NCBI GenBank assembly: GCA_958009085.1
Contig: OY253689.1
Span: 1-64,000, forward strand
Reading direction: 5' to 3'
Origin: Protoeuglena noctilucae
Lineage: Eukaryota
DNA: 64,000 nucleotides
Under the pieces are notes generated by a model. The model was given only the letters and a program-made list of their open reading frames with translations. It ran no database searches and was not told the origin of the DNA. Below, in pieces: positions 1 to 64,000 of this stretch; position 1 is the stretch's first letter, and each line of letters begins with the position of its first letter. The position numbers and the translations under genes are program-made.

Positions 1-228
1 ACCCTAACCCTAACCCTACCCTAACCCTAACCCTAACCCTAACCCTAACCCTAACCCTAACCCTAACCCTAACCCTAACCCTAACCCTAACCCTAACCCT
101 AACCCTAACCCTAACCCTAACCCTAACCCTAACCCTAACCCTAACCCTAACCCTAACCCAAACCTACCCTAACCCTAACCCTAACCCTAACCTAACTGCC
201 CTGAACCTAACCCTAACCCTAACCCTGA
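1..228 (+). repeat. Telomere, (CCCTAA)n = TTAGGG-type, chromosome left end
   Basis: Tandem CCCTAA from base 1, with a few degenerate units (CCCTA, CCCAAA, CTGCCCTGAA, CCCTGA) at the proximal end. Confidence 0.98.
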
Positions 229-533
229 CCGCACGCTCACCAGCTCGTCTTCACAGGGGTCAGGAGCCGGACGACTCTACTGCGAATCTTGGAGGGACCG
301 CCACGCCTTCCGCCGCCCTAAGTTTGCATATTAGCCGCGAGAGGAGCGTCCTTTGCGGCTATCATCGGCACGTGGCCCGGCTTGCAAGCGTGCGGTCAGG
401 CGGTGCAGCACAAATGGGGGAACGAAGGCTCCTTCGACATCTACCCATCGTTGGTGGCTACTTGAGTTGCGTGATTCAATCGCGGCGCATACATGAGGGC
501 CAGATGCCCGCACGGGATGGTAACCGCCATCCA

Positions 534-3500
534 TCACACGCGGTGCGCCACCCCCTGCGTGGCCAGCTTGAGGGCGTCCAGCCGACGCTTGAGGTCCTCG
601 AGGGTCGTGCCCACGACTCCCCCGCTGGCACGGACGCCCTGAGGACGGGGCGGCGGCGGCGAGAGGTGTGGATGTCGCATCCTGCGCTCGTCATAGCAGC
701 CGATGCAGCAGTGACCCGGCTGAGTGCACTCGCCTGGTTCGAGGCCGCAACGGACGGCAAGGGAGCCTTGTCCACGCTCCCTGCCCCCCACGCCTCCCGG
801 GCCTCACTGGGCGGCCCCCGGCGGTGCGCTGCGTCGGGGGACCCCGCGGCCGAGTCACCGCGGGAGGGGGCGGCTGAGGGGGCCACCGAGGACTGCGGGG
901 AGGGCATTGGGAGGAGGTCACGAATGGACCCCGTGGCCGTGACTGCGAGTCTCACTGCCTCAGAGAGCCCTGGGGGTCGCCTGCCCATGCCCAACGCCCA
1001 TCACCCCCTCCCCCTCGCCTGCGTGGACGCCACAGGGTGCGACTGGAGGGCGGCGACGGCCTCGGCGGAGGGCAGCCCCACGCTGCGTCGGAGCTGGGCG
1101 ATGCGCTCCTGCACCGAGGGGGCCGAGGGGTCCAGGGAGGAGCGGGGCGGGGGGGCGTGGGTGGGGTGCAGGGCGTGGCTGTGGTCGGGGGCGGGGATCT
1201 TGGAGGGGGTGCGCTCGAGCTTCGCAGCGGGGTCGCGAGAGGCGGGGGCGGGGTCGCGGGGGCGCGCGGCGTCCGGGGAGGTGCAGTGGGCGGGGGCGGG
1301 GGGGTCGACCTCTGCAGGGGAAAGGCGGGGGCAGGGGCAACGTCGCCTGTGTTATCAACCCGACCGTTAGTGCGGCGCGGTCGACATGGCAGGGCCTGGC
1401 AAGTCCGGCACTCGCAGGCGTGCATATCGCATGCCGCGTCTCATCAGTCACGCACCGTCTCCCCCCCTCAGGCCGTGCCGCCTCTCTGCAGCCGCTGCGA
1501 GTCCCTTGGCGACGTAGTGCCTCAGCTCCCGCGAGCACTGCGCCAGGAACGGCTCCAGGTCGATGCCCGGGTGCCGCTGCGTGAGGTCGTAGAGGTCGGC
1601 CAGGCCGGCGTGGCTGGTGGCGCGGTCGGAGATCTTGCGGAAGGCCTGGGGGGGAGGGGGGTGCGTGGGGTGAGGGTGAGTGGAGGGTATGGGAATGGAG
1701 CAGTGGGGGCTTTATGGGAGCGATGGGTGCCGTGGATGGGGTGCGTGCGAGCGGGGGAGATGGGTGCGTGTGCACGCAAGGTGAGGCAGGGCTGCGTAGT
1801 GTCACGGCCCCGTCCATGGGATAGCAGGGTAAGCAGTGAGGGTGTCGCTGCTCGGCATGCACTGCATCGCCGTCCTCGCCTGGGAGAGTGCCTTCTGCAG
1901 TGCGGGGTCGGCGCGTCCGCTGCCCTCAGGGGCGTTGGGGTCCAGGGCCGCGAGGGGGAGGGACTCGCGGGGGCCGGCACTCTCACTGCGCAGCTGACGC
2001 TCCAGGGCTGCGAAGGGGGTATGGATGGGGTGGGTCAGGTGACCTCAGAATGCAGATGCAGGTCCAATGCGCGGGTGGATGCGTGTTGCTCTGCTCTGCC
2101 CCCCCTCCCCCCCCCCCCCCCCGCCCCTCACCCCCCGCTGCCTCCGCCGACTGCAGTGCGATCTCCACGTAGGTGTGGATGACGGGGACGGCGTCGGGGC
2201 ATGCGGGGTCCGGCCGTGCGACCCTGGCCACGTGGTCACGTATGGCGCGGCCCTTGATGTTGCAGAGGGTGTGGAGGAGGGTCTTGACGATGCGCAGGGA
2301 CTCGTCGGCGGAGTTGCCGCGCCTGCGAGGGGGGTGGGGTGAGCGGGCAAGCGGTGATGGGGGTGTGGGTGGGAGTAGGGGTGGCAGTGACGCTGGGCAC
2401 AGGGTCTCGTGGCAGGCAGCATGCGAACCGAATACAGAACAGTGCATAGCAATCACATCACCCCCCCCCCCCCTCGCCTGCGTATCTCCTCCACCCCCAG
2501 GGCGTGCAGGAAGGCATGGATGGCCGCCAGCACCGCGTCCAGGTCCAGGGACCCCACCACGCGGCCCATGGCCTTGGCCAGCTTCACCAGGCAGCGCACC
2601 GCGAGCTTCACCACCTCGGCGTCGCGGCCCTGGGGAGGGGGGTGAGGAGGGTCGGCGTGGGGGGAGCGAGGAGGGAAGGGGGGAGCAGTGCGCACAGAGC
2701 TGGGGGGTTTCTGAGCTAGAGTGGCTGGCAGCGTCGCTGTGCTTGTCATCAATACTGCCAAGCAGGATCGCTGCGTCTCTCGCCAAGACCGCCCACCCGC
2801 ATCCCCGCGTCCCTCACCGGGGGCGCGTCCGTGAGCACGGGCGGCTGCAGGAGCATCCCCACGAGGCAGCACACGACGGCGGTCTTGTCCCCGTTCTCCA
2901 GCGACCGCAGCACGAGGACGTTGAGGGCGCGGAGGAGGCCGGGGGCGTCGTCGCCCAGGGATGCCACGGCGGGGGAGGGGAGGAGGTTCAGGGACACGCC
3001 CAGCAGGTCGCGCAGGGTGGGCTCTGGGGGGAAGGGGGGGATGTGAAGAGGTGAGATGAGGAAGGGAAGACTGGGCTACTATGCAATGATAAGAGAAGTA
3101 GACGCATCTGCAACCACGTGCGAGTGTGCATGTCATCGCCCATCACCTTGGACGGCCTGTGCGGTGGCGGGGAACTGGAAGAGCTGCATGAGGGCGTTGA
3201 GGGTGTACTTGCACGCGCGCACGCACGAGGCCATCCCCGCCGCGTCCCCCCGGGCGTGGGCGGCCGTGGCACCCGCGAAGGCGTCGCGCATGGTGGCGGC
3301 GAGGGTGCGGGAGAGGCGGTCGGCGTCGGGGGCGAAGAGGGAGAGCATGGAGGACCTGGGGGAGGAGAGGTGGGGGTGGAGAGAGGTGGAGCGTGGTTGC
3401 AGCAGACGAGGACTGGCCACACGGAGCTGGGCAGAGCAGGGGGAGTGCGACGGCCATCAGTGCATGGCCATGACGAGCAGTCTGCCTCACCTGACTTCCG

Positions 3501-6500
3501 CATCTGCCCCCGCCGCCTCCATGAGCAGCCCGCAGAGGATCTTCATCCCCTCGATGGCCCTGGCCGTGTCCCCCGACTGCACCATGCCCATGCCCAGGGA
3601 CCAGGGGGTCGCCTTCAGCTGCGAGGAGAGAGGATGGGTGCGTGCAGGGATCACGTGTGACGAGTGCAGCGTGGCGCATACATGCTGGAAGTGGCATGCC
3701 AAGCCGTGCAGGGATGCAGTCACTTCAGCACAGCACAGCATGTCATCATCGCCCACCTGCATGCCCTTGTCCCCCACGACGGGCGGAGTGCGCGGCGCAA
3801 CCCTCTCCCCTGCTTGCGTCGCCGTCTGCCCCGCCTCCGCGCCCCACGCCATCCGCGGCGCTGCGGGGGGCGCCTGGGCCGGGGCGGCGAAGAGGGGCGC
3901 GGCAGGGCAGTCCGGCATGGCGCGCATCTCCGCGTCCCCGTCCCTGTCCGCATGCGATTGCACGTGCCCTTGCACGTGCATGTGTGACCCCACTGCACCC
4001 ATGCCCACTGCGTGGCCGTCTGTGCCCTCGTCTCCGTCGACGTCCATGGGCTCAGGGGCAGGCGCAGCGAGGCCAGGCAGCCGCGAGGGGGCGGGCTGCG
4101 TCTGCTTGCGGGGCCGGGCGTCGGCACGAGAGGGGGGCTGCGGGGGGAAAGGAGGGGGAAGAGGGACGTGGCGGAGTGCGACATGCATGTGATAGCAATG
4201 GCTCATCTCAGTTCACCCCTCTCTCCATGCATTAACCCCCCCCCCCCCCCCCCCCCCCTCCCTCTGTCACTCACCTCCTCCCTCACCACCTTGACGTGTT
4301 TGAATTTGTCCTCCAGCACCGATGCCTCCCTCTCCCCCATGGGGCCCAGCGCCTTCCACGCCCCCACGCCCAGGTGCCGGTACGCGGTCCCGCAGCATTG
4401 CACGGCGGCGTTGCGGACGCTGTTGTCGCGCTCCCCCACCGCGCGGGCCACCAGGGGCAACACCCGCGCCCGCGCCATGCAGGGCGGCACCCCCCCCTCG
4501 CGCTCCACCCAGGCTGCCAGCTCCTCCAGCCACGTGACCCGCGTGCGCTTGTTGCCCGTGGACTCGAGGCCCAGGCGGGAGATGTACTCGAGGACGCGGT
4601 CGGGGGGGTACACCTCGCACACTGGGGGGGGGTGGTGGGGGGTGGATGAGGTTGCACGTGCGATGGCGGGGCAGTGGGGTCGGTGCTATGCCCCAGAGAT
4701 GGCAGGGGTAGGGTTGATGATATGGCTTGCATGACAGACACCCGGGCATCTCCGCGTCCCACCCCCTCACCCTGCCTGGCGACGCGCACGTGTGCCTGCC
4801 GGACGCGGTCGAGGTTGTGCCCCGCGCGGTCGACCAGGGTGGGCAGCAGGGCGAGGGCCTCCTGGTCCGAGAGGGGGAGGCGGCGGTCGCGGAGGGCGGC
4901 GAGGATGGCAGAGAGCATGTCCAGCACCTTGAGCAGAGACTGGGGGGGAGCAAGGGGGGTGGATGGTGGTGACGGGCCATGCCAGGTGCAACATCACCCA
5001 TGAATCAAAGGTGATTGTGAGAGATCCATGCCATTGCAACAGCACCCACACGCCGTGCCCTCGCCTGTGTGTTGGGCTCGCAGAGTCGGCATGCGGCCCA
5101 GTAAAGGACCAGGTCCAGGGACCCCGCCACGCAGTCGAACTGAGACAAGGCAGCAGCTGCGATGCGGTCGGCGGCCGCGCAGTGCCTGGGGAAGTCGGGG
5201 CTGAGGAGGTCGGCGACGAGGGAGGGGGAGGCGAAGGGGGCCAGGGAGGGGGCCAGGGACTCCGAGGCGGCCTCGTCCGCGCGGGGGTCGGACCAGGCGG
5301 CGGGGACGCGCACCACGCGGAGGCGGCGGGCGCGGAGGGGCTTGTTGGGGTCGACAGCGACGAAGGCGGGCTCGGGGGCAGACGCGGTGGGTGCAGAGAG
5401 GGTGGCGGCCGCGCTGGCACGCACGCCCCCGGCAGCGGCGGCGGCCAGGGCGGCGGATGCGCGGGGGAGGGCGGTGGTGGAGGCGGAGACGGAGGCGCTG
5501 CGGGAGGGGGCGCCGGCCGCGCGGTCCCTGGGGGCCCCGGTGCGGGTGCGGGTGAGGGCGGGGGCGGTAGCGGCTGTGGGGCCGGGCAGTGCCACCCCCG
5601 CCTTGGCCAGCGCCGCAGTGAGGGCGTCGGCGGCTTCCCGGTTCGCTGGGGACCGCAGCCGCGCCATGGCCTGGCCGAGGGCGTCCGGCGTCACTGCTTG
5701 CGCCACCACGCGTGTCAGGGCCGCCCCCGCCTCCCGTGCCCCGGGTCCCTTGTCAGCAACAGCAGCGGCACAGCAGAGGAGGACGTCGGCGAGGGACGCA
5801 GAACACAGGGAGGCCGCGTGCTGGGGGCACACGAAGAGGGGGAGTGTAGTGTTAGTATGGAAACACCTGCTAGAGTCGAGCGCCATGTGCTGATGAGCAT
5901 TTGCCCATCCCCCCCCCTCGCTCACCTGGGGCAGTGCGGTGGCCAGGAACTCCGCGGCCGCCTGCTTGGCCTCGCCTCCCCCCCTCGTCTGCGCCAGGGC
6001 CGCCTTGAGGTCCCCCACCACCCAGTCCAGGCCGCATGCCTCGGCTGCAGCTGTGAGGAAGGCCGACGCTGCGGCGCGGTTGGGGGCGCGCTTGTCGGCG
6101 AGGATGGGGAGGGCGGCGTCGAGGAGGGAGCGGCCCTCGCGGGCGAGGGGGCGGCCCATGGAGCGGGCCAGCTGGGCGCAGACGTCCAGGGCCTGGGACA
6201 CCAGGTTGCGGTTCGAGTCTGCGGGGGGAAGTGGGGAGAATGAAGTTTAGCGATAACACAGATGCTAAGTTGGCGCACGACTGGCAAGTCGGAAGAGGGT
6301 ATGCTGGACTCGCTGGCCTGCCGCATCAATGACAGTGGCCCCCCCCGCATGTGCAACACCCCCCTCCTCTCTCACCCGTGATGCGTGCCTTGAGTGCCGG
6401 CACCAGCTCCCCCACGTCCGGCCCCACGCGGTGCCCCGTGGCGGCGAGCATCCCCGCCACGGCAGATAGCGCCTCGGCCCGGTCGCTCCACTTCACCGAC

Positions 6501-9500
6501 GCCAGCTGACCCACCAGCTCCGGGGTCACGCGGGCCGACACGTCCGCCCGGGGCGAAGCCGCGTCCAGGCAGGCATCAGCAGCACGCGCCTCCCCTGCAG
6601 CGCCCGTGGACGTCAACCCACCAGTGTTCTGCGCCCCCACGCGTGCCACCCTCCGCGGCTGCCTTGCTGGGTCGTGGGGGCACCGCGCGAACTCCGCCTC
6701 CAGGGCCGCAGCCACGGCCGGCTTGGCGCCCACCATGCCGCGCACGGGGGACCCCAGGGCCTCGTGGAGGGCGCCGAGGAGGCCCACGGCAGCGGCGCGC
6801 ACCGCGGGGGAGGGGGCCTCAAGCTCCGCAGCCGCCCAGGCCACAATGGCGCGGGCATCCAGGCCGGCCGTGCCGAAGTCGCGGAGGGCCCCCGCGGCCC
6901 AGGCGAGGGCCTCGGCGCGGGCCTTGGGGAACTTGGCGTCGTTGGCGGCAGAGCGCACGGCGGCGAGGACGGGGCCCGGGCCCGCAGCCTCGGCCAGGGC
7001 GGTGAGGGCGGCCGCGGCGCGCGGGGCGAGCTTTGCGTCGGAGAGTCGGTCGACGGCGAGGGGGGCGAGGCGGGCGGCGTCGTGGGGGGGGAAAGGGGGG
7101 CCGGGGGCCGCGGCGAGAGCGGCGGCGGCGGCCAGGGCTGCCCCCGCGGCCTCGGCGTTGCGCTCGCGGGCGAGGAAAGCAGCCAAGGCGGCGAGGGCGG
7201 GGGAGGGGGGCAGGGGGGGCTGGCCGGCCTCTGCGGCGGCGCAAATGGCCTCGGCCGCGCCCTGCCGGTCCCTCCAGGAGGCGCTGCCCAGGGCGCTGAG
7301 GGTGGCGGCCGGCAACCCCGCGGCTGCCAGGGCCTCGAGTCCCTCCTCCTCCGAAAGGGGAGAGGGGGCGGGGGGGGCAGAAGGGGCACGCGCGGGGGTC
7401 TTGAGGGCGGGCTTGGCCTTGGATGGGGCCCCGGAGTTGACGCGGGAGGAGACGTTGCGAGGGGGGGCGGTGGACCTGAGAGGGACGAGGGACGTTTGCA
7501 TGTGAGCACCTAGCATAGTACACTTCAAATGAACATGCCCCCATGTGCCATCAGCAGTCCTCCCCACCCTCACCTCGCCGGCATGGCCCTGGCGCTGACG
7601 CGGACGGTGGGCATGGCACGCGGCACGGCTGCCGTCGACGCTGCTGCCACCGCAGTCCGAGTGCCCGCGCCGTCGTTGCCACCGCTCCCTGCCCCCACCC
7701 CCGCCGCCCTGAGCCTCTCCTCCAGGGCCCTGCGCCTGCCCTCGTCCAATGCGGCCAGTCCCTTGTCCAGCACCGCGGCCGTCCCCGCCTTGGCCGCCAG
7801 CGCCGCCATGAGGGCCACGGCCGCGTCGCGGACGGCCGGGTCGGCGTGCTCGGCGCCGGAGGTGGCGGCGGGGAGCAGCGAGGCGTGGCACCGGGACACT
7901 TCCTGCTTGGGGTGGCAGGGCTGGGGGCAAGGGGGGCGGGGCCGGTTGTTATCAGCTGAGAGCGGGAGACATACAGAGTCTGACAAAATACAGATAAATA
8001 AACAAAGCAGGTTAGTCGAGGCACTGTGGTCACATATACACAGCATCCACACTCCTCCTCACCATGGCGACGACGTGGGCGGCCCACTCGAGGGCGGCCC
8101 TGCGCACCCCGGGGTTCTTGTCCCCCCCCACGGCCGCCACCTCCTCGGCCACCTCCGCCACGGACAGGCAGTGGCGGCCTAGCTCCCTCAGCGCCTCCCC
8201 CGCCGCCTCCACCACCGCGGCCTTCTTGTCCCGGGCCTTGGACAGAGACTCCGCCGCCAGAGCACGGGCGTGGGGGCCCAGGCCGCGGCGCAGGGAGCGG
8301 GCGAGGGCGGCGACGGCGCGGAGGGCCTCGGTGACGCAGAGCACGTTACTGTCCCGTTGCATGACGCGTCGCACCTCCCGCGCCACCCCCCCGTAGTCCC
8401 CCGTGGCCAGGCGCGGCGCCGAGGCGGCGTCTGCCAGGGCGGCCATGGCGTCTCGCCTCTCGGACCACTTGGCCTTGGGGTCGAGGCGGGAGGCCCAGGC
8501 GTCGGAGAAGGCGGGGAGGATGTCCACGGGGTCTGAGAGAGACGGGGCGGTGGGGAATCAATCACAGAGTGGGGAGAGCTGCTAAGGGAAGCAGCCGAGA
8601 TCGCAGCAGGACACGGGCAGTTTGCACGAGTAGCCATGCCAACTCTCACCGCTGAGGTCGTAGGGGTCTGCCTCGGGTGCTGCCTCCGCGACCTCAGCCA
8701 CTCCCACCCCCGCCCCCCCGTCCACGTCCATGGCATGGGCATCACCCGCTTCGTCCTCGGCCCCATCCCCCGCAGAGACCCCGGCGTTGGCCTCTGCCAT
8801 GGCCCTCCTCGTCAGTCGCTTGGGCACCGGCTTCCCCGCCGGCGCCTGCTGCAGCCACTCCTCCACGTCACGCTTCATGGCCTCACGCATCTTGTCTGGG
8901 GAGGGAAAGGGAGGCAACGAGTCGATCTCATGGGACACAACGATAGAGGAGGTATTTAATAACAGTCACACTCACGCAACGCTGTCGACCCATGTTCCCT
9001 CACCCATGATGGTGGCGCGCACGGCGTCCCTCCCCACCCACTGCGCCAGCTCCAGGGTCAGCTGCTTGGCCCCGTCGCGGACCTGGGCCACCTTGGCGTC
9101 CAGGATGCCGGGGAGGGCCTGGAGAAGGGGCTTGGGTGGCACCACGGCCGTGCTGCAAGGGGCAGGGGGGGATGAGTGGGGCACAGCATGCAGGTTCGAC
9201 ACAGTCCATGGGGCGCAGCACACACGATCGACAACAGTTGGCATCGCAGGGTAGTCGCCTGCCATTGCGAATACAGAGCAGCGTCTCTTCTCATCCCGCC
9301 CCCTGCCTCACCCGAAGAGAGCCACGGCGTTGACGGCCACGTTAAGGGCAGCCGTGGCCACCTTGGGGGTCTTGTGGGCGAAGGCGCGGGCCACGCCCTC
9401 CACCACGGCGCCTGCTTGGCCGAGCTCCGCCAGCAGCAGGCACACCTCGGAGGCCTTGAGCACGTTGGGGGGGCGTCCCGTCAGGGCCTTGCCCACAATG

Positions 9501-10183
9501 CCTGAGGGACGCGAGGGTGACGGTGCATGAGTGGTGACGAGACAGCACTGAGGCAAAGCGAGAGCGGAGCGGGGCAGCATGTCCGGTATTGGTGCGGCGC
9601 TCGTCTGCGGTGCCTCACCTGTGACGGCGTCCTTGGCGATGCGCGATGCCACGCCCTCGTCTTCGACTTCCAAGAGCGCCACGAGGGCCTCGAGGGCCCG
9701 GAGCTGCGCGGCAGCGTTGGCGTCGCCCACGCCCTGCAAGCGGGGCTCGCGCATCGATCGGCGAAGGAGCGCAGCAGCGGCTTATGTGCAACCGGTTCCA
9801 CCTCATTACCCACCTTGGTCGCCAGCAGCCGCGCGTACTCGTGGAAGGTCGAGTCAGCATTCCCTCCACACCCGCTGCGACAAGAGGGGTGCAGGGCACG
9901 TCCGGCAAGCGCGACGAGGCACGCGCGGGGCAGGGGAGGCGGCATGCGACGCGGGACAGCCCGCAGCGAGCGCAGGGCGCACCCCGCGTGCACGGCCTGG
10001 GATCCTCAAGACTGCCATCGCACACGATCGCCGTTCGCGCGTGTCTGCGCGCCCCACTCGCCTGCTGCACGCCGCCTGGATGTCCTCGTAGGCAGCCACG
10101 CGCACTTTCCAGCTCGCGCTGTCCACCCGCTCCTCCATGGGCAGCTTGCGGGACTCCTCCACCAGCCTCGCATCGTCCGACAT
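534..10183 (-). CDS. MOR1: Microtubule polymerase MOR1/XMAP215/ch-TOG (TOG/HEAT repeats), ~24 exons
   Basis: Spliced N-terminus MSDDARLVEESRKLPMEERVDSASWKVRVAAY...GVGDANAAAQLRALEAL. TOG-start motifs (KWSERRDA, SWRDRQ, KWSDRAEAL) and KARITDSNRNL are present. Plant-MOR1-like C-terminus AFRKISDRATSHAGLADLYDLTQRHPGIDL and GTTLEDLKRRLDALKL. Stop TGA at 534-536. Confidence 0.93.
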
Positions 10184-11000
10184 CGCAAGCGCTGGGCCTT
10201 GGCCCGGGCCAGGTGCGCGACGCGCGGGAAACGCTGCGGTGAAGTGACAGCGGGGGTTCGAAAATCTCCGCGCGACGCGTGGACGGGCGGCTCCGCTGGG
10301 CATGGAGGCAAGATAAATGGATTGATCGCGACTGCGCGGCGTCCCCTCCACCGCTGCCGTCGCAGGTGAGGGCCGCTCGAGGGCCCGTTGTCACCGGCGC
10401 CCCCGCGACGGCTGGCGAATGCGCACCCACCCAAGTCACGCAGCCCCGGTATACAAATCACACGTTGCACGGATTACGATCGCAAGCACCCTCCAGGGCG
10501 CGGAGGGGAGGCGCGTCGGGGCCTCAGCAAGCGCAGGCAGGCCGCCACAATCCACCGACGCTTCGAGAGAGGTAGAATTGCGCTAAATGGTGCACAGGAT
10601 GGCAAAGGAGAGAAACCAGGGCCCGCCGGAAGGGAGGCAGCGGGGGGAACCCCAGGGGGCGCCCTACTGGTCTGGTTCTCAGCCGCTTTGGCAGAATCGC
10701 ACCGACAATTCTCATGAACTCGCACCTTGTCCCTGGAGCGTGCCCCTGCCCGCGTCGGTTCCCGCGTTTCCCACGGGCGGCCCCCGCAGTCCTCCCCGTC
10801 GCGTCGCAGCGCCCCCCCAGCAGAGTTTCCAGAGGCTGGCGGGCCCCGCACTCCCGGTGTCGACTTCGGGATGGGCTTCGTGACAGGGCACGCTAGGGCT
10901 AGGGGCGGGGGCTTCGATGTGGGCCAGTCCCGCCCTGGAGGGCGTCATCGGCGGGCAGCGCAGCCGCGCTGATGGGTGCCTGGCGGCTCGGAACGCAGCG

Positions 11001-13328
11001 ATGGCGCTTGTTAGACCACAATTGCGGATTGGAGGCCCCAACCCGTGTGTGAGGTCCATCATCGCGCGGCCCTGCGGACGGCGCGGGCGCGTCTGGCACG
11101 CCGGCGAGGGTGGAGGGGACTCCGGCGCTGCAGATGCAGGCCGCGTGTTTCTCTTTGCGGGGGTGGGCTTCGCAGCCAGCAAGCTCGTCGGGCTCGCGCG
11201 GGAGGTGGCCATCGCATCCGCGCTCGGCGTCACGCCCCTCGCCGACGTCTACAGCCAGGCAAGGGGCGTGCATGCGTGGGTGCGCATGCTGTGGGGAGCG
11301 CGGGCGTCGACTGAGCAGTGGATGATGCTCCCATGCAGGCGACGGTCCTGCCCAGCGTGGCGGCGGCGCTCCTCGGGGGCGCCAATGGGCCCCTGCACAG
11401 CGCCGTCGCCGCAACCCTGCCGAGTCTTCCGCGACCTCTTTGGCGAGGGTACCTGCTGCGGGTGTCGCTCGTTGCCGCCGCCGTCGGCGCGGCTGCCGCC
11501 TTCGCCCTGGCGTGCGTTGCTGGTGCGTGCTTTGCCTGCGCGTGCTCTGACGGTGCTTGCTGCGGCGTCCAACCCTTCCAATACTTCCGTTGGACCCCGC
11601 AGCACCGGTGATGGGTGCCCTGGCCCCCACCCCCTCGGCCCTGGTGGGACGCAGCACCGCCGGTGCCCTGCTCGCCCTCCTGCTTGCGGCCACGCCCTTC
11701 TCCCTCGCATTCGGCGTCGCGTCGGGGTGCGTGGGACAGAGCATGTCAGTCGGCGCCTGTGCACTGAACTTCAGCACTCACCCTGCACGGATCGCCCACT
11801 GCAGGGCCCTGGCCGTGTTGTCCATGGATGGCGCGTCCTCGTCTGCCCTCGCTGCCCTGGCCCCCGCCATCGCCCCGTCGGTCCCCAATGGCATGGGCAT
11901 GGCGGGTCTGGCTCTGGGGCCGCTGCTGACTTCCACAGTCCCTCGTGACGTGGCCTGCACCTTTGGGCTGGCGGCAGGTGTGGCCCTGGGAACGGCGGCG
12001 CAGTGCGTGGCCGCAGCAGCGCTGTCCCGGCGCCTGACAGGCGGCGGGGACTGTGAGGGAGGCCGCTTTGGGTCGCGTGCCTTTGGGGAGGCGCTGAGGC
12101 GCACCGCGTCGCTAGTGGGCCCTGGGGTGGTGTCGCTGGGCACGCTGCAGCTGGCGACGCTGGCGGACGTCGTCATGGCCGGCAAATTCCCGGGCGCTCC
12201 CGCGGCGCTGGGCTACGCCAACCTGCTGGCCATGGCACCCATCGGGGTGCTGTCCAGGCAAGCTTGAGCTCAAGGGGTGGTGGCAATCTTGGGGTAATGT
12301 TCATTCTAACGTCTCAAGCTGGACCCTTTCTGACCGCAGTGCTCTGCTGGTCCCGGCCCTGCCCGCGCTCTCCCGGGCGCACGCCCGCGGCCCCGGCCCT
12401 TTCCGCGCCTGCCTGGCCTCGCACCTGGGGGCGTCTATCGCGCTCGGCGTCCCCCTCGCTTGCGTGGGGTCCGCCCTGGCACCCGCTGCCGTGCGCGTCC
12501 TCCTGCAGCGGGGCAGCTTCGGCCAGGAGGCCACGGCCCTGGTGACGTCGCTCCTGCAGACGTACCTGGTCGGGTGAGTGGGGATGCGATGCAGGCACTG
12601 CGTCGATGGCCCCGCGTGGCGTGACCATCCCACAGCTACCCGTGTTCGTCCTCTCCGCCCCCAGGGCCCCCGCCTACCTCGCCAGGGACGTCCTGGTGCG
12701 CGCCTGCTACGCGGCAGGGGCGGGGTGGGCACCGCTGGCCGTCAGCGCCCTGGCCGTCGCCGCCAACGTGCCTCTCAACGCTCTGCTTTCCGGCGCCAGC
12801 TACCTCGCCCCGTCCGCAGACCCTAGTGCCGCCCTTGGCCCCGCCGGCCTCGTCCTGGCCACCGTCGCAGTCCACGCCCTCTCGGCTGCAGCGCTCCTGC
12901 TCGCCCTTCAGCCCGGTTTTTGTTGTATGTCGGCCCCACGCATGCTGCGGCTACTGCCGTTTATCATCTCCCGCGCCGCCCTGGCTGTGGTGGCGGCCCC
13001 CGTGGCGGCCGTGGCGATGGGGGCTGCGGTTGGCCTCGGGCTGCCAGTGGTGGCGCATCACCCCGTCCCGCTGGTCCAAGGCTACCTGTGCCTGATACTC
13101 CGACTGGCGGCGGCCCTCGTGGGGGCGACCATTGCACCTGCGCCCATGAAGGGCCTGGGGGCGCTGGCCTTGGCCGGGGCGGTGGGGCTGGCCGCCAGCG
13201 CCGTCGCGCTGGCGCCCCTGCTGCGCGGTCGGGGGGGGGGGGGGGGGCTGGCTGCGGTGGGCGTGATTCGCTTGCACTGCGAGCCGCAGGGCGTGGGCCA
13301 CTGGCGTGTCGTTGTCAGCTTCAATTGA
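11001..13328 (+). CDS. murJ: MurJ/MviN lipid II flippase, cyanobacterial type, probable plastid transit peptide; ~6 exons (start may be 10917)
   Basis: Motifs SKLVGLAREVAIASALG..ADVYSQ|ATVLPSVAAALLGGANGPLHSA, LGYANLLAMAPIGVLS|SALLVPALPALSR, LQRGSF and YLARDVLVRACYA resemble cyanobacterial MurJ (LLGGINGPFHSA; RDVLVRVFYAL). GC-AG introns at 11259-11338 and 12258-12339. Confidence 0.85.
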
Positions 13329-13731
13329 AACCTGATGATTAGGGTTCCGCCGATGCGATCCACGCGACGAAACCGCGAGTCATTTACACCTTCGACGTGG
13401 CCTCCGGTGCTGTAGCGGTGCTGTGAGGGGCGCATGATCGGCTTGTGCCCTTGCTCTGGCCCCCGTGTCCGCCTCCCGACGTGCGGGTCCTCCGCGCGGT
13501 CGACGAGCCGCTTCAAGAGATCTTAGTGCGCGAAGAAGGTGAGGGCAGGGGTTGACGAGGCCTGGGTGGTCTCCGTTTCGACCGGAGCGGACCCGTTGTT
13601 ATGCGTTCACATGGCGAGTCGATCGGCTCAACGACCCGCCCGCCGAGCGACCAAGCCATCGCCAACGTTTTTCGCTGCGTCACAGGCTTGCCAGCATCTG
13701 CGGCTGACGGCGGCCGCCCCGGCTCCGACCC

Positions 13732-15882
13732 GATGGTTGTCGCGCACGGGCATGCGGGTGCCCGCGCCGTAGCAAGCCGGCAGAACCTCGATCGCGCGGT
13801 AAAGACCAAAAAGGATTACCGTGAAGGGAAAGATGACCTCACCTTCCTCCAGGAGCTTGGGGAAGGCACCACTGTCTTCACAAAGGGCAAGAAGGGGACG
13901 GTCTCTGTGGGGATGGTCTCTGTCAGGGACAAGCGCTGGGGCATCATGCTCGGGGACAAACTCTGCACCCTCACGGAGTTCGAGCAACTGACCGTTGGAA
14001 ATTTCAAACACCCATGTAACAACATATTCACAGAGTTCAAGGGCAACGTTGTAACTCTGTGCTTTCTGAAAGAGAAGTGGGGATTTAAGCCCTCTAGAGG
14101 TGAGGAGACCGAGCAACGCAGCGCGCATAGAGATAAATGCTTGTACACGCAATAACCAACCATGGCCCCCTGCGTGCAGGTGCGGCCCTGGCAGGCGGGG
14201 CGGGTGGTGGTGCTGCGGCTGGGTCGGGTGGTGGCACAGCAGCTGGGGCAGCCCAGGCAGGAGGGGCGGGTGGTGGCACAGCAGCTGGGGCAGCCCAGGC
14301 AGGAGGGGCGGGTGGTAGCGCAGCGGCTGGGGTGGCCCGGGCAGGAGGGGCGGGTGGTAGCGCAACGGCTGGGGTGGCCGATGGTGGCGCAGCGCGCAAG
14401 CGGAGATGCGACGCGGCAGGGGACGGAAGGCGCACCAAGAAATCCCGAAACAACGGTGAGCTGCTCCTTCAACGCCGCGAGATGTCATGGTCCGTTCTGT
14501 GCTTCGTCATGAGCACCGCAAACATGAAGTACTCTCTTCCTCGCAGCGCCCGGTGTCGTGCAAGGCCAGGAGCTGGGCGAGGCGGGCGGGTCAGGGGTCG
14601 CCTTGGACGCCGCGCCAGGTGCCTTGCGCCTGGGCCAGCTGCAGCGTGCGTGCTCTGAGTCGCCTGGCTGACACTGCGCTTCGTTGTCCGCATCACAGGC
14701 CTCCAGCAGGGCTTGGCCAATCGATCCAGGGATCCCCTGCCTGGGGCCGAGGACGCTGACGCTGTGCTGGCCGAGAACAGGGAGTCAACTCAGAGACTTA
14801 ATGAGTTTGTGCGCAAGCTCCAGGCTGAGCTCTATAGCACGCGGGAGGAGCAGGTGAGAGGCGCGGGGGCAGTGCTGTGTGCTGAGTTGTGAGGGTCTCA
14901 GGGCGGCTGTGACCGAACGCTCGTCTGCGATGTCTGCAGAGGCAGCAGGAGGTGGCCAAGGCCGACGCTGTGCGGCAGAGGGACGCGGCTGAGGTGGCCA
15001 AGGCCGACGCTGTGCGGCAGAGGGACGCGGCTGAGGCGGTGCAGGCCACGGCAGAGCGCACGGCGATGGAAGAGAGGGCTGCGAGGGAGCAGGAGAGGGC
15101 TCTCAAGGAGCAGGCGGTGCACGAGTTGGGGGTGGAGAGGGCTGCGAGGGAGCAGGAGAGGGCTGCGAAGGAGTTGGTGGAGCGCGAGTTGGGGGAGGAG
15201 AGGGCTGCGAGGGAGCAGGAGAGGGCTGCGAGGGAGCAGGAGAGGGCTGCGAAGGAGCAGGAGAGGGCTGCGAAGGAGCTGGTGGAGCGCGAGTTGGGGG
15301 AGGAGAGGGCTGCGAGGGAGCAGGAAAGGGCTGCGAAGGAGCAGGAGAGGGCTGCGAAGGAGCTGGTGGAGCGCGAGTTGGGGGAGGAGAGGGCTGCGAG
15401 GGAGCAGGAGAGGGCTGCCAAGGAGTGGGCGGTGCGTGAGGTGGGGGAGGAGAGGGCTGCGAGGGAGCAGGAGAGGGCTGCGAAGGAGTTGGTGGAGCGC
15501 GAGTTGGGGGAGGAGAGGGCTGCGAGGGAGCAGGAGAGGGCTGCGAGGGAGCAGGAGAGGGCTGCGAAGGAGCTGGTGGAGCGCGAGTTGGGGGAGGAGA
15601 GGGCTGCGAGGGAGCAGGTGGAGCGCGAGTTGAGGGAGGAGAGGGCTGCGAGGGAGCGGGCGAAAGAGGCCCTGCAGGCTGTGCAGATCGAACTGGTGAG
15701 CCTAAGCCCGTGACACAGCACTGCGGCCGACTCGTGTAGGCCTTGGACTGTGACCGTGACTTGATTGGCCCCCTCTCTCTCTCTGGCAGGAGACGGAGAA
15801 GAGGGTCGCTGACATCTGGAGGGAGGTGGTACAGATAGCAGAAAGGAAAGGCGGTTTCCCAATGGCCCACCTTGATCCCTGA
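13732..15882 (+). CDS. Putative nuclear protein: SAND/TDBD-like domain, Gly/Ala repeats, basic NLS-like motif and long heptad coiled coil; 6 exons
   Basis: [30 protein letters not shown] resembles a degenerate SAND core. GT-AG introns near 14100-14179, 14456-14546, 14619-14698, 14854-14939 and 15697-15789 join in frame. RKRR...RRTKKSR is NLS-like. Stop TGA at 15880-15882. Confidence 0.6.
14185..14380 (+). repeat. 42-bp coding tandem repeat ([14 protein letters not shown] units, ~4 copies)
   Basis: gccc(a/g)ggcaggaggggcgggtggt recurs at 14251, 14293 and 14335, with a degenerate copy near 14185. Confidence 0.85.
14949..15660 (+). repeat. Coding minisatellite: 42-bp duplication followed by an array of 21-bp heptad units
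   Basis: [14 protein letters not shown] x2 (14949-15032), then gagagggctgcgagggagcag-type units encoding [28 protein letters not shown]. Confidence 0.95.
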
Positions 15883-16089
15883 CAGCCAGGGTACGACCGC
15901 AAGGCACAAGTAGCATATCATATGAGCCTCACGCTGACTACTGGATTTCGCGCTGCCGTCTAAACTTTGGTTTCCTCGAGCGCAGTCGTCGAGAGTAGCT
16001 AGCTGCCAGCAGCTGCGCCCGACTTCAAGCGAGTCCAGCTCACATACAGAGCGTTGCAGCACGCGCGTCTCCACTCGCCAGCGGTGATG

Positions 16090-19000
16090 CTAGATGAGCC
16101 CCATGGACCGCAGCTGGTCGGGCGCCGGCCCCGCGTCCCCACGGTCCCCCTGCCCCCGCGCCCCCCCCAGCGCCTCCCGCAGACCCTGGAAGTCCCCCCG
16201 GGCACCGCACCGCCCCCTGGGCCCCCCCGTGTCGTACCCCACCTGCTGCGACGCGTCCAGGGGAGCGTCCTCCTCTGCCGCAGCCGCCCTGGCCGCCCTG
16301 GCCGCGCGGCGGGGCGCCCGCCCACCCCGCGCCGCCCTCCGCGGGGGGGGGGGCGCCATGGCCCGCGCCCTCCCCCCCTCGTCCGCCTGGGAGAGGGGCA
16401 GCGCCGCGGCGGCCAGGGGGCTCCCCCGGGGGCTGCCCGACTGCAGGGCGTCGGCGATGCGGTCCATGTGCTCGACCATGAAGGCCGTCGTGGCCTCGGT
16501 GCCCACCGCGACGGCGTCCGTGCGGGGGCGCTTGGGCGGGGCCTCCGCGGTCGGCGCGGGGGGCGCCCGGGACGAGGAGATGCCGTTGATGCTGCTGCCA
16601 GCAGGGGTCGCAGTGACTGGGGGGCGTGGTGCAGGTGCCGCATCGACGGCGCTCGGATCCGGCCCCTTCTGTGTTTTGACTCTGGATGCCGGCTGGTCCC
16701 CCTTCTCTGCGCCCCGGCTGGCTGCCGCTGCCGCGCTCTGCCGCACGGCCCTCTCCAGCCGAGACTCGGGGACCTCCCGGGGGCGCGGAGTCGAGTGTAA
16801 CGATGACGGTGCGGCGGGTGAAGGGGCGGGGACGTCGCGTGGGGTGGCAGCCACGTGGCCCTGCATGCAGTGCGGGGGCAGGGCGTGGGTGAAGAAAGCA
16901 TGGCCCTTGTCGCAGCTCTATATGCAACCCGCACGCACCCCACCGACACTGCAGCCGCACCTGGGGTCGGAAGAGCCCCGGGTCCGGCAGCCTGCCCTTG
17001 TGAGCCGCCTCGTACAGCCACGACAGCCGCACCGGCTCCACCCCAAAGCGCCTACAGGCGGCGTACTTGTCACCCACGGCGCTGCAGAGCGGGGAGGAGA
17101 TGAGCATATGCAGAGGAGTCACTTTGTCGACTTACAAGTCGCCCCCGTGCATGTCTCGCCTGTTGGCGATGAGGTGGGTGTTGGCGGCGGACATTTTCTT
17201 GGAGAAGCGCCCCCCCAGGGTGCGGACGAGGAGGCACGCGATGAGGCGCTCCTCCTGGTTGAGTCCGCTGGTGGTGGCGTGGACGGAGGCGAAGCCGGGG
17301 ACGGGAAGGGGGAAGGGGCGGGGCTGGAAGGCCACGCACTGGTCGGGGGGGTCGTAGCGGTGGACGCTGTCGCAGAAGAGCACCCAGTTGACATTGGCGA
17401 GACCTGCGGGGTGGACGGGGAATGGGATCGAGTCACGCAAGCGGAGGCGCCTTGATCTTGGTGTGCAGCTGCATGGCCCCCTCGATGGGTCACCTCGGAA
17501 GGCCAGGGTGCGCCCCTCGACGGTGTAGACCTTCCTCCTGGCCCTCTCCTGCTCCTCCGCGCTCATCGCCCAGTCCCCCACCACCGCCACCCCCGTCAGC
17601 CACCGCCCGGCCCCGGGGGGCAGCCTGGGGAGCTCCTCAGCCAGGGTGCCGCCCCCCTGCACGGCCATCTCGCGGGCGTCAGCCACGGTCTGGGGATCGG
17701 AGCAGGCGGCCGCGAGGGGCGCCGTGTCGATGACCAGGCCGGTGAAGGGGCCGGGGTCGGCGGCGGGGGCAGCATGAGCCATGGCATGGGCCATGGATGG
17801 TGCAGCAGCGGGGGCAGGGGCTTGGGCTGGTGCTTGAGCGGTGGCAGTGGTTAAGGCGGTGGGGCGTGACAGGTCGACGAGGAATCGCGGGTCGGGTGCG
17901 TCGGTGGGACTAAAGAGGTCGACGAGGGTATTGCGGACTTGGCAGAGCTCCAGCCACTCCGCTGCAGGTGCAGAGGATAGGCAGCTGTGGGACACCGAGC
18001 CATATTTGGTAAATATACCAGTGTTTACTTGCATGCCTGCCATTCCAACCCCTTACCTGTCACGACGAGCATCCTCCCCCCATTGGCAGCGTGCAAGGCG
18101 CGGACTTCTGCCACCTCCTTAGCGGCCGCCCCGGGTCCCAGCACCAGATGCGTAACGGTGGGGCAGGGGCGAGGGACACTGCGGGACAGAGAGGGACCAC
18201 GCGTGCTGCACTGCCACTGCCATCACCCACGTCAGCAACCGTGCTGCCAGTCCCTCACCACAGCGCCCCGTGTCGCGACGCCTTGCCTAACAGCTCCCCC
18301 GCTCTCTGCAACGAGAACCCCACAAAGCAGAAGACCGTGTTTTCCAGGATGTTCGCCTCCTCCCCCTCAGAGGCACTGTCCGGGCACGGACCCTGCCAGA
18401 AGAGAGGGGTGATTGTTACAAGAGGCATTGCATAGATCCATAAGACGCCGACATAACAATCTCAAACGCACTCCCACCCTACTCTTGCTCCCCCTTACCT
18501 CGGCCAGCAGCCCCGGCACCATTGGCCCCACGTGCGCCACCCCCGCCTCCGCCTCCGCCTCTGCCATGACTGCATCCGCGCCGTCCCCCGACGGCCCCGC
18601 AACGGCGCCCCTGTCCCGTAACCCCGCCCCCGCCTCCCTCCCCTCCCTCGCCGGCCCCAGCGCCCCCCTGGCCCTGGCGTCCTGCACCGACCGCTGCACC
18701 AGGGCAGCCGCGGAGGCGGCCGTGGCGGCGCCGCCGGCCCTCAGCCCGTACGCCACGTCCTCCGGGTAAGGGTTCAAATCCCACTTGCGCGCCGCCGTGT
18801 CGGCCACCGTCTGCGGCGCAAAGGGCTCCCGCCCAGAGCCACGGGGGGGCAGGGGACTGCGGGGATAGAGGTGAGGGCTTGGCGTTGGCAAATTGACTGA
18901 GTGAGAGCGCCTGCACTGTGCAGCGGACCTGGGCGCATGCGCTCGTCTGTGAGATGGATCTCGCACTGCATCCATCCGCTCACGTGCCGACTGGGTAGGC

Positions 19001-19928
19001 CTCCTCCCGCACCCGCACCCCCCTCTCGATGCAGTCGTCCACCCATGCCCCCCCCACGATCCATATGTAGTGCGCCTTGGTCTCCACCCACTGCCGCGCC
19101 TGGCGGTACTTGTCCCCCACCGGCTCAGCACACACCAGGTGGGTGCACGCGGCCGTCATGCTGTTCTGGAAGGAGCCGCCGTGGGCCTGGATCTTCTGCC
19201 CGAGCAGCTCGCGGTCCTGGACAGCAAAGGGAGAGGGCGGTGAGACTGGCTGAGCGCAGCTGCCCCAGTGAGCAAAGTAGTGACACACAGCCGACGAAAC
19301 CAAACAGCGATCGCAGGTGACACCGCAACACGAGCTCTACGCTGTGTTAGACCAAGCCTAACACAAGGGGGTCGCTCCCACCAGGGACCCATGTGCACGC
19401 ACCCTGCCGACGTACTGGGAGACGGAGATGACGAGGCCGAGGAAGGGGGGCACGGGGAACGCGGCAAAGTCCAGGCGCTCGCCGGCAAGCAGGCTCTTAA
19501 CCAGCCAGTCCCGCGTGACGATGGGGACGCCGCGGTCCCGGCACTCCTGCAGGGCAGGGGCGAGGCCATGTCTGCGGGGCCCAGTGGGGCGCGCTGGGGG
19601 CCTGGTAACTGCAAAGCGGGATGCTCGCCGTGTATTTGGGTGAGTTGACGCCGTTCGCGATCAGCACGTCGACGGCGTCGTCCCGGCGGAGTGTTGCCAA
19701 GAAGGTGGCCCCCTGCGCCTCCACTTCCTGCTTCATGACCGCGTTCTCCTCCGCTTTGAACGCCCTGCGTGGATGTGAAACAAAGCATCGCAGTCGGCTG
19801 GCGGAAGGAGGTCCCGAACCGATGCAGGGAGCCGCGCGACGGAGTGGGTCTGGTCCGTGCGCAAACGAGCGGCCGCCTCACGTGGTGAGGACCTTCATCC
19901 CCGACAGGATCCCGCCGAGCTCCGTCAT
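16090..19928 (-). CDS. Multi-BRCT protein, TopBP1/MEI1/Dpb11-like; ~11 exons
   Basis: BRCT signatures DVLIANGVNSPKY|...VPIVTRDWL, HGGSFQNSMTAACTHLVC...KYRQARQW..IVGGAWVDDC, LGGRFSKKMSAANTHLI and KYAACRRFGVEPVRLSWLYE. C-terminal SQQVGYD motif. Confidence 0.8.
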
Positions 19929-20300
19929 GGGTCCATGCGCGGCGCCTCGACCCGGCCAGAGCGCCCGCGACGCGCTCAGTTCTGCGGGCCGCACAGCCCT
20001 GCACCGGGCACGCTGTGCGCCTCTCTCGACCGACGCGCCCCTCCCAGGTCCCGCGGGCAGTGTGAGCGATGAGATACGCAGATGGTTGAGCGGGAGGCAT
20101 ATGCCGAACACACGTTTTGGCCAGCCGCGGCCAACGGCACGCCAGCTGCCGTCAGGTGGCTCGCGTCAGGCGATGGAGCTGAGGGATTCAATCCTCCCGC
20201 AGCCCCAGTCCGCTCAAGAGCTAGGGAAATGCACGCTCCCCAGCGTCAGGTCCGTTCAGAAGAGTCTCTGCCTATGTCTAACGAGTGCCGTGCCTGCCCC

Positions 20301-21620
20301 TCAGGTCCAGATGGACCCAGTCAGCGACTTGCGGATCCACCACTCGGCGTGCTGCTCGCCCATCTCGATCAGCGCTGTGAGCTGCTCGTCGTCGTAGGGC
20401 CGCAGCGCCAGGGTGAGCAGCTGGCGCATGCTCGGGTGCGCCTCGCGGCCCAGGTCCTGGTTGAAGGCGTCTGGGCTGATGGCCACGCCCTCGGGGTAGA
20501 GGCCCGTCTCGGCCAGGCGCGCTTGCAGCGGGAAGCAGCAGACGCGGTAGCCGTGCTCCACGCCAGCTGCGGGGAAGGGCAGGTGGCTACTGTTAGAAGC
20601 GGGCCTCCACACATCGTGCCTATGGCCCCAGCCCCGGGCGGCCAGCGCCTCACCTGGTATCGGGATGAAGTTGGTGAGGCCTCCGTCGCAATACCACCCG
20701 TCCCGGAAGCGTCGGAACGGGCGGTGCCTGTCGAAGTACATGGGGATGTGGCAGCTGGTGAGCAGGGCCTGGATGAGGTCGTCCCGGTCCTTGAAGTCCG
20801 TGAGGAGCTCGGCCTTGCGCGTGGGCCAAAGGCGCGTCACCGCCACGTGCGTCACGCCCTGTGTGGAAGGTGTTCGAACCCGGTTGCTTTCACAACCACA
20901 CTCTGTCTGTTGCGCGCATGGCAGGGCAGGGCACTAGGTTGCCTGCTCCTCACCCGCACTCGGACGTGTGCGTCCTCAGGAAGAATCTCCTGCAGCATCC
21001 CCTCGAGGGTGCCGCGCAAGCGCCCGTACACGCCGTGCTTGCGCATGTCGGCCACCAGGTCCCGGCACGCCAACTCCACCTCCGCCATGGGCACCAGGGC
21101 GTTGCAGGCGCATATCAGCGACCCCGCAGAGGACCCGGCCATTCTGTGGGAGGGCAGGGCAAAGAGCCTCGCAGATAGCATAGCATGCCAGGCGGCCGAG
21201 GGGCACCCTCAGCGTAGAGCAGCGACCGGCCACGCCTCACTTGGTGCGGGGCGTGACGACGCCGTGCTGCTGCAGGCGCTTGATGATGCCGATGAAGTAG
21301 GGGAAGAGGAGGCCACCAGCGCTGAAGCCGAAGCCCACGTCGTCGGCCTGCAGGCCGGGCACGTAGACGGGCGGGGAGGCGCGCTCGCGGACTTGCGAGG
21401 TCGCCTGGGCCCGCCGCGTCCGAGTGGCAAGGATCCGGATGAGAGGGAAGTACGTCGGCTTGACGTTAATGTCCCGCGCGCCGAACTGGCCCGAGACGCC
21501 GGGGAGCGGCGACCCAGGGGTCATGGGCCGGGGAGACACGGACCGGAGGCCGCCGGCGCCGGCCTTCCCGGTCCCGGTGTCATTGCCACGGAAGCGCAGC
21601 TTGCGTAACAACTTGGACAT
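20301..21620 (-). CDS. Patatin-like phospholipase (PNPLA family); 4 exons
   Basis: FGFSAGGLLFPYFIG Gly-rich loop, MAGSSAGSL (GxSxG nucleophile), SCHIP and YCDGG (catalytic Asp). Confidence 0.9.
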
Positions 21621-22303
21621 GGCTCTCGTCGCTCCCCGAGCCGGACGAGCCGGCCAAGTTGGCCCGTGCGCAGCAACTCAGCCCCGTTGCAACCAATCCG
21701 AGGGTCGCGGGGACGCGACCGCACTCTGGTGGGTGTCACGTGTGTCGGAAAGAGCAGACTGCGAACGTCGAGGACGCCAATTCGTGAGCAAGCGAGGCTG
21801 ACGAGGATTGACGAGGACAGCAGATTAATCACCGAGCTTCCCGAGTCATTGGTTGCACACAAGATGCGAAGTAAGCGTCTGTGGATCCGCGAGATGCTTT
21901 CGGGGCCGCGTTGAGGCTGTGCAAGGGATGTCAGATGGGGTGTGCATGACTGCGAGGGACTTGCTCGCCCCTCGTCCTCCGATGCGTGCACTCTCCTCTC
22001 TGCGTCTTCCTTCAGGGGAGGCAGGCCACCGCTCGCTTTGTGGACGTCGTCTCCCTGTTCTGCTGACAAAACACGGTGTGCATGGTCCCCAGCGATTCCC
22101 TCCTCGCCGGTCGTGTCGCGCGTAGGAGCCAAGTGGAACGGGACGCGTTATAGCGTGGTGGGGATCGCTGTTCGGTAAGAGGTCCCGGTCTGGGGCCCGG
22201 TGCGCGGCATGCTCTTGCTCTCGCCCTGCCCGCCGACCGACGTGGCCACCGTTTGCGATTGCGTTTCGCGCAATCGCTCTCTTATTCTTGGTTGCAGGTC
22301 TGT

Positions 22304-24220
22304 ATGTCCCCGTGCTCGCGCGGCATGCCGCGGGCGACGTGTCTCGGGCTCTTCGCGACCTCGCTCGTCGGCGGAGCCCTCGGGGCGATTGCGCCGCAGC
22401 TCCATGCAGCGCCGATGTGCAGGTGAAGCGAGAACGATTGTGACGTACAAGACGTGGCCTCCATACCCTGTGAAACACCCGCCTCTGTCCGCGTCTGCGG
22501 CCCCAGTGATGTGACCTCTGCCTGTGGGGCCATCCCACGCCTGTCCGATGCCTCGGGTCCAACCCCCGCACACGCGCCTTCCTTGTGGGGCTGGAAGGTC
22601 GCGCTGGCGTTCGTGATTGGATTAGAGGGCTACCTGGGTGGTCTGCTCCCCACGCTCTTCCCTGCCCTGTGGACGCCGCGCGGCCGTGACGCCCTCTCCT
22701 TCCTGGCACTGGTCAGGTGACTGGCTTTCTTGCTGGCACTGGTTAGGTCTGTGCGTGAGTGGTGCTGGTCATGTCAGCAGGGCCACCACGCCACACCCAG
22801 CAGCCCTCTCCCCTTGCAGTGGTGGCATCTTCTTCGGCACAGCCATGCTCCACCTCGTCCCGGAGATGGTCGCGCTCCAATCCTCCCTCAACGGTGCGTC
22901 ACAGTACCCCCTGGGAAGCCTCATGGCCCTCGTGGGATTCTCCCTGGTCTTCGCCATCGAGCACGTCGTCTTTGGGGACGGCCACGACGACGGGGACCTG
23001 GCAGCGGCGGCCAAGCGGGGGGCGGGAGCAGTGAGCGCGGCGGACGAGGCGTCGGTGGAGCCCATCCTGGCGGGGCACGCACGAGAGGGGGGGTGGGAGC
23101 AGGCTGAGGGTGTGCGGAAGGGGGGGCTGGAGGCGGGGTCGATGGGGATTGAGCCGGGGACTGGGAAAGGGTGGGGGGAGGGGTCTGTGGGGGAGGCAGC
23201 ACATGGGCACGGGCACGGGCATGCACATCCACATGCACATACACATGGGCATGCACACGCGCATGCACATGAGCATGGCTGGGCCCGTGAGCACGTGCAT
23301 GGGGGTGACTCTTGGGGCGTGGATGGGGCAGGAGTGGCGCGTCGACAGAGCAGCGGGGACGCGGGGCCTGCGACGGGGACGTGGGGCGGGGGCTCCGTGC
23401 TTGGCGGGCCCCTCTCCGGCGCCCCCCGTCTGCGGCAGGTGCTGGTGCGCCGCCGCAATGCTGTGGTGCTGCTGGCGGCCCTGGTGGTGCACTCGGCGCT
23501 GGAGGGCGTGGCCCTGGGGGTGACGCAGTCGACCAGGGACCTGTGGGGCATTGCTGTGGCCATCCTGTCTCACAAGGCGAGGGGCGACGGGCAGGGGGAG
23601 AGGGACGGGGCTAACTAGCAAGCGGTGCCTTACACTGCAGGCCCCTGCCTTCCCTGCAGTTAGTATCGGACTCACTGGCGGTTGGTATCCGCTTCATCGC
23701 CCACGGTGCATCCAGGGCAGAGGTCGCGCTGTGGCTCATCCCCGTGGCACTCTCCAGGTCAGCGATGCAGCCAGTCACTGCTCTGCTTGCACCTCTCAAT
23801 GCCTTCCCAGCATCACCCTTCAGACCTTCCCCAACTGCTTGGCTGCGCCTCTGCACCCCACCCACCGCTCTCATCCCCCATCGCAGTCCCCTGGGCATCG
23901 CCGTGGGCATGGCCGCGTCGGGCGTCTCCGATGCCGCCTCCATGCTCCTCATGGGCGCCTCGGCGGGCACCTACCTCTACGTGGGGGCATTCGAGGTCCT
24001 GGCCCACGAGATGAGCCACCTCCCGCACCCCACGTGCCAGGAGTCGGTGTCGCAGACGGTCGTCGCCGTGGACGCCGCTGCGGGGGGGGCCGCTCCCTGC
24101 CCCGGGGGTCCCGTGGTGGGGCGGGGGCACGGGTCCAGCCGGCGGGCCAAGGCGCGCATGCTGTTGGCGTTTGTCCTGGGGTGGGGCGCCATGGCGGCCC
24201 TGTCCGTGTTTTCCGAATGA
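22304..24220 (+). CDS. ZIP family zinc/iron transporter with His-rich loop; 5 exons
   Basis: SGGIFFGTAMLHLVPE, HGHGHGHAHPHAHTHGH loop, LVVHSALEGVALG, AILSHK, SPLGIAVG and SAGTYLYVG. Signal-peptide-like first exon (start inferred). Confidence 0.9.
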
Positions 24221-24353
24221 TCGATGCGTCGAACACTGCATATCTCGCTGACATCTTTCAATCTCCAAGCATGCTTCAAGGAGCATGGCATCGACGGCAG
24301 CTCCGCGACGGATGTCAGGCTGTCGCGACCCATGCAGCGCATTGGCACCCGCG

Positions 24354-27300
24354 TCACCCGTTGCCCCCCTCCGCCTGCGCCTGCCTGTCCCTCTCCATGG
24401 CAGCTGCCACCGCCTCCCTCAGCTGCCCCAGCAGTGCGGCGGGGGCTGACCGCGTGTCCAGGTGCAGACTGTCAGGGGACAGCCACTGCAGATGACAGCG
24501 AACATGAGGGTGCTGTGCCTTGCCAGGGAGCGTGACAGCTTACATGGAGAGGCGCCACTGGCTCGCCTGGCATATACACATGTGAGACGGGAAACGTATC
24601 ACCCCATCCACAATCCACACCACCCCCTCCCCCCTCACCCCCTCGACCGTCTCCCTGGCCGCCTCGTCCGCCCCCGCCAGCACCCCCGCGTCCCTGGGCA
24701 TCCGCGCCAGTCGCCAATCCGCGTCCACCCCGCTCTGCTGCAGGCCCAGCACCTCCCCCGCCCCCCGGGACTCCAGGTCCGCCTCCGCGATGAGGAAGCC
24801 ATCGTTGGTCGCCTCCATCGCCTGCAGAAGGGGCAACGACTCAAGGCATTCAGCTGACTTGCACTATCAGCTGAATGTCGTCGGCCAGCACTGCAGCACT
24901 CGCCATGCGCCATGGGTATCGGTAGAAACCACCAGTCCCACTCCAACACCCCTGTCCCCCCCCCTCACCTGCAGCCTCCGCGCCTGCTCCTCCCCCTCCG
25001 CCGCCGTCACGAGCAGGCACGCCGCCTCGCCCCCTCCCCGCCCCACGCGCCCCCTCAGCTGATGCAGGGCCGCCAGACCCAGGGCTTCTGCGTTGTAGAT
25101 GACCATGAGCGTCGCCTCAGGCACGTCCACCCCCACGTCCACCACCACGCTCGCCACCAGCACGTTGCACTCCCCGGCGCGGAACGCCTCAATTGCCGCC
25201 TCCTTCTCACGCCCGGGCATCTGGCCGTGCACCAGCGCCACCCGAGCGTGAGTACCCAGCGGCTGCCCCGGCCCCACCAGCCGGGCAAAGAGACCCTCGG
25301 CCGTGATGCGACCGGGTGCGTCCCCCGCACTCCCCGCCACGCGCGTGCACACCAGAAAGGCGCGCCCCCCCTCCTCCACCGCCCGCCGCACCTCCTTGTC
25401 CGCCGCCCCCGCCACCGCCTCCGCCAGGTCATCACTAGACGGGGTGGCTGAAACTGGCACCGGTCGCGCCATCCGCCCCGGCTGCCCCGGGCCCTTCCTG
25501 CCCCTGCCCCCCTTGGCGGGTCCCTTTGCTGCTGGCCCCACACGGACGACCCGGGTGCGTACGGGCTGCCTGCCCGGTGGCAGCTCATCCACGCAGCTGA
25601 GGGCCATGTCCCCGTGCAGCACCTGCCCCAGCGACCGGGGGATGGGCGTGGCGGACATGAGGAGCTCGTGCGGGTCGATGGGGGGGGACGCGTCCACAGG
25701 GTTAGCCACGGCACCGTCGCTGGCAGCCGCAGTTGCAGTGGAGAATGGCTCTGCGGAATCAGCCTCTTTACTATCACCACCGTCGTCATCGTGTGTGATT
25801 GCGGCTGGCACCGCCTCTCCGTTCGCGCCCACAGCGGCCCTCTCCGCCGCCCCCCGGTGGTTGGCCCGGAGCAGCGCCCTCCTCTGCTCGACTCCGAACT
25901 TGTGCTGCTCGTCGATCACCGCCAGCCCCAGCCGCGTGAAGGCCGCGTTGGCCAGGGCGTGGGTGCCCACCACGACAATGGGGTCCCCGGCCAGCAGACG
26001 CGACTCAGCGGCACGGCGGTGGCTGGCGGGGGTAGCGCCGGTGAGGAGCATGAGGGGGGGTCTGCCGTGGGGGAAGAGGCGGCGGAGGCGGGGGGAGCCG
26101 CGGGTGGCGATGGCGTCGCAGAGGGAAGACAGGTGCTGAGAGCAAGGGGGTGAGAGTTACAGGGTGAGAGTGGGGCGCATTGCATGGCAGCAAGGTGCTG
26201 AGGGCGAGGGGGTGAGGCGCATTCCACGGGTGAGAAGTGTTTTTGATAGGTGGGGGTGGTGATGTGCTACTATTTGCAACATGAGCATCCCTTCATCTCA
26301 CCCTGGCGTGCTGCTCTGCGACGATCTCCGTGGGCGCCATGAGGGCCGCCTGGTGCCCCGACGCCGCCACGGCCAGCAGTGCCACGAACGCCACGGCTGT
26401 CTTGCCACTCCCCACGTCCCCGTGCACCAGTCGCCGCATCCAGGGCACCCCGGGGGGGGAGGCCATGTCCAGCAGCACCTCAGATATGACGCGGCGCTGG
26501 GGACAGGCGAGACAGGGGATGCATGAGAGTGACATTCATGCGGGGTGCCAGTGAGCGAGATGGACTCCGCTTGACCAGTGCCATCCATGCGTCACCTTCA
26601 TCGCCAGTGATAAGGCACTGGCAGTCCACCCCTCTCGCCTGTGCATTGGTGGCTTGGAAGGGCAGGCATGCGATGGCGTCGTCCATGGCCTCGAGGACGT
26701 GAGGCGGCACCACCAGCTTCGCCTTGGGGTGCAGGCGGCCCTGGAGCAGCGACCAGGCGCGGCGGAGGTGGAGCTGGACCTGGGGGCAGGGAGAGATGAG
26801 GGGGTGAGGTGCATGGCAGCAGGAGAGAGGGTCAGTGCATGGCAGGAGCTGAGAGGGTGAGGTGCATGACAGACTCTCCGTCACATTGCACATACCCCCC
26901 CGACCCCCCATCCCTCGCCTGGGTGAGGAACATCTCCTGGAGCTTGAGCCTCTCCAGCCCCGCCTCCACCCCCCCCTCGTCCCACGGCTGGTGCACCCCC
27001 CGCCACGCCTCCAGCAGCCCCGGCAGCCCCGCTGCCTCCCGCACCCGCGCCGGCAGTGGGTCCGGCACAAAGGCCAGGTCATCCTCAGCACTGTGCTCCT
27101 CTTGCGTCATGCCCTGCCTGGCCGCCGCGTAGTCCAGCGCCGTGCTCACCGCGTGCCGCACCTGCCCCGGCGCCGCGTCCCTCTTGGACGCATACACGGG
27201 CATCAGCACCCGCCCCTCCATGCCGTGCGTCTGCCGCTCCATCCACGGCTCCCAGAGGTCGTCCAGGCGGTCCAGGGGCTTCACGGCGGGCTCTTTCAGC

Positions 27301-30300
27301 AGGAACTGGGGTGGGGATGGAAGGGGAATCTATGAGTGAATTTATGAATGAAGAGAGAGAGGCGCTTGCACGGGCACGAACGTGAGAGAGTCACACTCCA
27401 TCACTGCGTCATGCACGTGATGCACTGCACTGTCTTCAGTCCCTGTGTATCTATGCCCCCCCCACCCCCTTGCCTCGTGTGGGATCTCCACGGTCATCTC
27501 CTTGTCGAAGGGACTGATCTCCGATCCACGGTACGGCAGCGGGTGGTCGATCTTCCCCTCCAGCGACACCAGGGCACCCTCGGGAAAGAGCTTAGCCACG
27601 CCCCTGCGTACGAGAGTCGGGGTGTTGGGGTGTTGTTATGCGATCGGTGAGGGTGATATGGACGAGGCGAGAGTGTAGTGAGATATCATGAACAAAGACG
27701 GCACTGCAAGGATAGCCGCATGCGCCGCGCCTGTGTCCCTCGCCTGGCGATGAACATGCCCTTGTGCACCGGGCATGTGCGCATGGTGAGGCACTTGACG
27801 GTGGCCCTCTTGGCGCGGCCCATGTCCCCCGGCACCTCCACTGTAACGTAGGTGCTGATGGCCGCCAGGGGGAGCGCACTGCCCCGGTGGATGGCCTGCA
27901 CCGAGTGCCCCGTGACCGAGCCGAAGAGCAGGCACGGCTCCCCCACGCGGGGGGTCAGGCACAAGAAGCGGTGCTCCTTGGGGAGCAGCCACAGGAGGTC
28001 GCGGAGTCTGGGGACGCCAGCCTCCGACAACGTCTGGGGGTGCAAGGGGATAAGGGGTTGATGTGAGAGACTTACGTATGCATGTGCCCGAGTGTGGCTT
28101 CTGCTTCAGCATGGGTGCGTCCATGGAAGCATGCAGAGCAAGTCTCAGCACACATAGTAAGCAACATGCATGGTTCGATCCGCATTCAGCGTTACATACC
28201 CCACCACCCCCTCGCCTTGGCCAGCCCCATGTCGATGGTCGGCACCTCCCCCACTGGGGCATCGTCCCACCGCGACAGGCGGCCCACGCGGCCCTCCACC
28301 TCCGCAGTGCCCAGCTCCCCCATCACCCACTCGCTCGCATCCATCTCCAAGTACCGACGCGTGGCATCGGGTTCCGAACCCCACTCCGACCAAGGGCCCT
28401 TCCCTGCCCCCGCCTCCGCCTCTGCCATCGCCAGTCGCGCCCCCCGCGCCGCCAGCGCACCCGGGGCCTCCGTCGTTGACACTGCTGCAGTTGTGACAGT
28501 TGCTTTGGCTTCCTCAGACCCGTCTCTTGGGTGATGACCTGACCCCTCCCTCGCTGTCTCCTTCTCCCTCTCCCCCACTGCCCCCTGCCCCGCCCTCCTC
28601 CCCCACAGCCCCGACGCCGCCGACCCCCCCTCCACCCTCCCCCAGATCGACTCCTCCACCGTCACCCTCCTCCGGCTCTCCCCCTCCACCCCCCTCGCCT
28701 CCGCCGCCTCCACCGCCCCCGGCAGCTCCTCCTTCGGCTGCGGCCGGTCCACCAGGTGGGCCAGGAGGGCCGCGGCCGTGGGGATGGGCACGCGGGCGTC
28801 CGAGGAGAGGCGGTAGCGGACGCGGTCGTCGTTCAGGAGGTGGGGGAGGGCCAGGCCGCACAGCCAGGCCACGTCGTCACCGGCGCGGTGGGACTGGGCG
28901 CCGGCCGTGGGCAGGTGGAAGTAGGACGCGAGGTGCTTGAGGCTGTGGCGGACGAGGGGGCGGCCCCCGTTGGCGGCCTCGATGGCCGGGGTGGCCACGC
29001 GGAAGGCGTGGAGGGTGTCCAGGACGTCGTAGCGGACGGGGTCGGTGGGGGAGGGGCGGTCGAAGCGGGGGGGGAGCAGCACGTTATGACGGCGCATCTG
29101 AGAGGGGCGGAGAGAGAAGCGAGATTGAGCAGCCCTTTGCTGGCCGTGCGCAGCTGGGGGCGTGTGGTGCATGCAGCCTTACCTCACCTGGTGTGCCGTG
29201 CCAGTGTATGCTGCCTCACCTCGTGGGCCATGACGACGTTGTCGTATCGCCTGGCGTTGTGGGCGGCCAGCACCAGGTCAGTGCCCTCGGGGACGTGCTC
29301 CTCCACGAATGCCCAGAAGCGGAGGAGGGCATCGCGGGGGGAGGGGGCGCCGCGGACGTCGGCGTCGGTGATGCCATGCACACCTGAGACAGAGGGGCAG
29401 GGGGGGAGATGCGAGAGGGCGGCGATAGAGACGTGAGTGCCAACACGCGACCCTGCATTCGAGTACACTGTGTCACAGTTGTCTTTATGACATGCACACC
29501 CCCTCATGCCTCACTTGTGGCGTCTGCGGGGATGGGCTCCCCTGGGTTGACCAGGGAGTGGAAGGTGGCCCCCGGCACCTCCTCCCACCGCAGCGACGAT
29601 GCCCCCAGCGCCACCACGCGCGCCGCCACCTCCACGATCCTCGCCCGCGCCGTGCTGACCCCGGTCGTCTCCAGGTCGTACACCACCACGCGCGCGCGCT
29701 GGCCGAACTCCGCGTTGCGCTGGGCCTGGAGGCGCAGGCGCTCCTCCTCCGCCTCCTGGCTCAGAGCAGAGACGCGGGAGGGGGGAGAGGCGGTGCGGGC
29801 GGCAGGGGCGTGTGCGTGGGGGTCGGGGTGTGAAACACGCGAGGCAGGGAGCGGCTGCCGTGCACGCTGGGATGGGGATGGGGAGGGCGTTTTCTCGACT
29901 CTTGCCGAATCGACTCTTGCCGAATCCAGCTTAACCGACGCCATCGCCTCCGTGACCCCCTCTGCCACGTCCGCACCCCCCTGCGACGGCGACCACCGCT
30001 GCCCCTGGCTCTCCCACACCGCACGCTCCCCCCTCCACTCCCTGCCCCACGTGGATCCCCCAGCATGCCCCGTCGCCACCTCCCCCCGCCCCTCCGCCTC
30101 CTCCACCCTCGCCAGGTGGGTGCGGATGGCACCCAGGGCGTCCGCGCGTGCAGTGGCGTCCATGCCGGGGTAGCGGCGGGCGAGGCGCAGGAGGGTGGAG
30201 AGGGCGGCGGTGCGGGAGGGCGTGGCGTGGCCGGGGTCCCGGGCGTGCATCTCGTGGAGCATGAAGGTGAGGATGTCGGAGAAGGGCGTGTCGCCCGCCG

Positions 30301-30746
30301 CGTCATTCTGCGCCAGGGAAGAGATGGCAAGGGGTGGGGAGGGACAGGGCGGGGCAGCGAGCGGGGAGTGTGACCGGGTGGGGAGTGTGACCTGAAACGC
30401 GTGACACGTAGCCGAGAGGACGGGTGGGCTGCGCTCACCGTGAGTCCGGTGGAAGCCTCGAAGTCCAGGCACTGCCGGAGCAGAGCGCGGCTGTCGCGAG
30501 GGGAGTACGGGGGCAGGTCCTGCGCGAGCGAAGCAATCCATTAGCGCGGAGGACACGTGGCTTGGTTGAACAGCAGCGTGGCCAGCACGGGCGCGTCACC
30601 TGAGAATCGCCGCCCTCGAGCTGGCCCGCGCGCGGAGGCTGCGCGCCAGCTTGCCCGGAAGACGATGTCGCCACGTCCCGAAGCTCATAGTACAGCAGCC
30701 AGCGGTGACCCGCGCAGAGTCCCCGCGAGCGCAGCAGGCGCAGCAT
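24354..30746 (-). CDS. recG: Organellar RecG helicase with an internal DEDDh (DnaQ-like) 3'-5' exonuclease domain; 13 exons
   Basis: RecG motifs [56 protein letters not shown] and [25 protein letters not shown]. Exonuclease motifs [15 protein letters not shown] and HRAGDD. Transit-peptide-like first exon [10 protein letters not shown]. Confidence 0.88.
29896..29925 (+). repeat. Perfect 15-bp tandem duplication in a RecG linker exon (DSARV x2)
   Basis: cgactcttgccgaat occurs twice. Confidence 0.9.
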
Positions 30747-31366
30747 CGTGGGCCGGGGCGGCGGGCCGCCGTCCCACGCGCGGTCCCCCGGGCGGTGGGT
30801 GCGGAGGAGGTCACTGCGCATGCGTGCATGCAGATCAGATCGCAGGCGACGGGGTGCAGCGAGTGGGACGTCTCGAAACGTCTCAGCACGCTCGAGGAAG
30901 GGGCGATTCGAGAAGCACGCAGCCGCGATGGCTAAACCAGTCAGCCTCAGTCCTAAGGGATCGGTTTGATGTGGGCATCAAATGTTCGGCTGCTCAGAAA
31001 CGCACGCAGGGTCCTCACCAGGCCTTCCACCTGAACATCTGACCGTCCCCCGGCCTGCCCGCCCCCGCAGTGCCTCCTTCAATCGATGTACATTTCACGA
31101 CAACAGGGATAGGCGCACGCTGGTGAGAACCCAGGCAATAACGGTGGCTTGTTTGGGCTCGTGCCACTGGCACGGGATCCCGCATTGTCTCCCAGGGATA
31201 TCGCGTGCAAAGTTGGCTCGGTGTGACACAATCATTGCATGGCATCGCTTCCCGGGGCGGCAGGCGCGCGGCAGTCGCTGCCCCAGCGCGTTGCGATCGC
31301 ACACCCGTTGCGCGAGCCGACACATTCACAGTTTGGGGCGCGCGTGCGCTGGGCGATGTGAATACC

Positions 31367-34300
31367 ATGTCGTTATCGGAGCTGCAGACTCTCCAGCAGC
31401 AAGCGGCGAGCCTAAAGGCATCTGCGACGGATGTTGTGGACGAGAGGTGTGCGAGCGTGGCGCGAACGACGCGGACCCCCGGCCAATCACCACCGGTCGC
31501 TTTGGAAGCTGCGGATGCAGTGGGCACAGCCTGTCCCACGCCTCCCGCACGCTTAAACCACTGCACGCTTCCCCCGCGCTGTGCACGCAGGAAATGCGCC
31601 GCGTACCTGGAGCGGAGGGCGGGATTCCTCGCCGCGTACAAGCGCTATTTCCTCAAGGGTGACCATCGGCCCATCGCCGTCTCTCGCGACAGCGGTCTCG
31701 GGCCACCAGACCGTCGAGCCTGCCCCACAAATCTATCGATCCGTCCCCTCTCATCGCAGAGAGCCGATCCCCTGCGTCCCTCGACTCCCTTGTCGAGGAC
31801 CTGGAGGAAAGCCTATGGTCGCCGGCCTTCCACACCCCAGTCTCGGCGCTGCGCTCTGCGGTCGTGGCATCCAGGCAGTCGCCCACCGCCCAGGCGCACT
31901 TCGCCTTCGTCTGTCGCGAGGCGGCCGCATTCCTCAGCCGGGCGGACACCTTCTTCAAGCAGCTCATCCGCGACATCCAGGCGAGCGACGCGCTGTGCTG
32001 CACGTAAGACACGGGGCCGTCCGTGCGTCGCCCAGCGCCGAGACCCTTCCCAGCTCCTGCGCCCAGAGCGAGCTGGGGACGCTGGCGGTGGAGATTTCCG
32101 GGGTGCAGACGGTGTCGCTGGCTGGTGCGGCTCCTCCCACCGATGCGACCATAGAGACGGTGTGCCACGTTGTGGCCCGCATGCTCGTCTACCTGGGAGA
32201 CCTGCAGAGGTACCTGGCCGAGATGACCGAGGCACTGCAGGCCGCGAAGGCGAGGAGGCGCGGCGCTGCCAGCTCTGCGGTGCATAGGTGTCAAAAAATC
32301 CTGCTCAGCGCTTGGCCCGTCGCCTTGTGCAGGTGCCCGACGTCCCCCGGCGCTTCGTGTGCCTGGGGCAGGCGTGGCTGCACTACCAGGCGGCCGCGTC
32401 GCTGCACCCGCGCGACGGCCGCGCTAGCATGCAGGCCGCGGCGCTCCTGTCGCGGCAGCTGGGCCCGGACCGCCACGCCCTGGCCCTCTGGTACGGGGTG
32501 CGGGCCGTGGGCGCCGTCGCCTGGCGCGGCCAGGAGACGGCCATCCGCAACCTCTCCATCCTCGTCGTCGACGTCGTCCGCGCCAACCCGGCCGTGCGCC
32601 ACGTGGCCGAGGACGTGGCGTCCGTCTTGCCCCTCGACACCGCCAGCCTCATGCGGCCCGCCGCCTCCGCCTCCGTCGCCACCGACGCCGCGCACCGCCC
32701 GGGCGCCGCGCCGACTGACGCGGGCCACGCCCCCGCGGCCCAGGCTCCCCGGGCTCCCCCGCTGAGCCCCGTGGACCCCCTGGGCCTCGGGAGCGCGGCC
32801 ACCATCAACGCGCCGCCCCCCGCCATGGGCTTGGTCGACCTCCGCGAGTCGCACGCGGCGCTCGACGCGGCCTGGTGCGGCTTCACCGCGGCCCTCTGGT
32901 CCCGCCTCCCGCCCTCCCTGGCCTGGGCCCTGTGCCACGCCGCCCTGCGCGAGTCCGCCGCTGCGCTCCAGCTGCCGGACGACAAGCTCCCCGCCCTCAC
33001 CGGCGTCCTGGCGCGGTCGAGCGAAGGCGCAGGGAACACCGCCGAGAGGGGGCCGCCGGACGTGGCCCCCACCGCGTTCGACCTGGGGCGCGGGCTGGTC
33101 CCGCACGCGATGCTCGCGGTGTTCGCGCACTGGGACGCCAGCGGGGGCTTCGCTGCGGCTGTCGCCCCCCGGCCCCTCAACAGAGGGGCCGCGTCCTCAG
33201 GGGCGTCGGGGTCAGCCCGGGCGGAGGCCCTCTTTGCGGCGCGGGCGGGGCGCTGGGTAACCGGGGACACCGCGGCCCTCCGCGCCGTGGCCGCCTGCGC
33301 GGTGCTGCACCTGGCGGCACAGGCGTGCGGGGCCGTCTTCGACCGCGGACGCCCCCCCCGGCCCAGCGGGTCCCCCCTGGCGCCCGCCCTCCACGCGCTC
33401 CTCCGCTACATCGCCCTCCGCGCTGACGACCTTCTCCCGTCCTCCCTGGCCCCCGCGCCCGGTGCCAGCGGCGGCAGTGCACCCTGGTGGGTGGTGTGTG
33501 ATGAGGCGGCGGTGCGGTACCTGGTGGAGGCCTGGGGTGCGCTGGCGGGGGCGCTGTTCCGGGCCCTGTCTCTGCGGGGCATGGTGGCGTCGATGGGGTC
33601 GCTGGCGGCCATTCTCGGGGACGGGGACGCGGGGGTGGGGGTGGGGTGGGCGGGCACCCCGGAGGGGGTGGCCCTGCAGCACTTTGGGCCGCTGCGCCGT
33701 GGGCCGCTGTCGGCGGCGGCGGTGGAGGTGCTGGTGCGGCAGCGGGGCGCCGGGAGCGAGAGCCGCGCCGTGCGCCAGCGCCGCGTGTCGTCCATCCTGG
33801 CCATGGCTGCCCGCGTGGGGCAGGCTCTGGCGGGGTTCCTGCGACGCGTCGGGTGAGACACTTGAGGTGCTGCAGGGTCTGCCACATCCACGGCTGACCT
33901 GTTCACACCTCGACCACTCCGCCCCCTCCTCTTCTGCAGGGACGCCCCATTCGTGAACGACACCGACAGCACCCCAGCTGGCTTAGGCGCCCGCCTCCGC
34001 GTGTCCCTGTCGAGCCTCTGGGCCCGCGCCGCCACCCTGGCGCGCGCCGCGCAGACCGTGGCGGGCGTCGAGTGCCGACTGGGCGAGGACCCCTTCGCGA
34101 GTGAGGAGGGCGGGACGGGGGAGGGGCAGTCGGGGGACGGGGCAGGGGAGCAGGAGGGCGAGGACCCCGCGCCTCCGCCTCCCCCGCCGGTGGTGGTGGC
34201 AGAGGGGTTGCTGAGGGGGCAGTCGCAGCCTGCCCCCGCCAGCAACGGCCCGGCCTCTGGCGCTCCACCGCCCCCCTTCCCGGGGGCGCTCTTCAGCTGG

Positions 34301-35593
34301 GAGGACGCGCCGGTCGAGCGCCTGGAGCGACCGGGGAGTCCCCGACCAGCCGGCAACGATCCCATGCCCCGGCTCAGGGCAGCGGTGGGGATGGGGAGTT
34401 CCCCGGCCGCGGCCGCAGCCACGAGCCCCCCGACGCCGTCCCCGCCCCCCTTCCCACGAGTGGCGGGCGAGGACCCCGCCCGCGAGTTCATCGCCCGGGT
34501 CCTCGCGGCGCGGCGGGGCGACTCTGCCAGCGGGAGCGTGGGGCCCTCGCCCAGTCTAGCCAAGGCGACGCCGGGTGGAAATGGACCCAGCGCGGCGGCG
34601 GCGACGCGAGATGCTCTGGCGGCGGTCGCTTCTCCGGGCGGCATCGAGGCGCGCTTCAATGGGAGCGGAGGTGGGAATGGCAGCCCTGCGTCGAGCGGGC
34701 GTGCGCGGTCGCTGCCGCCCTGGGCGCCGCTGGCGGCCGTGCGGGGTCGCGGGGCGCCGGGGCCGAGCGGAGGCGCGGCGTCGGATGCAAGGGACGAGTC
34801 GAGCAGTCGGCGTGGTCGGGAGTCGCCGATGGACACGGGGACGCCTGCGACGAGCGGGGGTGGGTCGGGGGCAGTGTCGCAGCCGGGGAACGCCGTGGGG
34901 AGCGGGGGCGCGCAGGGAATGGAGTGGCGATGGGCAGGGGAGGGTGGGGACGGGCGAGGGACGGCCTGGGGTCACGGGTGGAGTGACGGGGGTGGCGGGG
35001 AGGTCGGTGCCGGGGCAGGCATTGGGGCGTGGGCACAGCCGACGTTTGCTGCGGCCAGGGACGATGCTGGTGAGGGTAGGGACGACTGGCTGCACGACAT
35101 ACGGATGGCCGCGGCGGAGCCAGACAGCGCAGAGCTGCGGTGGGGGGCGGGCACCACTGGTGGGGGGCTGGAGGGGCGGTGGGGCAGTGCCGTGTGGGGG
35201 GCAGCGGAGGGCAGCAGGCTGCCTGAGACGGGCGGGCATGGGCCACCGGTTGCAGATGAGGGGACCGAGGAGGAGGTCATCGTGTGGGGCACAGGGGGGG
35301 GCGGGGTCATAGGGGGCGCTGGCGATGGTCTTGCTGTGCCAGGGCGGGACGTGGGCGATGGGTGGATGGCGGGCGCATGGGGCGACGGAGGACCTGGGTG
35401 GACGTCAGGGTCGGCGTCGGCTGGCATGGACCTGGCCGGAGCGCTGGCGGCAGCGGGGCTGACGCAGGCGGAGCTGGAGCAGGTGCTGGGCCCAGGAGTG
35501 CGGCTCCAGACGGGGAAAGACTTGGAGCAGGCGATCCAGGCGGCGCAGCGGCGGCTGCACGATGCGCTAGCGGGGCAGTCGCCGTGGGAATAG
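31367..35593 (+). CDS. EST1/SMG5-7 family 14-3-3-like TPR protein (SMG7-like NMD factor) with a long low-complexity tail; 6 exons
   Basis: LEESLWSPAFH..., FLSRADTFFKQLI, MLVYLGDLQRY, HYQAAASLHPRDGRASMQAA and TAIRNL follow the EST1/EST1_DNA_bind pattern. No PIN domain was recognised. Confidence 0.72.
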
Positions 35594-35874
35594 CGCAGTG
35601 CGTGTTCTAACGAGTGTCATGCGGCGTGAATGCCCCTCCCGGCTCGCCACTACTCCCGTCAGACTGGGCGCCTGAGTCGGCCCCGCGCGTCGGCCTGCTG
35701 AGGTCCGCAGCGCCCACGGATGCCTCCCCCAGACTCGCGGCACGTCTCTTTGGCATCGCTGCGCCCTTGGTCTCCACCGAGCTCGCCGTTTGTCAACTCC
35801 AGTTCCGGGCGCGCGGGGTCCGGTTAGCCGTGACGCGGACGTCTCCGCTGCGGGGCAGGTAGCCGCGATCCGAG

Positions 35875-37560
35875 ATGAACGATCTGCTGGGGGGCGCGGG
35901 GGGGCAGAGGGGTCGCCGGCAGCTCGACGCCGATGACCTCGAGGCCGGGACCAACTGGGGCCAGGGAGCGGGTGAGGGCGCGAGTTATCGGTGCTCTTTG
36001 GTGCCAGAGTGAAGAGGAGATCGAAGGCTTGGTGGACAGCGCGCGGGGTGCCGCGAGACCCCGGGGACGTGCAGGTTTCGTCCCGCGTGTCGACATGACC
36101 GTCGCGGGACAAGGACGCGTCACGCCGCGCTGCTCGCGCGATCGTGGCGGCGTTGGTGCGGGCGTGTCTCTAGCGAACACGGAAAAGAAGACAACTGTGC
36201 CACGTTTGCGGCGCTAGGCCGCCATCGGGCGCAGAACGGGGCAGTTGCGCGTGTGGGCTAGCGTGCGCCCCCCTGCAGCGCGCCGGAGCATCCGTCCGCC
36301 CTATCTTTCGTGCAGGTGGCAATGGTTACGGTGGGAATTATGGCAGGGGTGGTCCCGGAGAGACGGCGGGCTTCGACGGCATCCAGGGCGGGGGGGTGAG
36401 CGTGGACACTGCAGGATGCTGCGCCGCCCCGCGTCGACCGCGCATCCCGGCGCCGGACCCGGCCTTGGCCCGCTCCGTCTCATGCAGGCATCCGACGAGG
36501 TGGAGGAGTTAAACAACGCCTTCTTGAAGGAGGTCAGCAGCATCCAGGAGCAGCTGGAGCTCATCCGGGAGGTGCACAAGAAGTTGGAGCGGACCAACCA
36601 GCAGGCCAAGCTGGCGACGCAGCCGAACGAGATATCCAAGTTCCGGGAGAAGGCGCAGCAGGACATTACGGTGCGCGGCGCCGCAGCCAGAGAGAGGGTG
36701 CCAGGGGCGGTGGTCCTGCCTTGCTGTGTCTTCAAGCGCCCCGCTTCTCCTGCGCAGGAGGTGTCCAAGCTGGCCAAGACGGCCAAGTTGCGCTTGGACG
36801 GCCTGGTGCAGATGGACCAGGAGCTGCAGGCCAAGCCCAACATGGGCCCGGGGACGCCGAGCGCCCGGATGCGCGAGTCGCTGACGGCGGCGCTGCGCCG
36901 GAAGCTGGCGGGGATCATGCAGGAGTTCAGCCAGATGCGGACGCGGCTGCACGACGAGTACCAGGAGGTCGTGGAGCGCCGGGTCTTCACGGTCACGGGG
37001 CAGAAGCCGTCGGCCGAGGAGGTCGAGGGGCTCATCGAGGTGAGGGGCGCTGGGAGACGGGGGTGGGGCGGGACCTGTTGCTTCTACAAATGCCTCATCT
37101 GGCATGGCTGCTGTTCCTTCTTAGCGTGTGTATACAAGACAGCGAACCGAAGCCTGGGAAGCAACCACTTCCTCCCGCTCCTCTGCAGACGGGCAAAGCC
37201 GAGACTATCTTCCAGGAGGCGATCCTGGAGCAGGGCCGCGCGAGCGTGATGAACACGGTGGAGGAGATTAAGGAGCGCCACCGGGCCATCCAGCAGCTGG
37301 AGCGCAGCCTGATGGAGCTGCACCAGGTCTTCCTCGACATGGCTGTGCTGGTCGAGGCGCAGGGGGAGATGCTGAACAACATCGAGGTGCACATCAAGAA
37401 GTCCCAGGACCACGTCGCCCAGGCGAACAAGGAGTTGCAGGGGGCCAAGGAGCAGCAGCGGAGCATGCGCAAGTGGATGTGCATCGGCATCATCATCGGC
37501 CTCATCCTCCTCCTCGTCATCGTCGTGCCCGTGGCCAGCATCCTCTCGCGACACAAGTAG
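35875..37560 (+). CDS. Plasma-membrane Qa-SNARE syntaxin (SYP1 type); 5 exons
   Basis: MNDLL N-terminus, Habc region (VERRVFTVTG), SNARE motif EIKERHRAIQQLERSLMELHQVFLDMAVLVEAQGEMLNNIE and a C-terminal TM helix. Confidence 0.95.
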
Positions 37561-37895
37561 CCAGCATCAGCCGGTCTCTAGGCCCGCACTTTCGCAGCTC
37601 TGCTGCCACACGAGGCACCGTGTGGCCTTGTCTTGTCCTGGACCTACCTTGCCGCAGGGAGCCCATGTCCGGTCGCTTCGAGAGCTGTATAGGGTCATTG
37701 TTAGCAAAGGATCGATGAAAGCGTCACACGACGCGACCGGTCGCGGGCTTCACCCAGCTGCAGCACGAGGCAAGCTCGGGTCCAATGCCGCCCCCGGCAT
37801 CGTTACGGTATCCAATTTGCAACTGCTGAACGCACCGATCGGCATCCAGCCTCGATTAGAAGCGCGCGCGCTGTTTAGGGGCGACGAAAGACGCG

Positions 37896-38520
37896 ATGGG
37901 GCAGCAGGCCAGCAAGCAGGTGAGCATGGCTTCGATACAGACGCTGTTTGTGACTCTCTATCTCTGCCCGAGGGCTGGAGCACTCTCGCTGGCAACTTGT
38001 ATTGGTTGGCGCCCTATCGCCGCATGTAGGCCTCGTCTCTGCATGCCAATCGCCGAAACGAATACCTGCCGGTCTTGGCCTTGCTGCTGTGCGCCGCGGA
38101 CTTTCTCTGGTGGATGCGCGGGGGTTGACACGCTCACCTGATTGCGACGGAGCCATGTAATGCCATCATGGCCCTTTCTCCCGACCAGGACGGCGTCACC
38201 ATGACGGTGAAGATGACCTGCAACGGTTGCGCGAACGCGGTCAAGAAGGCGCTCGGCAACGTGAACGGTGAGCGCGGCTTTGGACCCAACCGTGGGCCCG
38301 CGCCCCACTGGCGGAATCCGGGGACTCCCGCCGTACGGCAGGGACCTGGTCAGTTGCGTGCGTTCACGATGACTTCACCGACGCCGCGACTGGCCACGCA
38401 GGCGTGACGGAGGTGCAGACGGACCTCGACAAGCAGAAGGTGTACGTGAAGGGCACGGCTAGCCCGCAGGACTGCCTCAAGGCCGTGAAGGGCACCGGCA
38501 AGGAGTGCTCGCTGGACTGA
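37896..38520 (+). CDS. ATX1: ATX1-like HMA copper chaperone; exons 37896-37919, 38189-38267, 38402-38520 (alternative in-frame start 38168)
   Basis: MTCNGC (MxCxxC) motif, GVTEVQTDLDKQKVYVKG and C-terminal KGTGK. Confidence 0.88.
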
Positions 38521-38578
38521 GATGCCGCGTGCGATGCTCTAGGCCGCGCTGCCCGCGCTAGGCGTGACGGCGCTCCCT

Positions 38579-41500
38579 CTAGGCCGCGCTGTCAACGCCC
38601 TCGTCGGTCCCTCCCTCGTCCCCCTTGCCCCCGTCGCCCGCCGCGGCCGGCGAGAAGATCTGGATGCGATCCCTCGGCGCCGGGAGGTGCGAGGACGTCT
38701 CCACCACCACCGACCACACGTAGGGCACGAAAAAGTCCTCCGGGGAGGCCTCCTCCTCGTAGCTGAAGGTCAGCTCGGCCACCTCGTGGCGCAGCGCCAG
38801 CTCGGGGGGGAGGGGACCGTCGAGGCGCCCCCGGATGACGCCCATCACGTCCTCCACCGTCCGCTGCGACTCAAGCTTGTCGCGGAGGTCGGCATCCACG
38901 GCGGCCTGGAAGAAGCCCACGACCTGAGAGGGAGAAAGAGGAAGAGATTGCCATGGTCGCGACGCAAAGCTATGCAACTGGGGCGGCTCGTGACAGATGG
39001 TGGCGCCCAGACACCCCCCGTCAGTCATGTCGGTGCCATCCGTCCCTCGCCTGCTCGATGTTGGCCAGCAGCCTCCCCGTGGCCTCCAGCTCCTCCGCCC
39101 CCGCCCCGCTCGCCCGGCACGCGGCCTCCTGCGCCACCGCCGCCCGCCCCACCACCTCCTGCTTGAGCAGCAGGGCGTAGACCAGCTCGGGGTTGGCGGT
39201 CAGTGCCCTCCGCAGCGTGTTGTTGATGATCTCCAACAGCACGTTCAGGGAGCTGCGGTAGACGCCCAGCTGAGACACGAGGCCCTCGGGGGACTCCTCA
39301 CGGGCCGCACCCACCGCCTCAGTCAGCCTGCGACGGCCAAGGTGTGCGGAGTGGTCTCGCCGTCCGCAGAAGCACGGGTGGCCTGCACCACGAGATCCGC
39401 ATCCCCTGCCACGCCTGGCTCACTTGTTGGCCAGCACCTCGATCTTCCTGGCGTACAGGTCGACGAGCACCATCAGCCGCTGCGCCGCGTAGGGCACCAG
39501 GCCCTGCAGCGTGGGGGCCAGGTTGGCAAGCACCGCCTGGGTGTTGTTCTGCACGAACTCGTCCTTGAGCTTGACGACGTTGAAGTGCGCGCACCGCATC
39601 AGTACCAGGAACATGAGGCTCTCGAGCGGGATGTTGGCCAGCATGCGCTCCTTGAACCACGGCACGAGGGGCACCTTCTCCCTGGAGGCAAGAGAAGGAA
39701 GGCGCGTTGGGGATGCCGCGTGGATGCACTCAACCGGTCCTGCATTGCACCCGCTTGGCGTAGGCTCACTTGTGGATGGCCTCCGTGAGGTGGGGCGACT
39801 GGGTGAGGATGAGCAGGACGATGAGGAGGAGGTACATCTGGCTGGTGGAGCGGGCGTCCACGGAGTAGAGGGAGTGAAGGAGGAGGACAAGGAGGGACGA
39901 CAGGGGGGCGGCCTGCGGTGGGTGACATGGGGCAGGTGAGAGGCCATGTGACGCAGAGCGGGGGTGGTGCTGCCTTGTTCTCGCTCAGACCTTGAGGACG
40001 TGGTCGAGGAAGAGGCGAGAGCCGTGGAGGAGGGAGTAGAGGAGGAGGGTGGCCAGCTCGGTGTCGAGGTGCTGGCAGACGGCGTCGAAAAGACCCGCGA
40101 AGGGAACGCGGGGGACGCCGTCCCCAGGGCCACCCCCCGCGCCCAGCTCAGCCGCCACCGCAGACGCCGCCCGGGCGGGGGCGGCGTCGCGGAGGGCCCG
40201 GATGGAGGCGCTGCGGGGGTGGGGACGAGGCGATTGATCCCAACATGTCCTGTCAAGAAGTATGAAGGAAAGAGCTCACCCAGCAGTTGCCCGTGCCGTC
40301 ACCGGAAGGGGTTAGGTTTGCCACCGAAGGGCGCGTGGTGGAGGAGGACGAGGAGGAGTCGCAGTGACTCGGTGGCGAGGTGGGCCGCGCCCGCGTCGCC
40401 CGAGAGGAGACCCACCGCGCGGGCCGAGTAGCGGACGGCGGTTACGGGCGCGAGGGCCACGGAGGCCACGGCGCCGGTCAGGTACGAGAGCGTGCCCTGA
40501 GCGGACTCCTGGGGGGTCGGGGGCTCCCACAGGGGCGTGCCGGGAGGCGCAGGAAAGCGCTCCACCACGCGCTGCGAGGGGGAGGGAGGGTGCAGGTGAC
40601 TTGTGGGGGAGGCAGGTGGAGGGCACATGCAGGCGCTTACGATCCCGTGTCGCCTTGAGGAGGGCCTCCGTGAGCCGCGCGGCCGCGGTGCCCGTGGAGC
40701 ACTCGTCGACGAGGGCCTCGGTGTAGGGGTGGGCGCCCTTGCCCGCGCACGGGAGCGTCGTGTAGAGCTGCGTGTCGCACATGGTGAGGAGGAGCTGCGG
40801 GGAAGAACGGACCTCGTCAGTAGCACTAACCACGCTGGTTGGAACGACCGCCCCCGAGTGTACGGCTCCTAGCTCACCCGCGTGGCCTGCATCATGGCCA
40901 GGTAGGCGTGCTCTGTTGGTGCGGCGCTGCTGAGGAACTCGGTCAGGGCGCGGATGGCCACGCGGATGACCGAGTCGCGCGCAGCCTGGGGACCTGACTT
41001 GGCCGGCTGCACCCCCTCCGGGTCCTGCACAAAGGCCTCCCGCTCGGCGTGGCTGAGGTGGGCGTTTGAGTGCTCCACGAAGAGCTGGGTCAGAGCCATG
41101 GCATTGATGGCCCTGCAGGAGACGGGGGGAGAGTGACGCCGTACATGCGCTCCCGGCCCTCGACAGGCCAAGCGCAGCGCCCGACGCGCATGCGCCGCAA
41201 CCCCGCACCGGTAGGGGACCGAGGTAAGGGACTTGCACGCCTTGACGGTGTCGGCCATACGCAGGAGCATGGTCTGGAAGTTGTGCGTGGCCGTGTTGTT
41301 GGACTCGAGTCCCACGCAGAAGGGCTCGAGGCGCTTGGCCAGCTCCCATGGGTCCGCCCTGGTCAGCGCCGCGGACTTGAAGTCGAAGAACTCAATCCTG
41401 CGTCATGGTATGAACCAAGGCGCCTCGTGGAGGGCACAGATCGGCGCGAGAAGGTCACGGGCGGGCAGGGGGACGCGGCGCAGCAAAGCGCCCTTGCGGA

Positions 41501-41645
41501 GTTGAAATCTGGGCGCACGCGGCGACCGATGCCTCCCTCCGGCTCACCAGAAGTTGTCATGGGTATCGATGCGCTCCGTTCCCGCCAGACGCGCGAGCAG
41601 CGCCTCCTTGCCCTCGAGGAGTTGGGACGAAGAGGCGTTGCCCAT
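38579..41645 (-). CDS. DYM: Dymeclin (DYM/HID1 family Golgi protein); ~10 exons
   Basis: MGNASS N-terminus, SNNTATHNF, LANLAP...YAAQRL, LLEIINNTL..ALTANPELVYALL and LTFSYEEEASPEDFFVPYVW. Confidence 0.92.
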
Positions 41646-42286
41646 CGCGGGTGGCGTCCCCCGCGGGGATCCTCCGCGCCCCCGGCGCCGCGACGATGCC
41701 CCCCGTTCCACGCCGAGGTCAGGGTCCTGCTAGGTCGATCCAGCCGCTCCGGCCTCGTCAGCTCACCGCGCACGAACGCGCATCGTGTCCGTGACTGGCA
41801 AGCGATCTCAGGAGCAACAGAGCGCGCGTTCCCGTGAGCACCGATGGCAATGACACGACACAGCTCCGTGACACGCGCATCGCCTGCCCATCGCAAGGTT
41901 CTGCGCCTCGTCAGAGTCGTGTACTGGCAGCGGCGATTTGCCAGCTTTCGTTCCACAATGCTCCGCCAGCAAATTAGTCTCGTATATTTTTCAACCGCTG
42001 CTCCCTCACCTGTCGCTCGTCCTCGTCACGTTCAATACTCGCGAGCCAAGCAACATGCGGGGGGCGGCGGAATGCTCCCTGCGCTCGCCAGTGCAGGCTC
42101 CTGGAAGGTGAGGACTGTGTGGCGAGGGCGACGGGAGCGCCGGTGACGCAGCGGCTTGCAGGGCAAGGCTGTTTGCCACGGATTGCTGCGGTCCTGGCTT
42201 TGTCGAGCGGTGGCAGGAGGCGCTTCTCAAAAGCGCTCTCACATCCTTGGGGTCGGAAATTCCAGTTGGCGTAGCCTGACGGGGCC

Positions 42287-44139
42287 ATGCTGCGGGGCTG
42301 GCGCCGCACACCTGGCGTGTGCCCGCGGCCACGCACGCGCCAGAGGAGGCGCCGCGGCAGGACGCGGCCTAGCAGCCCGTTCGTCGCCCGACGCCAGACT
42401 GATGGCTCTCTGCGGGTCGGCGCTCGGGGTCCCGGGTCCCAGACGCACGCAAGCAGGCAACTCTGCCGACACGTGACCGCAGGGCGGGGCCTCTCCCAGC
42501 ACCCGGGAGGGCTCCCGCGCAGCGGTCGGCCCCCTTGCTCCCGGCGAGGCGCACTGCTGGGCTTGCGACTCGTCCCGCCGCGGTGCCCTTCCTGTCCAGC
42601 GTGGCCGCGACGGTGGCCAGCTGGCCTGCCGCTGCCGTGAACGCGGCGGTGGTGCTGGGCGTGGCGGCGCTGGCGCTGGCCATCAAGCGCGTGTTCGACA
42701 CGCCGTCCCGCACCTATAACGCGAACGTGGGGCAGGAGTACGACCGCTGGACGGAGGAGGGCATCCTGGAGTACTACTGGGGCGAGCACATCCACCTGGG
42801 GTACTACACGGAGGAGGAACAGAAGCGAGGGTACCTGAAGAAGGCGAGCGAGGATGGATCATGGACGATGGACTCGATGCAACTGCGACAAGACTGGTAC
42901 CAGCCTTCCTGTGTGGCCTGTCGGCTCGCGACCGCCCACCGTGCTGTCCCCATGATGATGCGCAGGACTTCATCCAAGCCAAGTACGACTTTGTGGACGA
43001 GATGCTGAAGTTCTCCGGGACCAAGCAGCCCAAGCGCATCCTGGACGTCGGGTGCGGCATCGGGGGCACCACGCGGCACCTGGCAGCCAAGTTTCCGGAC
43101 GCCGAGGTCATCGGCATCACGCTGTCGCCGCAGCAGGTGCAGCGGGCGAACCAGCTCGCCAAGGATCGGGGCTTGAAGGTGAAGGTGGCAGGGGGGACAA
43201 GGGAACGCAGCGGAGCAGAGAGGAGTGGTGGGTTGGTCCGCCTGAGCACCTGCATAGAGCTGGGCCGCAGAACGTGAGCTTCATGGTGATGGATGCCCTC
43301 AAGATGGGGTTCGAGGACGAGTCGTTTGACCTGGTGTGGGCGTGCGAGTCGGGGGAGCACATGCCCGACAAGAAGAAGTACGTGGAGGAGATGAGCCGCG
43401 TGCTGGCACCCGGGGGGGACATGGTCATCGCGTGCTGGTGCCAGAGGGAGGAGGGGGACCGGTGAGGGCTTGCAGAGTGAGTGGGAATCTCCATGAAAGG
43501 GCATTTGATCTGTCGCATCAGCGCCTTGCTTCCATCCCGCGCAGGCCCTTCACTGCGGAGGACAAGAGCGCCCTGCAGTTCCTCTACGACGAGTGGGCCC
43601 ATCCCTTCTTCATCTCCAAGGCAAGTCCCGACCATGGCTGAGGCGACTGCTGCTGCTAATAGTCCATGCTTGCTGGCATGCCCTGCTCTGAGCGTGACCC
43701 TTGCTTTCCCCCAGGAGAAGTTCGGGGAGCTGGTGAGCGGGGCGGGGGTGTATGACGGGGTGCGGACAGAGAACTGGACGCGGCAGACGCTGCCCTCGTG
43801 GCGGCACTCGGTGTCGGTGGGCATCTTTGACCCCTGGATCGTGCTGTGGAAGGGCCTCACCCGGTGAGTATCTCGGCGCCATGCGACAGACCAGCAGCGT
43901 TTGCCCGGAAGGGAGCTCCTGGCACACCGGCTCCCCTGTGCCGTCGCTCTCGCAGGGGCCCCTGGGTGTGGTACATGGTGATGCGGGAGATTGTGACGCT
44001 GGAGCGCATGCACCGCGCCTTTGCCAGGGGTCTGATGGAATACGGCATGATCCGGGGGACCAAGCTCGAGTCCACGACAGCCACGGCGCTCGCGGGGGTG
44101 CCGCGCCCCGTGGGGCGGGGGGCGGGATCTTTCCGTTGA
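42287..44139 (+). CDS. Cyanobacterial-type MPBQ/MSBQ methyltransferase (tocopherol/plastoquinone synthesis), probably plastid-targeted; start uncertain (42287-42402)
   Basis: EYDRWTEEGILEYYWGEHIHLGYY, DFIQAKYDFV, ILDVGCGIGGT (SAM motif I), FDLVWACESGEHMPDK, EWAHPFFIS and TLPSWRHS. Confidence 0.9.
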
Positions 44140-44282
44140 CATTCTGGCTCCTTGGCCCGCGCGATTCAGGTAGCGACATCAAGCGTCCGCTAGCACGCAC
44201 CCATGCAGCCGCGGAGATAGACTGTGAGTTGCACTAGCATCAACCAAGCACGTGCTGCACGATGCATGTGAAGCTGGCTGCA

Positions 44283-46933
44283 TCACCGCCTTGTCACGTA
44301 CTTCCAGTACCGGTCGAGGCGGGGCTCATCGCCCTTCAGTGCCGACAGGGCATAGGCCGGCCAGGAGTCGTGCATCTTGCCTGCGAGGGCAAAGGCGGCT
44401 CTACGTCAGACGCACTGACGATCGCATCACATGGCACCCATTTCATTGCACAGCGAGGCAAAGCACCTGTTCGTGCAGAGGCCACGCCTGCCGAGCGTGG
44501 GCGGCCGTGCAAGGACCGCACCGGGGACAGATCCATGGACTTTGGCGGAGGGGGCTTGACCTGAGGAAGCAGGGTTCGCAGAAGCAAGCCTGTGCGCCAC
44601 AGTATGTCGCGAGCACCCTTGCAACCAGGCGCGCTGCACGCCTCACCAGCCCCCTCTGCAAGGCGCGGTGCCGAGCGGGCGTCAGAAGGTTCGCGTCCTG
44701 CCCCTCGTAGACGGGGCATGACATGGGGACCCTCCCCACGCGCCCCTGGATGGTGGCGGCGTCTTCCCGGGCTCGGTACGTCTCCGCCAGCCGCTGCACG
44801 AGGCCCTCGAACGAATCCCGGTGGCTCTCGACCAGAATGCGCAGGAGCTCCACGAAGCCCGCGAAGGACATGCCGTGCTCCCTCCTGTGATGGAATGCGA
44901 TGTCTCACATGCTCGCTTCTGCCACAACGAACCTCAGGTGTTGTTACCTTCCCTAGCCCAGCCCCACTCGCCTGGGATGGGGCGAGCCCCAGTCGACGCG
45001 CCTGGGCTGGGCCGTGTCGATCGCCCGCACAAACGCCACGGACAGCTCGTCCGACGCGTAGGGGGCGCGCCGGTCGCCACCGAAGCCCAGAAGGCCGGCA
45101 GTGCGGAAGATGCGGACGACTGCGGAGGCGTGGCGAGGAGCAGATCAGGCTTAAGCGAGGCAGAGACGCAACTGCCTGTCGCGCCACGCTCTCCGAGGAC
45201 CTCACCGTCGCGCAGGGAGACGACGGGCTGCCCCGAGACGCTCTCGCGGGCGCTGAGGAGGAAGATCTGAAGGATGCTTGGGCTTTCCCACAGGCTGGCT
45301 ATGCCACGGGGGAAGGCAGAGGCGCCGTGGAGGACGCCGATGGGCTGCAGGGTGGTCACCCAGTACAGCACGAAGTCCTCGCGCGAGAGGGCCTCCCCGT
45401 GCTTGAGGCGCCGGAATTCGGCCTGGACGACCTCCCCGGCCACGCGACGCCAGCCTGCCGAGACGGAGGCGTGACTCGCAGGATGCCCGGGGCCAGCGGA
45501 GGCCGCGTCCCCCGATGTAGGCTCCGGCATGGCCGGGTCCACTCGCGTTGTCTCACCCGTGGCTGCGAGTGCCGCGGTGATGCGCGCCGTGGCGAGGGAC
45601 GTGGACTCTGTGTCTCCGTCCTCCGCAGCCGCCTCTTTGTCAAAATGGCCGCCTTGGGCGAGGTCGTGCTGCAGACCCAGCGCCTGGCTCAGGGCTTCCG
45701 CGAACTGGGGCAGGTCCATGGCCCCGTCCCCAGCCACGCGTTCAAAGAGCCGCCCGCCCGTCGCCTCGTCGATGTCGGGGAAGAACAGCTGTGGGACAAG
45801 GGAGGCGTGTGGCTAGATGCCGGCAGGGCTGTGACGCACCAGCTGGCCAGACTAAGAGGCTGTGCTCGCCTACCTGAGCGGGCAACCTGAGCAGCAGCGT
45901 GCGCAGCTCGACGGGGAGGACGTGGTGCGTGCACGCGCCTCGGCGGTCCTCCACGCAAGGCAGGATGCTCGGCACCGTCATGCCCATGGAGCGGACGTGT
46001 TTCTGCGGTGATGGGCAGGCAAACACGTTCAATGTCGCTTGCTGATGCACAAGAAGGGAGGGCCCATGGTTGAGTGGAGGCCAGGGAAGCTCACCTGGCG
46101 CATGGACAGGTCGGCAACACGGGCGAGGTGGAGAGGGTGGCAGGCGATGGGTTCATCGAGCCTCCCGCCAGGTGACGCACTGGATGCGCACAAGGCGGCA
46201 GTCTCTTCGAGCTTCACACAAACCTGCGGGTGGCAGAAGCACACAGCACTTGCACATACGAGAATGGGAGACAGGTGCAGCACCTTGCATTTCACGCGCA
46301 ACCACTTCATTACCTCCTCGAGCATCTTGCCCCCCTGCACGCGCGGGCCCAGGCGCGCACGGACGAGGGCCACCACGATCGCTGGGCGCATCGACGTGTG
46401 CGTGTCGGATATCTGACGCCCATACGCCTCCATCTCGGCCTTCATCAGGCGCGCGCGCTCGATATGGTTGCTGACGGAGCGACGAGCGTCCGCAATCGCC
46501 TGGCGACGCCTTGCATGTGCGCCATCAGCGCCCAGGCTGTCTACCAGGGCTCGGAGCCGCTCCTCCGCGGCGCGAAGCTCCCCATCGACCTCGGCCAGGC
46601 GGCCTTCAAACAGGTCCGTAGCCAGCCGCGCGGCGTTCCGGGCCGTCGCCCTCCCCTGCGGCACGTGGCGCTCCATCTCTCTCTGCGTGTCTTGTCGCCT
46701 TAGCCTGGGGCGCCGGGGGCATCAAATCAGGTTGCAAGACTCGATACGATTTGAGTGATACACAAAGATAACATCCGTGTGAGACAATAGGGAAGAACTA
46801 AAGAGCGAGGGACACGGAGGCGACGAGACATGCACCGCGTCTCAACACCAGCCGAGCGCGACAGCCGGGCTTCGTCGGCTGGGCTGGGTACGCGCTTACA
46901 GCATATGGTCGTCGACATCGCCGATGCCTGCAT
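44283..46933 (-). CDS. Uncharacterised protein with N-terminal coiled coil and EF-hand/p25-alpha-like helical segments; ~9 exons
   Basis: Exons join in frame through consensus splice sites. Segments MDLPQFAEAL, LSREDFVLYW and VSLRD|VVRIFRTAGLL...ELSVAF...GMSFAGFVELLRIL. Last exon ...DRYWKYVTRR* ends at 44283. Confidence 0.55.
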
Positions 46934-47122
46934 TGTGCATCGGGGCTGGCCAACAGGTCCTGTTTCTTACATCCCGTGCGCAGGTCTTGAGCGCATGGGC
47001 AGGAAGCGTGCACGAGAGTGACGCTGGATCGCAACGATTCACGCGCGTACCCCCGCGAGCTGGCAGGCGCTGTTTTTTTGCGGATCCCCCCGGGGAGTGA
47101 CGTACGACGCACGCTGGCCGCC

Positions 47123-49004
47123 ATGGCCGAGATGACCAAGGCGCTTCTAAAGAAGGTGATCGAGCACGTCGTATTTCGGGGTGAATGTGCCGATGTGCGT
47201 GCGTCGCCACCCCAATCCCACTCCTCGCGACGCTGCGGCCCTCTCCAAAAATGGAACCGCAGGCGGCCAAGGACAACGGGGGCTACACGACACCGGAGCT
47301 GAATGACAAGCTCTTCCTCAACTTCCATGGATTCCACCGGCTCGAAAACCTTGAAGAGTACCGCGGCCTCCGCGCCATCTTCCTGGAGGGCAACTGCCTG
47401 GACTCGCTCGAGGGCCTCCCGGGTCCGTCGCGACGCCCGAGCCTGCGGTAGAGTGCCACCGCGCACGTACGCCTGACGGAGCCTCACCTTCTCCTCCCCC
47501 TTCCGCCCGCAGAGCTCCCTGAGCTGCGCTGCCTGTACGTGCAGCAGAACTGCATCCGGGAGATCTCGCATGCCGCGGGCGTGCGCAATCTGGACACGCT
47601 CAACATCTCGCACAACCGACTGAAGCGTGTGGACAACCTGGACCAGCTCCCGATGCTCACCAACATCAACCTGGCGCACAACTTCATCGGGACGAAGGAG
47701 GACATCGCCGGGCTCCTCCAGTGCCCGACCTTGAGGTGCAGGGCAGGCGGGGTCGCTGCGGGAGGGGTGTGTTGTGCTGAACGACCCACAGAGCGGCACC
47801 TTACTGTTGCCGCCCTCCTCTTGCCGCAGCGTGATTCACCTGAGCAACAACAAGATCGAGGACCCCGACTGCCTGGAGATCTTCAAGAAGATGCCTAACT
47901 TGCGGTGCCTGTACCTGCAAGGTGCGCGCGCGCGTGCTGCCATCCGCGGTGAGGGGCTGAGGGAGTGTGGGCCGCAGCCTAAGTCGACCTCCCGCCCCCC
48001 TGCAGGCAACCCGATCGTCTCCAACACGCGCCACTACCGCAAGAGCCTGATCGCGTCGATCAAGACGCTGTCTTACCTGGACGACCGCCCCGTCTTCGAG
48101 CTCGAGCGGCTGTGCGCCGAGGCGTGGGCCGAGGGGGGCCTCGAGGCCGAGCGCGCCGCAAGGGCCAAGGTCCGTGGGGCGGTAGCAAGGCGCTGCCGCT
48201 GCGTGTGCCCTGGGTGCGACAGTCATGTCACGCATCTCGGGGTGTCGTCCGTGTCTCTCAGTACAAGGAGGACCAGGAGGCACGCGACCGCCGCAACTTC
48301 GAGGCCATGCTGGAGATCAAGAAGGAGGCGTGGCGCCTGAAGCGGGAGCGGCTGGGGCTGCCGCCGGGGGACACGGACCCGGACATGGACGACATCTCGA
48401 GCGGGTGAGTGGCCCTGGCGGGGGCGAGGGTGGTGTGGGTCATTGTTGCAAGGGCCTCTCATCGTGCTGTCTGAGAACCATTGCTCAATCCCCGTGCAAT
48501 CGCAGGTCGGTGTCGGACGAGGACGAGCCCCCGGAGCTGGTGGAGGCACGGCGTCGCCTGGCGCAGTACAGCGCGCGGCCGGGGGAGGAGGAGCCGGTGG
48601 ACCTGACCGAGGCGCGGAGGGACCTGGCGAGGCGGGGTGTGCCCATCGCAGAGGGGCGGTGGGGCGAGGGGGACGTCGACGAAGGGGGGCTGGGCCCGGG
48701 TGAGCGGACGGCTGGCGTGTGCGTGCGACGGGCTGTCCGGGCCCAGCCTGCCGCTACCCATGCGCATGGGCTTTATCATGCAGACCGGAGCGCGACGTCG
48801 ACTGTGGCCAACGGCGCGCACGAGGTGGATCCCAACGAGAGTCTGCTTGGCGCTCTGAGGGAGCTCGGGCAGGCGGCGGGGCTGGGCACCAGCGCAGAGC
48901 CAAGGGACACTGTGGACGGCGTGGGAGAGGAGGAGCGGAAGGCTGAGAAAGACCCACATGCCGGGGCGCGCCCGCCGACGGACGAGCTTGACGGCATGGA
49001 CTGA
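47123..49004 (+). CDS. DNAAF1: Dynein axonemal assembly factor 1 (LRRC50/ODA7); 8 exons
   Basis: [36 protein letters not shown]22-like LRRs, and LRRcap GNPIV..HYRKSLI...[27 protein letters not shown]. Confidence 0.95.
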
Positions 49005-49041
49005 GTGGCTGCTTGCTTGGCGTTCAAGTGTCCCTAAGCCA

Positions 49042-49956
49042 TCATGGCGCGCTCCGGCTCGACATCCCCTCCACCAGAATCTTGCCGGCCTTGCTGCGCT
49101 TCTGGAAAGCCATGCCCTTCGCCCCGGATGGGTCCGCCATGAATCCAAGCCTCTGCGCGCGAGGCCGGGTCCGTAGTGGGTGTGCCCGCTTAGACACAGG
49201 GCGCTTCGCCAGCCATGCCGTGAACCCGAGACACTTGCCTTGTACAGCCTTACGACCCCTGGCTCCGCGTAGAGAGCCACCAGTGGGATGCCGTCCTCCT
49301 CGATCAGGCGCACCATGAGCCGCTCCATCATGGCCGTGCCCAGCCCACTGCGCTGCAACACTGGCTGCACGGCCACGTCCCATATGGTCGCGACGAGGTG
49401 GCCGTCTGACGTCGCCCTGCATGGGAGGCCAGGGATGCCGGGCCGCATCGCCACGGCTCGTGGGACCCTCCCGGCCGCTATCCACGCCGGCGCTTGGGAG
49501 ACACGCGTACCTGGCGAACCCGACACACTGCCCAAGGCGCTGGAACCGCGTCTGCTTGGTAGACCGCACCCAGATCAGGCGGTGCGTGTGCTCCAGCGCC
49601 GTCTGCAGACGCTCCACGTTGCGGCGAGGGAACCCGACGCGATCGAAAAGGTCGTTCACCTCCCCCAGGTCCAATCCCTCGGCAGTCTCGAGGAACTCGA
49701 ACCTTTGTGCGTGGAAGTAGGAGTCGGGGTGGCTGATGGGCGGCGCCTTGCACGCCTCCGGGGTCCATTGGGTGGGCCACGTCGCGTGCGCCGAGCTGAT
49801 GCCATCCCGGACCCAAGCGCTGTCCGCAGCGCTCGCGCGGATCAACGCAGCCCTATTGCATGGAGGGAGCCACGCGTGCCGGCGCACAGAAGGCCGGGGC
49901 GACGCAACGAGACCGCAGCAGGTCGCGTTGCTGTGGATGAGGAGCGGGAGCGTCAT
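49042..49956 (-). CDS. Plastid GNAT acetyltransferase (GNAT1/SNAT2/Ycf52-like)
   Basis: VGFPRR, VGFAR|ATSDG..ATIWDVAV.P..QRSGLG (acetyl-CoA motif A) and LYAEPGV..LYK|RLGF.ADP.G.KGMAF. Transit-peptide-like N-terminus. Confidence 0.88.
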   Translation of the reverse strand: MTLPLLIHSNATCCGLVASPRPSVRRHAWLPPCNRAALIRASAADSAWVRDGISSAHATWPTQWTPEACKAPPISHPDSYFHAQRFEFLETAEGLDLGEVNDLFDRVGFPRRNVERLQTALEHTHRLIWVRSTKQTRFQRLGQCVGFARYACLPSAGVDSGREGPTSRGDAARHPWPPMQGDVRRPPRRDHMGRGRAASVAAQWAGHGHDGAAHGAPDRGGRHPTGGSLRGARGRKAVQGKCLGFTAWLAKRPVSKRAHPLRTRPRAQRLGFMADPSGAKGMAFQKRSKAGKILVEGMSSRSAP

Positions 49957-50194
49957 CCACGCGTGAAAGCAGCGCCGATCTCTACCTGAGTAACAACGGG
50001 GTTTAATCGAAGCCGAATGAGGCGTGGCCGGCGTTGGGGACGGACAGCAGCTCCATCCTCCGCGTGCGTGCCGCTGACACGGGCCGCCTCCGGCACGCCT
50101 CTTGGCCTCGCGGGAGCGGCGTGCGGGTGGCATTCGACGGTGGATTCCGTCGCCGTCTCTCGGGGTCACCCGCAGGGCCATGGGGTAGGCAACC

Positions 50195-53100
50195 ATGGCC
50201 GTGACGCTGAGCCTCCAGAGGGGCCTGGACCTCGTGAGGACTTCCAAGAATCCGGACACGGTGGAGGAGTGTTTCAAGATTCTCCGCGATGCCCTGAAGA
50301 ACCGCTACGATGCGGACAGGCCCGGCATCGACATCATCGTCAAGTGCGCCGAGGCCGCGCTGCACGTGAGTCGTGGCGTCGGGTCGGGGCCCGCGCGTGC
50401 GCCCGGGGACCCGGGTCTTCGGCGCATGAGACGGCGAGGACATCGAGCTTACGCTGCATCGTTTGATTGCGGAGGAATCGCAGTTAGACCTCGCGGCAAG
50501 CGGGACGCGGATGGCATGTCGCATCTTTGGCACACCGTCCCGAGGGCGAGCCGACTCCACGACGATATCGTCCCCGCTGTCTCATGCGCAGGCGGAGCGG
50601 ATAGACATAGCTCGGCAGGCCCTGACGCTCTACGACGCGGAGGCGGCCCTGCTTCTCGCCGCGGGCAGGGAGGGGGAGAAGCTCGAAATCGCCGACCAGT
50701 TCAGGGTCAGGTGACCTTTGCCGCGGCAGTTTGAGTGATGCACATATTCGTAGCGCTACGAGCGTGCGTCCCCAATGCTGCCACAGCGAGCTACATGGGT
50801 TTGCACGTCAGCTGCGCCCTTGAATGCACGCTCAGGCAGCCCCGCGCGTCCGCGATGCCATGCAAGCACCATCTCCTGCTCACTTCAGAGCGAAGTATGC
50901 CCGGGGCGTCGTGGAGGCCTTCGAGGCGAGGACCAGCAAGGGGTCCGAGTTGATCGAGAGCACGCTGCATGCCATCTCCATCATTTTGGACGGCATGGAG
51001 ATCGCCGAGAAGAACCCGAGGTGAATGTGGATCGCTAGTCTCGCGTGGACGTCCCAGCGGGTCGCCAGGAGTGCCACTAGAGTCACTGCCACTCCCCGTC
51101 CCACCCCGCCCGCAGGCACCGCTTCCTGGTGTACAACGGCTCGGTGCACTTCTGGCACGCGTCCTGGGTCCTGCAGCGCGCGGGGATGCGCAAGCACGTG
51201 GTGGAGCCCACGCAGCGCGTGGTGCGGTTCCTTCAGGCCGTGCCCGGGCTAGACCAGTGGCGGGCGCGTCTGCAAATCGCGCTGTCGCGGGGGCTGGCAG
51301 AGATCGGGCGGACGGACGAGGCGCTGAAGGGTCTCGCGGAGGCCAAGTCCCTGGCGCAGGCGGCGGGGGACATGGACCTGCAGAAGGAGGCGGTCACGGT
51401 GTCGACGCACCTGGCCTTCCTGAGCGGGAAGGGCAAGGTGGAGGGGAGCACGCCGTCCGAGCAGGCGCTGTCGATGGCGCAGGAGGTCCGCACGGTGGCC
51501 ACCCTGACGCGGGCCCAGGTGGAGGACAAGCTGCGGGCGGCGTACGACCTCGTGGACCCGGACCCCGACGCGGCGCCCACCTCGGTCGACCTGTCCGTCG
51601 TGGCCGTCATCGCCTGGACGTGCGCGTGCAAGGGGGTGCTGGACCTGGGGGAGGAGGCGGCCAAGAGGGCCCTGGTGTCCAAGGCGAGGGCGCGCAGGGC
51701 GCAGGACAGCAGCTACACAGCCACGGGGGCTGCTGTGGGCAGGGCGCTTGACGCAACGCCGTGTGCTTGTCCCTCAGGACCTCCGCGTGCGTGCCCGCGC
51801 CGAGCTGTCCATCTGCCAGCTCGAGCTGGACCGCGTCCAGGCCCAGCACGGGGACGACCTGGTCCCCGCCAACGTCCGGGCGCGCGAGTCCATCCTCAAC
51901 GGCGCCGAGCAGTGCTGCGCCCAGTTCCTGCGCCTCCTCGATCCCTCGGGGGTGCAGGACGCGGCCGTGCTCATCTGGAACGCGGCGCTTCCCCTGCTGC
52001 AGAAGAACCTCCGCGAGAAGCTCAAGCGCATCTTCTTTACGGCCGCCAACGCCCTCTCGGCCATCCAGTCGCCCATGACGAGGCTTCGGACGCAGTTCCA
52101 CCTCGAGATCGCCAAGGTGACTGAGACTGCGTGGCTGGGCCCGGGGAAGCTCTGCTACGGCTCGTAGCGTGACGGCAGCTCCGGCTCCTTCCCCGCGCAG
52201 CTCGACGTGGAGGAGGACTCGATGGTCAAGGCCGCCGACCAGGTGGCTGCGGCCCTGAGCCTCGACTACGCGGCGGCCACCGAGGAGCAGCGCCGGACCG
52301 ACCTGGAGCGGCCGCTCGACCGGTACCTGGAGCCCATGTACAAGGCCCTGCAGCTCAAGACGGCCATCTACGAGGAGCCAGACGTGAGCGAGGGGGGAGA
52401 CGCTGCAGCCGCTTGCGCAGTAAACCCCTGCTGTTGCTGATGGGACTCCCCCGGCTGCACTGCAGAACATCGAGGACCAAGTGATTGTGCTGGTGGAGCG
52501 CGCCAAGGATGTAAAGGGCCAGAGCGCGCGGCAGGAGACGCTGGAGCGCGCAATCAGCCTCTTTATGGACCTCCCGCCCATCAGCCCCCCGTACGCGCCA
52601 TCCGCGGACGGGCAGGTGTGTGCTGCGTGGCTGCCGGTTGTCGTGGGTCACGGCACTGTGGCAGGTGGCATAACCCTGTCTCTTCCGCTTCCAGGAGACC
52701 GTGGAGGAGCTTCAGGCGCAGCGGAGGCTGGCGCGGAACCGGAACGCGCTGTGGATGGAGATTATTCGCGTGGGGTGGGCGTCGCGGCTGCACGACGTGG
52801 TGCTTCACGCCGCACCGTTTGCCCTCGCTCCCCTGTACGATCCAAAGGTGGACTTCGAGATGGTGCGAATGCAGGTGAGAAATGGCGGGGCAACGCTGAG
52901 CTTGCCGCGACATCGGATCCCACACCAGTGGTCGACATGCACTCCTTGCTTCACGCTTGTCTCAGGCGGAGATTTGCTACATCGAGGCAGAGGCCGGCAT
53001 CCTGTCCCTACGTGTGAAAGGCAAGACTCTCACCGCCCCCGGGGTGGCTGGCTACCCAGACGACCGCAACGTCGGCGAGCACGGCTTTGACGAGACCGGG

Positions 53101-56100
53101 CTCCCTCTGCGCCAGGCTCCTGTGGACCCGTCCGACATCCAGTTGCGCGTCCCTTCTGCCATCGTGCAGGCAAGACCATGGCAGAAACCCTCGTTGCCGG
53201 TCACTGGGGCCGGTCTCGTATCCTCACCATCGTCCCACGCCCGGTACTTGCAGGGCATGCGGTTCGGTCTCAGTATCAATGAGCCCTGGCTGGTGACAAA
53301 CGGCGCGGTCCTGGCCTGGAACCACTACACGCACGTCTTCGTCGCTAAGGATCTGAAGGACATGCTTCCGTTTGTCGGGGACGTGTTCGACATCGTCATG
53401 CAGCTCGGTGAGGCACGCATGTAGCCCGGCCGTGCAGGCCGTGATGCTTACGTCGCTGCCATGAATTCGCCTTGCGAACTGTTCCATTCACATCGCAGAT
53501 CGAGTGGACCCGGAGCTGCTTTGCAACCTGGGCAACATCACCGCGTCGGCCCTCGAGCACAAGGCGCTGTATGACCACTACGGTGGGGACGACTCTTTGA
53601 GCTACAAAGCCCTGGTTCTGGCGGCCGTGCGGGACAAGGTGCGCCTGGAGGGCGACGAGGACATCACGCGGGCCGCCACGGCCTGCCGGGACGTGATGAT
53701 GAAGCTCGGGGACGCCGACCCGCTGCGGGCTTTCATGGAGACGCACGCACGCACCATAGCCCTCGCGGGACAGTCTGCGGGAGGCGCGGCATCGGGTGGG
53801 GCGGGCGGGGGAAAGGGGGATAAGAAGGGCGACAAAAAGGGGGCAGACAAGGACACTGGCATGCCAAACCTGTCGGAGATGAGCCTGAAGGAGCTGGCGG
53901 CTCTGGTGGTCGCGGGGATCAACAACGTCACGGAGCCGTCCCTGTCGGACGCGGACAAGGCCGCGGCGCTGGGCAACGCGGCGTCGGCCCTGGCGAAGAT
54001 GGAGGAGAAGAGCGGAGGGAAGCAGGACGTGGAGATGTGGACCAAGCTCGGGCAGGCTGCGCTTCTGGCGGGCATGCCCAGCGAGAGCGTGCAGTGCTGC
54101 AAGCACGCCATGAGCGTGCTGCCCTCACACGTCAAGGTCGATGAGATTGACATGCCCGAGGTGGGTTATGGCTGATGGGCCGCATGAGGGGCAAGGCCAT
54201 GGGGCCGCATGAGGGGCAAGGCCATGGGGGCAAGGCCTGGTTTACGCCGCAGCGTAATGCTTGCAATGTGCTTTCCATTGCAGGATGCCACGAGCGAGGG
54301 TGCCCAGATGGACGACCGGCTGTGGTACTGGCTCAGCATGTGTCAGAACATCATGAGCCAGGCCGTGCTCGGCCTGATCGAGCCGTCCCAGGACGCCATC
54401 ATGCAGGCACGCCTCAAGCGCATGTCTATCCGGCACGCCGTGGCCTCTGCCAAGTTCGGCAACTTCTGGTGCGTGGTCGCCTGCTCAAGCCTGCCTGCGA
54501 ACGTTGTAACCTTAACGCGGCAGAATATCATGGCAGTGGCAATGGAGTCGTGTCTTTCCCGTGCCTACGCAGCAAGCGGAAGGACCTCGTGAACGCTGCG
54601 GCCAGGCTGCTGTGGAACGCGTCCGTCGACTTCATGAACATGGTCATCACGCGGAAGACGCTTGTCTCGCCCTTTGGTGACGTTGCGTCTATCTTGGCCG
54701 AGCGTGGCATCGAGGACCCCGAGTTTGGGGTCCGGTACTTTGTGTCCCTGGCGGATCTCGTGGTCGAGGCGAGTGATAGGACGGCATTTGTTACGTGCGT
54801 GCTGCTTTTGGCTTGCAAGTAAGCAACACAGCCTTTCCTCCTCGTCGTGCCCAGGGCGGCCGTTACGCAGACGGGTTGCTGTACATGGAGGAGGCGCTGC
54901 GGTGCCTGCCTCAGAGCATGCACATGCCGCTTCTGGAATACAAGGTCCTGTTCGCGTCCAAGCTGGGCCGGGACGTCGAGGCCGAGATGTTGCGAGTGGC
55001 CAACTTCACCCCGACGGCCCAGGCAAGCGGGGGGCGCAGAGCAACTCTAAGTCAATGCTGGGCACCTGATGGACAAAGCATCCCTTACTGTTGTAGTGCG
55101 CACTGCTTTGCAGGCAAAGGTGTGGCTGGTGCTTGCCACCGAGTCCATCTCCGAGAAGGCACAGTTGGAGGGCCGTCAGAAAGCAGTGGATGTGCTCAAG
55201 TGAGGCATGCAATGTGGTTGTGCATGCCTCAGCATCCTGGTACACAGGCGTTGTCACCAACTCGCGGTGCACGTGCTTGCCCTGCAGGGGAGAGCCGTGG
55301 AGCCAGGCGGAGTACCTGGTAGAGTTGGCCGAGTTCGTCCTCCACACGGAGCGCAACCAGCAGCTGGCCCGGGATATGCTGCTGGAGGCGGCGTCCCTCT
55401 TGCTGCGGTCCGACCACACGAGGCTGCTGGGGGAGATCCACACGCTCGACCTTTTCTCGGTGTGTAGGCAGCGGGAGTCCGTGGCTGTGACCGGTGCTGG
55501 CTCTTACCACCCTGCGACCTGACTATTTGCTTGCAGTCCCACGACCCCCTGGAAGACCTGGCCAAGCCCGCCAGGACGGGCGTCCCTGTGAAGACGAAGC
55601 ACGCCTCGGCAACAACAGAGAGGGTTCTTCTCTGCAGCAACGGCTGGAAGTTCGTCACTCCCAAGGTGCGAGGCAGGACGGGTGTTGATGACCCGGATGA
55701 GCGGTTGTACCCTTCCCTCAAGTCCACCTCGTCTTGCTTTGCCCTCGCAGAACGTGCGCACCGCTGCACTTCGCGTGGAGCACCTCGAGGGGATGCTGCG
55801 CGCCATGACGCTCTTGGCGTCCATCCGGCGGCTGTACAGCCTGCGAGTAATCTGCGCCAGCGCTGCCGCCATCGCGGCCAAGATCATCGTCAAGATGGTG
55901 TCGGACCAGGTTAACGCCACCCACTGGCGCATCCCGACGCTGGAGGAGCAGGACGCGGAGGAGGAGCGGCGGGCAATTGCAGAGGGGCGCCCCACGCTGA
56001 CCAAGAGCAACACCTTCCGCCGACAGCGCCAGGAGGTCATCCCAGCTGTTGGCCCCAACGGCGAGGAGCCCCTTCTGCAGTGGTTCTACAACCCGCTGGA

Positions 56101-59100
56101 ATGGCACAAGTGGCAGTGCCCGGAGGAGGCGGTTCCGATGCTCAAGGACGAGACGCGATCCAAGTACCCCCGGATGGCCAGTGTGGCGCTGAAGCAGCCC
56201 GAGCAGACGGTGCACTACCTCAAGAACCTCATTGGTGAGGGGCCGCTTGGGCTGCAAGAGGTGTTGCTTGATCAAGCGTTGCAACCTTTGACAACACTAA
56301 CGAATCACATACCAATCTCCTTGCAGAGCAACTTGACGACCTGGGGCTCCCCACCATCGCCCTTCCCTGCACGGTCCTGCTCCACATGGCAGCGACGCAG
56401 GGTCTCCGTGGCCAGAACGCCGCCAATGCGGCCTTCCTGTACCAGACGCGCCTCTTTGACCGGATGGGCATGGGGAAGGAGGCAGAGAAGTGCTTGGACA
56501 AGGCCGGCGATTTGAGCAAGGCAGAGGTTGAGGAGCAGGAGTGCGAGAACGACCTCGCTCAGATGGAGATGTCGGATGCGCTGGCACGGGCGCAGAAGAG
56601 CAGCAAGCTCGCGGGGGACCTCGGCTTCGGCCGCGTCTCGCCGACCCTCGAGAAGCAGAAGAAGGAGGCTGACAAGCAGAAGACGCTGGCCAAGCAGCTC
56701 AGCCGGCAGGACTCGGGGGTGTTCCTGGACAAGGGCGTGGCGACGATAAACATGGAGGAGCTGCGGCGGAAGCTGCAGCAGGCCGCTTCCGTGTACGAGA
56801 TGCGTCCCATGACCATCCACGACATCTGGATTCTGCGGGTTTGGTTCCTTGTCGAGAGGGCCCAGTATGGCCCCGCACGGTGAGCGATGCGTCACAGCGG
56901 AATGCCTCGCCATTTTGCCAAGTTGGCGCCAGCAGCCAGAGCCCTAAACATCAACCTTTTCTCTTCTGCGACTCAGGGAGATCCTCATCGAGGCACACAA
57001 GCATGCCGAGGCTTTGGAGGACAACGCTGCTTTGGGCCTCACTTGTGCTTGGCAGGCGCGCATGGAAGTGCTTGCCAACAATCGGGAGCTGGCCATTCAG
57101 TACGCCCGCCAAGCCATGGAGCACGGCGGGGACCTCCGCATGTGGCGTCAGCTGCTCGTCACGGCGGCGCAGGCGCTGACTCTGCGCAGCCGTGAGCAGC
57201 GTGGGGAGAGCGCCCTGGGACAGGACTGCATTGACTTCATCGACAAGTGCGTCACCGTCTTCTCGCACCTGCGCCAGGAGCGCGCGGAGCTCGAGTGGGA
57301 GGTCGGGTGCATCTTGGCTGACCTGATGAAGGCCAAGGCGCAGGTGAGCTCCATTGATGTCTGCCACGCTCAATGATGCTTTGTCATTCCTCTCCGGCGC
57401 TCATGGCCATCTGAAGCTCGCCTGCAGGTCATGTGGGAGCGCATCATTGCCGGCCGCGAAGGCATGAAGCCCCTCGACTGCTCCATGCACTTCAACGCGG
57501 GCATGCAGGCGCTGCAGACGGCCGTCCACATCTTCCGGCCCATGGGCCTGTCCCCGATGCTCGCGCAGTGCCTCACAGAGTTTGCACAGTTCGTCGTCAG
57601 CGGCGCGCGTGTCCCCGGCCGAAAGGTCAACGAGGACGGCAGGCCTCGGCTGCGGCAGGCGCAGGCGTCGTTGCGGGAGGCCGAGAAGTACGCGGGCATC
57701 CTTGAGAACTGGATCAAGGAGACGGTGGGATGGCGGCCGTCAGACCACGAGGAAGACTTGGAGGAGGGCGACGGCAGGCGAGTGGAGAGTGTTGACGGCG
57801 TTTATACTGGTGGAACGTCACCTCTCACGTGTGCCTTGTGCCTATTGCTCGCAGCGAGGAGGAACCGGCGACTGAGGGAGCAAAGGAGGGGGCGTCGAAG
57901 AAGTCAAAGGCAGAGCTGGAAGCCGAGGCTGAGGCACGAGCAGCTGCGCTTGCAGAGAGGGAGCAGGAGCAGGCGTCATACGCGCTTGCAGCCTACCCTG
58001 TCACGCGTGTCCTGGCCGAGTGCCGGTCCTTGCTTGCCATGACCGAGTACGAGATTGGCAACATCTCCAAGCTGTATGCCGACAAGGACAAGGCAAGGGC
58101 ACGACCGCAAGCTTGCGTTGCAGTGGTATGCAGACCTCTTACCCCCCACACCCGCCTTCTCCGCAGCGTCGGGCACGCCCGCGGTTCCCTCAAAACCCTC
58201 GCGCCCAGCAGGAGAGCTTGGAGGCGGACGCTGTGGCGGACTGGCTCGACGCCACTGCCGGACACGATTGGGATGCAGGGCTCAAGAACTTCCAGGCAAG
58301 ACTGCATGCACTTCTGCTTCACGGCTGCCTGCCACCGCTGGCACACCACGCAGCATGAGCATAAATCTCTGGCTCGTTCCCATTTGCAGTCTGCGGTTCA
58401 GTGGGCGGACCAGGCATTTTCAGCCACCATGTGCCATGTCCCCGCGGCAGTCGCGCGGGCCAAGTACGCCAAGGGAGCTACGCTGCTCGCCCTCCATGTG
58501 CGGGAGCAGGAGCAGATCCGTGCGCAGGAGCAGGAGGCCAGTGCCGAGTCTAGCCGTGCTGCCGTGGATGCGGAGGCTTCACGGGCTGGTCCTGCCCCTG
58601 CGGAAGCCAAGGCAGAGGCCGGAGCAAAACCTCAGCAGGCGGCTGGATCGGGCGCAGCGGCACCGAAAGGGCCACTCAAGGCGGGTTCGGTTCGTGACAA
58701 GGGCAAGGGTGCACCGCCGCCAGAACCCCCAGTCGAGGAAGGGCCTCCGCCGGAACCGACACTCGAGGACCAGGGGATGCGGCTCTTGCAAGAAGCGTTG
58801 GACCTGGCGGTGGACTCGATGGAGTATTGGACGGCAATGAGGTGAGTTGTCGGGCCGGGCCTTTCGATGCTCAATGATCCCCGATCTCCATTGGCTGATG
58901 TGATGACCACGCCTGCGCCTGCGCCTTGCAGGGTGTGTGAGGCGCTGGCAAACCACCGCAACGGGGCGGGGCAGAGCCGCGGCGCCGTGGAGGCAGTGCT
59001 GATGGCCCAGGCAATCAAGGCGTCAGAGGAGTTGGTCTCGGTGTACCGGGACGCATCAGCTCTGCAGGCGCTGGAGAGGCTCAAGACGCGACAACGGACC

Positions 59101-60826
59101 GCCCTGAAGGAGGTGCGTTGGTGGAGGGGAAGGCAGTTAAGAGGGGCCCTCCTTCTTGTGTCCGGAAATCCTCATTTTCGCCCCCCCTTTTCCTGCTTCA
59201 GGCTGTCGTCGCCCTGTCAGACTCGCGCCATTACAACGCGGTGGACCAGGACCTGAAGACCGTGTCGCTCATGTCGGACCTGTTGAACCCCAAGTGCCCC
59301 ATGGACGCCGCGCTCAACATGGTCCCCACGACGACGGACATCCTTTGCTTGTACTTGGGGCAGGACGACGCGACCATGTACGTGGCAGTCCGCATCACCG
59401 AGACCCCGCAGGCGAGCTGCTTTCCGAGCATTTGTTGACGGGTCTGTGGGTGTCAGATTGCCAATACGCATGTCGACTCCCCCTCACCGATGATCCTCGC
59501 AGGCGTCTACGACGGATGTCAACGCCGACAATGCCCCGCGTATCGCGTGGCACCTGCGCACCGTGCGCGTCGACGTGGCGGCCATCAAAGACCTGGTCGT
59601 GGGGTACAACGCCTTCAAACGTGCTGCCGACATGATCTTTGTCACGGCCAGGTGATACCCAGGCCGGGGGGCTTTATTAAAAGTCCCTCACGTCTTCTTT
59701 CCTCGTACTCAGCCTCTCTACCATCTGTGCGACTGCAGGAACCTCAAGCGCGTCGATGCCGGTGACCCCGTGCTGGTGAGCCTCAACCAGCGATGGGAGG
59801 ACGTCCGTGCGCAGTTCACGGCCCAGCTGGACCCCATCCTGGGCGTCGTGGCGGACGTGGCCGACTGGCGCAGCCGGAGCCTCCTCCTCCTCCCCGACAT
59901 ACTCCTGAGCCGCCTGCCGCTCGAGAGCCTCGGGGTGTTCGCCCAGGCCGACAGCCTGGGGCGGGACTTCTCGCTGGCGCTCCTGCACCACCGCCTGAGC
60001 CACGTCAAGGAGCGTCCCCGGGAGGAGAAGCTCTCGGCCACGGACAAGGGCGGCGAGAAGAAGGAGGGCGGGGAGATGAAGGGGGGGAAGGCCGCGGCGC
60101 CCGAGGAGCCCGGCGCGAGCTTCCAGGTGGCCAGCATGTCGTACCTGGTGGACCTGCGCGCCGAGGACGACCCCTCGGCGCTGCCGGGCCGCCGCACGGG
60201 CAAGCTGGCCGAGGAGTTCAAGGGGCTGCTGAAGTCCGTAGGCGCCGGCTGGCGCGGCGTGGTCGGCGACGGCGACAAGGTGGCGGGGGAGGACGAGTGC
60301 ATCGCGCTGTTCGAGTCCTCCCGGGCGATGATCTACATGGGGATGGGGCGGTTCGGCGCCTTCGTGTCGCCCAAGGCCGTGGCCGCCGCCGACCTCCGCG
60401 GGTGCCGCCTCTCGCTGATCCTGGACGGCATCATGAACGAGGAGCTCGACCGGCGTCAGTCGTCTGTGGACCTGCGCAAGGCGGCCTGGGAGCTCTCCAG
60501 CGAGGGCGCCTTCGAGATGGCATGCATCTTGTCCCTGCGTGGCGTCACGACGGTCGTCGTCAACCTCGCCGCCAGCCACCCGGACGCCAACATGCACGTT
60601 GCCAAGGTGGGTGTGGCAGGCGTGGGCATGTGGTGGCGGGGTGAGGAGCGGTCCATACTCAGCAGCTACCCTGCTCCCCTCGCAGTGCCTCGAGAGCCTG
60701 AAACAGGCCAAGGTGCCCGACGTCGGCCGCGCCATCCGAAGTGCCTTGAAGACGCTGCCCATCGAGTCCGACTACTCCCGCTCCAACACCATCATCTACG
60801 GCTGCCCCTTCCTTGCGCCGAAGTAG
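50195..60826 (+). CDS. CFAP46: Cilia- and flagella-associated protein 46 (FAP46/TTC40, central-pair C1d), ~29 exons
   Basis: Very large TPR-like protein with HRFLVYNGSVHFW, EPWLVTNGAVLAWNHY and C-terminal LLPDILLSRLPLESL...RDFSLALLHHRL...NTIIYGCP. Confidence 0.82.
54177..54238 (+). repeat. 25-bp tandem duplication in a CFAP46 intron
   Basis: gggccgcatgaggggcaaggccatg occurs twice, followed by a partial third copy. Confidence 0.85.
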
Positions 60827-60851
60827 AGCGACCTCTCGCCGCGGATTGACG

Positions 60852-60856
60852 TGTAA
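60852..60856 (+). promoter_or_regulatory. Putative chlorophyte polyadenylation signal TGTAA downstream of CFAP46
   Basis: TGTAA lies 26 bp after the CFAP46 stop. UGUAA is the known chlorophyte signal, but this is a single occurrence. Confidence 0.35.
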
Positions 60857-61068
60857 CGACGCCTTCACACATAGGCACACCCTCCACGGACGAATGACCT
60901 TTGAACGACGCAGAAAACCTGCACCCTGGCACGGTTCGCAACGCCAGTCATCAGCTTGCCGCACTTTTGGGCCCCCAAGAGCCACGCGTGTCAAACGTGG
61001 GAAGTGTATCCAGGTGGTGCGACTCTCAATCGCCGGGTCCGCGCCCCCGTCGATTCGTACCAGCGAGG

Positions 61069-63806
61069 ATGAACGCTTTGGAGGACTTGCTGAAGCGAGC
61101 GAATGAGAATGCGTCGGACCAACAGGTGCACAGAATGTTCATGTCGCGATACATGCATCGCTGAGCCCCCATCGCGATCGGGCACGAACGGGAGATGGGA
61201 TGGGCACATGGTGCGCGCAGGGCCAGGCCCAGTTCCTCCTGACGGCCCCGGAAGCCGAGCGAATGGTGGAGGGGATTGCGAGGTTCGAACCCGACGGCGT
61301 GGGCACGGTCAAGTGGCTTACCCAGCACGACTGGATCGAGAAGCTAAATTTGCAGGCGCATCAGAACGCCCGCCTCCACCAGGTGCGCGAGCCAGCGGAT
61401 GACTTGCGCTGCTGCATAGCGTCGCTATGGACGCATGTGGGATCGCGCATCGCTCGGACCTCGCCCTCGCGCGCGTCTGTATTTACGGCGCCACGCCAAA
61501 GAGCACCTGCATGGGTCTGCGCAGGACGAGTTTGTGATGGAGTTCCTGGCCTCGTACGACAAAATCAATGTGCTCATCCACGAGCTCCTCTCCACCGAGG
61601 TCTGGCGGGAGATGCTGTTTCCACGCCAGAGGGAGCACCTGGTGTGTGCCCGCATGGTCGTGGCCCCTGCCCACCCGCGCCCCTCGCCCTTCGGCGCCCC
61701 CGCATCCGTCGCTCCCGCTCCTGCCCTGATCCGCAGGCCAAGGAGGTCGACAACATCACCACGTACCAGCTGCTGTACCACGAGGGGGCCGTGGCGAACC
61801 TGCTGGAGATCTGCCTCTTCCACCCGTCCGCGCTGGAGGCGATAGACGAGGACCACATGATTGAGCTCGTTGACTGGTGCCAGTGGAAGGCGAGGATGCG
61901 CAGGGAGCATTGTTGGCCACCTTCGGTGCATGCCGGGGCAGCGACAACGGTCCGCGCCTGCGCTCCCCCTGCAGTTCCTGTACCTCAACACGCGAGCCCA
62001 CAAGGACAAGGAGTTTGAGAAACCGGACGCCAAGCGCCTCCTGTCCATGACTGAGCTGGACGAGCTCGATGAGAAGGACCGGGAGACGCGGTTTGGGGCG
62101 GCCATGTGCGCCCTCAGCATCTTCAGGTGTGACCTGACTCAGGGGAGCGCTGCAGAGGCCGCAGTTGATTCGTAAGCTTGGACTTCGACTACTCTCCGCC
62201 CTTCCCTCGGTGCTTGGCAGGTACGTGACGGACAACGCGGCACGCCTGTCCCTGGGCACCGTGTCGCGCATCCAGTCAACCCACGACATGCCCTTGGCGC
62301 TGCTGGCGATGCTGGACAACCCGCCGTGGGAGCGGCGCCGGGACGGGGTCCTCGAGGCGAGGGCGGCGCAGGCACTGGCAGTGCTGCGGAGGGTACAGGG
62401 ATGACGCGCCGTGTGCCAAACCTCGACCCTCGGTGCCCCGCAGCGCCTGGTGGAGAACAAGTGGACGGAGGTGGCGGGCGCGGAGCGCGTGCGTCTCTGC
62501 CAGAACGCCGCGCAGGTGTGGCTGGCCCTCAACAACCTGGTGGTGGACGACCGCTTCCGTCAGCGGTACCAGTGGGACGGGTTCCGCAAGGAGTCGCTGC
62601 AGAAGGTGAGGGGCAGTCGCACTGGGTGCCACTCTTGCAATAGCAGGCAATGTTGCCAATACCTGTCTGCCAGGCCCTCCTTGCTCCTATACCCCGCAGG
62701 CCAAGCGCCACATGAACGAGGTGCTGTTCGACCAGCTCCCGCCGCTCAAGGACCTGCAGCGGGTGGTGGAGGAAATCAACCTGGGGGCGCAGGCGGCCGC
62801 GGGTGCTGAGCCGGCCGGGCGTGGTCTGCTGATCCTGGAGCAGGTCCCGCACATCCGGGAGGGGATGCTGGCGTGCAAGGACTGGGACGCGGCAGCGCAG
62901 GTGGGGAGGGGTGGCAGCAGTGGCGGTTGTCACCATTTACTGACTCGCAAAGGCAGTTGCGACCCTCGTCATGTCGATGCCTAGTACACGACCAACTGCG
63001 TTCATCGGTCCGTGTGCCGCAGTCGATGGTGAACCGGGTTTTCCGTGCGGGGAAGAAGGAGCGTGACCAGTACACGCGGCAGCGCGTGGATGACATGGTG
63101 AAGGCATTTGAGATGATGATGGAGATGGAGGGGACGGGGGAGGGGGTGGCGCCGGGGAGGGGGGAGGAGGACGTCGTGTACTTCGAGAGCAAGCGCAAGG
63201 CAGCCGGGGGTGGGTGGGTCGTGCACGACCACTTCAGGCGAGAGATAGAAGGATCAAACGCGTCAGTCAAGGCCATTCAGAGGTGTGACGTCCAATGCTG
63301 AGTTGTGACCACTGAACACCGCCTCCCCCGCAGCTGCCCCGTGGACCGCGGGCGTGACCCGGAGGCGGTGGAGTTGACGGGGGAGGACGGGACGGTGGTG
63401 CGGGGGACGCGGATGCGGCTGGCACCCCCGGCCAGCAGCGGCGTGGTGCCCATGCCCAGCGCGGGCAAGGTGGTGGTGCGCCACCGGGGCATGCAATGCG
63501 AGGCGCTAATCGACCTCCCCGCGCCCCACACCAAGGACGCCATCGCGACGGGTGAGGGTCGCCGATGCACAGGGGGGCGCGCTTCATCACGAATCTCGCC
63601 ATGACTGTGACTCACCGCCACTCCCTCAACCCCTTGCAGTGCCTGGGGTGGTGTGGCTGACGATCGGCATCCTGGCCACGGACGGCTTTGCCCTCCAGCT
63701 GAAGCTCAAGCGCGACGCCGGCGCGGCGGTCAGGGACAAGGAGGCGGGGGTGTACTGCGCGTACGTGCCCGTGGGGGGTGCCGTGACGGTGCGGGACACG
63801 AGCTGA
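61069..63806 (+). CDS. ZMYND10: ZMYND10/BLU (DNAAF7) homolog lacking the C-terminal MYND finger; 11 exons
   Basis: KWLTQHDWIEKLNLQAH, DEFVMEFL.SYDKINVLIHELL.TEVWR, LYHEGAVANLLE..LFH, ELVDWC, QVWLALNNL and MNEVLFDQLPPLKDLQR. Confidence 0.9.
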
Positions 63807-63927
63807 CACGCGTGTGACTTGCGAGAGTCCTGGCGTGACGCAACCATGGAATCGCACGATTAAATAAGTGGAAGACGGTTTGACGAGAAAGGGCTGGTCA
63901 CATGGGAAGCACTTGCTAAGCGGAACG

Positions 63928-64000
63928 TCAGGCGAGCGTGGCCGTCACGTCGTCATAGGCCGCGGCGCAGGCGGCGACACCGAGGATGGCGCCCAGGGTA
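63928..64000 (-). CDS. 3' end of a gene continuing beyond the window
   Basis: Open frame TLGAILGVAACAAAYDDVTATLA* with GC3-rich codons, ending at TGA 63930-63928. Confidence 0.45.
   Translation of the reverse strand, partial: TLGAILGVAACAAAYDDVTATLA

Follow-up and report, generated by a model that had tools for sequence, protein, structure and literature searches.

About one intron in four is a GC-AG intron in a 64-kb stretch of Protoeuglena noctilucae DNA

Can introns with a GC donor account for a quarter of all introns at one locus and, if so, what would sustain them? The question is raised by a stretch of 64,000 nucleotides, hereafter the window, from Protoeuglena noctilucae, a marine green alga with a nuclear genome of 68% G+C, in which the initial annotation had mapped by hand about 34 GC-AG introns among about 140. 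Our own curated tally, whose scope is this single 64-kb stretch, agrees closely, with 34-36 GC-AG introns out of about 141 (24-26%). The GC-AG introns of the window are real and represent about one intron in four.

Evidence for GC donors

A check of the sequence at their coordinates placed all 34 listed donors (Table 1) on the G of a GC in an AG/GCRAG-like context, where the slash marks the exon-intron boundary. As had been described, an exonic AG precedes all but one of them (33/34; exception 19628, acg/GCGAGCA) and nearly all read GCGAG or GCAAG (33/34; exception 40653, GCGAC). If retained, 33 of the 34 intron segments would introduce an in-frame stop or shift the reading frame; the CFAP46 intron 53170-53253 is the only one with an open in-frame read-through. 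Homologue comparison confirmed the donor at 58093 and corrected its acceptor, the intron being 58093-58166 and not 58093-58211, because homologues continue with DK/RRARP.FP, encoded from 58167. Two likely GC introns that were absent from the earlier list, both on the minus strand, were also observed.

Table 1. GC-AG introns of the window, with donor sequence and evidence (slash, exon-intron or exon-exon junction)
Position	Strand	Gene	Donor	Evidence
639..733	-	XMAP215/MOR1-like	cag/GCGAGTG	gene model only; frameshift if retained
893..1018	-	MOR1-like	cag/GCGAGGG	gene model only; in-frame stop if retained
1646..1879	-	MOR1-like	cag/GCGAGGA	gene model only; two in-frame stops if retained
2323..2477	-	MOR1-like	cag/GCGAGGG	gene model only; stop and frameshift if retained
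4940..5064	-	MOR1-like	cag/GCGAGGG	gene model only; stop and frameshift if retained
9875..10061	-	MOR1-like, first TOG domain	cag/GCGAGTG	gene model, Pfam TOG profile
11259..11338	+	MurJ-like	cag/GCAAGGG	gene model only; frameshift if retained
12258..12339	+	MurJ-like	cag/GCAAGCT	gene model, exact profile continuity
17082..17159	-	BRCT (likely additional intron)	cag/GCGAGAC	gene model only; full consensus flanks
19547..19628	-	BRCT	acg/GCGAGCA (sole site without -2 A)	gene model, weak BRCT profile continuity
23577..23659	+	ZIP transporter	aag/GCGAGGG	gene model, Zip profile
24486..24566	-	RecG-like (likely additional intron)	cag/GCGAGCC	gene model only; full consensus flanks
26497..26638	-	RecG-like	cag/GCGAGAG	gene model, moderate profile support
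26780..26918	-	RecG-like	cag/GCGAGGG	gene model, moderate profile support
27306..27473	-	RecG-like	gag/GCAAGGG	gene model only; two in-frame stops if retained
27604..27743	-	RecG-like	cag/GCGAGGG	gene model only
28034..28215	-	RecG-like	aag/GCGAGGG	gene model only
31981..32066	+	EST1/SMG7-like	cag/GCGAGCG	gene model
32250..32332	+	EST1/SMG7-like	aag/GCGAGGA	gene model only
38924..39050	-	dymeclin	cag/GCGAGGG	gene model, loose Dymeclin profile continuity
40572..40653	-	dymeclin	aag/GCGACAC (sole site without +5 G)	gene model only
42844..42965	+	MPBQ/MSBQ-type methyltransferase	aag/GCGAGCG	homologues: GYLKK/DFIQAKYDF, ungapped conserved columns
43621..43714	+	methyltransferase	aag/GCAAGTC	FFISK/EKFG, ungapped conserved columns
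44885..44971	-	unknown family	cag/GCGAGTG	spliced in RNA contigs, runs X2, X4
49153..49238	-	GNAT acetyltransferase	aag/GCAAGTG	spliced in RNA contigs, runs X2, X3, X4
51684..51777	+	CFAP46	aag/GCGAGGG	RALVSK/DLRVRARAEL, ungapped against P0125 and others
53170..53253	+	CFAP46	cag/GCAAGAC	PSAIVQ/GMRFGLS, ungapped, conserved
54769..54854	+	CFAP46	gag/GCGAGTG	LADLVVE/GGRYA, ungapped against homologues
55023..55113	+	CFAP46	cag/GCAAGCG	FTPTAQ/AKVWLVLATES, ungapped, conserved
57778..57854	+	CFAP46	cag/GCGAGTG	gene model only; homologue alignment gapped at site
58093..58166	+	CFAP46	aag/GCAAGGG	homologues; acceptor corrected
58296..58389	+	CFAP46	cag/GCAAGAC	GLKNFQ/SAVQWAD, ungapped, conserved
59412..59502	+	CFAP46	cag/GCGAGCT	gene model only
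61890..61974	+	ZMYND10-like	aag/GCGAGGA	gene model only
62357..62443	+	ZMYND10-like	gag/GCGAGGG	BLASTP against P0123, no gap at GVLE/RLVENKW
63238..63333	+	ZMYND10-like	cag/GCGAGAG	gene model only

A self-trained two-strand Viterbi gene model in which GT and GC donors were permitted returned 17-18 genes with 153-157 introns, recovering 14 of the 15 RNA-proven introns and, in every run, all 34 claimed GC donors. Fourteen donors are based on this model alone. Firm independent evidence is available for another 14, from RNA contigs (two), homologue alignments (nine) and exact profile continuity (three), and moderate or weak independent support was obtained at four further donors; over the remaining two, 57778 and 59412 in CFAP46, homologues were aligned but did not place the junction; none of the 34 was contradicted by evidence independent of the model. 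For the methyltransferase, the alignment took 19 of at least 120 homologues. Profile matches were informative to various degrees. The Pfam TOG profile is continuous within one position over exons 1-3 of the MOR1-like gene (3-30, then 55-83), and the second MurJ-like junction is crossed at 249 to 253 in Pfam MurJ and 276 to 279 in TIGR01695. With the Zip profile, one exon ends at 216 and the last exon takes up again at 249, the interval 217-248 being covered by a 32-aa exon plus a split codon. A 47-aa exon between the two RecG-like introns at 26497 and 26780 accounts for 40-42 otherwise unmatched positions of profiles NF008168 and TIGR00643, the Dymeclin profile reaches 584 in one exon with 601 as the first residue of the next, and the EST1 profile matches both exons flanking the intron at 31981, too weakly to fix the junction.

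Donor usage in spliced RNA had been proposed as a check. Among the 15 of 41 RNA joints that were listed, 13 were GT-AG and two GC-AG; these two, at 44971 and 49238, correspond to the only claimed donors in that part, so that GC was used at 2/2. At neither site does the alignment ambiguity of the RNA contigs leave room for a GT-AG placement, and for 44885..44971 GC-AG is the sole splice-type placement found within an ambiguity of 4 nt. The GC share of these 15 of 41 joints (13%) is compatible with 25% (P = 0.24). In CFAP46, a contig piece from run X2 begins at 58387, matching the acceptor of the intron at 58296 with a shared CAG. One contig from run X1, an independent sample, is unspliced through the intron at 51684 and confirms the GC letters of its donor. 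Since X1 is also unspliced through another intron, one that X2-X4 show spliced, X1 holds pre-mRNA or DNA.

These data bear on the view that nearby GT sites are the true donors, the GC sites being an accident of hand mapping in GC-rich DNA. GC dinucleotides outnumber GT about two to one in the window, flat splice scores led the gene model to many spurious GC donors, and a GT-only model found an in-frame GT substitute for all 34 donors, lying at most 87 nt upstream or 69 nt downstream. However, GT alternatives would add or remove residues in conserved ungapped columns at nine junctions and break exact profile continuity at three donors; together with the two RNA joints, they are already contradicted at 14 sites. 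The decoy GG, whose background frequency equals that of GC, points the same way: over GT only, the model score gained 261 nats with GC, 49 with GG and 43 with GA, and when all four GN donors were permitted, GT was picked 105 times, GC 45, GG 6 and GA 0, with the claimed donors still recovered in full. From the six GG picks, noise is expected to account for about six of the 45 GC calls; the model's unlisted GC donors numbered 11, and the nine with weaker flanks were left out of the curated tally. An annotation artefact is thus barely credible. The warning that GT-only gene finders would mis-annotate most genes here was justified, as the GT-only model displaced all 34 donors and affected 12 of 17 modelled genes.

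Flanking sequence and base composition at the donor

GC and GT donors differ markedly in their flanks. The full AG/G.RAG consensus occurs at 32/34 GC donors and, in line with the varied flanks attributed to GT donors by the initial annotation, at just 18/104 GT donors (Fisher p = 3e-16), a contrast that is partly circular since strong flanks made GC donors easier to find by hand and, to a lesser extent, by the model, whose handicap for C at +2 was about 1.6 nats. By position, GC donors exceeded GT donors for A at -2 (33/34 vs 58/104, p = 2e-6), A at +4 (34/34 vs 73/104, p = 7e-5) and A at +3 (9/34 vs 5/104, p = 0.001), and U1-complementary consensus matches over seven flank positions averaged 5.0 and 3.9, respectively (p = 1e-8). 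At full-consensus donors the ratio of C to T at +2 was 34:18 (34/52 C), against 2:86 at other donors. This C share does not differ from the C/(C+T) of 0.608 in intron interiors (binomial p = 0.57). GC introns were in phase 0 more often than GT introns (27/34 vs 46/104, p = 4e-4) and never in phase 1 (0/34). Within exons of the window, AGGTRAG is avoided (0 observed vs 4.5 expected), and avoidance of AGGCRAG is not clear (6 vs 10 +/- 3).

In other respects, the two classes of introns are alike, with median lengths of 94 nt (GC) and 95 nt (GT), C at acceptor position -3 in 34/34 and 102/104, and pyrimidine shares of the tract of 0.76 and 0.78. No U12-type donor or branch box was found among the introns of the window.

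We consider it probable, at roughly 80%, that the GC-AG introns of the window belong to the ordinary major-spliceosome (U2-type) class and were raised to equilibrium by GC pressure wherever their flanks compensate. A C at +2 would leave one position unpaired with U1, and subsequently with U6, and would be tolerated only when all other pairing positions are present. In this full-flank context, +2 would be nearly neutral, and GC-biased mutation or conversion pressure would therefore bring it to a compositional equilibrium of about 65% C; at donors with an incomplete flank, T would stay fixed. Because A is needed at -2, yet just 4.5% of codons have A at the third position, GC donors would occur only in phase 2 or, following a CAG, AAG or GAG codon, in phase 0, with phase 1 excluded. 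The comparison of orthologous donors that had been proposed gave one informative site: P0124, an unspliced ORF from a relative about 80% identical, reads SK/VRGG at donor 51684, with Val (GTN) where the window has Ala (GCG), and hence a GT donor at the orthologous position. Of the two alternatives offered by the initial annotation, conversion of GT to GC under GC pressure where AG/..RAG compensates fits the flanks, the +2 share and, at this one site, the GT of the relative; taken as a whole, the initial interpretation is partly supported.

Splicing machinery, regulation and intron families

Alternatively, GC and GT might be recognised equally well in this lineage because its splicing machinery is altered, for instance through a U1 snRNA carrying G opposite +2 or through changed U1C, U5, U6 or Prp8. 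The canonical forms relevant here are AUACUUACCUG for U1 and ACAGAGA for U6; no snRNA gene was found in the 64-kb window. A share of 24-26%, far over the mean of 1.3% reported for 61 species (PMC3033335), would be in keeping with such a change, as would the frequency of C at consensus sites, which matches composition and shows no apparent cost. The authors of that survey also called the cause in Aureococcus and Micromonas pusilla an enigma and proposed base modification or U1 snRNP proteins. On the other hand, GC donors in the window still require maximal flanks, so that C at +2 remains the weaker letter, and two algae with comparable GC-AG shares, Aureococcus and M. pusilla, have a canonical U1 5' end (PMC3033335). 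On these two grounds an altered machinery appears unlikely, and an altered spliceosome would not be needed to account for GC donors under GC pressure with compensating flanks.

Two further possibilities invoke selection or descent, and M. pusilla, known for introner elements and with 22% GC-AG introns, illustrates the latter, its relative RCC299 having few of either. This combination would accord with GC introns being copies of a recently spread, introner-like family with a GC donor. In the window, however, an all-against-all BLASTN of about 150 introns revealed no family, the only matches being three short low-complexity pairs, none linking two claimed GC introns; GC and GT introns have similar length distributions, and several GC introns lie at ancient conserved coding positions. 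For the introns of the window, such an origin is highly improbable. In animals and plants, alternatively spliced genes show an excess of GC donors. Based on that excess (PMC2490688), and on Emiliania, which combines a majority of GC donors with frequent intron retention (PMC4028052), selection could hold GC donors as weak sites for regulated splicing, through intron retention or alternative donors, in place of drift. Yet C at consensus donors is as frequent as expected under neutrality, GC introns are evenly distributed over genes (chi-square p = 0.7, 15 genes), and unspliced contigs, which come from X1 only and give no splicing efficiency, span GT and GC introns alike, making regulated splicing quite improbable.

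Comparison with known systems

High GC-AG shares in GC-rich algae have precedents, and the rarity originally claimed for the pattern was overstated because the same fraction is in print for a green alga: M. pusilla CCMP1545 has 22.2% GC-AG introns in a genome of 65.9% G+C (Iwata and Gotoh 2011, PMC3033335). In algae, GC-AG abundance has been reported to track G+C, with canonical U1 5' ends (PMC3033335; bioRxiv 10.1101/2024.10.30.620910; PMC4028052). Among published species, GC content alone is no predictor of GC-AG share; Micromonas RCC299 has 2.7% at 64% G+C (PMC3033335). With the same pattern in print for other GC-rich algae, the GC-AG introns described here matter mainly for correct gene annotation.

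The window resembles M. pusilla CCMP1545, likewise a marine green alga of high G+C, in its near-equal GC-AG share and in the similar length of GC and GT introns. It differs in belonging to another organism, with proteins of named green algae matching at no more than 72-80%, in one gene, and in being far richer in introns (about eight per gene), with no introner-like family. For flank compensation and the +2 equilibrium, both measured here, no report was found in the accessible portions of PMC3033335. In Aureococcus anophagefferens (39.6% GC-AG, PMC3033335; about 14-17%, bioRxiv 10.1101/2024.10.30.620910) and Pelagomonas calceolata (14%, bioRxiv 10.1101/2024.10.30.620910), the excess was similarly ascribed to high genomic G+C, and the Aureococcus U1 5' end is canonical; both are stramenopiles with 0.2-0.9 introns per gene, in contrast to the many introns of this green alga. 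Emiliania huxleyi shares a GC-rich genome (65%), a retained AG acceptor and errors by GT-biased gene finders, but its GC donors are in the majority, at 56-65% of junctions (PMC4028052), whereas in the window GT predominates and GC is limited to fully consensus donors. As in animals and plants, where U2-type GC-AG introns represent about 1% and carry compensatory signals (PMC3167603), a strong consensus elsewhere offsets C at +2; the frequency in the window is about 20 times higher.

GC donors and the evidence for their use

Each of the 34 coordinates that the initial annotation had proposed as GC 5' splice sites was found in the window sequence to fall on the G of a GC, with AG before the donor in 33 and GCGAG or GCAAG in 33. 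The proportion put forward, about a quarter, also held within the window, where 34-36 of approximately 141 curated introns are GC-AG, an order of magnitude over the usual share of about 1%. Although read-through is impossible for 33 of the 34 claimed segments, a gene model restricted to GT replaced all 34 by in-frame GT donors, located from 87 nt upstream to 69 nt downstream, and independent evidence is therefore needed to choose between GC and GT. Such evidence was firm for 14 donors, with removal of a segment starting with GC and ending with AG documented by RNA contigs in two cases and by homologue alignments or profile continuity in 12 more. Among the remaining 20, support was moderate for two and weak for two, the homologue alignment was gapped at the junction of two, and 14 were recovered by the gene model alone; none of the 34 was contradicted. 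The observation made from the sequence is thus correct and well mapped.

Parts of the window were present in four marine metatranscriptome runs, the contigs being placed on positions 44001-64000. Among the 15 of 41 joints listed, all but two of which lie within 44001-50000, 13 were GT-AG and two GC-AG once alignment ambiguity had been resolved. Both claimed donors represented among these 15 joints were spliced as GC-AG, and a GT-AG placement fits neither. Contigs from one run, X1, were unspliced across GT and GC introns alike, so this run contains pre-mRNA or DNA and offers no argument against splicing. Loose contig ends in the read placement over 44001-64000 gave no useful mapping. One X1 contig ends in a run of A, marking where the transcript of the plus-strand methyltransferase gene is polyadenylated; this position falls at the stop codon of the gene that converges on it from the minus strand, and the 3' ends of both transcripts must overlap.

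In the methyltransferase, both GC junctions fall in ungapped conserved columns of an alignment with 19 of the 120 homologues listed. A phmmer search with CFAP46 retrieved full-length homologues, such as the 2884-aa protein P0125 (53% identical), and in an alignment of 14 of the 69 matches the junctions of donors 51684, 53170, 54769, 55023 and 58296 were ungapped and conserved, while the alignment was gapped at those of donors 57778 and 59412. Downstream of donor 58093, homologues read RRARP.FP.., a stretch whose coding sequence in the window begins at 58167; translation of the 45 nt at 58167-58211 gives RRARPRFPQNPRAQQ, matching CFAP46 homologues. The donor is therefore right, and the acceptor at 58211, implied by the initial annotation and also chosen by the gene model, has to be moved, the intron ending at 58166. 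In the protein collections searched, this locus (57829-58842) occurred only as unspliced ORF calls, P0001 (268 aa) and P0122 (338 aa), which run straight through two GC introns. The ZMYND10 exon search returned a single match (P0123), which crosses the junction of donor 62357 without a gap there. Exon-by-exon profile searches gave exact continuity at donor 12258 (MurJ), near-exact continuity at 23577 (ZIP) and 10061 (TOG), moderate continuity at 26638 and 26918 (RecG), and weak continuity at 39050 and 19628. Profile matches to the N-terminal exons of EST1, BRCT and dymeclin were too weak for junction placement, and the N-terminal exons of RecG had no NCBIfam match.

Several of the genes concerned have features of their own. 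In the RecG-like helicase model, the N-terminus holds a 3'-5' exonuclease domain of the DnaQ/RNase_T type; the model represents either a fusion protein or two adjacent genes joined in error. The window, from the nuclear genome of a green alga, includes a gene for a lipid II flippase of the MurJ type (Pfam MurJ, TIGR01695), a hint that the peptidoglycan pathway may have been retained. Three ciliary genes lie close together, namely CFAP46, a ZMYND10-like gene and a leucine-rich-repeat gene that we take to be DNAAF1-like (its Pfam matches are LRR only), and their presence indicates that the alga is flagellate or has a flagellate stage.

Coordinates of introns, gene-model errors and other features in the window
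Feature	Position	Strand	Evidence or remark
GC-AG intron	44885-44971	-	RNA contigs
GC-AG intron	49153-49238	-	RNA contigs
Likely extra GC-AG intron, unlisted in the initial annotation	17082-17159	-	Full AG/GCGAG donor, good acceptor; gene model only
Likely extra GC-AG intron, unlisted in the initial annotation	24486-24566	-	Full AG/GCGAG donor, good acceptor; gene model only
False model intron	45455-45556		RNA or homologues; removed before donor statistics
False model intron	58537-58767		RNA or homologues; removed before donor statistics
Exon skipped by model	46095-46223		RNA or homologues; removed before donor statistics
Wrong model donor (intron 44381-44487)	44487		RNA gives 44466; intron removed before donor statistics
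Wrong model acceptor (intron 58093-58211)	58211		Donor right; intron kept in statistics with wrong acceptor
Methyltransferase stop codon	44139	+	
Methyltransferase poly(A) site	44285	+	X1 contig end, then run of A
Stop codon of convergent gene	44283	-	
MurJ-type flippase gene	10917-13328	+	
Coiled-coil exon	14940-15695	+	Single exon
RecG-like helicase model	24354-30821	-	Exonuclease domain in exons 29516-29755 and 29220-29381
Ciliary genes	47123-49004 and 50195-63806	+	

Gene model and controls

The gene finder was a Viterbi model of both strands that scored codon log-odds, matrices for donors and acceptors and a prior on length; it was trained on the window itself, with GT and GC donors under one common matrix. 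It settled at 17-18 genes with 153-157 introns, and recovered all 34 claimed donors and 14 of the 15 RNA-proven introns. The score rose from 3435 with GT only to 3696 with GT and GC, compared with 3484 for GT and GG and 3478 for GT and GA. With all four GN donors permitted, the model called 105 GT, 45 GC, six GG and no GA donors and retained the 34 claimed ones. Since GG and GC have the same background frequency, about six GC calls are expected to be noise, in agreement with the 11 GC calls that were unlisted in the initial annotation, nine of which have poor signals and two of which look real.

Set against RNA contigs and homologues, the model proved wrong in five places: two introns were false, an exon was skipped, and a donor and an acceptor were each misplaced. 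Most spurious GC and GG donor calls came from a poorly modelled region at 13291-14700, around a highly repetitive, charged coiled-coil exon with many units of 13 residues followed by L or Q. Two other designs were discarded: a version whose splice scores were flat produced too much noise (3 of 15 RNA introns found), and modelling one strand at a time fused genes across strands. The warning that gene finders limited to GT would mis-annotate this DNA was borne out, as finders that are GT-only or strongly favour GT would place a donor wrongly in about 12 of the 17 gene models, inserting or deleting as many as 29 residues in frame.

Intron class and donor anatomy

The GC introns have a U2-type acceptor and pyrimidine tract. 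U12-type (minor) introns differ in that their defining donor and branch site are both missing here: no U12-like donor (RTATCCTT) was found among about 150 introns in the window, and no U12 branch box (TCCTTAAC) in the 34 GC introns. Introner-like families consist of copies of one element, which the GC introns of the window do not, an all-against-all BLASTN of the window introns having revealed no family. An Rfam search of the window detected no snRNA or other RNA genes. GC introns are evenly distributed over the genes (p = 0.7).

Comparison of GC and GT introns in the window
Feature	GC	GT	p or remark
A at -2 (exonic)	33/34	58/104	2e-6
A at +4	34/34	73/104	7e-5
A at +3	9/34	5/104	0.001
Full AG/G.RAG	32/34	18/104	3e-16; ascertainment partly contributes
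Median intron length	94 nt	95 nt	0.55, n.s.
C at acceptor -3	34/34	102/104	
Pyrimidine share	0.76	0.78	

The flanks of GC donors are closer to the U1-pairing consensus than those of GT donors, a pattern of compensation to which ascertainment partly contributes. At full-consensus donors (AG/G.RAG) the ratio of C to T at the second intron base was 34:18 (65% C), indistinguishable from C/(C+T) in the intron interior (0.608; p = 0.57), as opposed to 2:86 at all other donors. Thus, C at +2 behaves like a neutral letter where the donor has the full consensus, and like a forbidden one at other donors. Of the 34 GC introns, 27 were in phase 0 (26 of these 27 after CAG, AAG or GAG) and none in phase 1. 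Because A is the third letter of only 4.5% of codons, the exonic A needed is seldom available at that position, and codon usage thereby limits where a compensating AG can sit, which accounts for the phase bias. The window contains 51 AGGCRAG sites, of which 34 are donors. Six sense-strand copies lie inside modelled exons (about 10 expected), where the model does not treat them as donors; these could be cryptic sites or missed introns. AGGTRAG was absent from exons, where 4.5 copies were expected.

The observations fit GC-AG introns of the ordinary U2 type, in which C at +2 would be tolerated only where the rest of the donor fully compensates and, once tolerated, would drift to the base composition of a GC-rich genome. 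The initial annotation had offered two explanations, and the one based on GC pressure with flank compensation fits the data, while an altered spliceosome is not required by them. A lineage in which 5' splice-site recognition has changed (by a variant or modified U1, or by U1C, U6 or Prp8), so that a C at +2 carries no cost as long as the remaining positions pair, is unlikely. If true, it would explain why the C share is neutral at consensus donors here and GC-AG introns are near 3% in Micromonas RCC299 at similar G+C.

Relatives and GC-rich algae

The closest protein matches to the window were from green algae, with 80% identity to Tetraselmis in one exon and 72% over 308 residues to Pedinophyceae sp. 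YPF-701; on these matches, the source organism is evidently a green alga missing from the protein sets searched. A scan of metagenomes with the CFAP46 exon identified no relative, and that with the methyltransferase exon returned 80 loci, none of them close. In the best eukaryotic locus (L008, 52% G+C), intron positions differ from those in the window and donors are GT. The relative P0124, an unspliced ORF call with 80% identity across the query exon, reads ..RALSSK/VRGGGG. Valine codons begin with GT; the valine at the junction therefore places GT in this relative at the site of donor 51684, which is GCG in the window. This is one instance of exchange between GT and GC while the intron position stayed fixed.

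In the survey by Iwata and Gotoh (PMC3033335), GC-AG introns make up 22.2% in the green alga Micromonas pusilla against 2.7% in Micromonas RCC299, with 39.6% in Aureococcus and 7.7% in a Chlorella; these shares are tied to G+C, U1 5' ends are canonical, and the cause is termed an enigma. A pelagophyte preprint gives 14-17% (bioRxiv 10.1101/2024.10.30.620910), and in Emiliania GC represents 56-65% of donors and GT-biased models are wrong (PMC4028052). A literature search on GC-AG introns in Chlorophyta, pedinophytes and Chlamydomonas found no report for the nearest lineage of the window, and the word 'splice' does not appear in a pedinophyte genome preprint.

The window is a further instance of this published phenomenon and not a new kind of splicing. 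It shows, cleanly and in numbers, an effect already known. Its value lies chiefly in annotation and in offering intron-rich DNA on which to test the compensation rule, from which a testable expectation follows: GC-AG abundance among GC-rich algae should reflect the share of full-consensus donors multiplied by compositional pressure. Should recognition prove to be changed, a genome with about eight introns per gene would be a good system for addressing the 'enigma'. Like the GC-rich algae in which GC-AG introns have expanded (Aureococcus, M. pusilla and Emiliania; G+C of about 65% or more), the window is GC-rich, at 67.9% overall and 63-75% in 4-kb bins, and it shares with them a high proportion of GC-AG introns (34-36 of about 141; 2 of the 15 RNA joints listed).

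Follow-up and report, generated by a model that had tools for sequence, protein, structure and literature searches.

This locus raises the question whether a DEDDh exonuclease and a RecG helicase are truly parts of one protein, whether such an arrangement is new, and what an enzyme of this kind could do in the cell. In this study we examined the window, the whole stretch of 64,000 nucleotides of Protoeuglena noctilucae contig OY253689.1. It very probably carries a nuclear gene of a GC-rich chlorophyte alga that belongs to the DPD1-like exonuclease-RecG family, in which a nuclease has been inserted into a cyanobacterium-derived RecG.

Gene model and transcript support

The gene model was based on the sequence, the RNA joints, the translation and colinearity with nine homologues, as the full-length fused homologues (n = 9) align colinearly along 29692-24606. 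The exons and introns of the model are as follows.

30746-24354, minus strand: whole gene, 13 exons, CDS of 4692 nt, 1563 aa plus stop
30746-30600, 30519-30439, 30307-29515, 29383-29220 and 29097-28216, minus strand: exons 1-5
28033-27744, 27603-27474, 27305-26919 and 26779-26639, minus strand: exons 6-9
26496-26302, 26135-24969, 24821-24639 and 24485-24354, minus strand: exons 10-13
30520-30599, minus strand: intron 1, GT-AG, joined in an X1 RNA contig
30308-30438, minus strand: intron 2, GT-AG, predicted from GT..AG signals and homologue alignment, junction STGLT/NDAAG
29384-29514, minus strand: intron between ExoI and ExoII, GT-AG, joined in X1 and X3 RNA contigs
29098-29219, minus strand: intron between ExoII and ExoIII, GT-AG, joined in X1 and X3 RNA contigs
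28034-28215, minus strand: intron 5, GC-AG (AAG/GCGAGG...CAG), from the nuclease-linker exon to the wedge exon, RNA joint 28033/28216
27604-27743 and 27306-27473, minus strand: introns 6 and 7, GC-AG, inside the wedge region
Helicase region, minus strand: introns 8 and 9 (GC-AG) and 10 (GT-AG), joined in X1 and X3

The initial annotation had read the exonuclease and the helicase in one frame, and this was borne out, as translation of the spliced model gives a single open reading frame of 1563 aa over all 13 exons; the peptides and motifs that it quoted were all found on the minus strand where it had placed them. The putative start is the ATG at 30746, and a further in-frame ATG lies upstream near 30821 in the frame of exon 1. 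The RNA runs all come from one metatranscriptome study and were available as assembled contigs, not reads. In these contigs 9 of the 12 introns are joined, including the junction GLAK/TLSEAGV, where GLAK is the end of exon 5 at 28216 and a 14-residue peptide starts exon 6 at 28033; this joint occurs in X1 only, with a short side of 44 nt. The junction of intron 2 is absent from the RNA joints listed, and the DNA run X5 is unspliced and shows no RNA splice joints.

It was also observed that GC-AG introns make up five of the 12 in this gene; a literature search on green algae rich in GC-AG introns returned no specific paper. A GT donor for exon 6 (...SLQ/GVAK) was weighed, as were other GT alternatives, and all were set aside, as the RNA shows GC donors. 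At 25060, 28696-28726 and 29700-29830 there are loose ends and long skips that could have been taken for alternative splicing; they were read as unrelated contigs, because their short sides measure 20-23 nt, some occur in the DNA run and the sequence is of a low-complexity GGAGG type.

A single transcript from 29700 to 28000 had been proposed for confirmation, and the RNA joints on both sides of exon 5 support it in part. Exon 5 is covered by X1 record 4 (29097-28728) and X1 record 3 (28259-28216), and its middle, 28260-28727, is crossed by none of the X1 or X3 contigs among the pieces listed, so the single transcript is not bridged end to end. The gene is thus one open frame that is supported by splicing except across 28260-28727. 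The contigs of run X2 cover the linker, and this cover was set aside as evidence for a mature transcript: the X2 pieces are unspliced (for example, 25624-26278 runs into intron 10) and therefore say nothing on the mature transcript.

The gap at 28260-28727 in the listed X1 and X3 pieces is also what would be expected if a DPD1-like exonuclease and a RecG were two adjacent genes, transcribed separately and fused in appearance only. We regard this as highly improbable, since the RNA contigs connect exon 5 on both sides, its first 370 nt with the nuclease exons and its last 44 nt with the wedge exon, and since the frame stays open across the gap with a coding-like composition (GC1/2/3 of 0.72/0.63/0.81, against a flat 0.55-0.69 in introns). 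Moreover, a RecG gene that stood apart from the nuclease would lack its N-terminal module, which is encoded upstream of the exonuclease. The same order also recurs in many independent database proteins, some of them on contigs that barely exceed the open reading frame, such as P0079 with 1459 aa on 5357 nt.

Domain composition of the predicted protein

The predicted protein runs from a presequence-like N-terminus through a cyanobacterial-type RecG N-terminal module, the DEDDh exonuclease and a diverged wedge to the RecG helicase core, and its features are located as follows.

30600-30746, minus strand: exon 1, Arg-rich presequence-like N-terminus (aa 1-49), recognised by eye from the sequence
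30098-30519, minus strand: RecG N-terminal helical module of cyanobacterial type (aa ~58-146), split by intron 2, from homologue alignment and profiles
29702-30097, minus strand: linker 1, low-complexity (aa ~147-278), open frame, GC1/2/3 of 0.73/0.64/0.78
28828-29701, minus strand: DEDDh exonuclease (RNase_T, DPD1-like, 3'-5'), aa 279-485, exons 3-5, from Pfam and the family profile
29660-29680, minus strand: ExoI, YDLETTG (D287, E289)
29241-29264, minus strand: ExoII, AHNARRYD (D388)
28873-28890, minus strand: ExoIII, HRAGDD (H465, D470)
28216-28827, minus strand: linker 2 (aa 486-689), remainder of exon 5, open frame, ending in GLAK
26991-28269, minus strand: diverged RecG wedge region (aa 672-934), exons 5-8 with introns 5-7, from a transitive profile match
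24645-26993, minus strand: RecG SF2 helicase core and C-terminal domain (aa ~934-1518) with long low-complexity inserts, from Pfam and profiles
26421-26398, minus strand: Walker A, GDVGSGKT (aa 1031)
25913-25902, minus strand: DEQH (aa 1145)

The Arg-rich stretch of exon 1 is presequence-like in its composition. Behind it, the module that the initial annotation had likened to the N-terminal domain of cyanobacterial RecG proved to be of that type: of 110 non-algal RecG proteins, 38 are matched by the algal N-terminus profile over residues ~3-117 at E<1e-4, the best at 7.6e-11. The window model matches the fusion-family N-terminal profile at E 1.1e-12, and the cyanobacterial N-terminal profile alone weakly, at E 0.02. 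Intron 2 separates a 14-residue peptide at the end of exon 2 from a 13-residue peptide at the start of exon 3. Linker 1 is covered by the RNA contigs X3 29776-29946 and X1 29512-29771, which are continuous.

A complete DEDDh nuclease between the N-terminal module and the wedge and helicase had likewise been reported, and it was recovered with the ExoI D-x-E, the ExoII D, the ExoIII H-x4-D and a match to the whole domain. Pfam RNase_T was detected on two raw exon pieces at E 3.7e-5 and 9.4e-4 (24.8 bits against a cut-off of 24, and 20.2 bits), and the spliced domain, in which exon 4 starts with VHGIT, reaches 79.9 bits (E 2.9e-24) with a profile built from the homologous domains of algae; the algal relatives themselves match RNase_T over positions 1-164 of 164. 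The ExoI motif is conserved in 10 of 10 aligned sequences, as are all the DEDDh residues, and among the 23 fused proteins the ExoI D and E are near-invariant. This bears on the possibility that the nuclease is a catalytically dead module kept for structure or DNA binding, which we consider very unlikely, because the window retains all five DEDDh residues, and the H, N and D of ExoII and the H and D of ExoIII are invariant in all 23 fused proteins over deep divergence.

The wedge is diverged, and a wedge domain N-terminal to the motor can be recognised only transitively, through profiles. The region extends from a helix-hairpin-like 21-residue segment to the helix that precedes the motor. The window matches the fusion-family wedge profile at E 2.3e-15 over positions 9-245 of 245, and the family member P0175 matches the cyanobacterial wedge profile at 4.8e-9 over positions 24-239 of 240; matched directly to that cyanobacterial profile, the window reaches E 0.011 only. 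Pfam RecG_wedge (PF17191) gave no match in the window pieces nor in any of the six algal relatives.

The helicase core carries the SF2 motifs in two RecA-like domains, with SATPIPR at aa 1231 and QLRGRVGRG at aa 1429 in addition to the Walker A and DEQH motifs. The exon pieces match Pfam DEAD at 2.1e-7 and Helicase_C at 1.9e-18, and the window protein matches the cyanobacterial helicase profile at E 1.9e-112. The match to this profile extends as far as position 457 of 487 and takes in C-terminal domain 3, the TRG region (aa 1367-1518), and PF19833 was found in all six algal relatives. Among the NCBIfam models those of RecG give the highest scores, followed by Mfd; exon 11 by itself scores 246.9 bits, and the full-length relatives P0097, P0100 and P0175 score 485-577 bits, all below the RecG equivalog cut-off of 718. 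No PF13307 (Helicase_C_2, the DinG/XPD type) was detected in the window pieces or the relatives, and the helicase is of the RecG type. Judged by the residues retained in the sequence, the catalytic centres of both the nuclease and the helicase are intact.

Distribution of the fusion and origin of the nuclease

The architecture had been put forward as possibly undescribed, a view that cannot be kept: in algal RecG it is frequent and has been described, with an account in print since 2024, and it is widespread in green algae. A DPD1-like exonuclease fused to RecG is stated for Micromonas, Ostreococcus, Volvox and Cymbomonas (Plant Cell 2024;37(7):koae277), in two sentences of that article that do not mention insertion topology, transcripts or function. 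In our searches, nine among the best 120 long RecG matches carry PF00929, and fused proteins were found in Trebouxia, Nannochloris bacillaris (Q68BL2), Auxenochlorella, Pedinophyceae and many marine records.

What this study adds is the position of the nuclease, inserted after the N-terminal module and before the wedge, and the grouping of all fused RecG cores in one clade. In a tree of 48 rows, with no land-plant RECG included, all 26 fused helicase cores fall in a single clade with an SH-aLRT of 99, which adjoins the cyanobacterial clade, and the insertion site is the same in the relatives. The window core pairs with P0001 (99) and then with Pedinophyceae sp. YPF-701 (82), making a pedinophyte its nearest named relative. 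The window protein thus shares with the green-algal fusions the domain order, the insertion site, the DEDDh and helicase motifs and the helicase-core clade. It differs from them as the most diverged copy seen: its 1563 aa include long linkers and inserts of low complexity, and its wedge signal is weak.

Whether the nuclease derives from DPD1 or from a bacterial DnaQ had been raised as well; the profile scores favour DPD1, and the trees do not settle the matter. Like DPD1 of Arabidopsis (AT5G26940) and the DPD1-MutS1 fusions of Viridiplantae, the window domain is a DEDDh, TREX-like 3'-5' exonuclease, but DPD1 stands alone or lies N-terminal to MutS1, whereas the window nuclease lies inside RecG. 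With E values computed for the whole library, exonucleases fused to MutS and stand-alone ones of land plants are retrieved by the nuclease profile at 1e-31 to 1e-44. For bacterial epsilon-like proteins the best value is ~1e-19, although this comes from another search, which was word-filtered. The word-filtered nuclease searches (53 and 35 matches) missed known fusions such as those of Trebouxia and found no MutS fusion, and an exhaustive search was used instead; RecG fusions account for 12 of the 73 representative exonuclease-profile matches. P0243, matched at 2.6e-33, belongs to the Atlas cluster 'Exonuclease DPD1, chloroplastic/mitochondrial' with a score of 0.98. The closest solved relatives are the PolC-type exonuclease and TREX1/2.

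The 106-row nuclease tree has an unresolved backbone, and long branches come together in it. Many of the 'stand-alone' rows within its RecG groups are probably fragments, so a count of label changes there is not meaningful. The window nuclease lies nearest to a non-RecG protein, P0303 (41-43% identity), and not within the DPD1/MutS clade, and monophyly of the fused nuclease domains was not rejected (p-AU 0.639). By profile score the nuclease appears DPD1-like, with the trees leaving the DPD1 orthology of the window domain unsettled.

A nuclease of the same superfamily is combined with a DNA motor in bacterial DinG (N-terminal exonuclease, PDB 8zef), in UvrD-like and Lhr-like fusions and in the PolC exonuclease. 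The bacterial fusions differ from the window in that their helicase is of the DinG/XPD, UvrD or Lhr family, and the nuclease profile matches them at E 1e-9 to 1e-16 (DinG ~1e-9), against 1e-40 to 1e-69 for the RecG fusions. No bacterial RecG with a nuclease was found among the matches listed.

Possible role in organelle DNA maintenance

RecG of E. coli protects against PriA-driven re-replication, and so do 3' ssDNA exonucleases. The two activities are functionally linked there but reside in separate proteins, whereas the window encodes both kinds in one polypeptide; the parallel would concern mechanism and not homology of the nuclease. Trimming of 3' ends coupled to branch remodelling can reasonably be inferred, and as a tentative reading, to which we give somewhat less than an even chance, the protein would be imported into plastids and/or mitochondria. 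There its wedge and motor would bind and remodel branched DNA such as reversed forks, D-loops, R-loops and 3' flaps, and the tethered nuclease would degrade the 3' end exposed by that remodelling. Short-homology invasions would thereby be rejected, or 3' flaps removed, irreversibly.

Land-plant RECG/RECG1 of Physcomitrium and Arabidopsis resembles the window protein as a nuclear-encoded RecG of the bacterial type. An account of the moss and Arabidopsis proteins lists them in both organelles and gives them a role in organelle genome stability (PMC7076466). A difference lies in the Arabidopsis RecG domain scheme, which, compared by description and not by sequence, contains no nuclease domain (PMC3542137).

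A competing view is that the nuclease keeps the role of DPD1 in bulk degradation, that is, in salvage, copy-number control and uniparental inheritance, with the RecG motor feeding it branched organelle DNA. The DPD1-like nuclease profile agrees with this, as does the statement that angiosperm DPD1 degrades plastid and mitochondrial DNA and should need partner proteins (koae277). We nevertheless think it rather unlikely, as the moss and Arabidopsis homologues of RecG are described as genome-stability factors (PMC7076466), and the architecture of wedge region and motor is intact in fusions across the whole clade. The present data fit trimming and bulk degradation alike, and nothing in them distinguishes the two.

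Algae that lost DPD1-MutS1 could, alternatively, have moved the nuclease to RecG to deal with mismatched or homeologous invading 3' ends by heteroduplex rejection and excision, in which case its action would be linked to mismatches and not to flaps. The DPD1 of DPD1-MutS1 has indeed been speculated to act on the ends of invading strands (koae277). Again, one profile retrieves both the MutS-fused and the RecG-fused nucleases. However, we know of no mismatch sensor in RecG. In addition, Cymbomonas is reported to have both fusions (koae277), and we give this substitution for MutS1 a low probability.

Returning to the trimming of 3' ends coupled to remodelling, a more far-reaching form of it is doubtful at present. 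Here the nuclease would sit within junction-binding domain 1 of RecG, would have been gained once in the chlorophyte lineage, and might have made a dedicated 'unwind-and-erase' machine, in which branch remodelling at the wedge would pass the released 3' end straight to the nuclease. Such a machine might have replaced the redundancy of RecG and 3'-exonuclease known from bacteria, and DPD1-MutS1 in algae without MutS1.

What the window contributes is a very diverged member of the fusion family with transcript support, and not the architecture itself. All members of the clade share the nuclease as an internal insertion, and this leaves fewer mechanistic hypotheses to take to the bench. How recombination between short repeats is suppressed in plastid and mitochondrial genomes is only partly understood, and a RecG with its own 3'-5' exonuclease is a natural experiment that couples branch remodelling to end degradation.

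Gene model and transcripts

The gene locus is eukaryotic, intron-containing and on the minus strand, in a window whose GC content ranges from 62 to 76% per 2 kb. Among its raw ORF pieces, Pfam detected RNase_T twice, over profile positions 1-54 in window:29504-30595:- (E 3.7e-5) and over positions 36-104 in window:29184-29510:- (E 9.4e-4), as well as DEAD in 26293-26535 and Helicase_C in 24867-26156; four further raw pieces gave no Pfam family match. Nine full-length homologues matched colinearly by tblastn against 22001-33000, with the nuclease part at 29692-29202 and the helicase part at 27308-24606. The gene model was drawn from sequence and RNA, with Logan contigs mapped on 24000-31200; these came from a DNA run (X5) and from X1-X3, three metatranscriptome runs belonging to a single study. 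Nine exon joints were observed in X1 and/or X3, all absent from X5, and intron ends were shifted to canonical ones.

Introns of the exonuclease-RecG gene (minus strand throughout)
30520-30599 (-), intron 1, GT-AG, RNA joint
30308-30438 (-), intron 2, GT-AG, predicted
29384-29514 (-), intron 3, GT-AG, RNA joint
29098-29219 (-), intron 4, GT-AG, RNA joint
28034-28215 (-), intron 5, GC-AG, donor AAG/GCGAGG, RNA joint
27604-27743 (-), intron 6, GC-AG, donor CAG/GCGAGG, RNA joint
27306-27473 (-), intron 7, GC-AG, donor GAG/GCAAGG, RNA joint
26780-26918 (-), intron 8, GC-AG, donor CAG/GCGAGG, RNA joint
26497-26638 (-), intron 9, GC-AG, donor CAG/GCGAGA, RNA joint
26136-26301 (-), intron 10, GT-AG, RNA joint
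24822-24968 (-), intron 11, GT-AG, predicted
24486-24638 (-), intron 12, GT-AG, predicted, X3 loose end compatible

The 13 exons give a single ORF of 4692 nt, encoding 1563 aa. A loose end of X3, 17 letters at 24486, is identical to the last letters of exon 12, in keeping with intron 12. Record 4 of X1 (791 nt) links all three nuclease exons and extends to 28728, and in X1 record 3 (753 nt) the final stretch of exon 5, 28259-28216, is spliced to exons 6-8, which confirms, with a GC donor, the junction GLAK/TLSEAGV read in the initial annotation. Among the pieces listed, no X1 or X3 contig covers 28260-28727; X2 covers part of it, uninformatively, since X2 also holds unspliced pieces. The frame is open across this interval, with GC1/2/3 of 0.72/0.63/0.81; the remaining exons show 0.62-0.80/0.37-0.59/0.78-0.95 and the introns are flat (0.55-0.69). 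We consider it very unlikely that the fusion of nuclease and helicase is an artefact.

GC-AG introns make up roughly 1% of introns in well-studied eukaryotes. In this gene, five consecutive introns (26497-28215, minus strand) have GC donors, all set in a strong extended consensus; they represent 5 of 12 introns, all five joined in RNA contigs. The abstract of a GC-AG intron paper puts the human share at about 1%. Over the whole window there are 17 copies of the GC-donor-like octamer AGGCGAGG where 6.08 would be expected, a count reached in 0 of 100 shuffles (examples at 23577 (+), 39050 (-), 50926 (+) and 1018-5975 (-)), and this octamer is almost as frequent as the GT octamer AGGTGAGG (19 against 3.47 expected). 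GC content falls on average by 0.07 across AGGCGAGG sites, 0.034 across GT octamer sites and about 0 across control octamers. The excess of AGGCGAGG and the fall across its sites hint that GC-AG introns may be common in this genome, the RNA basis being confined to the RecG-fusion gene. A ZIP zinc-transporter gene was also observed at 22626-24220 (+). It is split between two or more ORF pieces, with Pfam Zip matches at E 5e-20 and 7.3e-10, and converges on the 3' end of the RecG gene; in its first piece the Zip match ends 12 residues short of the ORF end, where an AAG/GCGAGG site lies (23575-23582).

Domains of the protein

Residues ~58-146 align to the N-termini of algal homologues, and this module matched the fusion-family profile, built with the window excluded, at E 1.1e-12. 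The algal N-terminus profile matched 38 of 110 non-algal RecG proteins at their extreme N-terminus (E<1e-4, best 7.6e-11), all 38 cyanobacterial-type; in reverse, of 16 algal fusion proteins a cyanobacterial N-terminal profile found 10 at E≤1.9e-4, and its match to the window reached just E 0.02.

Residues 279-485 form a complete DEDDh domain, which scored 79.9 bits with the family profile; its catalytic residues are D287, E289, D388, H465 and D470. The DEDDh residues are kept in all ten aligned sequences, and among 23 fused proteins those of ExoII and ExoIII never vary and the ExoI D and E hardly do; a catalytically dead nuclease is very unlikely.

Residues 672-934 matched the family wedge-region profile end to end (E 2.3e-15), and the family member P0175 matched the cyanobacterial wedge profile (4.8e-9). 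Pfam RecG_wedge was silent in the window and in six of six algal relatives, with the cyanobacterial control matched, and we therefore regard the wedge as present by transitive homology and strongly diverged. Residues ~934-1518 constitute the RecG motor (cyanobacterial helicase profile E 1.9e-112), for which RecG is the best NCBIfam family, with scores below the equivalog cut-offs. Long low-complexity inserts within the motor, in exon 11 (24969-26135, minus strand), interrupt the match to the helicase profile at aa 1160-1224 and 1268-1367; the RNA contig X1 record 2 retains the part 25528-26135 of this exon together with the inserts within that part. The nuclease is thus an insertion flanked by the N-terminal module on one side and the wedge on the other, as the initial annotation had placed it.

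Relatives and origin of the insertion

With the helicase piece as query, PF00929 was found in 9 of the 120 best long matches; among these nine are three proteins of Trebouxia and Q68BL2 of Nannochloris bacillaris, recorded as 'DNA helicase RecG'. An exhaustive search with the nuclease-alignment profile gave 41,304 proteins at E≤0.001, of which 64 reached E≤1e-30. From 148 new representatives, 73 were classed by Pfam (the other 75 by local profiles only), including 12 RecG fusions, 5 MutS fusions and many stand-alone proteins of about 290-360 aa. Among the sources of matches are a MutS protein of a liverwort, an angiosperm protein, a stand-alone protein of a trebouxiophyte, a Chlamydiota exonuclease and several JGI records titled 'ATP-dependent DNA helicase RecG'. 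The database protein P0243 (316 aa, E 2.6e-33) belongs to the Atlas cluster 'Exonuclease DPD1, chloroplastic/mitochondrial' (score 0.98). By sequence, the solved structures that come closest are those of a PolC-type exonuclease (1.4e-20) and of TREX2/TREX1 (about 1e-17 to 1e-15); E. coli epsilon (4e-13) and DinG (2e-10) score less well.

The nuclease domain closest to that of the window (41-43% identity) lies mid-protein at residues 376-554 of P0303, an ENA record of 1066 aa with no RecG part, which may represent a third architecture with a DPD1-like nuclease. P0208, from a Chlamydiota bacterium MAG (508 aa), has two RNase_T stretches; with E 8.6e-46 it fits the algal RecG-fusion nuclease profile better than land-plant DPD1-size proteins do, and it may be relevant to where the DPD1 lineage came from.

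In a quick helicase-core tree (48 rows, land-plant RECG left out), all 26 fused cores form one clade (SH-aLRT 99) adjoining the cyanobacterial clade (100), and the window joins the fragment P0001 first (99), next Pedinophyceae sp. YPF-701 (82) and after it the database protein P0097 (94). The nuclease tree has poor resolution: MutS-fused domains and land-plant proteins of DPD1 size group together (SH-aLRT 93), and the window domain stands beside P0097 and the non-RecG P0303 without strong support. Constraining the RecG-fused nucleases to one clade was not rejected (p-AU 0.639) and scored 7.99 lnL units better than the free search. Given one helicase clade and unrejected nuclease monophyly, a single ancestral insertion would be the simplest reading, though not a proven one.

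Prior description and proposed function

Zegeye et al. 2012 (PMC3542137) reported recG in Ostreococcus tauri and Nannochloris bacillaris, and their passages on algal recG make no mention of a nuclease. Section 8 of 'Expansion of the MutS gene family in plants' (Plant Cell 2024;37(7):koae277; PMC12292046; preprint PMC11275761) covers the fusion directly, reporting a DPD1-like exonuclease joined to RecG in Micromonas, Ostreococcus, Volvox and Cymbomonas and noting that Cymbomonas carries both this fusion and DPD1-MutS1; its treatment there takes two sentences, without function, topology or transcripts. The anatomy described in the initial annotation stands, and its suggestion of an undescribed architecture falls, the fusion being in print and widespread among database proteins. 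The window gene is a further, diverged member of this known, widespread exonuclease-RecG family, and the function first proposed for it is plausible.

RecG is a remodeller of branched DNA. In E. coli lacking 3' ssDNA exonucleases it turns essential (PMC3542137); the two activities, functionally linked there, would reside in one protein here. Plant RECG proteins are listed for both organelles and treated as genome-stability factors in the part of PMC7076466 that concerns them, and DPD1 is an organellar 3'-5' exonuclease (koae277), the kind of activity that a role in bulk DNA degradation would draw on; we find such a role unlikely. For DPD1-MutS1, the same authors speculate that DPD1 works on the ends of invading strands, and a mismatch-linked role of the RecG fusion as a substitute for MutS1 is similarly doubtful. 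Trimming of 3' ends by the tethered nuclease at RecG-remodelled organelle branches is, tentatively, the likeliest reading: the RecG part would expose 3' ends at D-loops, flaps or reversed forks in organelles, and the nuclease attached to it would trim them.
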